The position numbers and the translations under genes are program-made. Below are positions 1-64,000 of a stretch of 64,000 nt of DNA, one piece after another. Below the pieces are notes generated by a model. That model saw nothing but the letters and a program-made list of their open reading frames with translations. It had not been told where the DNA came from and ran no database searches. The DNA comes from Antedon mediterranea (Eukaryota; Animalia; Echinodermata): contig NC_092672.1 in the NCBI RefSeq assembly GCF_964355755.1, positions 18,737,237 through 18,801,236 on the forward strand, read 5' to 3'. Every line of letters starts with the position of its first letter. Position 1 is the first letter of the stretch.

Positions 1-1364
1 AGTGTATTCTGATTGTTCCTATCTTCAATGTACGTATATCCTTGTACATCAAGATCTTCAGGAACTTGAGAAGCAAATGAATGTCTCCAGTGACCATAAT
101 GTCCAGTACTTGGTAAACGAGGTAAAGATCGATCATAAAGACCACTATTTGAAACTCGATCTCTGGTATCATAGTACACAGTAGGTTGATATATCTCTCT
201 ACCAGATGAATCAGTAGCAGTCCTTGTTTTACAAAAGCATTGATAATAAACAGGAATAATGACAACAACGACAACAATAATGACGACTAATATGATAATA
301 ATGATCACAACATACAAAGAGACACTATCCTTATTTTCTTCAGTATTCCTATTTGTATTTACTTTGTGTAATTGTATTAAGTCATTATTTTCTTCTCTAT
401 ACAATTCATTTTCTCTTACAAGTGATATTATCAAAGTAAGTGTATCTCTACTGATACCAACATTGTTTTCGGCAGAACACGTGATTATTGTTCCATTTGC
501 CGCTATTGATGGTTTTATAAGCGTCAATACTTGTCCATCTGCAATATATTTATTTGCATTTATTACAGGTAAAAATGTCCATCTGAATTGAGTAACTGGA
601 GGATTAGCAAATGATTGACAGAATAAAATAGAATCAGATCCGGCGAATAGTGTACTTGTGTGTTGTATTTTAACTTCTGGGCGATATTGTATATTCAGAT
701 TTTGAACTGTACAGTTGCGCTTTCCAGGTAAAACATCTGTTGTTTGAAAACAAGTAAATGTACCATCGTTATCTAGTTTGTTTGCTTTGAATACATAATG
801 ATTATATATAAGTGGGTCTTTATTTTCCCTCGATGTCTTCGAAAGCGAAACATCTCTTGTCTTGTAATTCCAACTTAATTGAACTGGTGGATTAATCATT
901 TCACTAATACAAGATAACTTTATTTCCGATCCAACAACGTAACTCTCTTTTGATTGAATACATTTTGGATATTCACCTGATGGAATTTGATAAACTGCGA
1001 GATAAGCTGGTTGTGATTTAACTTTATTATTTATTTTACAGTGATATTCACCTGCATCTGTTTGCTTTAGGTTGGTAATCAGCAACAAATATGAATAAAT
1101 GTGTGTGTCACCAACTTGCTCTAGGTTTACTGACAACCTCGAATCTTTCAATAAAACTTCTGCTTGATTGCTTAACTTAACATCATCTCTCCACCACGAA
1201 ACTTCATCATTTTTTGGATTAATGTTTTCAATATAACATTTTAGCGTTGCTGCTTTACCTTCTGGTTCGCCTACATCATTGGGTCTTGCAGTAAAATGTC
1301 CACATTCTACAATATGTACAACTACGACGCAAATTACGTATGTACGTATTATTATTATTTCCAT
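1..1364 (-). CDS. L1: intronless 3-Ig (V-C2-I) type I membrane receptor, left family, subfamily A; last codon and stop cut off by the window edge
   Basis: Absent from the ORF track because no stop lies in the window. Manual reading from ATG at 1364 gives MEIIIIRTYVICVVVVHIVECGHFTARPNDVGEPEGKAATLKC, colinear with L4 through to ...RNNQNT(L) at position 1. Confidence 0.9.
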   Translation of the reverse strand, partial: MEIIIIRTYVICVVVVHIVECGHFTARPNDVGEPEGKAATLKCYIENINPKNDEVSWWRDDVKLSNQAEVLLKDSRLSVNLEQVGDTHIYSYLLLITNLKQTDAGEYHCKINNKVKSQPAYLAVYQIPSGEYPKCIQSKESYVVGSEIKLSCISEMINPPVQLSWNYKTRDVSLSKTSRENKDPLIYNHYVFKANKLDNDGTFTCFQTTDVLPGKRNCTVQNLNIQYRPEVKIQHTSTLFAGSDSILFCQSFANPPVTQFRWTFLPVINANKYIADGQVLTLIKPSIAANGTIITCSAENNVGISRDTLTLIISLVRENELYREENNDLIQLHKVNTNRNTEENKDSVSLYVVIIIIILVVIIVVVVVIIPVYYQCFCKTRTATDSSGREIYQPTVYYDTRDRVSNSGLYDRSLPRLPSTGHYGHWRHSFASQVPEDLDVQGYTYIEDRNNQNT

Positions 1365-1856
1365 TTGAAGAATTCCTGATTGCGATTTTCAATATTTTAC
1401 CAGTATAATAATGAAAGTTTATGCGCTGAATACCTACAACATAATCCGAACGTTTAAGAGTCTAAATATGAGAGTAATATTAAATGAATATTAAATTCAC
1501 ATTAAATGAACATATTACCTCCAAGTTTCATCATTCGATTCCTAATGCTGTTATTGTTTATTTAACAATATTACCGATCTCTCATATTTATATCCTTCGC
1601 AAAATTAAAATGAAAAAGATCTTACTAGCATTAAAACGATACAACGCATACTGGATATTAAGTTGTGTTACTGGTATGGGCAAAATGAAGTTTTCATAAT
1701 AATACAATAATCACACTAGGCCAACCTCCAAAATTAGTTTCAGTGTTTTTGTTTTTTCAGAGTTTTGTTGTAATAATTCTTAAAACGAAAGAAAGTTGAG
1801 AAGAAGGTTTTTGTATAATTATCTTTTGCATCCAAACAGTCGATAGGAAGCTTGAT

Positions 1857-3212
1857 TTAATCTTGAAGTGTATTTTGATTGTTCTTATCTTCAATATACG
1901 TATATCCTTGTACATCAAGATCTTCAGGAACTTGAGAAGCAAATGAATGTCTCCAGTGACCATAATGTCCAGTACTTGGTAATCGAGGTAAAGATCGATC
2001 ATAAAGACCACTATTTGAAACGCGACCTCTGGTATCATAGTACACAGTAGGTTGATACATCTCTCTACCAGATGAATCAGTAGCAGTCCTTGTCTTACAG
2101 AAGCATTGATAATAAACAGGAATGATGACAACAACTACCAAAATTATGACGACTAATATGATAATAATGATCACAACATATAAAGAGACACTGTCTTTAT
2201 CTTCTTCTTTATTCGTATTTATATTTACCTTGTGTAATTGTATTACGTCATTACTTTCTTTTGTAGAATCTTTATTGGGTCTTCCATTTGATATTATTAA
2301 ATTTATTGTGTCTCTACTAGTACCAACATTATTTTCTGCAGAACACGTGATTATTGTTCCATTTGTGGTAATTGATGGTTTTATAAGCGTCAACACTTGT
2401 CCATCTGCAATGTATTCATTTGCGTTCAATACAGGCGAAAACGTCCACATAAACTGAGTAACTGGAGGATTAGCAAATGATTGACAGAATAAAATGGAAT
2501 CAGATCCAATGAATAGTGTACTTGTGTGTTGTATTTTAACTTCTGGGCGATATTGTATATTTAGATTTTGAATTGTACAGTTGCGCTTTTCAGGTAAAAC
2601 ATCTGTTGTTTGATAACAAGTAAATGTACCATCGTTATCTAGTTTGTTTGCTTCAAATACATAATGATTATAGACAAGTGTGTCTTTAATTTCCATTGAT
2701 GTCTTAGAAAGCGAAACATCTCTCCATTTTAATTGTACTGGTGGATTTAGCATTTCACTAATACAAGATAATTTTATTTCCGATCCAACAACGTAACTCT
2801 CTTTTGATTGAATACATTTTGGATATTCACTAGATGGAATTTGGTAAACTGCGAGATGAGCTGGTTGTGATTTAATTTCATTATTTATTTCACAGTGATA
2901 TTCACCGGCATCTGTTTGCTTTATATTCACAATCAACAACGAATATAAATAAATTTGTGTCTCACCAACTTTCTCGACACTTACTGACAACCTTGAATCT
3001 TTCGCTATAACTTCTGCTTGATTGCTTATTTTGAAATTTCCCTTCCACCACGAAACTTCATCATTTTCTGGATTAATTTTTTCAATATAACATTTTAGCG
3101 TTGCGACTTTACCCTCTGGTTCGCCTACATCATTTGGTCTTGCAGCAAAATGTCCACATTCTACAATATATACAGCTACACAGATTGCAAATGTACGTAT
3201 TAATATTTCCAT
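1857..3212 (-). CDS. L2: 3-Ig membrane receptor, subfamily A
   Basis: ORF 1857..3284; likely start is MEILIRTFAI (ATG 3212) by homology to L1/L4. V-domain C..W..DAGEYHC, TM VSLYVVIIIIILVV; tail ends NTLQD. Confidence 0.92.
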   Translation of the reverse strand: MEILIRTFAICVAVYIVECGHFAARPNDVGEPEGKVATLKCYIEKINPENDEVSWWKGNFKISNQAEVIAKDSRLSVSVEKVGETQIYLYSLLIVNIKQTDAGEYHCEINNEIKSQPAHLAVYQIPSSEYPKCIQSKESYVVGSEIKLSCISEMLNPPVQLKWRDVSLSKTSMEIKDTLVYNHYVFEANKLDNDGTFTCYQTTDVLPEKRNCTIQNLNIQYRPEVKIQHTSTLFIGSDSILFCQSFANPPVTQFMWTFSPVLNANEYIADGQVLTLIKPSITTNGTIITCSAENNVGTSRDTINLIISNGRPNKDSTKESNDVIQLHKVNINTNKEEDKDSVSLYVVIIIIILVVIILVVVVIIPVYYQCFCKTRTATDSSGREMYQPTVYYDTRGRVSNSGLYDRSLPRLPSTGHYGHWRHSFASQVPEDLDVQGYTYIEDKNNQNTLQD

Positions 3213-3942
3213 TTGAAAAAAATCCTGATTCTGATTTTCAATATTCCACAAGTAAAACAATGAATGTTTCTGAACTGAATACATACATTACAACACTATC
3301 TTCATGTTTAAAAGTCTATATCTGATGTACTTCATTTATAGCAAAATTAAATAAACATTAAATTCAGATTGATGAAAAGATTACCTCCAAGTTTCATATG
3401 TTCTATTTACACTGTCATTATCAATTTAATATTTATCTTATACCATATCTTGAGCAAAAATAAAATAAACAGAAACTGACAAGTATTATATATAATATAT
3501 AAAGCATGCTGGATATTAAGTTTTGTTACTGGTATCAGTAAAATGCGGTTTTTAAAATCACACTACTTCAAGAATTAGTTTCAACGTTTTGGTAATCATG
3601 TTTTGTTCTCTGAGCAAGCTTAGAAGAAATGTTATGTTTTCTATATATATCGTATCCAAATATTTAATAGGAAACTTAATTTAATCTTAAATTTTATTCT
3701 CATTATTCTTATCTTTAAGTAAAATCTTATCAGTAAAACATTCTAGTCGTGTTTGTGCCATAGTTTTCCATTTAAATTGTTGAAATGCTCTGTTAATCAC
3801 AGAAGTCAGCTGAGTTGCATCTATGATTTGTATTTATGTTTTTTTGGCTCCAAATATTCGAAAAAATTTGCGAAAAAAATCTGAGAAGAAATTTAATTGT
3901 ATTGTTTTCATTGTTCCATTCGTTAGGAAACTCCATTTATTC

Positions 3943-5307
3943 TTAAAGTGTATTCTGATTATTTCTATCTTCAATGTACGTATATCCTTGTACATCAAGA
4001 TCTTCAGGAACTTGAGAAGCAAATGAATGTCTCCAGTGACCATAATGTCCAGTACTTGGTAAACGAGGTAAAGATCGATCATAAAGACCACTATTTGAAA
4101 CTCGATCTCTGGTATCATAGTACACAGTAGGTTGATATATCTCTCTACCAGATGAATCAGTAGCAGTCCTTGTCTTACAGAAGCATTGATAATAAACAGG
4201 AATGATGACAACAACTACAACAATAATGACGACTAATATGATAATAATGATCACAACATACAAAGACACACTATCCTTATCTTCTTCATTATTCGTATTT
4301 ATATTCACCTTATGTAATTGTATTACGTCATTACTTTCTTTTGTAGAGTCTTTATTTTGTCTTCCATTTGATATTATTAAAGTTATTGAATCTCTACTGA
4401 TACCAATATTATTTTCTGCAGAACACGTGATTATTGTTCCATTTGTGGTAATTGATGGTTTTATAAGCGTCAACACTTGTCCATCTGCAATGTATTCATT
4501 TGCGTTCAATACAGGCGAAAAGGTCCACATAAACTGAGTAACTGGAGGATTAGCAAATGATTGACAGAATAAAATGGAATCAGATCCAATGAATAGTGTA
4601 CTTGTGTGTTGTATTTTAACTTCTGGACGATATTGTATATTTAGATTTCGAATTGTACAGTTACTTACTCCAGATGTAGCTTCCGATGTTTGTTTACAAG
4701 TAAAGTTGGCATCATTGTCTATTTTCTTCGCATTGAATGTATAATGCGTATAAGTCAAATAACTGTCTGTCTCAGACTGAGTATTCAATATATTAACTTT
4801 TCCATAACGACTCCATGTTAACTGCACTGGTGGTCTAAGTAATTGACTAATACAAGTTAACTTGACTTTTGAATCAACAATGAAACTGTTGGCAGACTTT
4901 TTACATTGTGGATATTCTGATGAAGGAACTTGCATTACGGTTAGACGGGCTACTCCAGAACTGACGACGGGAGTTTGATCAATCTGGCAATGATAATTTC
5001 CCTCATCCTCAAGCAATAAATCTGAAATAGTTATTGAATACAAAAGTGATCCTTTAAATGTGGGAATTTCATCAATTTCAACAGATAGACGATTGTTTTT
5101 AGTCAATATCTTATTATTCGAAGTTAAATGCAGGCCTTCTTTCCACCAGGATACAATATGAATATCATTATCAAATCCTCCTATGAAGCATTTCAAAGTT
5201 GCAACTTGTCCTTCAAGCTCATTCACATCCTTTGGTTTAGCATCAAATTTAACAGACTGAACAAGAAATATTTGGACAAAACATATCAAATATTCAAATA
5301 AATCCAT
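3943..5307 (-). CDS. L3: 3-Ig membrane receptor, subfamily B
   Basis: 454-aa ORF with signal peptide, LKC..VSWW..DEGNYHC, second and third Ig Cys pairs, TM and the shared tail. Confidence 0.93.
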   Translation of the reverse strand: MDLFEYLICFVQIFLVQSVKFDAKPKDVNELEGQVATLKCFIGGFDNDIHIVSWWKEGLHLTSNNKILTKNNRLSVEIDEIPTFKGSLLYSITISDLLLEDEGNYHCQIDQTPVVSSGVARLTVMQVPSSEYPQCKKSANSFIVDSKVKLTCISQLLRPPVQLTWSRYGKVNILNTQSETDSYLTYTHYTFNAKKIDNDANFTCKQTSEATSGVSNCTIRNLNIQYRPEVKIQHTSTLFIGSDSILFCQSFANPPVTQFMWTFSPVLNANEYIADGQVLTLIKPSITTNGTIITCSAENNIGISRDSITLIISNGRQNKDSTKESNDVIQLHKVNINTNNEEDKDSVSLYVVIIIIILVVIIVVVVVIIPVYYQCFCKTRTATDSSGREIYQPTVYYDTRDRVSNSGLYDRSLPRLPSTGHYGHWRHSFASQVPEDLDVQGYTYIEDRNNQNTL

Positions 5308-5777
5308 GTTTAATTCTTTCCAAATTACAATTATGTATCAAACTTTCATAACGTAAATGTGTGAATATAAAGATCAATGTGTTATACCTTTTTGATAACG
5401 AGAATGAAAAAGCCCTCCATGTTATAAAACAAATTTGGAACGTTAAATATTGTGTTTTGTTACAGGTTGTTGTGATTTTAATTTCCGTCTAAAAGTTTAA
5501 ATTACTACTTTATTCATATTTTTTTTTATCATGTAGGCTATATATTTTCCAACTTACGTTAAATTTTTAAATCAATTTAACTATTGATATTGACATATTC
5601 CAACACATTTTTAAACACTAAATATCATAGTGTATTATGACTGTTACTACAGTATCTTGAAATAATTAGGTTATATACTACAATTTGTACAACTTGTACA
5701 ATTATTACAAAGCAACTAATAATACAAAGAAGATTATAATTTTAATCATAATTTTACAATTCATAAATGAAAAATGA

Positions 5778-7142
5778 TCATAGTGTATTCTGATTGTTTG
5801 TATCTTCGATGTACGTATATCCTTGTACGTCAAGATCTTCAGGAACTTGAGAAGCAAATGAATGTCTCCAGTGACCATAATGTCCAGTACTTGGTAATCG
5901 AGGTAAAGATCGATCATAAAGACCACTATTAGAAACTCGATCTCTGGTATCATAGTACACAGTAGGTTGATACATCTCTCTACCAGATGAATCAGTAGCA
6001 GTCCTTGTCTTACAGAAGCATTGATAATAAACAGGAATGATGACAACAACTACAACAATAATGACGACTAATATGATAATAATGATTACAACATACAAAG
6101 AGACACTATCCTTATTTTCTTCAGTATTCCTATTTATATTCACTTTATGTAATTGTATTACGTCATTACTTTCTTCTGTAGATTCCTTGTTGTTTCTTAC
6201 ATTTGATATTATTAAAGTTATTGTATTTCTACTAATCCCAACATTATTTTCGGCAGAACACGTAATTATTGTTCCATTTGCCGCTATTGATGGTTTTATA
6301 AGAGTCAATACTTGTCCATCTGCAATGTATTTATTTGCATTTATTACAGGTAAAAATGTCCATCTGAATTGAGTAATTGGAGGATTAGCAAATGATTGAC
6401 AGAATAAAATGGAATCAGATCCAGCGAATAGTGTACTTGTGTGTTGTATTTTAACTTCTGGGCGATATTGTATATTCAGATTTTGAATTGTACAGTTGCG
6501 CTTTTCAGGTAAAACATCTGTTGTTTGGAAACATGTAAATGTACCATCGTTATCTAGTTTGTTTGCTTTGAAAACATAATGATTATAGACCAGCGAGTCT
6601 TTATTTTCCCTTGATGTCTTCGAAAGAGAAATATCTTTTGTCTTGTAATTCCAACTTAATTGAACTGGTGGATTAATCATTTCACTAATACAAGATAACT
6701 TTATTTCCGATCCAACAACGTAACTCTCTTTTGATTGAACACATTTTGGATATTCACCTGATGGAATTTGGTAAACTGCGAGACGAGCTGGTTGTGATTT
6801 AATGTCATTATTAATTTCACAGTGATATTCACCTGCATCTGTTTGCTTTATATTCACTATCAACAACGAATATGAATAAATGTGTGTCTCACCAACTTGC
6901 TCTAGGTTTACTGACAACCTAGAATCTTTCACTGTAACTTCTGCTTGATTGCTTAATTTAGCATCATCTTTCCACCACGAAACATCATCATTTTTTGGAT
7001 TAATGTTTTCAATATAGCATTTTAGCGTTGCTACTTTACCCTCTGGTTCACCTACATCATTTGGTCTTGCAGCAAAATGTCCACATTCTACAATATATAC
7101 AGCTACACAGATTGCAAATATACGTATTATTAATATATCCAT
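5778..7142 (-). CDS. L4: 3-Ig membrane receptor, subfamily A
   Basis: 454-aa ORF, same architecture, close to L1/L2. Confidence 0.93.
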   Translation of the reverse strand: MDILIIRIFAICVAVYIVECGHFAARPNDVGEPEGKVATLKCYIENINPKNDDVSWWKDDAKLSNQAEVTVKDSRLSVNLEQVGETHIYSYSLLIVNIKQTDAGEYHCEINNDIKSQPARLAVYQIPSGEYPKCVQSKESYVVGSEIKLSCISEMINPPVQLSWNYKTKDISLSKTSRENKDSLVYNHYVFKANKLDNDGTFTCFQTTDVLPEKRNCTIQNLNIQYRPEVKIQHTSTLFAGSDSILFCQSFANPPITQFRWTFLPVINANKYIADGQVLTLIKPSIAANGTIITCSAENNVGISRNTITLIISNVRNNKESTEESNDVIQLHKVNINRNTEENKDSVSLYVVIIIIILVVIIVVVVVIIPVYYQCFCKTRTATDSSGREMYQPTVYYDTRDRVSNSGLYDRSLPRLPSTGHYGHWRHSFASQVPEDLDVQGYTYIEDTNNQNTL

Positions 7143-7871
7143 TTGAAAAAATCCTGATTCTGATTTTCAATATTCCACAAGTAAAATAATGACTGTTTAT
7201 GAACTGAATACATACATTACAACACTATCTTCATGTTTAAAAGTCTATATCTGATGTACTTCATTTATAGCAAAATTAAATAAACATTAAATTCAGATTG
7301 ATGAAAAGATTACCTCCAAGTTTCATATGTTCTATTTACACTGTCATTATCAATTTAATATTTATCTTATACCATATCTTGAGCAAAAATAAAATAAACA
7401 GAAACTGACAAGTATTATATATAATATATAAAGCATGCTGGATATTAAGTTTTGTTACTGGTATCAGTAAAATGCGGTTTTTAAAATGACACTACTTCAA
7501 GAAATAGTTTCAACGTTTTGGTAATCATGTTTTGTTCTCTGAGCAAGCTTAGAAGAAATGTTATGTTTTCTATATATATCGTATCCAAATATTTAATAGG
7601 AAACTTAATTTAATCTTAAATTTTATTCTCATTATTCTTATCTTTAAGTAAAATCTTATCAGTAAAACATTCTAGTCATGTTTGTGCCATAGTTTTCCAT
7701 TTAAATTGTTGAAATGCTCTGTTAATCACAGAAGTCAGCTGAGTTGCATGTATGATTTGTATTTATGTTTTTTTGGCTCCAAATATTCCAAAAAAATTTC
7801 GAAAACAATCTGAGAAGAAATTTATTTGTATTGTTTTCATTGTTTCATTCGTTAGGAAACTCCATTTATTC

Positions 7872-9242
7872 TTAAAGTGTATTTTGATTATTTCTATCTT
7901 CAATGTACGTATATCCTTGTACGTCAAGATCTTCAGGAACTTGAGAAGCAAATGAATGTCTCCAGTGACCATAATGTCCAGTACTTGGTAATCGAGGTAA
8001 AGATCGATCATAACGACCACTATTTGAAACTCGATCTCTGGTATCATAGTACACAGTAGGTTGATATAACTCTCTACCAGATGAATCAGTAGCAGTCCTT
8101 GTCTTACAGAAGCATTGATAATAAACAGGAATGATGACAACAACTACAACAATAATGACGACTAATATGATAATAATGATCACAACATACAAAGAGACAC
8201 TATCCTTATTTTCTTCATTATTCTTATTTGTGTTCACTTTATGCAATTGCATTACATCATTACTTCCTTCTGTAGAGTCTTCATTTTTTCTTACATTTGA
8301 TATTATTAAAGTTATTGAATCTCTACTGATACCAACATTATTTTCTGCAGAACAAGTGATTATTGTTCCATTTTTCGTAATTGATGGTTTTGTAAGTGTC
8401 AACACTTGTCCATCTGCAATGTACTCATTTGCATGTAATACAGGTGAAAATGCCCACCTGAACTGAGTAACTGGAGGATTAGCGAATGATTGACAGAATA
8501 AAATGGAATCAGATCCAGCGAATAGTGTACTTGTGTGTTGTATTTTAACTTCTGGGCGATATTGTATATTCAGATTTTGAATTGTACAGTTACGTTTTTC
8601 AGGTAAAACATCTGTTGTTTGGAAACATGTAAATGTACCATCGTTATCTAGTTTGTTTGCTTCAAATACATAATGATTATAGACAAGCGAGTCTTTAATT
8701 TCCGCTGATGTCTTCGAAAGAGAAACATCTCTTGTCTTGTAACTCCAAATTAATTGAACTGGTGGATTAATCATTTCACTAATACAAGATAACTTTATTG
8801 CTGATCCAACAACGTAACTCTCTTTTGATTGAATACATTTTGGATATTCACTAGAAGGAATTTGATAAACTGCGAGATGAGCTGGTTGTGATGATATCAT
8901 TTTTATTCCATTATTGATTTCACAGTGGTATTCACCTTCATCTGTTTGCTTCAGATTGGCAATCAACAACATATATGAATAAATGTGTGTGTCAACTACC
9001 TTCTCTAAATTTACGGAAAATCTAGAATCTGTCACTTTAACTTCTGCTTGACTACTTATTTTAACATTATTTTTCCACCATGAAACTGTATAACTATCAT
9101 CTCTAAGGTCATCAATGTAGCATTTAAGAGTTACAGCTTTACCTTCTATTTCCCCAACGTCCTTTGGTCTTTCGGCAAATTCTACACTTTCTACGATATA
9201 TACAATTATGGCAATTACTGAAACACATTTCAATACTTCCAT
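7872..9242 (-). CDS. L5: 3-Ig membrane receptor, subfamily A'
   Basis: 456-aa ORF, EFAERPKDVGEIEGK V domain, shared TM and tail. Confidence 0.93.
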   Translation of the reverse strand: MEVLKCVSVIAIIVYIVESVEFAERPKDVGEIEGKAVTLKCYIDDLRDDSYTVSWWKNNVKISSQAEVKVTDSRFSVNLEKVVDTHIYSYMLLIANLKQTDEGEYHCEINNGIKMISSQPAHLAVYQIPSSEYPKCIQSKESYVVGSAIKLSCISEMINPPVQLIWSYKTRDVSLSKTSAEIKDSLVYNHYVFEANKLDNDGTFTCFQTTDVLPEKRNCTIQNLNIQYRPEVKIQHTSTLFAGSDSILFCQSFANPPVTQFRWAFSPVLHANEYIADGQVLTLTKPSITKNGTIITCSAENNVGISRDSITLIISNVRKNEDSTEGSNDVMQLHKVNTNKNNEENKDSVSLYVVIIIIILVVIIVVVVVIIPVYYQCFCKTRTATDSSGRELYQPTVYYDTRDRVSNSGRYDRSLPRLPSTGHYGHWRHSFASQVPEDLDVQGYTYIEDRNNQNTL

Positions 9243-9817
9243 TTTTGATAGCGGTGTTTTAAATAAATCGTCAGTAACAACATTTGATAATGCTAAATGT
9301 TTCTGAATTGATTGCTAATTGGCGTTGTTGTCCTCACTTTTAAATATCACAAAACTATATCTCTTTGATGTATTTCACTATTAGCAATACGATTAAAGTA
9401 AACATGTGAACATTGGCTTACATTTTTCGAAAAAAATACGGCAAAAAGTCCTTCCTATTAAATGACATTGCTAATTTATCAGTTACCAACAAGACGATCT
9501 CTGACATTCTTTTCAAAAAGCAAAATGAATATAATCGAGAAAATGACTCGTATTATAAATCGTGTAACGCATATTCAATTTGAAGTTGTGTTACAGGTAT
9601 CAGTAAAATAATCTATTCATGTTTGTGCAATAGTTTTCGAATTGAATTGTTGAAATGCTCTGTTAATCACAGACGTCAGCTGAGTAGCATCTATGATTTG
9701 TATTTATATTTTTTTGGATCCAAATATTCGAAAAACATTACGAAAACAAGCTGAGAAGAAATTTATTTGTATTGTTTTCATTATTTGCATCCATTCGTTA
9801 GGAAACTCCATTTAATC

Positions 9818-11179
9818 TTAAAGTGTATTTTGATTATTTCTATCTTCAATGTAAGTATATCCTTGTACGTCAAGATCTTCAGGAACTTGAGAAGCAAATG
9901 AATGTCTCCAGTGACCATAATGTCCAGTACTTGGTAATCGAGGTAAAGATCGATCATAAAGACCACTATTTGAAACTCGATCTCTGGTATCATAGTACAC
10001 AGTAGGTTGATATATCTCTCTACCAGATGAATCAGTAGCAGTCCTTGTCTTACAGAAGCATTGATAATAAACAGGAATGATGACAACAACTACAACAATA
10101 ATGACGACTAATATGATAATAATGATCACAACATACAAAGAGACACTATCCTTATTTTCTTCATTATTCTTATTTGTGTTCACTTTATGTAATTGCATTA
10201 CATCATTACTTCCTTCTGTAGAGTCTTCATTTTTTCTTACATTTGATATTATTAAAGTTATAGAATTTCTACTGATATCAACATTATTTTCTGCAGAACA
10301 CGTGATTATTGTTCCATTTGTGGTAATTGATGGTTTTATAAGCGTCAATACTTGTCCATCTGTAATGTATTCATTTGCATTCAATACAGGCGAAAACATC
10401 CACATAAACTTAGTAACTGGAGGATTAGCAAATGATTGACAGAATAAAATGGAATCAGATCCAATGAATAGTGTACTTGTGTGTTGTATTTTAACTTCTG
10501 GACGATACTGTATATTTAGATTTCGAATTGTACAGTTAGTTACTCCAGATGTAGCTTCCGATGTTTGTTTACAAGTAAAGCTTGCATCATTGTCTATTTT
10601 CTTAGCATTAAATGTATAATGCGTATACGTCAAATAACGGTCTGTCTCAGACTGAGTATTCAATATATTAACTTTTCCATAACGACTCCATGTTAACTGC
10701 ACTGGTGGTCTAAGTAATTGACTAATACAAGTTAACTTGACTTTTGAATCAACAATGAAACTGTTAGCAGACTTTTTACATTGTGGATATCCTGATGAAG
10801 GAACTTGCATTACGGTTAGACGGGCTACTCCAGAACTGACGACGGGAGTTTGATCAATTTGGCAATGATAATTTCCCTCATCCTCAAGCAATAAATCTGA
10901 AATAGTTATTGAATACGTATATGCCTCTTCATAAGGGAGCTCTTCAATATCAACAGAAATATGTTGGTTATTAGATATTACCTTATTGTTTGCACTTAAT
11001 TGAAAATCCTCTTTCCACCATGATACAACATGAACACTTTCATCAAAACCTCTAAAATGACACTTCAATGTTGCAACTTGGCCTTCTAGCTCTTTCACAT
11101 CTTTTGGTTTAGCATCAAATTGAACAGACTGAACAAAAAATATGTGGATACAAAATATCAAATATTCAAATAAATCCAT
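9818..11179 (-). CDS. L6: 3-Ig membrane receptor, subfamily B
   Basis: 453-aa ORF, paralog of L3 (MDLFEYL). Confidence 0.93.
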   Translation of the reverse strand: MDLFEYLIFCIHIFFVQSVQFDAKPKDVKELEGQVATLKCHFRGFDESVHVVSWWKEDFQLSANNKVISNNQHISVDIEELPYEEAYTYSITISDLLLEDEGNYHCQIDQTPVVSSGVARLTVMQVPSSGYPQCKKSANSFIVDSKVKLTCISQLLRPPVQLTWSRYGKVNILNTQSETDRYLTYTHYTFNAKKIDNDASFTCKQTSEATSGVTNCTIRNLNIQYRPEVKIQHTSTLFIGSDSILFCQSFANPPVTKFMWMFSPVLNANEYITDGQVLTLIKPSITTNGTIITCSAENNVDISRNSITLIISNVRKNEDSTEGSNDVMQLHKVNTNKNNEENKDSVSLYVVIIIIILVVIIVVVVVIIPVYYQCFCKTRTATDSSGREIYQPTVYYDTRDRVSNSGLYDRSLPRLPSTGHYGHWRHSFASQVPEDLDVQGYTYIEDRNNQNTL

Positions 11180-11618
11180 GTTTTTTTTCCAAATTACAAT
11201 TATCTGTCAAACTTTCATAACGTCGATGTGTAATTATAAAGATCAGTGTGTTATAACATTTTGATAACAAGAATAAAAAAGTCCTCTATGTTAAAAAAAC
11301 AAATTTGGAACGTTGAATATTGTGTTTTGTTACAGGCTTTTGTGATTTTTATCTCCGTCTAACTGTTTAAATAAGCAATGTAGTCCTTTTAATTTGATCA
11401 TGTAGGCAATACCTTTTCCAACTTACGTTACATTTTTAAATCAATTTAATTGTTGATATTGAAATTTCCGAACACATACAATATCATAGTGTATTCTGAC
11501 TGTTCCCATCTTGAAATGAATTAGGTTATGTATACTGCAATTTGTACAATTATTACGAAGCTAATAAATACAAAGAAGGTTAATATCATAATTGTACAAT
11601 ACCTAAAGCAAAAGATGA

Positions 11619-12983
11619 TCATGGTGTATTCTGATTGTTCGTATCTTCAATGTACGTATATCCTTGTACGTCAAGATCTTCAGGAACTTGAGAAGCAAAT
11701 GAATGTCTCCAGTGACCATAATGTCCAGTACTTGGTAATCGGGGTAAAGATCGATCATAAAGACCACTATTAGAAACTCGATCTCTGGTATCATAGTACA
11801 CAGTAGGTTGATATATCTCTCTACCAGATGAATCAGTAGCAGTCCTTGTCTTACAGAAGCATTGATAATAAACAGGAATGACGACAACAACTACAACAAT
11901 AATGACGACTAATATGATAATAATGATTACAACATACAAAGACACACTATCCTTATCTTCTTCATTACTCGTATTTATATTCACCTTATGTAATTGTATT
12001 ACGTCATTACTTTCTTCTGTAGATTCCTTGTTGTTTCTTACATTTGATATTATTAAAGTTATTGTATTTCTACTAATCCCAACATTATTTTCTGCAGAAC
12101 ATGTGATTATTGTTCCATTTATCGCTATTGATGGTTTTATAAGCGTCAATACTTGTCCATCTGCAATGAACTCATTAGCAACCAATGCAGGTGAAGTCGT
12201 CCACATAAACTGAGTAACTGGAGGATTAGCAAATGATTGACAGAATAAAATAGAATCAGATCCAGCAAATATTGTGCTTGCGTGTTGTATTTTAACTTCT
12301 GGACGATATTGTATATTCAGATTTTGAATTGTACAGTTACGCTTTTCAGGTAAAACATCTGTTGTTTGGAAACATGTAAATGTACCATCGTTATCTAGTT
12401 TGTTTGCTTCAAATACAAAATGATTATAGACAAGCGACTCTTTAATTTCCGTGGATGTCTTTGAATATGAAACTTCTATTGTCTTGTAATTCCAACTTAA
12501 TTGAACTGGTGGATCAAGCAGTTCACTAATACAAGATAACTTTATTTCAGTTCCAGCAACGTAACTTTCCTTTGATTGAATACATTTTGGATATTCACTA
12601 GACGGAATTTGATAAACTACGAGATGAGCTGGTTGTGATTTAAGATTACTATTTATTTCACAGTGATATTCACCTGCATCTGATTGCTGTAGGTTGACAA
12701 TCAACAACACATATGAATAAACTAGTGTGTCAAGGACTTTATCCAAATTTACTGACAATCTAGAATCTTTTACTATAACTTCTGCCTGATTGCTTATTTT
12801 AACATTACCCTTCCACCATGAAACAAATTCATTCTTGTCATCGTTAAGGTTATTAATATAACATTTAAGCGTTGCGACTTTACCTTCTATTTCTCCAACG
12901 TCTTTTGGTTTTTCAGCAAATTCTAAACTTTGTACAATATATGCAGCTATTAAAATTACTGAAGCAAATTTTAATATTTCCAT
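11619..12983 (-). CDS. L7: 3-Ig membrane receptor, subfamily A'
   Basis: 454-aa ORF; tail ends NTP. Confidence 0.93.
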   Translation of the reverse strand: MEILKFASVILIAAYIVQSLEFAEKPKDVGEIEGKVATLKCYINNLNDDKNEFVSWWKGNVKISNQAEVIVKDSRLSVNLDKVLDTLVYSYVLLIVNLQQSDAGEYHCEINSNLKSQPAHLVVYQIPSSEYPKCIQSKESYVAGTEIKLSCISELLDPPVQLSWNYKTIEVSYSKTSTEIKESLVYNHFVFEANKLDNDGTFTCFQTTDVLPEKRNCTIQNLNIQYRPEVKIQHASTIFAGSDSILFCQSFANPPVTQFMWTTSPALVANEFIADGQVLTLIKPSIAINGTIITCSAENNVGISRNTITLIISNVRNNKESTEESNDVIQLHKVNINTSNEEDKDSVSLYVVIIIIILVVIIVVVVVVIPVYYQCFCKTRTATDSSGREIYQPTVYYDTRDRVSNSGLYDRSLPRLPSTGHYGHWRHSFASQVPEDLDVQGYTYIEDTNNQNTP

Positions 12984-13372
12984 TTCTGATTGTGTTTAAA
13001 AAAAAATAAATCGTCAACAAGAACATTTATAATACATTTTGAAAAACAAAATACGGCAAAACTGTCTTAACCGGTCCTAACGTCATTGTTAATTTAACAT
13101 TTACCAAACAAGACAATCTCGCATTATAAATAAATAAAGCATAATCAATTTTAAGTTGTGTTACAGGTATTAGCACACTACGTTTTTCATGTTGATAAAT
13201 TAGTTCTTAAATGAAGTTGTTGAAATTCTCTGTTTACAACGGCTGTCAGCTGTGTAGCACCTACATGATTTGTATTTTCTTGTCTTTTGCACCCAAATAT
13301 TCGATAGGAAACCCTAACGAAAACAGGCTTTAGTTTTATCTTTTGCACCCTTTCTGGGAGGTTCATTTAATC

Positions 13373-14755
13373 TTAAAGTGTATTTTGAATATTTCTATCT
13401 TCAATGTAAGTATATCCTTGTACATCAAGATCTTCAGGAACTTGAGAAGCAAATGAATGTCTCCAGTGACCATAATGTCCAGTACTTGGTAAACGAGGTA
13501 AAGATCGATCATAAAGACCACTATTTGAAACTCGATCTCTGGTATCATAGTACACAGTAGGTTGATATATCTCTATACCAGATGAATCAGTAGCAGTCCT
13601 TGTTTTACAAAAGCATTGATAATAAACAGGAATAATGACAACAACGACAACAATAATGACGACTAATATGATAATAATGATCACAACATACAATGATACT
13701 TCATCTTCTACTTCAGCGTTATTCTCTGTATTTATATCGAACTCCGACCTGCTACTATATTCTCCATTTGAATCTATTTTATTGTTATAATCCTTTGATG
13801 TTACATACTTTTCATTGAAAATATATATTGTTGTTGTGGCGACATGTGATCCAATAGAGTTTTCTGCTTTACACGTAATCTGTGTTCCATTTCTACTAAT
13901 AGTTGGTTTTAGAAGTCTCAATACTTGGCCTTCAGTCGCATATCCGTATGATTCCAACATTGGTTTAAATGTCCAGGTAAATGTCCTTACAGGAGGGTTT
14001 GCTATTGCCTGGCAAAATAAAATAGAATCTGACCCAGAAAAAATGACGCTAGTGTGTCGTATTTTGACTTCGGGAATATATTGTATATTGAGATTGGTAA
14101 TTGTACAATTAGAAGTAGCGGGAACAACTTCTGAATTTTGCAAGCAAACAAATGTGTCGTCATTGTCAGATTTTTTAGCAGTAAATTGAAGATGTTTATA
14201 AACAATGTTATCGCGTATATCTGTACTTACATCCTGATCTGATATTGGCAGTATGGTACGTTTCCACCTTAATTCCACTGGAGGATTAATTATCTCTGAT
14301 ATACAAGAGAGTTGTACATCAGAACCGGATATATAACTTTCTTTTGATTGAAAGCATTGTGGGTATTCATCGGATGGCTTCTGTAATATAGTCACACGAA
14401 CAATTTCAGAATGTATTTCATCAATATTAGAAATCTTACAATAATATCCTCCTTCATCTTCTCGTACAGATTGTGAAATTCCTAACAAATATGTTAGTTT
14501 GTTAGTTCCTGGAAAGTCTGTCAAAGTTGCAATTAATCTTGAATCTTTAATAAGTATGTTGTTCTTATTACTCAATTGACGTTCTCCTTTCCACCATGCA
14601 ATGTCGCTTGAATCTGGTAATTTGCCTTGAATAAAACATTTGACTGTAACTGAATCTCCTTCTAGTACGCTAACGTCATTCATATCAGGCAAGAATTGTT
14701 GACCAATTGCATTTTCCATGATAACAAAAAGCATAAATAAAAGAGCCTTATACAT
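13373..14755 (-). CDS. L8: 3-Ig membrane receptor, subfamily C
   Basis: The track start at 14773 is TTG; the first ATG (14755, MYKALLFMLFVIMENAIGQQF) begins a signal peptide. Same architecture with a longer acidic stalk. Confidence 0.92.
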   Translation of the reverse strand: MYKALLFMLFVIMENAIGQQFLPDMNDVSVLEGDSVTVKCFIQGKLPDSSDIAWWKGERQLSNKNNILIKDSRLIATLTDFPGTNKLTYLLGISQSVREDEGGYYCKISNIDEIHSEIVRVTILQKPSDEYPQCFQSKESYISGSDVQLSCISEIINPPVELRWKRTILPISDQDVSTDIRDNIVYKHLQFTAKKSDNDDTFVCLQNSEVVPATSNCTITNLNIQYIPEVKIRHTSVIFSGSDSILFCQAIANPPVRTFTWTFKPMLESYGYATEGQVLRLLKPTISRNGTQITCKAENSIGSHVATTTIYIFNEKYVTSKDYNNKIDSNGEYSSRSEFDINTENNAEVEDEVSLYVVIIIIILVVIIVVVVVIIPVYYQCFCKTRTATDSSGIEIYQPTVYYDTRDRVSNSGLYDRSLPRLPSTGHYGHWRHSFASQVPEDLDVQGYTYIEDRNIQNTL

Positions 14756-15090
14756 TTTTAATATTAAAACCAATGTCCAGTATGTTTTTGTTACTAATAA
14801 ATAACAGCTTAATCACAGTTGTACCAATTTTGTTTGACGAGTCTACAAAATACAAGTAAAAATGTACAGTACAGTATCCATCTGATTGGTTAAATGAACA
14901 GCAACGATAAAAAAAAAATATGTTACTGGTATAACATATATTTGTTTCCTAAAATAATAATAGGCTAATGTTATAAAATAGTTTATGTGTATGATGTAAT
15001 GATGATGATGTATTTTATACTTTAGCTTTTGATAAGATAAACATTGTCTTAAATGAGACAAATAACATAGTTTACCTCCTTTAAAAAGTA

Positions 15091-16479
15091 TCATAGTGTA
15101 TTCTGATTGTTCCTGTTTTCAATGTATGTATAACCTTGTACATCAAGATCTTCAGGAACTTGAGAAGCAAATGAATGTCTCCAGTGACCATAATGCCCAG
15201 TACTTGGTAAACGAGGTAAAGATCGATCATAAATACCACTATTAGAAACTCGATCTCTGGTATCATAGTACACAGTAGGTTGATATAACTCTCTACCAGA
15301 TGAATCAGTAGCAGTCCTTGTCTTACAGAAGCATTGATAATAAACAGGAATGATGACAACAACTACAACAATTATTACGACTAATATAATAATAATGATC
15401 ACAACATACAATGATACTTTATCTTCCTTACCAGCAGTGTTCTCGGAATTGATATCTTCCTCTGACCAGTTATTATATTCTGTATTTGAATCTATTTTAT
15501 TGTTAAAATCTTTTGATTTTACATAATTTTCATTGAAAATATATACTGTTGTTGTGGCGACAGATGACCCAATAGAGTTTTCTGCTTTACACGTAATCTG
15601 TGTTCCATTTCTACTAATAGTTGGTTTAAGAAGTCTCAATACTTGGCCTTCAGTCGCATATTCATATGATTCTAAAACAGGTTGAAATGTCCAACCAAAC
15701 GTCATTACAGGAGGGTTTGCTGCTGTCTGGCAAAATAATATAGAATCTGACCCAACAAAAATTACGTTAGTGTGTCGTATTTTTACTTCAGGAATATATT
15801 GTATATTGAGATCGGTAATTGTACAATTAGAAGTAGCGGGAACAACTTCTGAGTTTTGTAAGCAGACAAAAGTTTCGTCATTGTCAGTTTTTTCAGCAGT
15901 AAACTGAAGATGTTTATAAACAATGTCATCACGTATATCTGTATTTACATCCTCATTTGATATTGCTGTTTTTGTTCGTGTCCAACTTAAATCTACTGGA
16001 GGATTAATTACCTTTGAAATACAAGACATTTTTACATCAGAACCGACAATATAACTTTCCTTTGACTTTGTGCATTGTGGGTATTCATCAGAAGGCTTCT
16101 GTAATATGGTAACTCGAACAATTTCAGAACGAATTTCATCATTATCTGAAATAATCCTACAATAATAGTTTCCTTCATCTTCTCGTAATGATTGTGGAAT
16201 TACCAACAAATATGCTATTTTGTTAGTTCCTGGAAAATCTGTTAAAGTTGCAGTTATTCTAGAATCCTCAATAAGTATGTTGTTCTTGTTACTCAATTGA
16301 CTATCTCCTTTCCACCAAGATATAGCACTTGACTCTGGTAATTTACCTTGAATGAAGCATTTGACTGTAACTGATTCACCTTCTAATACGCTAATATCAT
16401 TTATACCAGACAAGAATTGCTGTCCATTTGTATTTCCCAGTATGATAACAGTATACATAAATACAATAACAAAATACAT
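15091..16479 (-). CDS. L9: 3-Ig membrane receptor, subfamily C
   Basis: 462-aa ORF, same architecture. Confidence 0.93.
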   Translation of the reverse strand: MYFVIVFMYTVIILGNTNGQQFLSGINDISVLEGESVTVKCFIQGKLPESSAISWWKGDSQLSNKNNILIEDSRITATLTDFPGTNKIAYLLVIPQSLREDEGNYYCRIISDNDEIRSEIVRVTILQKPSDEYPQCTKSKESYIVGSDVKMSCISKVINPPVDLSWTRTKTAISNEDVNTDIRDDIVYKHLQFTAEKTDNDETFVCLQNSEVVPATSNCTITDLNIQYIPEVKIRHTNVIFVGSDSILFCQTAANPPVMTFGWTFQPVLESYEYATEGQVLRLLKPTISRNGTQITCKAENSIGSSVATTTVYIFNENYVKSKDFNNKIDSNTEYNNWSEEDINSENTAGKEDKVSLYVVIIIIILVVIIVVVVVIIPVYYQCFCKTRTATDSSGRELYQPTVYYDTRDRVSNSGIYDRSLPRLPSTGHYGHWRHSFASQVPEDLDVQGYTYIENRNNQNTL

Positions 16480-16641
16480 AGTTAACGTCTAAGAGTATTG
16501 ACTCATTACTATTAATAATATACCAAATCAATTGACCACTGTATATCCTCAATATAATCTTGAAATGAAATAGTCAACAACGGATGAAAAGGCTTAAAAA
16601 TAAAATTATAAATAGTATTCATCTGAATGGTTGCAGTTACA

Positions 16642-16673
16642 GCAACGAGAATATAAAATTATGTTACGGGTAT
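16642..16673 (-). promoter_or_regulatory. Conserved upstream element, left array (L9 example); sense ATACCNGTAACA-N17-TGC
   Basis: Found upstream of all 13 left genes: 1646-1671, 3504-3529, 5438-5463, 7433-7458, 9569-9594, 11308-11333, 13139-13164, 14901-14926, 16642-16667, 18409-18434, 20176-20201, 21950-21975, 24920-24945. Spacers of different subfamilies otherwise align poorly. Confidence 0.7.
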
Positions 16674-16851
16674 AAATAATCTTTGCTTCTTAAAATAAGT
16701 GATTGGTTTGTATCTTGTAATTCTATATGTTAAACGTTTTTACCTGTGTACGGTTTGATGTAGGTGTAGAATATATACGTAAGTTACTAACAAGATAAGT
16801 ATTATTATAAAGAAAAGTAATAACATAATTTTACAAATACCTTGAAAAAAA

Positions 16852-18246
16852 TCATAATGTGTTCTGATTCTGATTGTTTTTGTTGTCAATGTACGTATAT
16901 CCTTGTACATCAAGATCTTCTGGAACCTGAGAAGCAAATGAATGTCTCCAGTGACCATAATGTCCAGTACTGGGTAAACGAGGTAAAGATCGATCATAAA
17001 GACCACTATTTGAAACTCGATCTCTGGTATCATAGTACACAGTAGGTTGATATAACTCTCTTCCAGATGAATCAGTAGCAGTCCTTGTCTTACAGAAGCA
17101 CTGATAATAAACAGGAATGATGACAACAACTACAACAATAATAACGACTAATATAATAATAATGATCACAACATACAATGATACTTTATCTTCATTATCA
17201 GCATTATTTTCAGTATTTATATCGACCTCCACCCTGCCGTTATTTTCCACATTTGAATCTATTTTATTGTTAGAATCTTTTGATTTTACGTAAATTTCTT
17301 TTAAAATATATACTGTTGTTGTGGCGATAGTTGACCCAATAGTGTTTTCTGCTTTACACGTGATCTGTGTTCCATTTCTACTAATAGTTGGTTTAAGAAG
17401 TCTCAATACTTGGCCTTCGGTCGCATATTCGTATGATTTCAAAACAGGTTGAAATGTCCAACTAAACTTCCGTACAGGAGGGTTTGCTGCTGTCTGGCAA
17501 AATAATATAGAATCGGACCCAGCAAAAATGACGCTAGTGTGTCGTATTTTTACTTCAGGAATATATTGTATATTGAGATTAGCAATTGTACAATTAGAAG
17601 TAGCGGGAACAACTTCTGATATTTGTAAGCAGACGAATGTTTCGTCATTGTCAGTATTTTTAGCAGTAAACTGAAGATGTTTATAAACAATGTCATCAAG
17701 TATATCTGTACTTACATCCTGATCTGATATTGATGTTTTTGTACGTGTCCAACTCAAATCTACTGGAGGATTAATTAATTCTGAAATACAAGAAAGTTTT
17801 ACATCAGAACCGGCTATATAACTTTCCTTTGATTTAATGCATTGTGGGTATTCATCAGAAGGCTTCCGTAATATGGTAACTTGAATAATTTCAGAACGAA
17901 TTTCATTGTTATCTGAAATAATCCTACAATAATATTTGCCTTCATCTTCTCGTACTGATGGTGAGATTACTAATAAATATGTTATTTTGTTAGTTCCTGG
18001 AAAGTCTGTTAAAGTTGCAGTTATTCTGGAATCCTCAATAAGTATGTTGTTCTTGTTACTCAATTGACGATCTCCTTTCCACCAAGATATAGCACTTGAC
18101 TCTGGTAATGTACCTTGAATGAAGCATTTGACTGTAACTGATTCACCTTCTAATACGCTAATATCATTTATACCAGACAAGAATTGCTGTCCATCTGTAT
18201 TTCCCAGTATGATAACAATATACATAAATACAATAACAAAATACAT
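16852..18246 (-). CDS. L10: 3-Ig membrane receptor, subfamily C
   Basis: 464-aa ORF, near-identical to L11. Confidence 0.93.
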   Translation of the reverse strand: MYFVIVFMYIVIILGNTDGQQFLSGINDISVLEGESVTVKCFIQGTLPESSAISWWKGDRQLSNKNNILIEDSRITATLTDFPGTNKITYLLVISPSVREDEGKYYCRIISDNNEIRSEIIQVTILRKPSDEYPQCIKSKESYIAGSDVKLSCISELINPPVDLSWTRTKTSISDQDVSTDILDDIVYKHLQFTAKNTDNDETFVCLQISEVVPATSNCTIANLNIQYIPEVKIRHTSVIFAGSDSILFCQTAANPPVRKFSWTFQPVLKSYEYATEGQVLRLLKPTISRNGTQITCKAENTIGSTIATTTVYILKEIYVKSKDSNNKIDSNVENNGRVEVDINTENNADNEDKVSLYVVIIIIILVVIIVVVVVIIPVYYQCFCKTRTATDSSGRELYQPTVYYDTRDRVSNSGLYDRSLPRLPSTGHYGHWRHSFASQVPEDLDVQGYTYIDNKNNQNQNTL

Positions 18247-18618
18247 AGTTAACGTCTAAGAGTATTGACTCATTACTATTAATAATATACCAAATCAATT
18301 GACCACTGTATATCCTCAATATAATCTCGAAATGAAATAGTCAACAACGGATGAAAAGGCTTAAAAATAAAATTATAAATAGTATTCATCTGAATGGTTG
18401 CAGTTACAGCAACGAGAATATAAAATTATGTTACGGGTATAAATAATCTTTGCTTCTTAAAATAAGTGATTGGTTTGTATCTTGTAATTCTATATGTTAA
18501 ACGTTTTTACCTGTGTACGGTTTGATGTAGGTGTAGAATATATACGTAAGTTACTAACAAGATAAGTATTATTATAAAGAAAAATAATAAAATAATTTTA
18601 CAAATACCTTGAAAAAAA

Positions 18619-20013
18619 TCATAATGTGTTCTGATTCTGATTGTTTTTGTTGTCAATGTACGTATATCCTTGTACATCAAGATCTTCAGGAACTTGAGAA
18701 GCAAATGAATGTCTCCAGTGACCATAATGTCCAGTACTGGGTAAACGAGGTAAAGATCGATCATAAAGACCACTATTTGAAACTCGATCTCTGGTATCAT
18801 AGTACACAGTAGGTTGATATATCTCTATACCAGATGAATCAGTAGCAGTCCTTGTATTACAGAAGCATTGATAATAAACAGGAATGATGACAACAACTAC
18901 AACAATAATAACGACTAATATAATAATAATGATCACAACATACAATGATACTTTATCTTCATTATCAGCATTATTTTCAGTATTTATATCGACCTCTGAC
19001 CTGCCGTTATTTTCCACATTTGAATCTATTTTATTGTTAGAATCTTTTGATTGTACGTAAATTTCTTTTAAAATATATACTGTTGTTGTGGCGATAGTTG
19101 ACCCAATAGTGTTTTCTGCTTTACACGTGATCTGTGTTCCATTTCTACTAATAGTTGGTTTAAGAAGTCTCAATACTTGGCCTTCGGTTGCATATTCGTA
19201 TGATTTCAAAACAGGTTGAAATGTCCAACTAAACTTCCGTACAGGAGGGTTTGCTGCTGTCTGGCAAAATATTATAGAATCTGACCCAGCAAAAATGACG
19301 CTAGTGTGTCGTATTTTTACTTCAGGAATATATTGTATATTGAGATTAGCAATTGTACAATTAGAAGTAGCGGGAACAACTTCTGATATTTGTAAGCAGA
19401 CGAATGTTTCGTCATTGTCAGTATTTTTAGCAGTAAACTGAAGATGTTTATAAACAATGTCATCAAGTATATCTGTACTTACATCCTGATCTGATATTGA
19501 TGTTTTTGTACGTGTCCAACTCAAATCTACTGGAGGATTAATTAATTCTGAAATACAAGAAAGTTTTACATCAGAACCGGCTATATAACTTTCCTTTGAT
19601 TTAATGCATTGTGGGTATTCATCAGAAGGCTTCCGTAATATGGTAACTTGAATAATTTCAGAACGAATTTCATTGTTATCTGAAATAATCCTACAATAAT
19701 ATTTGCCTTCATCTTCTCGTACTGATGGTGAGATTACCAACAAATATGCTATTTTGTTAGTTCCTGGAAAATCTGTTAAAGTTGCAGTTATTCTAGAATC
19801 CTCAATAAGTATGTTGTTCTTGTTACTCAATTGACGATCTCCTTTCCACCAAGATATAGCACTTGACTCTGGTAATGTACCTTGAATGAAGCATTTGACT
19901 GTAACTGATTCACCTTCTAATACGCTAATATCATTTATACCAGACAAGAATTGCTGTCCATTTGTATTTCCCAGTATGATAACAATATACATAAATACAA
20001 TAACAAAATTCAT
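18619..20013 (-). CDS. L11: 3-Ig membrane receptor, subfamily C
   Basis: 464-aa ORF, 1767-bp tandem duplicate of L10. Confidence 0.93.
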   Translation of the reverse strand: MNFVIVFMYIVIILGNTNGQQFLSGINDISVLEGESVTVKCFIQGTLPESSAISWWKGDRQLSNKNNILIEDSRITATLTDFPGTNKIAYLLVISPSVREDEGKYYCRIISDNNEIRSEIIQVTILRKPSDEYPQCIKSKESYIAGSDVKLSCISELINPPVDLSWTRTKTSISDQDVSTDILDDIVYKHLQFTAKNTDNDETFVCLQISEVVPATSNCTIANLNIQYIPEVKIRHTSVIFAGSDSIIFCQTAANPPVRKFSWTFQPVLKSYEYATEGQVLRLLKPTISRNGTQITCKAENTIGSTIATTTVYILKEIYVQSKDSNNKIDSNVENNGRSEVDINTENNADNEDKVSLYVVIIIIILVVIIVVVVVIIPVYYQCFCNTRTATDSSGIEIYQPTVYYDTRDRVSNSGLYDRSLPRLPSTGHYGHWRHSFASQVPEDLDVQGYTYIDNKNNQNQNTL

Positions 20014-20385
20014 AGTTAACGTCTAAGAGTATTGGCTCATTACTATTAATAATATACCAAATCAATTGACCACTGTATATCCTTAATATAATCTCGAAAT
20101 GAAATAGTCAACAACGGATGAAAAGGCTTAAAAATAAAATTATAAATAGTATTCATCTGAATGGTTGCAGTTACAACAACGAGAATATAAAATTATGTTA
20201 CGGGTATAAATAATCTTTGCTTCTTAAAATAAGTGATTGGTTTGTATCTTGTAATTCTATATGTTAAACGTTTTTACCTGTGTACGGTTTGATGTAGGTG
20301 TAGAATATATACCTAAGTTACTAACAAGATAAGTATTATTATAAAGAAAAGTAATAACATAATTTTACAAATACCTTGAAAAAAA

Positions 20386-21777
20386 TCATAATGTGTTCTG
20401 ATTCTGATTGTTTTTGTTGTCAATGTACGTATATCCTTGTACATCAAGATCTTCAGGAACTTGAGAAGCAAATGAATGTCTCCAGTGACCATAATGTCCA
20501 GTACTGGGTAAACGAGGTAAAGATCGATCATAAAGACCACTATTTGAAACTCGATCTCTGGTATCATAGTACACAGTAGGTTGATATATCTCTCTACCAG
20601 ATGAATCAGTAGCAATCCTTGTTTTACAGAAGCATTGATAATAAACAGGAATGATGACAACAACTACAACAATAATGACGACTAATATGATAATAATGAT
20701 CACAACATACAATGATACTTTATCTTCATTATCAGCATTATTTTCAGTATTTATATCGACCTCCACCCTGCCGTTATTTTCCACATTTGAATCTAATTTA
20801 TTGTTATAATCTTTTGATTTTACGTAAATTTCTTTTAAAATATACACTGTTGTTGTGGCGATAGATGACCCAATAGTGTTTTCTGCTTTACACGTGATCT
20901 GTGTTCCATTTCTACTAATAGTTGGTTTAAGAAGTCTCAATACTTGGCCTTCGGTCGCATATTCGTATGATTTCAAAACAGGTTGAAATGTCCAACTAAA
21001 CTTCCGTACAGGAGGGTTTGCTGCTGTCTGGCAAAATAATATAGAATCTGACCCAGCAAAAATGACGCTAGTGTGTCGTATTTTTACTTCAGGAATATAT
21101 TGTATATTGAGATTAGCAATTGTACAATTAGAAGTAGCGGGAACAACTTCTGATATTTGTAAGCAGACAAATGTTTCGTCATTGTCAGTCTTTTTAGCAG
21201 TAAACTGAAGATGTTTATAAACAACGTCATCACGTATATCTGTATTTACATCCTGATCTGATATTGGTGTTTTTGTACGTCTCCAACTCAAATCTACTGG
21301 AGGATTAATTACTTCTGAAATACAAGACAGTTTTACAGCAGAACCGGCTATATAACTTTCCTTTGATTTGATGCATTGTGGGTATTCATCAGAAGGCTTC
21401 CGTAATATGGTAACTCGAACAATTTCAGAACGAATTTCATTGTTATCTAAAATAATCTTACAATAATATTTGCCTTCATCTTCTCGTACTGATGGTGAGA
21501 TTACTAATAAATAAGCTATTTTGTTGGTGTCTGGAATTTCTGTTAAGGTTGCAGTTATTCTTGAACCTTCAATTAGTATGTTGTTTTTGTTACTCAACTG
21601 ACGATCTCCTTTCCACCACGAAATAGCGCTTGATTCTGGTAATTTGCCTTGAATAAAACATTTTACTGTAACTGCACTTTTTTCTAATACGCTGACATCA
21701 TTCATATCAGGCAAGAATTGTTGTCCACTTGTATTTTCCAGGAAGATAACAAAGATAAATAAAGCAGCATAATACAT
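20386..21777 (-). CDS. L12: 3-Ig membrane receptor, subfamily C
   Basis: The track start at 21801 is TTG; first ATG is 21777 (MYYAALFIFVIFLENTSGQQF). Confidence 0.92.
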   Translation of the reverse strand: MYYAALFIFVIFLENTSGQQFLPDMNDVSVLEKSAVTVKCFIQGKLPESSAISWWKGDRQLSNKNNILIEGSRITATLTEIPDTNKIAYLLVISPSVREDEGKYYCKIILDNNEIRSEIVRVTILRKPSDEYPQCIKSKESYIAGSAVKLSCISEVINPPVDLSWRRTKTPISDQDVNTDIRDDVVYKHLQFTAKKTDNDETFVCLQISEVVPATSNCTIANLNIQYIPEVKIRHTSVIFAGSDSILFCQTAANPPVRKFSWTFQPVLKSYEYATEGQVLRLLKPTISRNGTQITCKAENTIGSSIATTTVYILKEIYVKSKDYNNKLDSNVENNGRVEVDINTENNADNEDKVSLYVVIIIIILVVIIVVVVVIIPVYYQCFCKTRIATDSSGREIYQPTVYYDTRDRVSNSGLYDRSLPRLPSTGHYGHWRHSFASQVPEDLDVQGYTYIDNKNNQNQNTL

Positions 21778-22696
21778 GGTTAATTTTGAAACTAATATCA
21801 ACAGTTATTTATTTTTTGGTTACTTTTATAAACACCACTATCATTTAACCAGAATGTATTTTAGATCTGATAAAATAATCACCATTCTGTATAATGAGAG
21901 ACCACAAAATAGGGTAATATTATTAATAATTTGTACTGTGGCGGTTATAGCAACGAGAAAATAAAATTGTGTTACCTGTATACATATGTTAAACTCAAAC
22001 ATGTATTGTTCATTTATTCAATTCGGTACTAAAAAATCAAAAACATGGTGATGAATAAAGCTGAAAACAGTTCTATTTATATCAATGTTACATTATTTTC
22101 AGTCTGTTCTGAAACGTTTGGTCAATATGACACACTTTGTCATCTATTAATAATAATAATAAAAATAAATAAAAAGAATAGAATGGTCAATTGTATTAAT
22201 AGCCTATTGTAAGTCAAGCATGATCATACCTACAGAATTACGTTTTCTAATTAAATCTTTTAGGTGAATGAGGATTAAGTTGGTAGAGACAACATATTCT
22301 AAATAAGTATTTAAAGACTACCTTTTCTAAAATTTAAAATACGTATGGGTTTTCGGTAATTTCATTACAGTATCTTTTGGATCTTTTATGTTAAGAGGCA
22401 ACACATTGGCTAATTTCAAATTATTTGAATAATATTCATAATTATAAATTAACAACATTAATGGCCTTTTAAAAAGTTGGCTGGAATATTATCAAGTACA
22501 AGTCCTTTGTTTAAGATAAGTCTGCTGATTTCATAACATATTTTTTCTTCACTAACTTCTGACAAAGAAAAATTTGTTTTTAGAAGCATAGACAAAATAG
22601 ACAAATTAAATGGCCTATTCAAATAAACACATTGTTAACATTACTGTTTTTCAATGGGACAATATATATTGTATATTGTATTATCTTATTATAGTA

Positions 22697-23044
22697 ATAA
22701 TAATAAACAGGAATGATGACAACAACTACAACAATAATGACGACTAATATGATAATAATGATCACAACATACAATGATACTTTATCATTTTTTCAGCTTT
22801 ATTCTCGGTTTTGATATCGACCTCCGACCTGCCATTATATTCTCCATTTGAATCTATTTTATTGTTAGAATCTTTTGATTTTAGATAATTGTCTTTGGAA
22901 ATATAATTATACTGTTGTTGTGGCGACAGATGACCAAATAGAGTTTCGACTTTACACGTAATCTGTGTTCCATTTCTACTAATAGTTGGTTTAAAAAGTC
23001 TCAATACTTGACCTTCAGTCACATATTCATATGATTCTAAAACT
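22697..23044 (-). pseudogene. Internal fragment of a subfamily C gene (end of Ig3, stalk, TM), frameshifted
   Basis: Matches L9/L13 from LESYEYVTEGQVLRLFKPTISRNGTQITCKVE to IIPVYY with indels; no 5' half and no tail. Confidence 0.88.
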
Positions 23045-23388
23045 TCTCACATACAGTTACTAAAACACATTTGACTATCAATTAAAGCAGGAAATCATTT
23101 TTTAAATTAAATAAAAAAATTAAGTGATTAAAAAAAGTCTCTAAAACTAGTGCATGTTATAATTGTATTTTAAAGTTTATAGAATAAAATGTATGAATAA
23201 TAATTTGTAGTTATAACTAAATATTCTGAAATTGTTTTCGATATTAGCTAGGAAATAATGAATTTAAGAAAATCGAGTGTGTTAGGCCCTATAAAATTTC
23301 AATTTTGCAAATGTGTAATTATTATGATGATACTATAAAGATATGAAGAAGATTATTATCATAATTTTGAAATACCTCAAACAAAGTA

Positions 23389-24765
23389 TCATAGTGTATT
23401 CTGATGGTTCATATCTTCAATGTACGTATATCCTTGTACGTCAAGATCTTCAGGAACTTGAGAAGCAAATGAATGTCTCCAGTGACCATAATGTCCAGTA
23501 CTTGGTAAACGAGGTAAAGATCGATCATAAAGACCACTATTTGAAACTCGATCTCTGGTATCATAGTACACAGTAGGTTGATATATCTCTCTACCAGATG
23601 AATCAGTAGCAGTCCTTGTCTTACAGAAGCATTGATAATAAACAGGAATGATGACAACAACTACAACAATAATGACGACTAATATGATAATAATGATCAC
23701 AACATACAATGATACTTCATTACCAGCATTTTTCTCGGTATTGATATCTACCTCCGACCTGCTATTATATTCTTCATTTGAATCAATTTTATTGTTATAA
23801 TCTTTTGATTTTACGTAAATTTCTTTAAAAATATATACTGTTGTTGTGGCGACAGATGACCCAATAGAGTTTTCGACTTTACACGTAATCTGTGTTCCAT
23901 TTCTACTAATAGTTGGTTTAAAGAGTCTCAATACTTGGCCTTCAGTCACATATTCATATGATTCTAAAACAGGTTTAAATGTCCAGCTAAATGTCCTTAC
24001 AGGAGGGTTTGCTGCTGTCTGGCAAAACAATATAGAATCTGACCCAGCAAAAATTACGTTAGTATGTCGTATTTTTACTTCAGGGATATATTGTATATTT
24101 AGATCGTTAATTGTACAATTAGAAGTAGCCGGAACAACTTTTGATTTTTGTAAGCAGAAAAATGTTTCGTCATTGTCAGTCTCTTTAGCAGTAAACTGAA
24201 GATGTTTATAAACAATGTCATCACGTATATCTGTACTTACATCCTGATCTGATATTGATGTTTTTGTACGTGTCCAAATTAAATCTACTGGAGGATTGAT
24301 TACCTCTGAAATACAAGACAATTTTACATCAGAACCGGCTATATAACTTTCCTTTGATTTAAAGCATTGTGGGTATTTATCAGAAGGCTTCTGTAATATA
24401 GTAACTTGAACAATTTCAGAACGTATTTGATTAATATTTGCAATCTTACAATAATAATCTCCTTTATCCTCTAGTACTGATTGTGAAATTACTAACACAT
24501 ATGCTATTTTGTTAGTTTCTGGAATTTCTGTTAAAGTTACAATTTTCCTTGAATCTTCAATAATTTTGCTGTTTTTGTTACTAAATTGGTGATCTTCTTT
24601 CCACCACGAAATACTACTACGATCCGTTAATAAACCTTGAATGAAACATTTTAATGTTATCTTTTCTCCCTCCAATACGCTAACGTCATTCATATTATGT
24701 AAAAATTGCTGTCCACATGCATTTTGCTGGATAAGAATGAAAATAAAGCAAACAGCGTAATACAT
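23389..24765 (-). CDS. L13: 3-Ig membrane receptor, subfamily C (first gene of the left array)
   Basis: 458-aa ORF, same architecture. Confidence 0.93.
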   Translation of the reverse strand: MYYAVCFIFILIQQNACGQQFLHNMNDVSVLEGEKITLKCFIQGLLTDRSSISWWKEDHQFSNKNSKIIEDSRKIVTLTEIPETNKIAYVLVISQSVLEDKGDYYCKIANINQIRSEIVQVTILQKPSDKYPQCFKSKESYIAGSDVKLSCISEVINPPVDLIWTRTKTSISDQDVSTDIRDDIVYKHLQFTAKETDNDETFFCLQKSKVVPATSNCTINDLNIQYIPEVKIRHTNVIFAGSDSILFCQTAANPPVRTFSWTFKPVLESYEYVTEGQVLRLFKPTISRNGTQITCKVENSIGSSVATTTVYIFKEIYVKSKDYNNKIDSNEEYNSRSEVDINTEKNAGNEVSLYVVIIIIILVVIIVVVVVIIPVYYQCFCKTRTATDSSGREIYQPTVYYDTRDRVSNSGLYDRSLPRLPSTGHYGHWRHSFASQVPEDLDVQGYTYIEDMNHQNTL

Positions 24766-25203
24766 GATGATTATTGCCGTGACTGTTCAAAGCTAATAGT
24801 TCCTTGTTTATTGAAAAAGGCACCGTAATCACTATTGACGAATTAGAACACGATTAAATCTGTATAAAGTGATAGTGCAGCTCAATAATTAGTATAACGC
24901 ATTCATCTGAATAATAACAGCAATTTGAAAACAAAAATATGTTACAGGTATATAATATAATAACGTAGTTGTGTTTTTTAAAATAAGTAAATAAAAATAA
25001 AATTTCCAAATGTTGTGCAAGTTAGATATGCCTACTGTAGTACAGTAGAAAGTAAAGTGCAGTACAATTTCGATAGGTATATATATATATATATATACAA
25101 GAGGCAAAGAATATTAATTCTAAACCGCCCGGTGATATACTGAAATTTAATTAATTAATTTGAAACGATAAAGATGAGGAAATCTGTGAGAATGAGAAAA
25201 AGT

Positions 25204-25275
25204 CGCCCCAACCGAGACTCGAACTCGGACCGCCTGCTTGATATGCAGATGTCCTAACCATTAGACCACTGGGGC
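25204..25275 (-). tRNA. tRNA-like gene with anticodon ATC (Asp), copy 1; may be repeat-borne or a pseudo-tRNA
   Basis: Minus strand GCCCCAG TG GTCT AATGGTTA GGAC A TCTGC ATATCAA GCAGG CGGT CCGAG TTCGAGT CTCGG TTGGGGC G folds into a full 72-nt cloverleaf with A and B boxes, followed 2 nt later by TTTTT. Confidence 0.65.
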
Positions 25276-25604
25276 TTTCATGGTATTGTTCGAACTCGAT
25301 TGGATAACGACTCTTTAACATTCTCGGCGTGGAACGGCGGAACAGCACTAGTCCTCAGTTGTACGCACGCGCAACAGAGATCAAATTGATACGCCCTCAT
25401 CTTTCAGTATTTTTATTCACAAGGCGGGATCTCCGAAGAGATACTTTTATATATATAAACACAAGAGGCAAAGAACATTATATATATATATATAAACACA
25501 AGAGGCAAAGAACATTAATTCTAAACCGCCCGGTGATATACTGAAATTTAATTAATTAATTTGAAACGATAAAGATGAGGAAATCTGTGAGAATGAGAAA
25601 AAGT

Positions 25605-25676
25605 CGCCCCAACCGAGACTCGAACTCGGACCGCCTGCTTGATATGCAGATGTCCTAACCATTAGACCACTGGGGC
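25605..25676 (-). tRNA. tRNA-like gene with anticodon ATC (Asp), copy 2
   Basis: Identical to copy 1, 401 bp away. Confidence 0.65.
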
Positions 25677-25704
25677 TTTCATGGTATTGTTCGAACTCGA
25701 TTGA

Positions 25705-25846
25705 TATATATAAATCATACTGTCAAATTATTGAACCAATGAAACAGTGCTCATATTCGGAACATGATCTCATAATCGACGCGATTATGAGATCATGTTC
25801 CGAATATGAGTACTGTTTCTATAATTTACAGTATGATTTATATATA
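25705..25846. mobile_element. Palindromic MITE-like element (about 140 bp)
   Basis: Outer arms tatatataaatcatactgt / acagtatgatttatatata; inner 38-bp hairpin at 25741-25819 with a 3-nt loop and one mismatch. Confidence 0.75.
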
Positions 25847-26720
25847 ATTTACACAGTGCTACGCAACACATTGATTTATATTATATATATATAAATCCAA
25901 AGGCCAATTACTGAAAAAATGACAATGCTGTGGGTATCAGTGGCTGGATCTCAATTGAGATACAATATATATATATATATATATTCATCAAATTGCCTTT
26001 ATCAAGATAACAGTTGCAATATAAAATATAATATATGAAGCACAATACTAAAAATATCATTAAAATTAGTATTAGAAATATAATATAAACCATACTTATA
26101 CAAAAAATTAATAAAGCAAAAATTACTTTTATTTACAAACATTTTGCAATGTCAAAATAAAATGAATAAGACGTGGACCGATTTTAAAATGACTTATCGA
26201 AGAAAGACAAAAGGTTTAATTAAATTCAATTTGATTTATTTTTCCACATACACTACCGACATAATATGCATGTACATTGAGGATGTATATTTTAAGATCT
26301 GTGCTACGTAGAAATCTTTAAGCTAATAAGCAAATAATAAAAAAAGTAAAAAAGCAGTGAATACAAAACAAATGCTGTTATACATAATTAAGTTAAGAAA
26401 ATTAAAAAAAGGTAATTGGGAAGATCGTTGGAGTCTCAATACAGAGAAAGAACTTCCACCGACCTTGAATCCGTGAAAAGAATATATATATATAAGTCGT
26501 AGACTTTAGATTATCTATAGAAGGCTAAAATTTATAATGTGGTTTTTAGAGGCACACATCGATAATGTATCATCGTGTCGGTTCTTACGCTACAACCTGA
26601 CGCTGTCAAACCGATGCAAAACCACCATTATACGTGGCAATTTGATTCGATATCAAACAATATAGATAGATAGATATATGATATTGGACAACTTATTTGT
26701 ATTCTACAGGTTTCTCTTAT

Positions 26721-28339
26721 ACCCCTATTACACCGCCTGCAAATTGCGAAGTTGATCCGGAATTGTGTAGCCTGAGTCGTACCCGGACACAACAATGCTG
26801 AAATGTAGGCCGGTGTAAACGACGTAAAAAGTTACCTAGGTTGCTGTACCACCCGGGACGCATTATTTTTTTCCCTATTAGGTTAAGGCAGAAACTATAG
26901 AGGGCGTGCATATTTCATGAATTTTCATGAGGCATGCGTGAGGTCATGACGTCAGACACATTTCGCGAGCGAAAGAAGATCTGTCTACATCTTCTCTGAA
27001 AATATTGATGTTTTTGAGATATTTGTGTGTAGTGCACAATGGTGATATTCCCCTACTTCAGGTATCTAAACATCATTTAATTTAATAATAGTACATCCCT
27101 TTATTATTTAGTTATTTGGTGTTTATTTTAACTACCCTATGAACAGTAGGTAGGTCTAGGCCGCTAGGCCTAGGACCAACAAAGTAGAATGACTTCTTAG
27201 GACCTAGGCCCGTTTTATATTGTATTTATTTACATTGTATATTTAAATGTAGGCCAGCTATATAATTAAACCTGTATATAATATAATTGCACTATGTTAG
27301 GCCTATACTATATACTTATATATTTTATTTAATTTGTGAGATTGTTTTTTAACTTTAAAAATAAGCGATGGTTTTAACCAAAATCTACATCTGCATACGA
27401 ATCTTTTAACATTAGCCATAGGATCTTGGATCACATTAATTTTAATTAAGCATCATATCACCTAGGACCAAAAATGTAATACAGTACATACTGAAAATTG
27501 GAGAATGATATTGCCTGTAATCGAGCTTTTGATTACAAATTATATTCCACAAAAAAACCTAAGATAATTATAAACACATGAATAATTGTCATGATTGCGC
27601 ACCACTAAATATTAATCTCCATGTGTACCAGGTCCTTTAAAAAACGTATAACATAAATAATAAACATTGAATGTGGAACACAGTTAAAGGAAGGTAAAAC
27701 AGTTCTACGGTAATTCTAGAGGTTTGTGATTATTAATTGATTAATTAAATTCATTTAATACATTGTAGTACATTGTTAGATGTCAAAAAATAAATATTTC
27801 ACAAGCATAAGCAACATTTTTTACGTTTTTATTTCTTGAGTGTTTTTTTTGCATTAGCAGTTTCATCGCGGCGAGAGATCAACATTTCGATTACCGCGTG
27901 GGAACTATTTCCAAGTTTGTCCGTCACATCATGAATATTAATGTGTGGATGTCTGCCATAACCTATTAGGAGAAAATTAATGCATCCGGGACGAACCCGT
28001 GTGTAAACAGTCCCGCGTATACTTTCCCGGTTGGTTGAATAATAAATATGGTCATTTGTTATTCATTTTTATTTTAAGAAATATTATTCTCACGAGTAGA
28101 CTTAATTTGTTTGTATTGCAAAACAATTTTAGAAGGTATAATGAGTTACTACAGTAGGGTGTCTCTTCATGTGTGAGAAGGCGATATTTCGATTAGTCTA
28201 GAACATTTACATGGGTTGGCATTTTGCAGTGTAAATACAAGCAACCCGTGTCATTCCCGGGTTAATGAATCAGGTGTGAAATTGAAATTTATCCGGACAC
28301 GAAACGAGTTCATTCTAAGCTCGGCGGTGTAAAAGGGGT
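26721..28339. mobile_element. Non-autonomous TIR DNA transposon (about 1.6 kb, Harbinger/ISL2EU-like ends)
   Basis: TIRs ACCCCTATTACACCGCC / GGCGGTGTAAAAGGGGT (1 mismatch), with AT on both flanks. Subterminal inverted repeats at about 26852-26895 and 27950-27990. No transposase ORF. Confidence 0.65.
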
Positions 28340-28344
28340 ATTTG

Positions 28345-28763
28345 TGACAATGGAGCAAAAAACATATACTGTTAGTCAGGTAAAATGCCACGTGATTATG
28401 GATGCGATCGGAAATAAACCAGAGACAAATTTTATTGAATCATTGAATGTCAAAAAACAGAGAAAAAAGTATCTTATCAGTTTTACTAGCTGTTGTATCT
28501 GTATTAGTTCGTGTTATTGTATTTGCTATTATTGTTCCTGTTTATTACGTTTGTGTTTGCTCAAAGAAAGAAGAAACGTTGTTGTTGCTCCAATGGAAGT
28601 ATATTTTGAACATCAAGATCATCTGACATTTTGCCAAATAAAAGAAACTCTGTGTTGTGGAGACGTTCATTTGGAGCACAGATAAAGATGTAGATGCCTT
28701 GTATTTGGAGATACAGTGTGAGCATTACATCTTCACACCTGATAGCAGAGGAAATACTCCTGA
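28345..28763 (+). pseudogene. 5'-truncated, frameshifted right-family gene (end of Ig3, TM, tail)
   Basis: Degenerate match to TVGQVTSHVIMEVIGNK...VLLAVVSVLV...WRRSFGA...HYIFTPDSRGNT; begins immediately after the TIR element. Confidence 0.88.
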
Positions 28764-29108
28764 ATCGGTAACAACTTTTTATTTGGAGAATGAGAGTAAT
28801 TACTAAAACATTTAACCCAATTACAAATCATTTCTAATAATGTGTTTAATGCTGGCAATTAACAATAACGCAAACAATTTGTCTTATGGCCAATTTTAGA
28901 ATATATTACAAGTAACAGAATACTGTGTTTGTTGTTCCGTAATTTATCTTTATTCATGATTAGGAGGGAATTGAAAATAGCCGAAGAAGGCACACATATA
29001 ATAATGCATTGCTACAGATCTGAAAGCTGTTATGTTGGAGTTATCAGTGTGAGTAGTCAATACTGCAGTTATGATATCTTTTAAAGTTGAGATTTATGTA
29101 TAATTAGA

Positions 29109-30476
29109 ATGGATCTTTCATGTAGTTATTGTTTTATGACAGTTGTAATTGCTGTTTGCATATTACAGGAACATATCAACGCTATTGATTTTCTGTTGCA
29201 TCCTAAAAGTAAAACTGTCATTGAAGGTAAAGATGTTGAGCTATTTTGTTTAATATCTGGAAGTGTTTTACATCAAGATATATCCTGGATGAAACAAGGA
29301 CAAGCAATTACTGAAGGTGTGTCTGTTTTGGAAACAAGTAAACTTAAAAACCGTGGTATTAGTTTGGATATATCGGGGCCTAGAGAGGCAGCAATGTATA
29401 AATTACTCATACCCAAGGTTAGAAAATCAGACGAGGGCGAATACGCATGTGCTGTGTATCAAGATGGCGATGAAATAAAGTCAAAGGAAGGAAGACTGAT
29501 AGTTTACCAATTACCAGACGATATTTATCCTATATGTAATAAAATAAAAAGTTATATACTGGAAGGAAGTCCTGTAAATGTAAACTGCAATGGAGGAAAA
29601 AGCATTGACCCACCGGTTAATTTAAAATTACTGAAATCTGCTACAAGTGAAAGCAATGATAAAACGTTGATAAAAAATGTACAGAATTCACCAATAAGTC
29701 ATTCATTTGTAGCCAGTCATACTGATACTAATGTTATATATACGTGCCAACTAACAACACCATCGAATGCAAGTATTTTTAGAACATGTAGCATTGGACC
29801 ACTAAATGTTTGGTATAAACCCAATGTTACAATACAACATGCAGGGATATCATTATCAGGAAGGGAAGCCATTTTTATATGTCAATCAGATGCAAACCCA
29901 CCAGTAGTAGATTTTACTTGGAAATTTGATCCGATATTAAATATTGAGCGTTATGTTATTGATGATATTGGGCAGGTTATGCGTATTCTGCGCGTTACTC
30001 TTGATGAAAATGGGATGATTATTAAATGCATAGCAAAAAATACTGTTGGCCAGGGGACATATCATGTGACCATGGACGTGATCGGTAATAAAGTAGATGA
30101 AAAACCAAAGACAAACGCTATTGAATCTGTGAATGAAAAACAAACCGAAAAGAAAAGTATATCTTTATCAGTTTTACTAGCTGTTGTATCTGTATTAGTT
30201 CTTGTTATTGTATTTGCTATTATTGTTCCTGTTTATTACTTCTGTATTTGCTCAAAGAAAGAGGAAAATGTTGTTATTGCTCAACCGGAAGTATACTTTG
30301 AACCTCAAGATCGTCTGACATTACCATTGCCAAATAAAAGAAACTCTGTGTTGTGGAGACGTTCATTTGGAGCTCAAGTTCCTACAGATAGAGATGTAGA
30401 TGCCATGTATTTGGAGATACAGAGTGAGCATTACATCTTCACACCAGATAGCAGAGGAAATACTCTTCCTTATTGA
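29109..30476 (+). CDS. R1: 3-Ig membrane receptor, right family, subfamily D
   Basis: 455-aa ORF: signal peptide, LFC..ISW..DEGEYAC, C2 domain, Ig3, TM ISLSVLLAVVSVLVLVIVFAIIVPVYY, tail ending GNTLPY. Confidence 0.93.
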   Translation: MDLSCSYCFMTVVIAVCILQEHINAIDFLLHPKSKTVIEGKDVELFCLISGSVLHQDISWMKQGQAITEGVSVLETSKLKNRGISLDISGPREAAMYKLLIPKVRKSDEGEYACAVYQDGDEIKSKEGRLIVYQLPDDIYPICNKIKSYILEGSPVNVNCNGGKSIDPPVNLKLLKSATSESNDKTLIKNVQNSPISHSFVASHTDTNVIYTCQLTTPSNASIFRTCSIGPLNVWYKPNVTIQHAGISLSGREAIFICQSDANPPVVDFTWKFDPILNIERYVIDDIGQVMRILRVTLDENGMIIKCIAKNTVGQGTYHVTMDVIGNKVDEKPKTNAIESVNEKQTEKKSISLSVLLAVVSVLVLVIVFAIIVPVYYFCICSKKEENVVIAQPEVYFEPQDRLTLPLPNKRNSVLWRRSFGAQVPTDRDVDAMYLEIQSEHYIFTPDSRGNTLPY

Positions 30477-30963
30477 ATACAGGATGACGTGTGAATGGTA
30501 TGAGCGCCGGTAACCAGTATTAATTCTATAATACAAAGAAGATCCAATATACTTAACTTGTAACAATAACAGTAGATTCCTATACAAACAGTAATAATTT
30601 ACGTACTGTTTTCAACAGGCAGCGTTTTGAAGATATTGTTACAATATTATTAAATAATATTATTAATACCGTGCAACATTTGTCATAATAGGCTTAAATA
30701 ACATAATTATTTATTTTACTATCCAAAAAACAATTGAGTAACAGTAAGTTTTATTTTAGTAGCCGTAACAATTATTGAAGAAGGCGTTGTTTACAAGACA
30801 GTCATTAATATTTAATATTTAGTGAACCTTGAACGTGTATTTAGACCTAAAACCGCCTTGAACATTCAACTTTGGAGGTTCTTTTCTGGAAAGGACTATC
30901 ACAACATTGAAATAACTAGAAATTGGATAATCAACTGAGACCAACTACTGTATATTTTTGATT

Positions 30964-32307
30964 ATGGAAATGTTTATAAGTGTGTTGTTATTGTGTCTGA
31001 TTAATTTAGCGTGCTGTTTACAATTTAGCAATCATCCGATCGGAGATAAAATTCAAGAAGGTTATGATGTAGAACTCGCCTGTATTTTGACTGGCGACTT
31101 GTCACAAGTACAATTATCTTGGGAAAAAGATAGTGCAAAAATAACTGAAGGCGAGGAACTATTAGATACAAGTGGATTAGCCAAAGAAAGAATAAGTGTG
31201 GACATAATACGCACCGGTGTTTATGTATATACACTGTTCATATCTAGAGTCGTTTATGAAGATAGCGGGTCATACTCTTGCGTTGTTTTTCAAAATGGTG
31301 AACAAGTATTGGAATCTGATTACGCTGTTGTAACGGTTTTTCAACTACCAAGTCCAGAATATCCAATATGTACCAGAATGTCACGACCAGTAATAACAGA
31401 GGAAGAAATAACCTTTAAATGTGAAGGGGAAGCGATAAACCCACCAATAGATTTAAGTTGGTCTATCATTGGTAGCAAGTTAGCAATTAACGATAAATCA
31501 TATGTTGATTCAGAGAGAACCTTTGCTACGTATTCATTAACAGCAAGTCCAAATAACAACAATGCCGTTTACGTATGCTCACTCACAACTCCAGCTAACC
31601 GTAGTATTGTCAGAAGCTGTAGCATTGGACCACTAAATGTTTGGTATAAACCTAATATTACAATGCAACATGCAGGAAGATCGTTTTCAGGAAGGGAAGC
31701 CATTTTTATTTGCCAATCTGATGCAAACCCACCAGTAGTAGATTTTACGTGGCAATTTGATCCACCATTAAACATTGAGCGTTATGTTATTGATGATATT
31801 GGGCAGGTTATGCGCATTCTGCGTGTTACTCTTGATGAAAATGGATTACTTGTTAAATGCATAGCAAAAAATACTGTTGGTCAGGTGACATCTCACGTGA
31901 TCATGGAAGTGATCGGTAATAAAGAAAATGACAAACCAAAGACAAACGCTATTGAATCTGTGAATGAAAAACAACCAGAAAAGAAAAGTATATCTTTATC
32001 AGTTTTACTAGCTGTTGTATCTGTATTAGTTCTTGTTATTGTATTTGCTATTATTGTTCCTGTTTATTACTTCTGTATTTGCTCTAAGAAAGAGGAAACT
32101 GTTGTTATTGCTCAACCGGAAGTATACTTTGAACCTCAAGATCGTCTGACATTACCATTGCCAAATAAAAGAAACTCTGTGTTGTGGAGACGTTCATTTG
32201 GAGCTCAAGTTCCTACTGATAGAGATATAGATGCCATGTATTTGGAGATACAAAGTGATCATTACATCTTCACACCAGATAGCAGAGGAAATACTCTACC
32301 TTATTGA
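30964..32307 (+). CDS. R2: 3-Ig membrane receptor, subfamily E
   Basis: The track start at 30958 is TTG; first ATG is 30964 (MEMFISVLLLCLINLACC). Confidence 0.92.
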   Translation: MEMFISVLLLCLINLACCLQFSNHPIGDKIQEGYDVELACILTGDLSQVQLSWEKDSAKITEGEELLDTSGLAKERISVDIIRTGVYVYTLFISRVVYEDSGSYSCVVFQNGEQVLESDYAVVTVFQLPSPEYPICTRMSRPVITEEEITFKCEGEAINPPIDLSWSIIGSKLAINDKSYVDSERTFATYSLTASPNNNNAVYVCSLTTPANRSIVRSCSIGPLNVWYKPNITMQHAGRSFSGREAIFICQSDANPPVVDFTWQFDPPLNIERYVIDDIGQVMRILRVTLDENGLLVKCIAKNTVGQVTSHVIMEVIGNKENDKPKTNAIESVNEKQPEKKSISLSVLLAVVSVLVLVIVFAIIVPVYYFCICSKKEETVVIAQPEVYFEPQDRLTLPLPNKRNSVLWRRSFGAQVPTDRDIDAMYLEIQSDHYIFTPDSRGNTLPY

Positions 32308-32399
32308 ATAACGACTGAAATGTATGAGATATGTAATTTATATTTCCATTCATAATACTGTATAATCAGTAACCATAATCTTAACAATATTTTTAATCG

Positions 32400-34502
32400 T
32401 ATACCATGGGATTTATTTGAATGTTTTGATGATATTAATGAATGTTCCTACAATCACTCCTAGAAAAAGACTGTCACTATGGTTCGATAAGGATCTTCGA
32501 AAGGCCTTAAAGGTCAAGAAAGTAAACCTAAGCTCTCTAGGCAGTGCCGAACAAATTTCAATTGTGAAGATTTTAAAATTGCTCGTAGGAGCTTTAAACA
32601 ACTCTGCAGGGTGAAATATTTAAATTATGTTTCTTCCCTATCACAAAAGTTAAATGAAAATCCAAAAGGTTTTTGGTCTTGGGTTAAAAGTAATTACAAA
32701 CAAACAGCACCTTCTTCGTTGAGTTATGGAACGTCCAAAGCTATTACTGATAGTGAAAAAGCAAATCTATTTAACGTATTTTTTCATTCTGTTTTAGTTA
32801 CATTACTATTACAACTTTTCCAGATCTAATCTAGTAATCTATAAGCAAACTATCCAATAATATTGTCGACTCTCAACAGGTGGGAAAACTTCTCACTAGT
32901 ATCCAACCGCATAAGGCCTCCGGATGTGACGGGCTTAGTAACAAGGTTCTTAAATTTTGTGCCAAACCTCTTTCTGTTCTCTTATCTTACATTTTCAAAT
33001 CCCGCTTAATTGTGGTTCTTTTCTCTCTGATTGGAAACGTAGTAACATTTATCCTATTTTCAAAGCGGGATCTCGTACTTCTGTCGAGAATTATCGGCCT
33101 ATTTCTTTACTTCCTACCCTTTATAAAATCTATTATCATATCTCCCGTCTCATATCTCGCCTTTTCTTTCTTGCTTTCAACACGGCTTTGTGTCTAGTAG
33201 GTTGTATCAGACCAATCTATCAACGATGCTTTCCGTTGCCTATGGAGCATTTAGATACAAAAAGTCAGTGTGATGTAGTGTACACGGGTTATTCCAAAGC
33301 GTTTGATAGAGTTTGCCACGACCTACTAGTATACAAAGTCACTAAATTTGGCATCTGTGGTTCTTTTCTTTCCTGGATTAAAAGTTACCTCAATAATTGC
33401 TTCCAATGTGTTACTTATAATGGGTGCACTTCCCCTTGGCTGCCTGTTACATCCGGAGTCCATCAAGGGTCAATCTTAAGACAAATACTGTTCACGATGT
33501 TTGTGAATGATGTTCCTGATATTTCCTCTTTTTCGCATTGCCTCCTTTTTGCGGACGATATTAAGCTTTATCGCGGTGTCAACAACTTAGATGATTCGCG
33601 TTTACTGCAGCGGGACCTGGAAGAGTTGTAGAACTAGTCTTCTACCTGGAAAATGTCCTTTAATCCCCAAAAGTGTCAGGTTCTTTCGTTGACTCTAAAA
33701 AAAAACAGTTACTGCCTTATGATTACATGATAAATGGTGCAATAATTGAAAGGGTCAATGTTCAAAAGAATCTCAGAATACTTATTGACTCCAAGCTTAA
33801 TTTTAACAAACATGTTGATTATATTGTTTTCAAGGGCAATATAATGTTGGGTATGTTCTATATTCGATATTGTAAAGATCTTGATAGTAAAACTAAGCTT
33901 CATCTTTATATTTCATTTGTTAGACCGATTTTTGATTATTCCTCTACTATTTTTAATTCTATATCCGTATCTCAATCAACTCGTATTGAGCGGGTCCAGT
34001 CCAAATGTATTAATTATTTTATTAATTATCACAATGCTGGTCTTTCTATTTCTCTGTGGCTGCTTCATACTAGGAGAAAACTTGTTGATATGGTTTTTCT
34101 CTTTAAGTGCCTGAATTTTATCTTTTTGATTTCCCTCTTCCCTCCTTATTTCTGCTTACAATCCACATACCAAATTTAAGCAACACTGAATTCCTCTCCG
34201 TTCCTTACAGTCGAGTTAATGCTACCAAAAATGGTTTCATTCATAGACTTTCCTTTCAAAATAATATGATTTCACGCAAAAATAAAACTATTGACCTTTT
34301 CTATAACAATATTTCCATGTTCAAAATTTAGGTAGTTTGTGCTATTTAGGCCTAACTGTTTTTATTGTTCTTGTATTAATTTTCTGATAGTTAACTTTAA
34401 TGTGTAAGTTATTTTAATCTTATATATTTATATGTGAGTCTTTAATGCATCCTGTAATTGGCGATATCGCTGTTGGATGTATGTGCAATAAAATAAAATA
34501 AA
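32400..34502 (+). mobile_element. 5'-truncated, degenerate non-LTR retrotransposon (CR1/L2/Jockey group) reverse transcriptase
   Basis: Frameshifted ORFs carry RT motifs ENPKGFWSWVK, ENYRPISLLP, SKAFDRVCH, VTSGVHQGSIL and LFADDIKLY; the 3' end is an (AATAA)n tail at about 34487-34502. Confidence 0.9.
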
Positions 34503-34852
34503 GCTAAATAACACTTGAAGATAGCAGGTATTAAAAAAGAGAAGAATCAGCTGCAGCAATGAAAAGAATGTTGCTATAATTATCATGTTTGATATAATTT
34601 ATGTTGTATTATTAGGCATAAGTAACATAATTATTTATGCCACTATCCCTAAAATAATTGAGTAACAATAAGTTTTATTTTAGTAGCTTTAGATATTAAT
34701 GAAGAAGGCGGTGTTTACGAGACGATCATTAATATGTAGTGAATCGTCAACGTGTATTTTGGTCTACCGCCTCTTCAGTGCTGCAGTGCATGGTGTACAT
34801 TCAACGAAGCAGGTTAAATTATCGCAAAGAATATCAAAACTACTTCCTGGTG

Positions 34853-36199
34853 ATGGACGCGTTTATCAGTTTGTTTTTATTGTGTTTTACTACTTTAACG
34901 TGCTGTTTAAAATTTAGCCATCATCCGACCGGAGGAAAGATACAAGAAGGTTTTGAAATAGAACTTACGTGCTTTTTAACGGGTGATATATTACAAAAGC
35001 AGTTATCGTGGGAAAAGAATAGGTCCAAATTATCGGAAGGAGAAACAATTTTAGAAACAAGCGGATTAGACGAAAAAAGAATAGATGTGGACATTAAACA
35101 GACAACTGGGGCTTATTCATATACAATATCTATATCCAACGTTGTGTATAAAGATAGCGGGTCATATGCTTGCGTTGTTTTTCAAAATGGTGAACAAGTA
35201 TTGACATCTGATTACGCTATTGTAACGGTTTTTCAACTACCAAGCCCAGAATATCCAATATGTACCAGAATATCACGACCAGTAATAACAGAGGAAGAAA
35301 TAACCTTTAAATGTGAAGGGGAAACGATAAACCCACCAATAGATTTAAGTTGGTCTATTGGTGGAAGCAAATTAGAAATTAGCGATGAATCATATGTTGA
35401 TTCAGAGAGAACGTTTGCTATGTATTCATTAACAGCAAGTCCAAATAACAACAATGCCGTTTACGTATGCTCACTCACAACTCCAGCTAACCGTAGTATT
35501 GTCAAAAACTGTAGCATTGGACCACTAAATGTTTGGTATAAACCTAATGTTACAATACAACATGCAGGGATATCATTGTCAGGAAGGGAAGCCATCTTTA
35601 TTTGTCAAGCAGATGCAAACCCCCCAGTTGTAGATTTTACGTGGCTGTTTGATCCGCCATTAAAAATTGAACGTTATGTTATTGATGACATTGGGCAAGT
35701 TATGCGTATTCTACGCGCTACTCTTGATGAAAATGGATTACTTGTTAAATGCATAGCAGAAAATACTGTTGGTCAGGTGACATCTCACGTGATCATGGAA
35801 GTGATTGGTAATAAAGATGATGACAAACCAAAGACAAACGCTATTGAATCTGTGAATGAAAAACAAGCAGAAAAGAAAAGTATATCTTTATCAGTTTTAT
35901 TAGCTGTTGTATCTGTATTAGTTCTTGTTATTGTATTTGCTATTATTGTTCCTGTTTATTACTTCTGTATTTGCTCAAAGAAAGAGGAAACTGTTGTTAT
36001 TGCTCAACCGGAAGTATACTTTGAACCTCAAGATCGTCTGACATTACCATTGCCAAATAAAAGAAACTCTGTGTTGTGGAGACGTTCATTTGGAGCTCAA
36101 GTTCCTACAGATAGAGATGTAGATGCCATGTATTTGGAGATACAGAGTGATCATTACATCTTCACACCTGATAGCAGAGGAAATACTCTGCCTTATTGA
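34853..36199 (+). CDS. R3: 3-Ig membrane receptor, subfamily E
   Basis: ORF 34739..36199; likely start is MDAFISLFLLCFTTLTCC (ATG 34853) by homology to R2/R5. Confidence 0.92.
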   Translation: MDAFISLFLLCFTTLTCCLKFSHHPTGGKIQEGFEIELTCFLTGDILQKQLSWEKNRSKLSEGETILETSGLDEKRIDVDIKQTTGAYSYTISISNVVYKDSGSYACVVFQNGEQVLTSDYAIVTVFQLPSPEYPICTRISRPVITEEEITFKCEGETINPPIDLSWSIGGSKLEISDESYVDSERTFAMYSLTASPNNNNAVYVCSLTTPANRSIVKNCSIGPLNVWYKPNVTIQHAGISLSGREAIFICQADANPPVVDFTWLFDPPLKIERYVIDDIGQVMRILRATLDENGLLVKCIAENTVGQVTSHVIMEVIGNKDDDKPKTNAIESVNEKQAEKKSISLSVLLAVVSVLVLVIVFAIIVPVYYFCICSKKEETVVIAQPEVYFEPQDRLTLPLPNKRNSVLWRRSFGAQVPTDRDVDAMYLEIQSDHYIFTPDSRGNTLPY

Positions 36200-36596
36200 A
36201 TAAAGTTTACGTTTGATAGACACACGTAACTTATTTACCAGTAGTAACTTAATTTTCTTATTAAAACATTTGTAAAATTTGCGAAATTGTACGATACTGT
36301 ATTGTAATTGTCCTTATTGTTATAACAATGGTGTACTAAGTAACATTACTTTTTTTCAAGTTTCCCTCAATTAATAGATAACACGAACTTTAATCATAGT
36401 AGCCATGTATAATGTATATTACCGAGAAAGGCGGTGCTTACAAATGGTTAATAATAATGTAGTGAACCATGAACGTGTGTGTTGCGAAACATTCTATAGC
36501 ACAGTTTAGTATATTACCAGATGCATTGGTCTTGTTATGGTTATCAGTTGTGAGAAAGTAAAACACACGTTTTTAAGTGAATCACCAATTATCACA

Positions 36597-37952
36597 ATGG
36601 TTAACTCAAGGTATATTTTGATGTTACTAAAATTGTGCTTTTTTAAAAGAATTATGACATCGTCAACCGAATTTAGTCATCATCCTCGGGAAGAAACTGT
36701 GATTGAGGGTACTGCTGTAAAATTGACATGCGGTATTGAAGGAGTTGATTCTGAAAGTACGTTTGCTTGGATAAAAAATGGTGTTACATTGACTAGCGGT
36801 AATGCCATTTTAGAATCTAGCCCATATTTTCATCGTAATGTATTAGTTGATTTTGGATGGTTGTCAAAAACATCTATTTACTATGGACTTAAAATTAATA
36901 ATGTTCTGTACAGTGATTCAGGAGAATACGCATGCATTGTAAATCATAATGGATTTGAGGTAAAATCTAATACAGCTTATATAACAGTTAATCAATTACC
37001 GGATCGTACTTATCCGTTATGTAAACAAATAGGCAGCCCTGTTAAGGAAGGAAAGCAAGTGAATCTGAGATGTGAAGGTGAAGTTTTAAACCCACCCATC
37101 GAATTACAATTATCAAGATCAATGGCAGGTAACCAATCAGTTACCATATTGAATAAGCGAACAACGCCTATTATTAATTCATTTGTAGCAAATCGTGTTG
37201 ATAATAATGCTATATTTAATTGTCAGCTAACAACACCAGCGAATACAAGTATCGTTAGAACATGTAGTATTGGACCACTAAATGTTTGGTATAAACCTAA
37301 TGTTACAATACAACATGCAGGGATATCATTATCAGGAAGAGAAGCCATTTTTATTTGCCAATCTGATGCAAACCCACCAGTAGTAGATTTTACGTGGCAA
37401 TTTGATCCGCCATTAAACATTGAGCGTTATGTTATTGATGATATTGGGCAAGTTATGCGCATTCTAAAAGTTGACATTGATGACAATGGATTACTTGTTA
37501 AATGCATTACCAAAAATACTGTTGGTCAGGTGACATCTCACGTGATCATGGAAGTGATTGGTGTTAAAGAAGAGGACAAACCAAAGACAAACGCTATTGA
37601 ATCTGTGAATGAAAAACAAGCAGAAAAGAAAAGTATATCTTTATCAGTTTTACTAGCTGTTGTATCTGTATTAGTTCTTGTTATTGTATTTGCTATTATT
37701 GTTCCTGTTTATTACTTCTGTATTTGCTCTAAGAAAGAGGAAACTGTTGTTATTGCTCAACCGGAAGTATACTTTGAACCTCAAGATCGTCTGACATTAC
37801 CATTGCCAAATAAAAGAAATTCTGTGTTGTGGAGACGTTCATTTGGAGCTCAAGTTCCTACAGACAGAGATGTAGATGCCATGTATTTGGAGATACAAAG
37901 TGATCACTATATCTTCACACCAGATAGCAGAGGAAATACTTTGCCTTATTGA
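36597..37952 (+). CDS. R4: 3-Ig membrane receptor, subfamily F
   Basis: ORF 36537..37952; likely start is MVNSRYILMLL (ATG 36597) by homology to R6-R9. Confidence 0.9.
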   Translation: MVNSRYILMLLKLCFFKRIMTSSTEFSHHPREETVIEGTAVKLTCGIEGVDSESTFAWIKNGVTLTSGNAILESSPYFHRNVLVDFGWLSKTSIYYGLKINNVLYSDSGEYACIVNHNGFEVKSNTAYITVNQLPDRTYPLCKQIGSPVKEGKQVNLRCEGEVLNPPIELQLSRSMAGNQSVTILNKRTTPIINSFVANRVDNNAIFNCQLTTPANTSIVRTCSIGPLNVWYKPNVTIQHAGISLSGREAIFICQSDANPPVVDFTWQFDPPLNIERYVIDDIGQVMRILKVDIDDNGLLVKCITKNTVGQVTSHVIMEVIGVKEEDKPKTNAIESVNEKQAEKKSISLSVLLAVVSVLVLVIVFAIIVPVYYFCICSKKEETVVIAQPEVYFEPQDRLTLPLPNKRNSVLWRRSFGAQVPTDRDVDAMYLEIQSDHYIFTPDSRGNTLPY

Positions 37953-38390
37953 ATAATTATGTTTCATTAACATATGTATATTATAATTAATCAATTACAT
38001 ATAATATGACAATGAAAATAATATAGTCGTACACACAGTAATTGTTTAGAATAACAAATAGGCCTACATGTTCTTAATTTTTCCATTAAGAAATATACAT
38101 AATTATCATTATTGGTGTGATTTTAGTTTGTACCATAAGTATAAGATTGCTCGATGACATAAGTAACACGATTTGTCATCTTAGTATCCTCAAATTAATT
38201 GAGTAACATATAGTTTTATTTTAATAGCCGTACATGTTTAATGAATAAGGCGGTGTTTACTAAACCTTCATTAATATGTAGTGAAACATTAGCATAAGTG
38301 CACAGTCAAAGAGGCAGGTTCAGTTGTCGCAAAGCATATCACAAATTTACTTGAACTTCATAATCAAAGCAGCACAACTTTATTGTCGTT

Positions 38391-39737
38391 ATGGAAGTGT
38401 TTGTATGGTTTCACACATTGCTTATTATTCATGTATCGTTCTGTTTCAAATTTAGCCATCATCCGATTGGAAGTAAGGTTCAAGAAGGGTTTGGTGTGGA
38501 ACTTACCTGCTTTTTAACGGGCGATTTATCAAAAGAACAGTTATCGTGGGTGAAGGATAGTTCATCACTAACAAAAGGAGAAATAATTTTAGACACAAGT
38601 GGTGTAGACCAAGAAAGAATAAATGTGCACATCATACAGACAACTGGTGTTTATGCATATACAATATCTATATCCAGCGTTGTGTATAAAGATAGCGGGT
38701 CATATGCTTGCGTTGTTTTTCAAAATGGTGAACAAGTATTGACATCTGATTACGCTGTTGTAACTGTTTTTCAACTACCAAGTCCCGAATATCCAATATG
38801 TACCAGAATATCACGACCAGTAATAACAGAGGAAGAAATAACCTTTAAATGTGAAGGGGAAACGATAAACCCACCAATATATTTAAGTTGGTCTATTGGT
38901 GGAAGCAAATTAGAAATTAACGTTGAATCACATGTTGATTCAGAGAAAACGTTTTCTACGTATTCATTAACAGCAAGTCCAAATAACAACAATGCCGTCT
39001 ACGTATGCTCACTCACAACTCCAGCTAACCGTAGTATTGTCAAAAACTGTAGCATTGGACCACTAAATGTCTGGTATAAACCTAATATTACAATACAACA
39101 TGCAGGAAGATCGTTTTCAGGAAGAGAAGCCATTTTTATTTGCCAATCTGATGCAAACCCACCAGTAGTAGATTTTACGTGGCAATTTGATCCGCCATTA
39201 AACATTAAGCGTTATGTTATTGATCATATTGGGCAGGTTATGCGTATTCTACGTGTTACTCTTGATGACAATGGATTACTTGTTAAATGCATAGCAGAAA
39301 ATACTGTTGGTCAGGTGACATCTCACGTGATCATGGAAGTGATTGGTGTTAAAGAAGAGGACAAACCAAAGACAAACGCTATTGAATCTGTGAATGAAAA
39401 ACAAGCAGAAAAGAAAAGTATATCTTTATCAGTTTTACTAGCTGTTGTATCTGTATTAGTTCTTGTTATTGTATTTGCTATTATTGTTCCTGTTTATTAC
39501 TTCTGTATTTGCTCAAAGAAAGAGGAAACTGTTGTTATTGCTCAACCGGAAGTATACTTTGAACCTCAAGACCGACTGACATTACCATTGCCAAATAAAA
39601 GAAACTCTGTGTTGTGGAGACGTTCATTTGGAGCACAAGTTCCTACAGATAGAGATGTTGATGCCATGTATTTGGAAATACAGAGTGAGCATTACATCTT
39701 CACACCAGATAGCAGAGGAAATACTCTGCCTTATTGA
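38391..39737 (+). CDS. R5: 3-Ig membrane receptor, subfamily E
   Basis: 448-aa ORF, same architecture. Confidence 0.93.
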   Translation: MEVFVWFHTLLIIHVSFCFKFSHHPIGSKVQEGFGVELTCFLTGDLSKEQLSWVKDSSSLTKGEIILDTSGVDQERINVHIIQTTGVYAYTISISSVVYKDSGSYACVVFQNGEQVLTSDYAVVTVFQLPSPEYPICTRISRPVITEEEITFKCEGETINPPIYLSWSIGGSKLEINVESHVDSEKTFSTYSLTASPNNNNAVYVCSLTTPANRSIVKNCSIGPLNVWYKPNITIQHAGRSFSGREAIFICQSDANPPVVDFTWQFDPPLNIKRYVIDHIGQVMRILRVTLDDNGLLVKCIAENTVGQVTSHVIMEVIGVKEEDKPKTNAIESVNEKQAEKKSISLSVLLAVVSVLVLVIVFAIIVPVYYFCICSKKEETVVIAQPEVYFEPQDRLTLPLPNKRNSVLWRRSFGAQVPTDRDVDAMYLEIQSEHYIFTPDSRGNTLPY

Positions 39738-40294
39738 CCGATAATTAAGTTTCCGGAAGAGTGAAATTAATGTTCATGCATTCCTTCATTCATCTTTTTA
39801 TATACCATAACAAATCATTGAAATAAATCCCAAGCCAAAAAAAACCACAAAAAAAAAACACACACACACGCTTTAACCAAGAAAAAAAAGTAGAAATATA
39901 GAAATATATCTCGTGGCGCAGGGCCCTTCTGAATCACTCGGCTCTGACTAGCCTTCCTAGCAAGTAAAGGAGCCTCGCATTCAAACGCCGCTTGTACCAC
40001 AGCCATTTTAACCAAATAGAAATGTTATTTCATTAAACAATTAAATTAGAAGTTCAAATAATATTTAGTGTTTTGAAACGAAGAAGACGAAATTTCACTC
40101 TAAGCTCCGCCCACTTTGTTAAAGCGCATGCATAAATTATTTATGAGCACCGTCCTGTTTTAATAAAGTCCATATAATTGTAATTGTAGAAGGTTTAAGA
40201 TTGTGAGATAGGTCTGGTATCGCCATAATTATTTCAATAAATAAGGGTTTATTAAGAAACAATGTTTTTTATCCTAGTATCCGGAATTTAATGA

Positions 40295-40382
40295 GTAACG
40301 TTACATTTTATTTTAGTAGCCGTCGATCATGTGTATTGCAGAAAAGGCGGTGCTTACAATTATGTAATTAATATGTAGTGAA
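40295..40382 (+). promoter_or_regulatory. Conserved upstream element, right array (R6 example): GTAAC-N16-GTAGCC ... AAGGCGGTG(C/T)TTAC ... TAATATGTAGTGAA
   Basis: Core starts at 28912, 30738, 34662, 36378, 38203, 40295, 41984, 43946 and 45905, i.e. 188-226 bp before each ATG, with the same GTAAC-to-GC spacing as in the left array. Confidence 0.72.
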
Positions 40383-40503
40383 GCATGAAACGCGTAACTA
40401 AATATTTCTCGGCTTAGTATATTGTAGTTAACATACGTATACAATTTGTTATCACTATAACCCTTCTGGGAAAGTAATACATGTATTTAAGTTACTGTAC
40501 AAA

Positions 40504-41862
40504 ATGAATATTTTAAGGTACGTTTTTATTCTATTTCAATTTTGTTTTGTTAAGCGGATTGTGGCAACATCCGCAGAATTTGTTTACCATCCTCAAACTG
40601 AAACCGTAATTGAAGGTACTACTGCTTTGAAATTGACATGCGTTTTTGAAGGAGCTGATTCTGAAAGTACGTTTTCTTGGATAAAAAATGGTGTTACATT
40701 AACCAATGGTAAAGACATTTTAGAATCTAGTCCATTTTTTGATCACAATGTATTCGTTGATTTTAGATGGTTAACTACAACTTCTATTTACTATACACTT
40801 GAAATAAGTAACGTTTTGTATAGTGATTCCGGAGAATACGCATGCGTTGTAAATCAGAATGGATTTGAGGTAAAATCCAATACAGCTTATATAACAGTTA
40901 ATCAATTACCGGATCGTACTTATCCGTTATGTGAACAAATAGGCAGCCCTGTTAAAGAAGGAAAGCAAGTGAATTTAAGATGTGAAGGTGAGGTTATAAA
41001 CCCACCCATCGAATTACAATTATCAAGATCAATGCCAGGTAACCAAGCAGTTACCATATTGAATAAGCGGACAACGCCTATTATTAATTCATTTGTAGCA
41101 AATCGTGTTGATAATAATGCTATATTTAATTGTCAGCTAACAACACCAGCGAATACAAGTATCGTTAGAACATGTAGTATTGGACCACTAAATGTCTGGT
41201 ATAAACCCAATGTTACAATACAACATGCAGGGATATCATTATCAGGAAGGGAAGCCATTTTTATTTGTCAATCTGATGCAAACCCCCCAGTAGTAGATTT
41301 TACGTGGCAATTTGATCCGATATTAAACATTGAGCGTTATGTTATTGATGATATTGGGCAAGTTATGCGCATTCTAAAAATTGAAATTGAGGACAATGGA
41401 TTACTTGTTAAATGCATAGCCAAAAATACTGTTGGTCAGGTGACATCTCACGTGATCATGGAAGTGATCGGTAATAAAGCAGATGACAAACCAAAGACAA
41501 ACGCTATTGAATCTGTGAATGAAAAAGAAGCAGAAAAGAAAAATATATCTGTATCAGTTTTACTAGCTGTTGTATCTGTATTAGTTCTTGTTATTGTATT
41601 TGCTATTATTGTTCCTGTTTATTACTTCTGTATTTGTTCAAAGAAAGAGGAAAATGTTGTTATTGCTCAACCGGAAGTATACTTTGAACCTCAAGATCGT
41701 CTGACATTACCATTGCCAAATAAAAGAAACTCTGTGTTGTGGAGACGTTCATTTGGAGCTCAAGTTCCTACAGACAGAGATGTAGATGCCATGTATTTGG
41801 AGATACAGAGTGAGCATTACATCTTCACGCCAGATAGCAGAGGAAATACCCTGCCTTATTGA
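40504..41862 (+). CDS. R6: 3-Ig membrane receptor, subfamily F
   Basis: 452-aa ORF, same architecture. Confidence 0.93.
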   Translation: MNILRYVFILFQFCFVKRIVATSAEFVYHPQTETVIEGTTALKLTCVFEGADSESTFSWIKNGVTLTNGKDILESSPFFDHNVFVDFRWLTTTSIYYTLEISNVLYSDSGEYACVVNQNGFEVKSNTAYITVNQLPDRTYPLCEQIGSPVKEGKQVNLRCEGEVINPPIELQLSRSMPGNQAVTILNKRTTPIINSFVANRVDNNAIFNCQLTTPANTSIVRTCSIGPLNVWYKPNVTIQHAGISLSGREAIFICQSDANPPVVDFTWQFDPILNIERYVIDDIGQVMRILKIEIEDNGLLVKCIAKNTVGQVTSHVIMEVIGNKADDKPKTNAIESVNEKEAEKKNISVSVLLAVVSVLVLVIVFAIIVPVYYFCICSKKEENVVIAQPEVYFEPQDRLTLPLPNKRNSVLWRRSFGAQVPTDRDVDAMYLEIQSEHYIFTPDSRGNTLPY

Positions 41863-42192
41863 CTGATAATTAAGTTTCATCAGGGAAGAGTGAAATTAGT
41901 GTCTGGTATCGCCATAATTATTGCAATAATTGAGGTTTTATTAAGTAACAATGTTTTTTATCCTTGTATCCGGAATTAAAGGAGTAACGTTACATTTTAT
42001 TTTAGTAGCCGTCGATCATGTGTATTGCAGAAAAGGCGGTGCCTACAATTATGTAATTAATATGTAGTGAAGCATGAAACGCGTAACTAAATATTTCTCG
42101 GCTTAGTATATTGTAGTTAACATACGTATACAATTTGTTATCACTATAACCCTTCTGGGAAAGTAATACATGTATTTAAGTTACTGTACAAA

Positions 42193-43554
42193 ATGAATAT
42201 TTTAAGGTACGTTTTTATTCTATTTCAATTTTATTTTGTTAAGCGGATTGTGGCAACATCCACAGAATTCATTTATCATCCTCGAGCTGAAACCGCAATT
42301 GAGGGAACTGCCGTTAAATTGACATGCGGTGTTGAAGGAGTTGATTCTGAAAGTACGTTTTCTTGGATTAAAAATGGTGTTACATTGACCAATGGTAAAG
42401 ACATTTTAGAATCTAGTCCATATTTTGATCGCAATGTATTAGTTGATTTTGGGTGGTTAACCACAACATCTATCTACTATGGACTTGAAATAAGTAATGT
42501 TTTGTATAGTGATTCCGGAGAATACGCATGCGTTGTAAATATGAATGGAGTTGAGGTAAAATCCAATACAGCTTATGTAACAGTTAATCAATTACCGGAT
42601 CGTACTTATCCGATATGTAAACAAATAGGCAGCCCTGTTAAAGAAGGAAAGGAAGTGAATCTGAGATGTGAAGGTGAGGTTATAAACCCACCCATCGAAT
42701 TACAATTATCAAGATCAATGCCAGGTAACCAAGCAGTTACCATATTGAATAAGCGGACAACGCCTATTATTAATTCATTTGTAGCAAATCGTGTTGATAA
42801 TAATGCTATATTTAATTGTCAGCTAACAACACCAGCGAATACAAGTATCGTTAGAACATGTAGTATTGGACCACTAAATGTCTGGTATAAACCCAATGTT
42901 ACAATACAACATGCAGGGATATCATTATCAGGAAGGGAAGCCATTTTTATTTGCCAATCTGATGCAAACCCACCAGTAGTAGATTTTACTTGGCAATTTG
43001 ATCCGCCATTAAACATTGAGCGTTATGTTATTGATGATATTGGCCAAGTTATGCGCATTCTAAAAGTTGACATTGATGACAATGAATTACTTGTTAAATG
43101 CATAGCCAAAAATACTGTTGGTCAGGTGACATCTCACGTGATCATGGAAGTGATCGGTAATAAAGAAAATGACAAACCAAAGACAAACGCTATTGAATCT
43201 GTGAATGAAAAACAAGCAGAAAAGAAAAGTAGGCCTATATCTTTATCAGTTTTATTAGCTGTTGTATCTGTATTAGTTCTTGTTATTGTATTTGCTATTA
43301 TTGTTCCTGTTTATTACTTCTGTATTTGCTCAAAGAAAGAGGAAACTGTTGTTATTGCTCAACCGGAAGTATACTTTGAACCTCAAGATCGTCTGACATT
43401 ACCATTGCCAAATAAAAGAAACTCTGTGTTGTGGAGACGTTCATTTGGAGCTCAAGTTCCTACAGACAGAGATGTAGATTCCATGTATTTGGAGATACAT
43501 AGTGAGCATTACATCTTCACACCAGATAGCAGAGGAAATACTCTGCCTTATTGA
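42193..43554 (+). CDS. R7: 3-Ig membrane receptor, subfamily F
   Basis: 453-aa ORF with a 2-aa RP insertion before the TM. Confidence 0.93.
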   Translation: MNILRYVFILFQFYFVKRIVATSTEFIYHPRAETAIEGTAVKLTCGVEGVDSESTFSWIKNGVTLTNGKDILESSPYFDRNVLVDFGWLTTTSIYYGLEISNVLYSDSGEYACVVNMNGVEVKSNTAYVTVNQLPDRTYPICKQIGSPVKEGKEVNLRCEGEVINPPIELQLSRSMPGNQAVTILNKRTTPIINSFVANRVDNNAIFNCQLTTPANTSIVRTCSIGPLNVWYKPNVTIQHAGISLSGREAIFICQSDANPPVVDFTWQFDPPLNIERYVIDDIGQVMRILKVDIDDNELLVKCIAKNTVGQVTSHVIMEVIGNKENDKPKTNAIESVNEKQAEKKSRPISLSVLLAVVSVLVLVIVFAIIVPVYYFCICSKKEETVVIAQPEVYFEPQDRLTLPLPNKRNSVLWRRSFGAQVPTDRDVDSMYLEIHSEHYIFTPDSRGNTLPY

Positions 43555-44154
43555 CTGATAATTAAGTTTCATCAGGGAAGAGTGAAATTAATGTTACATT
43601 CATTCTTTCATTGATCTTTTTCTTTCTTATATACCATAACAAATCATCATAAGAAATCCATAGCAAATTTAAAAAAAAACAAACTTTAACCAAGAAAAAA
43701 ATAGAAATAGATGTACAATTATAAAGGAATAGTCAATGTAAGAAAGTATTCCATTGTTTATGCATTATTGAGACATTAAGAAGGTGATTTCTAATAGTCT
43801 TGATCTTAGTGAATCGTCTTAGTAATAATAGTAATTGTAGAAGATTTAAGATTGTGGGATAGGTCTGGTATCGCCATACTTATTGCAATAGATAAGGGTT
43901 TATTAAGTAACAATGCTTTTTATCCTAGTATCCGGAATTAAAGGAGTAACATTATATTTTATTGTAGTAGCCGTCGATCATGTACATTGCAAAAAAGGCG
44001 GTGCTTACAATTATGTAATTAATATGTAGTGAACCATGAAACGCGTAACTAAATATTTCTCGGCTTAGTATATTGTAGTTAACACACGTATTCAATTTGT
44101 TATCACTATAACCCTTCTGGGAAAGTAATACATGTATTTAAGATACTGTACAAA

Positions 44155-45513
44155 ATGAATATTTTAAGGTACGTTTTTATTCTATTTCAATTATATTTTG
44201 TTAAGCGAATTGTGGCAACATCCGCAGAATTTGTTTACCATCCTCAAACTGAAACCGTAATTGAAGGTACTCCTGCTTTGAAATTGACATGCGTTTTTGA
44301 AGGAGTTGATTCTGAAAGTACGTTTTCTTGGATAAAAAATGGTGTTACATTGACCAATGATAAAGACATTTTAGAATCTAGTCCATATTTTGATCGCAAT
44401 GTATTCGTTGATTTTGGATGGTTAACTACAAATTCTATTTACTATAAACTTGAAATAAGTAATGTTTTGTATAGTGATTCCGGAGAATACGCATGCGTTG
44501 TAAATCAGAATGGATTTGAGGTAAAATCCAATACAGCTTATATAACAGTTAATCAATTACCGCATCGTACTTATCCGTTATGTGAACAAATAGGCAGCCC
44601 TGTTAAAGAAGGAAAGGAAGTGAATCTCAGATGTGAAGGTGAGGTTATAAACCCACCCATCGAATTACAATTATCAAGATCAATGGCAGGTAACCAAGCA
44701 GTTACCATATTGAATAAGCGGACAACGCCTATTATTAATTCATTTGTAGCAAATCGTGTTGATAATAATGCCATATTTAATTGTCAGCTAACAACACCAG
44801 CAAATACAAGCATTGTTAGAACATGTAGCATTGGACCACTAAATGTCTGGTATAAACCTAATGTTACAATACAACATGCAGGGATATCATTATCAGGAAG
44901 GGAAGCCATTTTTATTTGCCAATCTGATGCAAACCCACCAGTAGTAGATTTTACTTGGCAATTTGATCCGATATTAAAAATTGAGCGTTATGTTATTGAT
45001 GATATTGGGCAAGTTATGCGCATTCTAAAAATTGAAATTGAGGACAATGGATTACTTGTTAAATGCATAGCCAAAAATACTGTTGGTCAGGTGACATCTC
45101 ACGTGATTATGGAAGTGATCGGTAATAAAGAAGATGACAAACCAAAGAAAAAGGCTATTGAATCTGTGAATGAAAAACAAACAGAAAAGAAAAGTATATC
45201 TTTATCAGTTTTACTAGCTGTTGTATCTGTATTAGTTCTTGTTATTGTATTTGCTATTATTGTTCCTGTTTATTACTTCTGTATTTGCTCAAAGAAAGAG
45301 GAAACTGTTGTTATTGCTCAACCGGAAGTATACTTTGAACCTCAGGATCGTCTGACATTACCATTGCCAAATAAAAGAAACTCTGTGTTGTGGAGACGTT
45401 CATTTGGAGCTCAAGTTCCTACAGACAGAGATGTTGATGCCATGTATTTGGAGATACAGAGTGAGCATTACATCTTCACACCAGATAGCAGAGGAAATAC
45501 TCTGCCTTATTGA
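44155..45513 (+). CDS. R8: 3-Ig membrane receptor, subfamily F
   Basis: 452-aa ORF, closest to R6. Confidence 0.93.
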   Translation: MNILRYVFILFQLYFVKRIVATSAEFVYHPQTETVIEGTPALKLTCVFEGVDSESTFSWIKNGVTLTNDKDILESSPYFDRNVFVDFGWLTTNSIYYKLEISNVLYSDSGEYACVVNQNGFEVKSNTAYITVNQLPHRTYPLCEQIGSPVKEGKEVNLRCEGEVINPPIELQLSRSMAGNQAVTILNKRTTPIINSFVANRVDNNAIFNCQLTTPANTSIVRTCSIGPLNVWYKPNVTIQHAGISLSGREAIFICQSDANPPVVDFTWQFDPILKIERYVIDDIGQVMRILKIEIEDNGLLVKCIAKNTVGQVTSHVIMEVIGNKEDDKPKKKAIESVNEKQTEKKSISLSVLLAVVSVLVLVIVFAIIVPVYYFCICSKKEETVVIAQPEVYFEPQDRLTLPLPNKRNSVLWRRSFGAQVPTDRDVDAMYLEIQSEHYIFTPDSRGNTLPY

Positions 45514-46112
45514 CTGATAATTAAGTTTCATCAGGGAAGAGTGAAATTAATGTTACATTCATTCTTTCATTGATCTTTTTATTTCTTATATACCATAACA
45601 AATCATCGTAAGAAATGCATAGCAAATAAAAAAAAAAAAAAAATTTAACCAAGAAAAAAATAGAAATAGATGTACAATTATAAAGGAATAGTCAATGTAA
45701 GAAAGTATTCCATTGTTTATGCATTATTGAGACATTAAGAAGGTGATTTCTAATAGTCTTGATCTTAGTGAATCGTCTTAGTAATAATAGTAATTGTAGA
45801 AGATTTAAGATTGTGAGATAGGTCTGGTATCGCCATACTTATTGCAATAGATAAGGGTTTATTAAGTAACAATGCTTTTAATCCTAGTATCCGGAATTTA
45901 AGGAGTAACATTATATTTTATTTTAGTAGCCGTCGATCATGTGTATTGCAGAAAAGGCGGTGCTTATAATTATGTAATTAATATGTAGTGAACCATGAAA
46001 CGTGTAACTAAATATTTCTCGGCTTAGTACATTATAGTAACATACGTATTCAATTTGTTATCACTATAACCCTTCTGGGAAAGTAATACATGTATGTAAG
46101 TTACTGTACAAA

Positions 46113-47465
46113 ATGAATATTTTAAGGTACGTTTTTATTCTTTTTCAATTTTATTTTGTTAATCGAATTGTGGCAACATCCACAGAATTCATTTATCATC
46201 CTCGAGCTGAAACTGCAATTGAGGGAACTGTTGTGAAATTGACATGCGGTGTTGAAGGAGTTGATTCTGAAAGTACGTTTTCTTGGATAAAAAATGGTGT
46301 TACATTGACCAATGGTAAAGACATTTTAGAATCTAGTCCATATTTGGATCGCAATTTATTCGTCGATTTTGGATGGTTAACTACAACTTCTATTTACTAT
46401 ACCCTTGAAATAAGTAATGTTTTGCACAGTGATTCCGGAGAATACGCATGCATTGTAAATCATAATGGATTTGAGGTAAAATCTAATACAGCTTATATAA
46501 CAGTTAATCAATTACCACATCGTACTTATCCGTTATGTGAACAAATAGGCAGCCCTGTTAAAGAAGGAAAGCAAGTGAATCTGAGATGTGAAGGTGAGGT
46601 TATAAACCCACCCATCGAATTAAAATTATCAAGATCAATGCCAGGTAACCAAGCAGTTACCATATTGAATAAGCGGACAACGCCTATTATTAATTCATTT
46701 GTAGCAAATCGTGTTGATAATAATGCTATATTTAATTGTCAGCTAACAACACCAGCGAATACAAGTATCGTTAGAACATGTAGTATTGGACCACTAAATG
46801 TTTGGTATAAACCTAATGTTACAATACAACATGCAGGGATATCATTATCAGGAAGGGAAGCCATTTTTATTTGTCAAGCAGATGCAAACCCACCAGTAGA
46901 CTTTACGTGGCAATTTGATCCGATATTAAACATTGAGCGTTATGTTATTGATGATATTGGGCAAGTTATGCGCATTCTAAATGTTGACATTGATGACAAT
47001 GGATTACTTGTTAAATGCATAGCCAAAAATACTGTTGGTCAGGTGACATCTCACGTGATCATGGAAGTGATCGGTAATAAAGAAGACGACAAACCAAAGA
47101 CAAACGCTATTGAATCTGTGAATGAAAAACAAGCAGAAAAGAAAAGTATATCTTTATCAGTTTTACTAGCTGTTGTATCTGTATTAGTTCTTGTTATTGT
47201 ATTTGCTATTATTGTTCCTGTTTATTACTTTTGTATTTGCTCAAAGAAAGAGGAAACTGTTGTTATTGCTCAACCGGAAGTATACTTTGAACCTCAAGAT
47301 CGTCTGACATTACCATTGCCAAATAAAAGAAACTCTGTGTTGTGGAGACGTTCATTTGGAGCTCAAGTTCCTACAGACAGAGATGTTGATGCCATGTATT
47401 TGGAGATACAGAGTGATCATTACATCTTCACACCAGATAGCAGAGGAAATACTCTGCCTTATTAA
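46113..47465 (+). CDS. R9: 3-Ig membrane receptor, subfamily F (last gene of the right array)
   Basis: 450-aa ORF with an N-terminus closest to R7. Confidence 0.93.
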   Translation: MNILRYVFILFQFYFVNRIVATSTEFIYHPRAETAIEGTVVKLTCGVEGVDSESTFSWIKNGVTLTNGKDILESSPYLDRNLFVDFGWLTTTSIYYTLEISNVLHSDSGEYACIVNHNGFEVKSNTAYITVNQLPHRTYPLCEQIGSPVKEGKQVNLRCEGEVINPPIELKLSRSMPGNQAVTILNKRTTPIINSFVANRVDNNAIFNCQLTTPANTSIVRTCSIGPLNVWYKPNVTIQHAGISLSGREAIFICQADANPPVDFTWQFDPILNIERYVIDDIGQVMRILNVDIDDNGLLVKCIAKNTVGQVTSHVIMEVIGNKEDDKPKTNAIESVNEKQAEKKSISLSVLLAVVSVLVLVIVFAIIVPVYYFCICSKKEETVVIAQPEVYFEPQDRLTLPLPNKRNSVLWRRSFGAQVPTDRDVDAMYLEIQSDHYIFTPDSRGNTLPY

Positions 47466-49370
47466 CACATATTGAGATCTAGACATTTCTTACACACTTA
47501 AATCGCATTGAACCGAATGAAGAAGAATAACATTGTTAAAAGATATCAGTGTTAACATAAACATTTAATTGAATTAGGCTAAATATTTTTTTATTATGTG
47601 AACATACTCTAATATCTGATGTCAAATATTTTTTTAGATTCTTAGTTACATAATTTTGTATGCCTAAATGTTATCTACAATAATTTCTAAAGAGAATATT
47701 AGAATAATAATTTGAAAGTCAGCATAAACATGTTTAGTTTATCTCATTCTGTGGATAAGTATTTGTAATAGTTCTTGTAAAATAATATTTATTAAGATGT
47801 ATAGTACGACCTATACTTAGGCCTATAACTAAATCATATTTCATCATTATTTTATTGAAATGTAAATATTGCTATTATAAGTGCTACATATATCGTCAAT
47901 ATAGTACAGTACCTTTATATGACCATTATTATTATTATTATTATTATTGTTATTATTATTATTATAGAAAGAACTTTTTTAAATAGTTAAAAACCATTTC
48001 TTATTCAATTTACTGTTGTCCAAAATGTATGTATGTCTCATTCGTTAACGTAAATCTATGAATAATAAATATACGGTAATAGTAACCAAGAAATTGGTCA
48101 TTATTACTGTATCCTTGTATTTAAGGTTGCGTTCTGTATAGAGAGAGTTGGTAAGATATTTTGTTTTGTGTAATGTTATGCTTTGTTTAACTATGGTTAA
48201 TCGTCTATCAACTGACAGTTTCGGTCATATATCTTGTAAGGCAAATGCAAATAATTTAAAAATTACAAGCGATGAATTATCTGCTATCGTTGGTCAACTC
48301 GCTTGCGTTGTGCTTACGTCACTGTGTTATGTCCTAGTTGTGCGTTTGTGATATAGTTCTGTTGAGTAACTTATAGTTACACTTACCAAAGTAAAAGAAC
48401 AAAAACGTAGTCTACAATGGTTATATCAGTATAGTACAATTTTACCCTGTTCTGTTATATAAACAATATTTCAAACTATGGTAAAGAAACGAAATGTTAA
48501 TGTGTAATTATTGTCTTTCATAAAATGATTACATTACACCTAATAATATAACACTACTATTTATGTATGCTTTATTATTTTGTCAACATACTGTTTATAG
48601 CTCGTTGTATTAGAATATTAATAATATAATTTTTTTAAATAAAGTAGATTATTAATATTAGGAATATATTATATATTATATTTATTTATAATTGTACGGT
48701 AACCTACCAAAGCAAACTACATTTCGGCCTATTATAGCTAATATTCTTTTTAAATTATAAAAAAATTATATAAATGTTTATACTTGTTAGTTGTATATTG
48801 AAGTTTAATAACGAAATGTTATGTACAGTAATATGAGTTTCTCTATTACATACACGTCAACTTAGTGATGTATGGAAGTGCCAGTAATCGTATGCTCATT
48901 TGTATCTATAGTAATGAAATTGATAATATATATTGTAACACAAATTCAAGAAATTTGATTTATACAGAATCTCAATCCTGTTGTCGGTCAAGAGTTTGAC
49001 AGACCAGAGGTTTTTGAGTTTATGAAAATCAACATTATGCTTTATGCGATTGCACTCATTTAAATATGTGAATAAAGTTTGCTATTTGATCACTCTTTGT
49101 AATCATTATTTGTAATTATTATTAAAACATGTATCGAATAGTCATTGTTTCTGTTGTCATAATTTATTCTTTTCTTAAATGTCCATCTAGAAGCATGTGA
49201 TTTTAAGAAGTAATCACAAGTTATTATTTTTCTTTTCTTTGCCAGTACTTTATATTGCATAATAATGCAATATAGTATCTATTACAATAATTAGATCATT
49301 TGCAATCAAAGTGACCAACTGAATTAAAATGTTCGGCTACAGGTTGATCAAACTTTATTGCTGATCTGTG

Positions 49371-49492
49371 TTTTTAGTCGCGTGGACGCGACTGTATAGT
49401 CCACTATGTCGGTCGGTCGGTCTGTCGGTCTGTCTGTCGGTCCGGTATCACTATGCGTTTTAGCACGCGACTTATGGCTGTTGGCCTTGTTT
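49371..49492 (+). mobile_element. Short Helentron/DINE-1-like non-autonomous element
   Basis: 5' hairpin AGTCGCGT-GG-ACGCGACT, (GTCG/GTCT)n microsatellite, subterminal CACGCGACT repeat, inserted in a T run; this is the typical HINE/DINE-1 layout. Confidence 0.55.
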
Positions 49493-49768
49493 AATCCTAT
49501 CTATACTCCAGGCTACTCTGATGTATTGTTAGCACATATATTAAAGTATACCCACATTTGGGCGTGTAAGGCCCGCCGCGATGGTTGGATAGATGGAAGC
49601 ATAGAGAATACTTTGTTGCTCGCCACAAATAATGTTATTGCTATATCCTTTCAATCATTTAAACAAAATAAAAACCTGAAAGTACAATATACAGATATTA
49701 AATCATTTCAGAACATCAACATTACATAGCATGTTTCGATAATTATCACCACTTGTATTAAACACTGT

Positions 49769-50188
49769 AAACCACAATCCCACCATTACATAGTATTATC
49801 AATGCCAAACCACAATCCAACCATTACATAGTATTATCAATGCCAAACCACAATCCCATCATTACATAGTATTATCAATGCCAAACCACAATCCCATCAT
49901 TACATAGTATTATCAATGCCAAACCACAATCCCATCATTACATAGTATTATCAATGCCAAACCACAATCCCATCATTACATAGTATTATCAATGCCAAAC
50001 CACAATCCCATCATTACATAGTATTATCAATGCCAAACCACAATCCCATCATTACATAGTATTATCAATGCCAAACCACAATCCCATCATTACATAGTAT
50101 TATCAATGCCAAACCACAATCCCATCATTACATAGTATTATCAATGCCAAACTACAATCCCATCATTACATAGTATTATCAATGCCAA
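49769..50188. repeat. 38-bp minisatellite, 11 copies
   Basis: Unit aaaccacaatcccatcattacatagtattatcaatgcc, with near-identical contiguous copies. Confidence 0.95.
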
Positions 50189-50561
50189 TATTGTAAACTA
50201 TTTATAAATAATACTACAATATAGCTTAACAGCGTAAGATCATTAAATTGAAGATTATCGGCACTATTTTAAATTCAACATCAAGGTTGAATAGTTTAAA
50301 TATCTATTACAACATAAGCAATCTTAAAATAAAACAAAAACGTTTATATCTTCTCCCGACGCGCCCATACTACAACAATTATACGATACGATACGATAAC
50401 TAGAGAGACTCATGGTATTCAAATTATATTTAGTCGAGTCAAACTGTTTCATTACCTCAACAAAATGTTTTTTGTTGTATTACAGTAAAATATGGTCTCA
50501 AAAGGTTGAGAACAAAATCGCGAGCGGGATTGACATCCGCCGCCAATAGTTTGACTTTTCG

Positions 50562-50724
50562 ATTCAATTCAAACATTTCATTCAAAACATTTCATTCAAA
50601 ACATTTAGTTCAAAACATTTCATTCAAAACATTTCATTCAAAACAATTTATTCAAAACATTCAATTCAAAACATTTCATTCAAAACATTCAATTCAAAGC
50701 ATTCAATTCAAAACATTTCATTCA
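50562..50724. repeat. Tandem repeat of about 14 bp (attcaaaacatttc), possibly inside a Helitron-like element
   Basis: About 11 degenerate copies are visible. Confidence 0.85.
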
Positions 50725-52991
50725 TATTATATCGCGCCATTCAATTCATATCGATGCATTTCATTCACATATCGCGTCATAAAATCATCGAAATGTTGCG
50801 TAAACGGCGTTTCATACACTTAAATAGATAACTTAAACTAACATGAGTATACATATATCATGGAGGTATAAATACCTCCATGCATATAATAGTAAATGTG
50901 GGTGGATGGAGGTCCCAGTAAATTCACTGAACTTTAAGTCGTGACCCCCGTATTTATTAAGATTATCGTGGTCGTCAATGTAATGCTCAATTTCGTTTCT
51001 AGTTTGAATAGTGTTTATCAGTTTGTACAATTAAATAATATTAAAATGGTTTCACAATTCGTTACATGATATAAAGAGTTATAATTGTTTTATTATCTTG
51101 AAATTTTGCCCAAATGATTTTCAATCTTTGTAACTTAGTGCACGTTTTTAAATGATTACTTATTATGTATTATTTTATTCTTGGGAATTGATTGTTTTAT
51201 TTAAGGACTATGTTTATTGCCAAATTTTAACCTTAATAATTGTTATCGTAAGTTTTTGATTATTGCAATTTTAGGATTTATCCTTTTAGGGTACGGCACT
51301 CTGGTTTTTCTTATTATTCATCTCTAATATTCATTCCATATCTGATAATCTAGAAATTAAATTGCAAATTTAAAAATGCAGTAGATGACTATTGAAAGTC
51401 TAACACCCATGCTACGTGTGCGTGGAAGTGGTGAGCCGGTTACATAATATGTCGCTAGCTTCTTTTATGTATAGCGCAAAGCGCATCATGAATCGCGGCT
51501 TATTTGATGTATTTCCTCCCTCCCCACCCCTAAATCAGAGTGGTGGAAGTCGCGCTTATCTGGGAGGGGTGACTACAAACTAGTTTATAAGGGGTAACAC
51601 AGATTGTTATTTATTTATGTTTACACCCCATGTGCCATAACATATTTCAATATATTTATTAATGTAAATGCTCACAGTTTCTCCGAATAGTAATAAATCA
51701 CCAGCATATAACAGATGATTTATAAAGCAGTTTCCAAATTGTATTTTTGTTGGTATCTTCATTTTGATTCAGCTCGTAGCTTAGATCATTCACAAATAAA
51801 TTAGAGGCAATGGCAGAGGTGACCAGCACATATTAGTATTCATTAGAATAAAATACAGCACATATATGAATTATTTATTATTATTATTATTATTATTAGT
51901 GTTAGTATGTCGCTAATAGTGGATTAAGGGGAAAATGCGTGGTAAAAAACATGGCCTTAAGGGGAAATTGTACTTAAGGGGAAATATAACTTTCCCCTTA
52001 ACGTTTGCAGTGTCAATACTGGCCAAATTCGGACAGTTTGTTACTAGAAACTCAGAAATTTGGCAGATTTGATTAAAATCTCCTAAATAAATGATAATTC
52101 AGGTGTGTTTAATTCCTATATGAATTTTTATGTATAAAAGAAAATTTTTTTGTTATATGTTGTTTTCGAAAAAACACGACCTTAAGGAGAATACGCATTT
52201 CATCCAAATTCTAACAAAATTGGGATTATATCTTCATTATCTCCTTGCCAAAACAATTCACATATTATATTCTACCGCTGTTATGAATTTCATATTAATT
52301 GGTGCATTTTTCTTGATTTTCCAAAAAAACCGACCTTGATTTTGCCCGTTTAAAGTCCAAAATTGCTTTTCGTGATTTTCACAAAAATTATTTTTGACGC
52401 AAGCGCACTTCTTCTCGAAACGAAGGAACGTCGCCCGCCATATTGAAATAGCGAGCGGTAGAATTTGTGTGTATAATGCCTGGTATAGGCCTACTCATGA
52501 CCTGATTGACAAGCGGCGACTAGAATTATTACATTAGGCCTACTCCATGATCAAAGTAAGTATGCCTAGCCCATTATGGGTTTTAGAGTTTGTATTGGTA
52601 AGTTTTTTTATCACAAGAAGAAAGTGTAAGGCGGCAAGGACTAGCTACTACTGACAACTGCTACTACTAGCCTAGCCTAGCCTAGAAGTATTATTAGGCC
52701 TAGCCTAGCCTAGCCAAGGCTACTACCGAACCTTTTATAGACTAGGCCTAGGCGGCTACCTGGCCTAGGTTGGCCAGGCCTTGTCTTTTGAAAATTGTAG
52801 GTGTGCTACAAATTGCACTCCTGAATACATTTTTCAGGGGTGCTGCGTGTGTGACGTTTGTATTTTGGTGTGTACTGTGTGTAGGCCTAGGCCTAGAAGT
52901 TTACCAAATTTATTATTTAACTGTGTTGTAAATCATCGCCTCCCGGCAGTTTAGCCTAGCTAGGCTAAGGCTAGATAGTAGGGCCTAGATG

Positions 52992-53911
52992 GGGTAGTAA
53001 CAAAGTGCGAGGCACGCGAGGCAGGGAAGGCATGCGAGGCAAGTCAGAAATTTATGCGAGGCATCGTTTTACCATCATCAAAAAATGCGAGGCATCATTT
53101 TATCATTTCTCAAAATTGCAAGGCAGGAAATCACCGAAATTGAAGTAGTTTCTAGGCCTAGGCCCGCTAAGCTAGTTTCCTTTTGCACCTGCCTTGTATT
53201 TTAACCAACTTTATCCTGAATACCACAGCTTAGAATTAGTAGGCCTACTTTATTGAAGAAAAATCACATAAAAGTAACAATAAATCCATTAAATTGGTGA
53301 TTTTACAGACGTTGTTTTTCTCGCATTTCGCACACTCAATGTTCAATATTTTGGTTTCTATGGAACGCCAAAAGAGCAAAATTAATTAGAGGGCTAAAAA
53401 CTCTGTGGAATCCATTTATATTTAACGCATTATTTGGTGAAAATCAAGTACAATTTCAATAGATTTTGTCACTGTCAGTAAGGAAAAATGTTACTGTTGA
53501 TAATGTACACGGTTTCGTTAACCTTTTAAAGAATAAAATAGAAAAATTCATCATAATATCCTTAGTAGGATGTCCTAGGTCTAGACTAGGTAGTGATGTT
53601 GATTTAGGATCGATTATTATTCTTTGAAAACAGAACAGTATCAGCAGTAACATATTACAACATTTTTATTGACAAATTAACAAATATATTGAAATAAAAC
53701 GTGTTTTTCACCAATAAATGCATGAGAAATTGACGCATTCCACTGAGTTTTAGTCCTCTATTATCGTTGCTCTTTTGGCGCTCCATAGAAACAAAAATAT
53801 TGAACATTGAATAAGTGAAATTCGCGAACAGTGTGTGAGAAACACGCCTGTAAAATCATTAATTTAAGGATTTATTTGCTTGCCTCGCTGCCTCGCACTT
53901 TGTCAACACTC
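52992..53911 (-). mobile_element. Internally deleted Mutator-like (MULE) non-autonomous element, inverted copy
   Basis: Ends GGGTAGTAACAAAGTGCGAGGCA and TGCCTCGCACTTTGTCAACACTC. Flanks gcctagatg / gccta(ctgta)gatg are a 9-bp TSD interrupted by 5 bp. Confidence 0.8.
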
Positions 53912-54100
53912 GCCTACTGTAGATGCCTAGCCTACCTAGGCCTAGGCCTATACGTACGGTAGGCTAGTAGGGAAGTGATTGCACTCGCTCGCCTCGTTCA
54001 CGGACGAATTTCGATCGGGCCTAGTAGGCCTAGCCTAGGCCTAGTAGGCCTAGGCCTAGACCATCAGCTCCACGGACGATCAGGTTTAACCGTTCTAACT

Positions 54101-56172
54101 GAGTGTTGACAAAGTGCGAGGCAGCGAGGCAAGCGAGGCATGCGCGGCATGCCAAATATTTGTGCGAGGCATCATTTTATCATTTCCAAAAGTGCGAGGC
54201 ATGCGAGACATATAGTTTACAATTTCAAAAAGGTGCGAGGCATATCTTAACGTGCTATTATGCTATATTATAGGCCTAATAATCAATCGATACAAGCGTA
54301 TCTAAATAGATTCGTGTATACACTCATCATGTTGTTTATATTTATGTAACGATTGTTTTTTCATTCACGTCATAGGCCTATCGTGTCAAATTTTACTTTT
54401 ACAAAAGTGCCCAAACTACGGTTCAAAAATCTGAACGACAGTCTTCAACTTTCGACAAACAATAATTGTTATAGCGACACACTCATCAAATGACTGCAAT
54501 GTTTGTTGGCATTTCGAGCGTGTTCACTCGACCTCACATGTCTCTCGAACATAGCAGAGTGAAAATAATATTTTGTCACACTCCTGCGCCTAGATCCGGT
54601 AGACCCGAGAGATGGAAAATCCCTCTTTACTATTTAGCAGGTAGCGGAATGATTCAGCCCTCAGCTCAGAGGATTGTGGTGCATTCCCCTCCTATAGCAC
54701 GTGGTTTCAGCAGCAACGCACAGACTTCTCTCTGAGCGGCGTGCCAAAGACATTTTTGACATTCCATTCTCTAGGAACAACACGTGTACCTCTCTCGCAA
54801 ATAAGGTGAACAGCGATTGCCAGGACAAGTTCAATAACTGGCGGTGAATAAAAGGTAACTGATATGCCGATCCAATAACATGCCGCAAAGAAAAAAATTG
54901 CGACAGAATTCTGGAGCGCGTGTGAAAAAAGACTTACGTCCGACAATTGTAATACTAGGCCTAAAATTAAACTTTAGCTAATATGCTTAGCCCTAACCTA
55001 GATAAGAGGCCTATGTAGAAAATAATTTAATCAATTTTGATAAAATAATAATTGGTGTAATATTTAATAATGATACACTATTCCTGTTTTAGTAAGCTAG
55101 GTATATTACGAACGATTTTTATTTATTGTTGTCCATGTACGTACTAATAAACCTGGCGCTAGTTTCCGATCGTTTGTATTTTTACTCCAAATTTGATAAC
55201 TAACTTTATCGTGTGAATACCACACCTTAGAAGTATACCTCATGAGTACTTTAATGAAAGAATCACATAAAAAGTAACAAATAAATCCTTAAATTAATGA
55301 TTTTACAGGCGTGTTTCTCGCACACTGTTCGCGAATTTCACTTATTCAATGTTCAATATTTTTGTTTCTATGGAGCGCCAAAAGAGCAACGATAATAGAG
55401 GACTAAAACTCAGTGGAATGCGTCAATTTCTCATGCATTTATTGGTGAAAAACACGTTTTATTTCAATATATTTGTTAATTTGTCAATAAAAATGTTGTA
55501 ATATGTTACTGCTGATACTGTTCTGTTTTCAAAGAATAATAATCGATCCTAAATCAACATCACTACCTAGTCTAGACCTAGGACATCCTACTAAGGATAT
55601 TATGATGAATTTTTCTATTTTATTCTTTAAAAGGTTAACGAAACCGTGTACATTATCAACAGTAACATTTTTCCTTACTGACAGTGACAAAATCTATTGA
55701 AATTGTACTTGATTTTCACCAAATAATGCGTTAAATATAAATGGATTCCACAGAGTTTTTAGCCCTCTAATTAATTTTGCTCTTTTGGCGTTCCATAGAA
55801 ACCAAAATATTGAACATTGAGTGTGCGAAATGCGAGAAAAACAACGTCTGTAAAATCACCAATTTAATGGATTTATTGTTACTTTTATGTGATTTTTCTT
55901 CAATAAAGTAGGCCTACTAATTCTAAGCTGTGGTATTCAGGATAAAGTTGGTTAAAATACAAGGCAGGTGCAAAAGGAAACTAGCTTAGCGGGCCTAGGC
56001 CTAGAAACTACTTCAATTTCGGTGATTTCCTGCCTTGCAATTTTGAGAAATGATAAAATGATGCCTCGCATTTTTTGATGATGGTAAAACGATGCCTCGC
56101 ATAAATTTCTGACTTGCCTCGCATGCCTTCCCTGCCTCGCGTGCCTCGCTGCCTCGCACTTTGTTACTACCC
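54101..56172 (+). mobile_element. Mutator-like (MULE) non-autonomous element, about 2.07 kb
   Basis: Imperfect TIRs with repeated TGCGAGGCA motifs; perfect 9-bp TSD GTTCTAACT at 54092-54100 and 56173-56181. Confidence 0.85.
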
Positions 56173-59100
56173 GTTCTAACTAGGCCTAGGCATTTTATGT
56201 TATTTATTTTCTCTATAATATGGTTAAATTATTATCCAACTATGATTGTGAATCTTTGTATATTTTTTTAATAATTATGGTGACACACAATCGGACAATA
56301 GATTAATACTAGGCCTAGGCTAGGCCTATACTATAATAGTGAATAGGCTAGGCTACAGTAGTAGGACTAGCCTACCCAGGGAGTTGTTAATTAGACAACT
56401 CCCTGGCCTACCTAGGCCTATATGACATGAAGTTCATAATGTAGTGAGTACTGAATTTGATTGATTTATACTGTATGTGATGAACTGTATCTACTGTATG
56501 TGCCTACTGTATCTAGTAGGCTTAGGCCTACAGTATACTCTTTCCAAATATAAAATAAAAGTTGGGTGTTTACTTCGGTCATCTTTTGAGAGGCTTGGAA
56601 TACCCACAAAGACACCCTTTAACAACATAGCCTCATAGGCCTATTATTAATTGTTATTAAAAAGATGCTTAGTATTTATAAAATAATATATTATTATATA
56701 TTTCACCAGGTAGGCCTAGGTGCATAATTCCATACGGTACATTTTAAACAAATGAAATTGATAGATACTGTGGTATTCAAATAATAAGCTAGGCGCTACT
56801 ACTTATTTATGTTACATACTGGAAAAGACATACAGTATGTAAAATGAATTCATACAAAAATCCATAGCTCAATTAATTCAGTGTTTTAAATGGTATAAAA
56901 TGTGCCAAATTATATGCTATGTGTGTAATCTCACTTCATCAGGTGCATGAATTAATGGCCTAGTACATAATCATTATTTATTAAAGTTAAAAAAAGACCT
57001 ATTTTAATTTGAAAAAAAATTATTTTATCCAAAACCCTAAAATAATTAAAATGTCACTGCCTCAATGACCATATACAGCCTAGGCCTACTGTTTAAACAA
57101 AGTATTTATAGATGCAGGGCTATCCTAGGCCTAGTTACAAGCAAGTAAAAATATATTTAATACAAAAAATATCTGTAACATGAATTCACACACAAAGTGA
57201 TATGGTCTAGATACTGTATCAGTTAATTAAACCTTTCAGTGTTTTCTTTTTGAACAAGTATACTGTATATCTAACTTAGAGTGGACCTGATCGTCTTTTT
57301 CCCTATTTTTAAGTGGGCTAATGAAGGTGGTACCGAACGTCGACACAAATCTGGAACCTAGCGAAACAACTCTAACTAAGAAAGCCTACTATATGCAGTA
57401 GGCTTTGTTTTTGTTTGGAATGGGATTACTAGCCTAGAAAAAAAAGGCACAACCTTTATCGAGTTAAAAATAAAGCAGTAGTGTTCTTTCATTAATATAA
57501 TAATATAATATATTCATAACATTTCTTTAAAAAAAGACAATTTTATGAATACTCTTCAGAGATCCAGATGAATATTTACACTAATAATACTAATAATAAT
57601 ATATAACTTGGAAATTAGTAACTCTAAGTCTAGTATTAAGCCTAAGTCTGCTAGATAGCATTTACTTTAATAACATCCAATAATTACTGTTTATGTAGAA
57701 AAAGTGTGTATGGCTTTATTTTAAGCCTAGCACTATTATAGTACAGTAACTAGCAGTAACCTGTGCTCCATCTGCCTTAATATTTGGTTATACTAATTCG
57801 CATGGGATGAGTAAGTACTGTATAATATCCCTGATAAAAGTACGCTGACAAACTATTGTATCAAGAATAAATTCGGAACTATTTACAATACAGTCATTGA
57901 TTTTTTGTTCCTTCACCTTGAAATGTCTGTAAATTTAAAAATGAAAGCAATACTGGATGTGGAACTTCATTGTCTTACAGTAAGAATTTACAAAAATAAA
58001 AGAAAATAAAGAAAAATTGTGCTGTGTGAACATTAATCTAGGGTGCGCATTAGAAAGTGACAACATGCATGTCGAATAGAAGGGTAAGAAGCAAATTATA
58101 CAAATGACCTCATATTGCTCACAATTGATAATTTTAAATAATCTGTTTTCCATAATTGTGGTGTTTTTTTTGTGTAATGATTATTTTTATTCATTTACAT
58201 TTTTTTAAATTTTGATGGTTTTTGACATTTTGCATTTATTTTATTATTTACAAATTTCGCAAATTCGAACTCGACTGTACTAACTGAGTGAGTATTGATA
58301 TCAAAAGTCTTTACTCACTGAGCTAACCATGATTTACAAAATATTATAATTAAATGAAATGTTCCATAAATTGTTAATTATAATTGTTGATAATTTCAAG
58401 TTGTCAGTTCAGCAACTAGTTCTAAGAAATAGATACATTTGTTATTACAGTAATTTGCCAGCATTTAATTTTTTTTTTTGCTGGACTTTTTTATTTCAAT
58501 GCTAAATTGAATTACAATTAAAGCCTAAGATAATTTGCCACAATAACCTTTCAATAACATTTTTCTTTATTTTTACCAGATTCCTAAAATAATCCATTGG
58601 TCAAGTGTGGCTCACAATCAGCGATACATGTGAACAAGACTGTTGTTTTCTCTCATTTTGTTTATTGCCAACATAATACATGCCATTGTTTTAGGATTAT
58701 TTAACCCTACCCATCCAATTACAAACCTTTCCATTATAATAAGTGCTTCTTTTTTTTAAATGAAAGTACTGTACATTACCAAAGACTTCCAACTAGCTAC
58801 TAAGCTAGTACTACAAATAAACAGTGTGTTTTTAGATGAAAGAGTATGCCTCAACCAAAAACATTACTAACACCCCTTAGTAAATGAAATGGAATGAAGA
58901 GTCCCAACAAACATTTCTTGGATTCATCAAGTGAAGATGAGAATGAGATAAGCAACAACACTGTCTTGTTTTCAAACTCTTCCTACGGTATAAATTCATT
59001 GACAGTATAAATTTTGGCCATGTATTCCTAATTTACTTGACTGATTGTTTTTTATAGGAACCAATGAGGAGAAAAAAAAGAAATATTCGTCATCCCATGA

Positions 59101-59679
59101 GGAATTTCAGAAAGCAGTTCTCAGGCACAGTGGTTTTTTCTATGTTAAAGGGGAAATTGACTGAGTAAGTTTATTGTAAAAATGTAATGTAAATACATTG
59201 TTCAAAAGTGTTCACAATTTTTTATTTTGCACAAACTTTTATTACAGTACAACCTCAATTGTAAATCGATGATGATGTAGAGGGGGCATTTGTAATCTCC
59301 TTACTGTTGTAAAGATAGGCTAAAACAGACATACAGGTAGGTCATTTCAATTGCTAATTTGATCAACTAAGACAATTAATGTTGATGTTGTAATTAGTAA
59401 ACATATTCACAATGAATCAGCAGAAAGAAAATATGATGTTAACAAGATTTGTATTTTTTTTAGATTTATTTTTAAAATGTATTTCATTATTCATATAATA
59501 TATAATTCATTTTTTTTTTTTATTAAAAGAAAATTTTTTAATTTAAAAATTTGTTAATATTGATAATTAAATTTTCTTTTTCCAGCATTTGTTAAATTGT
59601 AAACATATATTTTATTGTATATTATATTTGTTAAAAGTAAGGAAAACATAAAGCAGTGGGTGTACCTCAAAAGCCATTG

Positions 59680-60280
59680 ACAGTATTGGCTAGTGATATT
59701 GTTGTACCTAATTGGTAATGGTAAATGTCTATTCCACCTTTTTTTGTTTTACCATCTGCAAGCAAGCATTCTTGTGACAAAGAGATATCATGTAATGTAA
59801 TACTACAATTTTTGTTGCAGTCTTTCACTAGAATAATTAATTGTAGTCTTTTTTCATTTTGATTTAGAAAATATGTTATCTTATCTTCTTTCTCAGACAT
59901 TTCTATTTCCTTCCCAAGTAACAGGGGTGGATCTTGGATTTTGATAAATAGGGAGCCGATGGGAAAATAATCATCTAGGGGGGTTTTTCTAGATGCCCGG
60001 AGATAGCATCTGAGACGTTTTTGCCAGTCGATTCTTGTCATATAATTATCTGAATATAGTGGGTTTTATAGACCATAGCCTATTATATATACGAAACTGT
60101 TTTTTTTTTCTCTTTTGTGCCAATAGCATAAAGCCTGTTCTCCTGTTAACGAAACGTTTCGACTAGTTGCGTTAAGTTGTGTCGAATTTTCAAATCATTA
60201 AAGTTGGAAAGAGCCGGACCAAGATCGTTAATGTTTCTTGGTTCTTTCGAGCGTTGCTGGGACAGATGGATATGAAGTTG
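59680..60280. repeat. Dispersed direct duplication; second copy at about 62372-62838
   Basis: cagtatt(g/a)gctagtgatattgttgtacc...gaccatagcct and gatcgttaatg...gaagtt occur in both places with indels. Confidence 0.85.
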
Positions 60281-61609
60281 AACATCTCAAGGTAGTTTTC
60301 ATTTGATATACATTTCTCTGTTTAAATGTCACATTATAATGAGCATGAATTCATTTTGTTTTGTTTTTTGGTTTTCTCTACAACATTACAATATTCAGGA
60401 GCATGAATTGATTGTAAATCATATTAGCTGATCATAGTCAATATCAAATACAAATGCTATATTAAAATGCTGCTATGTAACTTGGGTGTAGGTGTAGTAA
60501 TGTGTCATTGTATCTTGACACAGGAAACCTATTAATTGCCAAACTATGATTTGATATATTTTTGTTCTTTATTGATTGATGATATGGATATGAATCAGAA
60601 AATGTGGAGCTGAGCAGAGTTGATGAATGAAAAGCTTCTCAAACAAATTGACAAACTGAATGAAGTGGTTGCTGTATGGAGTGTAATTGTAAGTTTCATG
60701 TTTAATATTTATATTTAACATTGAAACTAATAAATTCCACCCATATTCATGTGATGTATGTTTTGATATACAGTACTCCTATTTCATATTTTTTTTAATT
60801 GGATATTACTGTCAGCAAATTACCTAATTCTGGGATTTGTCTGTTATTATAAATGTTGACTATTGTTGTGTACATATTCACATACATGTGTTTTTCTGTT
60901 TATTATTTTCTTGGACTGTAGATCTGCCAGATGTTTTACGTAAACATGGCGATTGTTTAGCAGATGTGTCCACCAAACGATCGTCTGTGTTTTCCAGATC
61001 AATTGCGACAATCTCTGGCAAAAAGAATCCTAGGTAATTCATCAAGTTCATTTTACAATTTATCTTCTGTTACAATAGGTGTTCAAAATTAATCATTTTT
61101 ACGCCTTGTATATTTGTCCGGAATTACATAGTGCAGTAAAATAGTGAAACTGAGTTTAAGGTTAGTTGCTCTATGTAATGCTGAACGAATGATCACAGCC
61201 TTCTTTTGGAGTGGAGTTGTGGCTGGGTGGTTATGATGATTTTGTACCAATTCAAGGGTCCTGGGTTTTCAGTCCTGTCAGATGTCAAGATTTTTTCTAA
61301 TGACTAATTTGTTTATGTAGAGCATCTTCTGTATGTTTGTCTTTTGAATAGGATTGCCACCTTTTAGAAGGATAGTGAATGAATTCGCTTATGGTTATCC
61401 TTGGCAATTTCCCTAAATACAGAAAGAATTTTATTAATTCATTCTTTTCTCAGTATAGAAGTAATTTAGAAGTTATAGTCACAACTTTAAATTGACTTTT
61501 ATTAATACAACAAACTAAATATTATTGTGCTGTCAGTATTTCTTTAATTTATAGTGTGTTGCAATTTCCACTATCAAAGAGTTTCTTTAGCAATATCTTA
61601 ATCATCATA

Positions 61610-62150
61610 ATCTCGTTTGTCCACTTATGGTGCCAGACCTTCTTGTCCTCCACCCTTTTTTCGATCCCCATCTACAGTACTATACCTTGGTCCACTTCTC
61701 TTCCATTATGCTTAATACAGTGTATCCATCTCTTTCTCGCCACCCCCTGTTGGTCTTCTACCCACTCCTACTCTTTCTGCAATCCATCCGATTATAGCAT
61801 TTTTCTCCCTCATTTTCATATATCCATAATATCAGAGCCTGCATTCTTGAATTTTATCCCTCATTTTTCTAACTTATAGTTTCACTCTTTTGATAGCTCT
61901 CATGCGTCTCATCTCAACAGCCTCCAGTTTCTTTATCTGCCATCGAGTTTCCGCCCCATGCATGCCTACTGGTCTAGTCATGTAGTCTTATACCTGGCTC
62001 TAGCTTCCTTGGCATCTCGTCATATATCATTCACTCACCTTTTCCTTGCAGTCTTCTTCAGTTCTCTGTCCTTATGTAACCAGCTGCCTAGATACGTAAC
62101 CTACTTTAGTTGATATCTATATCTATGCCTGAAGACTCACAGATTGCTGG
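61610..62150 (-). mobile_element. Degenerate 3' fragment of an RTE-clade LINE
   Basis: Minus-strand reading gives RPVGMHGAET..KKLEAVEMRRMRAI..RDKIQECRL*YYGYMKMRE..GRRPTG..RERWIHCIK, resembling the RTE ORF C-terminus. Confidence 0.65.
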
Positions 62151-63448
62151 CATATTACACCTTTTTCTTAGCCTTGCTCATCCTTCCTATCAGTTATTGG
62201 GTTTCTAACTACCGTTTTTGTTTATTCAGATTAAATTGGCAGGAAGGCCCCAAAATATGTTGTGAAAATGTGAACAAGGGTAACTTAAAAAATTAAATAC
62301 AGTAGATGCCTATTTCTTTTCAAGGGAACATATGGTATTCCTTGTTAATCTGTGTCCGATGTGCACTAAACCAGTATTAGCTAGTGATATTGTTGTACCT
62401 GATTGGTAATGGTAAATGATTCCACCTTTTTTGTTTTACCATCTGCAAGCAAGCATTCTTGTGACAAAGGGATATCATGTAATACTACAATATTTGTGGC
62501 AGTCTTTCACTAGTATAATTGTAGTCTTTTTTCATTTTTTTATAGCCATCTAATGGAGATCTTCTTTCCCAGGCATTTCTATTTCCTTCCCAAGTAACAG
62601 GGGCGGATCTAGGATTTTGATAAATAGGGTGGGGGGGCCGATATGGGAAAATAATCGTTTTTCTAGATGCCCGGAGATACAGTAGCATCTGAGGTGTTTT
62701 TGCCAGTCGATTCTTGTCATATAATTATCTGAATGTAGTGGGTTTTATAGACCATAGCCTATTTACACATTTTTTACGCGATCGTTAATGGTTTCTTGGT
62801 TCTTTCGAGCGTTGCTGAGACAGATAGATGTGAAGTTTTTGCGAAGCCAAGGGCGGTCATGTGCGGCGGGGCCCGCGTAAAAATTGGAAAAGTTATGGGT
62901 TTTGATGCTTCAACTTCAATTTATGAAGCATTTGATCCGTCAGTCTTTTAACGATCGTAATGTTGAAGTTGAACTCAGATTTAAACGATTTTTAATGTTG
63001 ATTTGTACACCCTTTTCCTGTAAAAGCGTTGACAAAATCGTATGTAAATGGATACATAATATATATGTATATATATAAATCCGCCCCCCCTGAGTAATGA
63101 TATTGCTTATCAATTCCTTTCCATCTTTCCTTCAATGGAATTCAACACCTTATGCCCTCCTCTTCTCTTCCAATTCTGTATTTCTAGCCTTCATTCTTTG
63201 TACCTCCTGTAGGAAACCTTGGTTCTCCGACATAAATCTGTCCCCTCACCCATTCATTAGTTTTTCCCTCTGTCCATCTAACTCTTAGAATCGTCCAACA
63301 CAGTCTCATCTCAAATAAGACATATTAATTTGGCAGCTGTAACTGGAGGTTTTATGACATATCCGATACAGCTACTGTATAAAAACCCATCACATGTTTG
63401 AGAGGATGGTGGGGATATTTCTGCTTGGGCTAGTGGTTGTAAGCTATC

Positions 63449-63895
63449 AAATTGACCAGAATTGTAAACGACATTATTAAAGTATTTTAGTTATCTCTGG
63501 GAAGGGGATGGGAGGTTGGGGTGGGGCTGTAGGTTTAGGCAATATGACACCTATTCATTTGCATAGTTTGCAAAGTACTTAAACTATGCCTTAAACAGCT
63601 ATGCATCACCCTCTTATTAAGACGAAGAAGAATTAAAATGTTTGGTATCAAATGACCACAATTGTACCTGGAAAGTTCTAAACTATATTTCAACATCATC
63701 CGCCATCTTGGATTCAAGTGGGAGAGGGGGTGGGGAAATAGGGTCAGGTGTGGGGTAGAGGGGATAGTGAGGATTTTGCTTAGGTTAGGGATAGTAGGCT
63801 ATCAAACAAATTGACCAGAATTGTGGTTGAATAATGTTAAAGTATTTTAATTATCGCTGGGAAGGGGCTGGGAGTTTGGGGTGGAGATGTAGCCT
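63449..63895. repeat. Degenerate repeat with a period of about 360 bp and G-rich blocks
   Basis: aaattgaccagaattgt...aaagtatttta.ttatc.ctgggaagggg.tgggag occurs at about 63449 and 63808. Confidence 0.6.
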
Positions 63896-64000
63896 ATTTC
63901 CGATGACCGAAACTGTACTGGAAATGTTTTAAACTACATTTGAAAACTGCCACTGAGGGATTATGGGTTGGGAGTGATGGCTAACATAATTTGTACTGGA

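Follow-up and report, generated by a model that had tools for sequence, protein, structure and literature searches.

A candidate cell-cell recognition code in a crinoid: 22 tandem genes for three-Ig transmembrane receptors

Background

Nectins are encoded by few, multi-exon genes and bind, like Kirrel, in trans through their GFCC′ face, and clustered protocadherins carry six extracellular cadherin repeats. In the vertebrate beta protocadherins, as described in PMC4978886, tandem single-exon genes lie in several sub-clusters with a conserved element about 200 bp upstream, and gene conversion spares the specificity domains; in clustered protocadherins generally, synonymous divergence (dS) is low near the membrane and high in the distal domains. 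Clustered protocadherins are reported to be absent from echinoderms, A. japonica included (PMC10734073). Among other clustered Ig receptors, chelicerate sDscam genes have variable 5′ parts with alternative promoters (PMC4835542), in multi-exon, Dscam1-derived cassettes spliced to constant exons, and the Hydractinia Alr genes encode single-pass Ig proteins, with pseudogenes, one domain per exon, an Fn3-like domain, ITAM/ITIM motifs and tails more divergent than the ectodomains (PMC9546547). KIR/LILR families pair ITIM forms with activating forms that have a charged transmembrane (TM) segment. In echinoderms themselves, kirrelL is intronless in all species examined and is required for skeletogenic cell fusion (PMC8903837).

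Here we describe a crinoid locus of 22 three-Ig genes in tandem which, judged from its sequence features, has about an even chance of working as a cell-cell recognition code. It resembles the beta protocadherins in its tandem single-ORF paralogues, several sub-clusters, conserved upstream elements and dS gradient, but is built on an Ig scaffold, with three Ig domains and no cadherin repeats, and is not homologous to them. Stochastic combinatorial neuronal expression and isoform-specific homophilic binding are further features of the clustered protocadherins.

Results and discussion

The window (the whole 64,000-nucleotide stretch of Antedon mediterranea DNA analysed) contains 22 uninterrupted ORFs of 447–464 aa, 13 on the minus strand (3–24765, left array) and nine on the plus strand (29109–47465, right array), and no array members were found in the window to the right of 47465. 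The earlier note had counted 13 + 9 intact genes, and all 22 ORFs are indeed present, although L1 leaves the window before its stop codon and is intact only as far as visible. Each ORF encodes a signal peptide, three Ig domains, a stalk, a TM segment and a tyrosine-containing tail, a build borne out by Pfam, which found Ig domains and no other families in 6/6 array proteins tested, and by an AlphaFold model of L8 (pLDDT 76.5, ectodomain mostly 85–96), in which a signal helix is followed by three beta-sandwich domains, and the stalk and the tail, both disordered, flank a TM helix. A single ORF thus carries ectodomain and TM segment in full in 22/22 tandem paralogues, and every ORF comes with a tail and stop of its own (that of L1 lying outside the window), so that, unlike in protocadherins, a shared constant exon is not needed; sDscam cassettes differ likewise, as the array repeats whole ORFs. 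The description of the genes as intronless applies to the ORFs, while introns in the 5′ UTR are possible. The proposed pitch of about 1.7–2.1 kb was found for 18/20 neighbouring pairs, the exceptions being L12-L13 (2988 bases) and R2-R3 (3889 bases), and the shortest spacers between array genes measure 330 bases. The two arrays are separated by a 4.3 kb gap with repeats and two relics inside, and for that reason we dropped the label 'bidirectional promoter' for this region.

Six ectodomain subfamilies were counted in the window, three per array, at the lower end of the six to seven suggested previously. In the left array, La comprises L1 (3–1364, the frame exiting the window just short of the stop), L2 (1857–3212; the second Met is the likely start, with the ORF reaching 3284), L4 (5778–7142, with the signal peptide swapped via a 5′ intron in database model P0003), L5 (7872–9242) and L7 (11619–12983). 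Lb consists of L3 (3943–5307), with Ig3 and stalk DNA 92–100% identical to the adjoining L2, and L6 (9818–11179), with stalk-to-tail DNA 98–100% identical to the adjoining L5. Lc holds L8 (13373–14755), L9 (15091–16479), L10 (16852–18246), L11 (18619–20013, 98% identical to L10), L12 (20386–21777) and L13 (23389–24765), the first gene of the left array. In the right array, which starts with R1 (29109–30476), the sole member of Ra, subfamily Rb is formed by R2 (30964–32307), R3 (34853–36199; second Met the likely start, ORF from 34790) and R5 (38391–39737), and Rc by R4 (36597–37952; again the second Met, ORF from 36537), R6 (40504–41862), R7 (42193–43554), R8 (44155–45513) and R9 (46113–47465), the last gene. 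Three decayed fragments, absent from the earlier note, were also detected: a frameshifted L-type fragment from Ig3 to TM (22700–23043, minus strand, 91% to L13), a short R-type Ig3 fragment (26604–26718, plus strand, 71% to R5) and a frameshifted R-type fragment from the end of Ig3 to the tail (28354–28759, plus strand, 82% to R1).

It is very improbable that the array was produced by the assembly, or that it is a tandem repeat evolving neutrally. A few copies are nearly identical (L10/L11, as above), only 7/22 ORFs were found in the protein database, and the whole stretch is spanned by no contig among those listed; against this, the 22 frames are open, dN/dS is far below 1 in each Ig domain as well as in TM and tail, and unique DNA contigs agree with the window. 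The latter comparison covered 13000–32900 of the window, where contigs of runs X2 and X4 matched unique sequence in L8, L13, R1 and the beginning of R2 with 0–3 differences. Together with the recurrence of the same gene classes in a second genus (below), this makes an assembly artefact, raised earlier as a possible refutation, unlikely. Run X1 was treated as DNA, the alternative that it represents RNA being dropped since it covers spacers and repeats as the DNA runs do. X1 contig depths of 40.5, 89.1 and 174.8, compared with about 3–7 for unique pieces, were not taken as copy-number variation, as they largely reflect collapsed paralogues: 18/22 and 13/13 of the differences listed match R5 and R6/R8, respectively.

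Ectodomains and tails have diverged to very different extents. Between subfamilies, Ig1 identity is 34–39% with synonymous sites near saturation, whereas tail identity is 97–98% with a dS of about 0.11. For the L genes (52 between-subfamily pairs), Ig1 is saturated (pS 0.75) and dS is 1.53 in Ig2, 1.18 in Ig3, 0.20 in TM and 0.11 in the tail, and for the R genes (23 pairs) the corresponding values are 1.51 (Ig1), 1.44 (Ig2), 0.25 (Ig3), 0.015 (TM) and 0.12 (tail); tail dS is the same within subfamilies as between them. Identical DNA tracts between subfamilies are up to 269 bases long, with 12/12 of the longest falling in Ig3-to-tail codons. The dS gradient, from near saturation in Ig1 to about 0.11 in the tail, suggests gene conversion limited to the 3′ end, and together with the identical tracts and the species-grouped L tails it points to conversion that spares the putative specificity domain, Ig1. 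Conversion would then hold TM and tail constant, in the role that shared constant exons have in protocadherin alpha and gamma, and this would represent another route to a 'constant region', in which TM and tail are converted rather than exons shared. As there are many close copies (Ig1 is 99% identical in L10/L11 and 93% in R6/R8), the window may encode only about 6–10 distinct specificities.

Relatives were found in a second crinoid genus, Anneissia, with 28 on one scaffold in four tail classes. In the Ig1 tree, Antedon and Anneissia sequences are joined in Lc (100/100), Ra (100/91), Rc (99/96) and Lb (93/96), giving counterparts for 4/6 Ig1 subfamilies, and no counterpart of La or Rb was present among the Anneissia proteins retrieved. 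Tails of the L type instead group by species, all 13 from Antedon falling in a single clade (100/96). Copy numbers in Antedon and Anneissia are uneven, at 6 versus 1 for Lc and 2 versus 5 for Lb, and immune families behave likewise, both in this respect and in the missing La and Rb counterparts. Across the wider family there are four tail classes in arrays, plus divergent single members; the earlier statement that there are only two tail types thus holds in the window, where both types are homologous, but not beyond it. A tail profile search of 1.84 billion proteins gave 22 matches, and 16/16 of those with a known source were crinoid. Homologue searches returned crinoid proteins and four weak generic Ig matches, and the profile homologue search (31 matches, 3 of them weak generic Ig) found no members beyond crinoids. 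Similarity to Dscam was weak and generic. Foldseek best matches were Necl-4 (1e-21) and nectin-1 (7e-19) at just 18–23% identity; the array shares with nectins and Necl (CADM) proteins a V-C2-I/C2 three-domain ectodomain and a single TM, but differs from nectins in that a PDZ-type C-terminus is found in none of the 22 window tails (8/72 in the wider set). In the ESM Atlas, whole L8 gave ties at 0.95 among generic Ig clusters in the matches listed, and the P0056 tail gave nothing at ≥0.9. A literature search found no description of the array or family, which bears out the earlier impression that it is not a described one, and its reading as an independently expanded, diversified receptor array with variable ectodomains and a common tail also stands, as it could not be assigned to any cluster characterised so far.

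A likely link that the earlier note missed is to the intronless echinoderm KirrelL-type Ig genes. In the supplement of PMC8903837 (about 400 letters per sequence), an additional pair of cysteines around Ig2 can be recognised by eye in the KirrelL, Kirrel2L and IgTM entries; the present family has the same pair (C134 and C217) in 39/41 members, with joint loss in the other two. KirrelL, Kirrel2L, IgTM and Hypp1164 are also echinoderm proteins with three Ig domains and a TM, and intronless in so far as this is stated for kirrelL, and from comparison by eye they are probably the nearest evolutionary relatives of the array. In the supplement entries they are longer (492–737 characters), with one entry per species listed and no arrays. 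The array genes were rejected as kirrelL orthologues, since Anneissia kirrelL is a separate 623-character entry that differs by eye from all array proteins, and no kirrelL-type protein was among the matches of the homologue or tail searches. We therefore regard the array as an undescribed clustered Ig family, convergent on the protocadherin-beta layout and likely related to KirrelL-type genes, a link which keeps a skeletogenic or cell-fusion role possible. That the array genes are KirrelL-like proteins for adhesion or fusion in skeleton-forming cells, multiplied to raise dosage or to serve particular ossicles and with no combinatorial code, is rather unlikely: the intronless structure, the fusion requirement of kirrelL and the shared cysteine pair agree with it, but the separate and longer Anneissia kirrelL and the lack of any non-crinoid protein among the tail-profile matches of known source do not, and dosage alone does not explain divergent Ig1 beside a homogenised tail.

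Nearly all window genes are preceded by a conserved motif. In the left array, ACCNGTAACA has 11 exact matches in the window against 0.53 expected, all on the minus strand (span 1666–24949; 5′ ends at 1675, 3533, 5467, 7462, 9598, 13168, 14930, 16671, 18438, 20205 and 24949), one per gene and 160–356 bases 5′ of the ATG, and one-mismatch variants lie 5′ of L12 and L6. In the right array, AAGGCG(G/T)TG has 8 plus-strand matches against 0.33 expected (span 30781–45962; starts at 30781, 34705, 36428, 38247, 40344, 42033, 43995 and 45954), one 144–183 bases 5′ of each of R2–R9 and flanked by conserved GTAAC and TAGTGAA blocks, and none before R1 or after R9. Both are candidate promoter elements and would act as per-gene promoters; motifs common to the upstream regions of paralogues indicate constraint and are not proof of promoter function. 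The beta protocadherins have an upstream element as well, but the array motifs are not the CGCT box.

Isoform choice could also be made by splicing, in a reversal of the protocadherin layout, with a common non-coding leader exon spliced onto any one of a large set of last exons, each holding a whole ORF. This reading concerns regulation and fits with any of the proposed functions, and we consider it somewhat unlikely. The Anneissia entries XP_033118812-818 are numbered as isoforms X1–X4 in order of descending length (514, 481, 455 and 445 aa), with several accessions each for X1 and X2, and such numbering presumably denotes one gene with shared exons; the four are nonetheless different paralogous ORFs, which suggests shared exons or read-through as opposed to purely independent promoters. 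Also in line with splicing are the short spacers, the lack of AATAAA or ATTAAA within 300 bases downstream in 9/21 genes, and a single-copy stretch between the arrays with the only TGACGTCA of the window and a donor-like site. Read-through transcripts could, however, give the same annotation, each conserved element lies at a promoter-like distance from its gene, and acceptor-like sites occur 5′ of 16/22 genes but also in 59/108 background stretches and are hence uninformative; neither the splice-acceptor nor the poly(A) scan distinguished the genes from background.

With respect to function, we propose that each cell switches on a subset of the array genes, that the variable Ig1 pairs with a matching protein on the cell next to it, and that the common tail delivers one shared signal. 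Ig1 would bind in trans through its GFCC′ face, the one used by nectins and Kirrel, with a specificity set by subfamily, and signalling may proceed via tyrosine phosphorylation and a proline motif of the SH3-type consensus. In a post hoc test with faces set by strand alternation and not by coordinates, variation within subfamilies was lower at outward GFCC′ positions than at outward ABED ones (0.37 vs 0.47, two-sided p 0.051, a borderline result), and across genera the values were 0.48 vs 0.67 (p 0.032); between subfamilies the GFCC′ positions do differ (0.82). The dN/dS was 0.29 for GFCC′ and 0.57 for ABED, and ranged over Ig1 regions from 0.08 to 0.71 (counting method, paralogues only), with the maximum in the BC loop, the most variable part of Ig1. 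With a predicted adhesion face that changes little inside each subfamily and no dN/dS above 1 in any region, these data favour a cell-cell code over the chasing of pathogens.

An unlikely alternative to such a code is a family of innate immune receptors carried by coelomocytes or epithelia, with ectodomains that recognise microbes or their products and a common tail that passes on the signal. Lineage-specific expansion, pseudogene fragments, mosaic genes, tyrosine motifs in all tails and the peak of Ig1 variation in the BC loop are all compatible with immunity. However, no Ig1 region reaches a dN/dS of 1, Ig1 classes are kept across genera, the ITAM pattern occurs in 1/72 tails and ITSM in none, and ITIM matches in window tails are confined to the TM edge of R genes and one site in R7, the only cytoplasmic one. 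The window also has no charged TM residue (0/22 genes) and no tail-less partner forms, and so does not show the paired forms of KIR/LILR.

The array shares with Hydractinia Alr an invertebrate cluster of single-pass Ig genes with pseudogenes and variable ectodomains, and the first ESM Atlas match of L8 is a chordate cluster auto-named 'Histocompatibility ligand transmembrane form'. An allorecognition locus of the Hydractinia Alr or Botryllus fuhc type, where strongly polymorphic alleles tell individuals apart, is nonetheless improbable. Feather stars live solitary, and the chordate cluster ties at 0.95 with eight generic Ig clusters among the matches listed. One X1 contig is an R5-like mosaic in which 4/22 differences listed are found in no window paralogue, whereas L8 residues 1–144 were nearly identical to the window in contigs from two samples (0–2 differences per piece) and L10 residues 2–183 had 1 difference in 543 bases in an X1 contig, a comparison that covered two samples and two genes. 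The multi-exon, ITAM/ITIM-bearing Alr genes, with tails that vary more than ectodomains (PMC9546547), are the opposite of the array. The KIR/LILR and Alr parallels drawn earlier are so far unsupported, in view of the lack of ITAMs, of paired charged-TM forms and of dN/dS above 1, of tails less variable than ectodomains, and of the near-identity of L8 and L10 Ig1 in two samples, whereas the likeness to clustered protocadherins goes further than had been apparent, given the dS gradient, the per-gene upstream motifs and the cross-genus Ig1 classes.

Conclusions

The array, largely missing from current annotation with 7/22 ORFs found in the protein database, is a concrete, small and cloneable candidate for echinoderm cell identity without clustered protocadherins or diversified Dscam, and as each isoform is one 1.4-kb ORF, binding can readily be tested all-by-all and expression in single cells. 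Should its role be immune instead, the array would still be a large and diversified family of Ig receptors, apparently undescribed, from a deuterostome outside the chordates. As a guess at the tissue, we would name the nerves of the branching arms first, and skeleton-forming or fusing cells second. Taken as a whole, it is a tentative possibility that crinoids independently evolved a clustered cell-identity code beside those of protocadherins and Dscam, comprising four sub-clusters with dozens of intronless Ig receptors, isoform-specific binding by Ig1, a common tail kept by conversion, and cell-by-cell choice made either by promoters of the individual genes or by a leader exon that they share. 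If true, such a code would give these animals, which are reported to lack clustered protocadherins, a means of neuronal self-avoidance or of specific wiring in their many branching arms.

Organisation of the receptor gene array

The window contains 23 ATG-started ORFs of at least 150 aa, 22 of which belong to one receptor family, with thirteen located on the minus strand (L1-L13, 3-24765) and nine on the plus strand (R1-R9, 29109-47465). The receptor ORFs are 447-464 aa in length, given a second-methionine start for L2, R3 and R4, and Pfam Ig families were matched by 6/6 array proteins tested. The AlphaFold model of L8 (input alignment of 38 rows, mean pLDDT 76.5) begins with a signal helix followed by three well-predicted beta domains, and continues through a disordered stalk and a transmembrane (TM) helix to a tail that is also disordered. 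The 13 + 9 single-ORF Ig receptor genes proposed in the earlier note were thus confirmed, and the reading frames are uninterrupted as it claimed, except that the L1 frame leaves the window shortly before its stop codon. The suggested pitch of about 1.7-2.1 kb applies to 18/20 neighbour pairs (1689-2113 bases) but not to the remaining two, and of the 6-7 ectodomain subfamilies estimated, six were counted in the window. Three decayed fragments are located in the L12-L13 gap and the inter-array gap, and no family-related sequence was found right of R9 within the window.

The array is real: DNA contigs from sequencing runs X2 and X4 were compared with the window over 13000-32900 and agree with it without differences in unique sequence, for example at 28730-29808 and 30437-31306, and an assembly artefact is extremely improbable. 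Database proteins were found for 7/22 window ORFs, and the named protein P0003 is identical to L4 across its final 400 residues. Upstream of L4 (7142-7330, minus strand), the P0003 model has a short exon with a GT donor spliced to an AG within the signal peptide, which deletes most of this peptide; the donor context is also conserved upstream of L1 and L2.

Other elements are scattered over the window. Two 225-base copies at 25078-25703 (98.7% identical) lie in a repeat whose read depth is very high. Each includes a minus-strand call resembling tRNA-Asp with an ATC anticodon (25204-25275 and 25605-25676), and the repeat is probably a tRNA-derived SINE. The R2-R3 gap holds a 150-aa ORF (33727-34179) with no Pfam match, in which we see a resemblance to the terminal part of a LINE reverse transcriptase. 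Right of the array are two minisatellites with 11 copies each of a 38-base unit (49769-50188) and a 14-base unit (50567-50724), as well as a 3.2-kb element (52986-56178) with 900-base inverted repeats at its ends (98.8% identical); this element lacks a long ORF and is probably a DNA transposon of the non-autonomous type.

Divergence gradient and probable gene conversion

Amino-acid identity between subfamilies is lowest in Ig1, at 34% for L and 39% for R, and reaches 97-99% in the TM helix and tail. Between-subfamily dS in the L array (52 pairs) was saturated in Ig1, and was 1.53 in Ig2, 1.18 in Ig3, 0.20 in TM and 0.11 in the tail, with corresponding values of 1.51, 1.44, 0.25, 0.015 and 0.12 for the R array (23 pairs); the within-subfamily tail dS equals the between-subfamily value (0.10-0.12). 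Since selection at the protein level is unable to flatten synonymous sites, this strongly argues that the 3′ portions of the array genes have undergone repeated gene conversion. Gene conversion is further supported by identical DNA tracts of up to 269 bases common to genes with only ~35% Ig1 identity, and by the 92-100% match of L3 and L6 to their downstream neighbours L2 and L5 over Ig3-stalk or stalk-tail.

In an Ig1 tree (57 rows, none excluded), the subfamilies Lc (L8-L13), Ra (R1), Rc (R4, R6-R9) and Lb (L3, L6) and the wider-family classes S and M each unite Antedon and Anneissia genes, La (L1, L2, L4, L5, L7) and Rb (R2, R3, R5) are without an Anneissia partner, and one Anneissia group is without a window partner. 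The TM-tail tree, built on 55 rows with P0014 and P0035 excluded as partial, places 13/13 L tails of Antedon in a single clade (100/96) separate from the Anneissia L tails, and its R tails do not separate by species. With Ig1 grouped by subfamily and L tails by species, the ectodomain classes are thus older than the Antedon/Anneissia split, and L-tail homogenisation is younger.

Relatives and tail classes

The L8 homologue search gave 28 proteins (5 window ORFs or models, 21 from Anneissia japonica, one other from Antedon mediterranea and one weak carp match), and the R2 search gave 15 (2 window-encoded, 9 Anneissia and 4 Antedon). A single scaffold of 1,305,899 bases holds 28/30 of the Anneissia proteins retrieved, with tails of class L (9), M (11), R (5) and S (3), and M and S members are also present on the Antedon contig beyond the window. 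The claim of only two tail types therefore holds within the window, but the wider family has these four classes, the alignment of which has 17 invariant columns.

A profile of the TM end and tail, run over 1,835,955,588 representatives (E <= 0.001), had 22 matches. Of these, 6 were crinoid proteins seen before and the other 16 were new; 10 of the new proteins were traced (7 Antedon, and 3 Anneissia on other scaffolds). As all matches of traced origin are crinoid, the tail looks crinoid-specific at the sensitivity of this profile. Proteins P0048-P0061 are divergent single members sharing the same tail motifs, and several bear an ITIM-like terminal tyrosine or PDZ-type end, both absent from array genes.

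The tail motif set comprised 72 tails, including one duplicate, with two more proteins lacking the anchor. Consensuses other than ITAM and ITIM are those in general use; W-x-R-S-x-x-x-Q-V/A was present in 69/72, Yxx(I/L/V) in 71/72 and the SH3 class I pattern in 40/72 tails, and the count of QPxVY is circular, as the tails were found via this motif. With ITAM and ITIM consensuses from PMC9546547, the ITAM pattern was found in 1/72 tails; the ITSM pattern was found in 0/72.

Ig1 surface and polymorphism

Proteins of the nectin-1/Necl-4 type bind in trans via the GFCC′ face of their first domain, and Foldseek ranked Necl-4 and nectin-1 at the top for an array protein model (18-23% identity). Outward Ig1 positions (13 GFCC′, 10 ABED) were set by strand alternation on the secondary structure of the model. 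Variation was lower for GFCC′ than for ABED both within 11 subfamilies (0.37 versus 0.47, two-sided p 0.051) and between genera (0.48 versus 0.67, p 0.032), and GFCC′ variation between subfamilies was 0.82. The dN/dS of Antedon paralogues was 0.29 for the GFCC′ face, 0.57 for ABED, 0.71 for the BC loop and 0.36 for the whole Ig1. Though post hoc and borderline, the pattern fits a conserved class-specific interface and not a surface under pathogen pressure, which speaks against the array genes being immune receptors, a function we consider unlikely. An N-glycan sequon is present in mature Ig1 of 1/22 window proteins, while C134 and C217 are present in 39/41 family members and jointly lost in two, indicating a putative second disulfide within Ig2.

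Contigs of sample S1 (run X1) had 0 and 1 differences from the window over L8 residues 1-144 and 1 difference in 543 bases over L10 residues 2-183, and pieces of sample S2 across L8 had 0-2 differences. Because the assembly can derive from no more than one of the two samples, Ig1 of L8 and L10 is not hyperpolymorphic within this tiny sample of two samples and two genes, which counts against allorecognition, itself very unlikely. An R5-like contig from run X1 on 31259-31647 has a depth of 40.5 versus about 3-7 for unique pieces, and four of its listed differences match no paralogue in the window, which weakly suggests additional Rb copies in sample S1.

Upstream elements and possible isoform choice

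The candidate promoter element ACCNGTAACA has 11 copies in the window versus 0.53 expected (first-order Markov model), all on the minus strand and once per gene, 160-356 bases 5′ of L start codons, with one-mismatch variants upstream of L6 and L12; its counterpart AAGGCG(G/T)TG has 8 copies versus 0.33 expected, 144-183 bases 5′ of R2-R9. As both patterns were derived from these same upstream regions, their excess over expectation speaks to where the motifs sit and to their conservation among divergent subfamilies, and not to function. Both motifs belong to 5′ ends: L13 has the L motif in front of it despite lacking an upstream paralogue, and no R motif follows R9.

Consecutive accessions and the labels isoform X1-X4 were given to four Anneissia proteins (P0011, P0010, P0007 and P0013) that are different paralogous ORFs. 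Since RefSeq numbers the isoforms of a single gene in this way, non-coding exons in common or read-through may be involved, a hint that counts against a pure promoter model. It favours isoform choice via a leader exon common to the genes, an alternative separate from the functional readings that is possible but somewhat doubtful. Acceptor-like sites occur upstream of 16/22 genes versus 59/108 background stretches, and do not separate genes from background. A single-copy stretch between the arrays (26860-27070) holds the only TGACGTCA of the window (at 26947) and a donor-like CAG/GTAT (27059-27065), and is a candidate shared enhancer or leader exon.

Comparison with known systems and proposed function

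The layout of the array resembles that of the protocadherin-beta cluster in its single-exon tandem genes, a conserved element ~200 bp upstream, and conversion sparing the specificity domains (PMC4978886), but the array proteins are not cadherins, and clustered protocadherins are reported absent from echinoderms including A. japonica (PMC10734073). Exon structure and tail behaviour set the Alr genes apart (PMC9546547), and sDscam has spliced cassettes (PMC4835542).

The nearest relatives are probably echinoderm KirrelL-type proteins, which by eye share the extra Ig2 cysteines over the first ~400 letters of the sequences in PMC8903837 supplement 7; the kirrelL gene is intronless and required for skeletogenic cell fusion, according to that paper. 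In the same supplement, Anneissia kirrelL is a separate protein and is longer than the array members. A role of the array in KirrelL-like skeletogenic adhesion or fusion is unlikely.

Family members bear unspecific database names such as 'cell adhesion molecule-like' or 'kin of IRRE-like', and no description of the array was found in the accessible literature on crinoid and echinoderm Ig genes, tandem expansions, feather-star genomes and kirrelL, nor in the passages searched of an invertebrate IgSF review (PMC11999971) and a feather-star genome paper (PMC13079724); subscription papers or crinoid-genome supplements could mention one. In agreement with the earlier note, which did not recognise a described family, the array is apparently an undescribed member of the clustered-receptor kind. 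The diversified recognition system that it suggested is partly supported by the divergence gradient, per-gene motifs and cross-genus classes, but not by a pathogen-type Ig1 surface or hyperpolymorphic Ig1 of L8 and L10.

How the genes are built, how their divergence is graded, their motifs and their conservation across genera are all shown by the data. The best reading of the array is a cell-cell recognition code, to which we give an even chance, with promoter choice, trans binding and tissue of action as its proposed parts. In such a code, crinoid cells would express subsets of the array genes, trans binding would be class-specific through Ig1, and a common tyrosine-based output would come from the converted tail.
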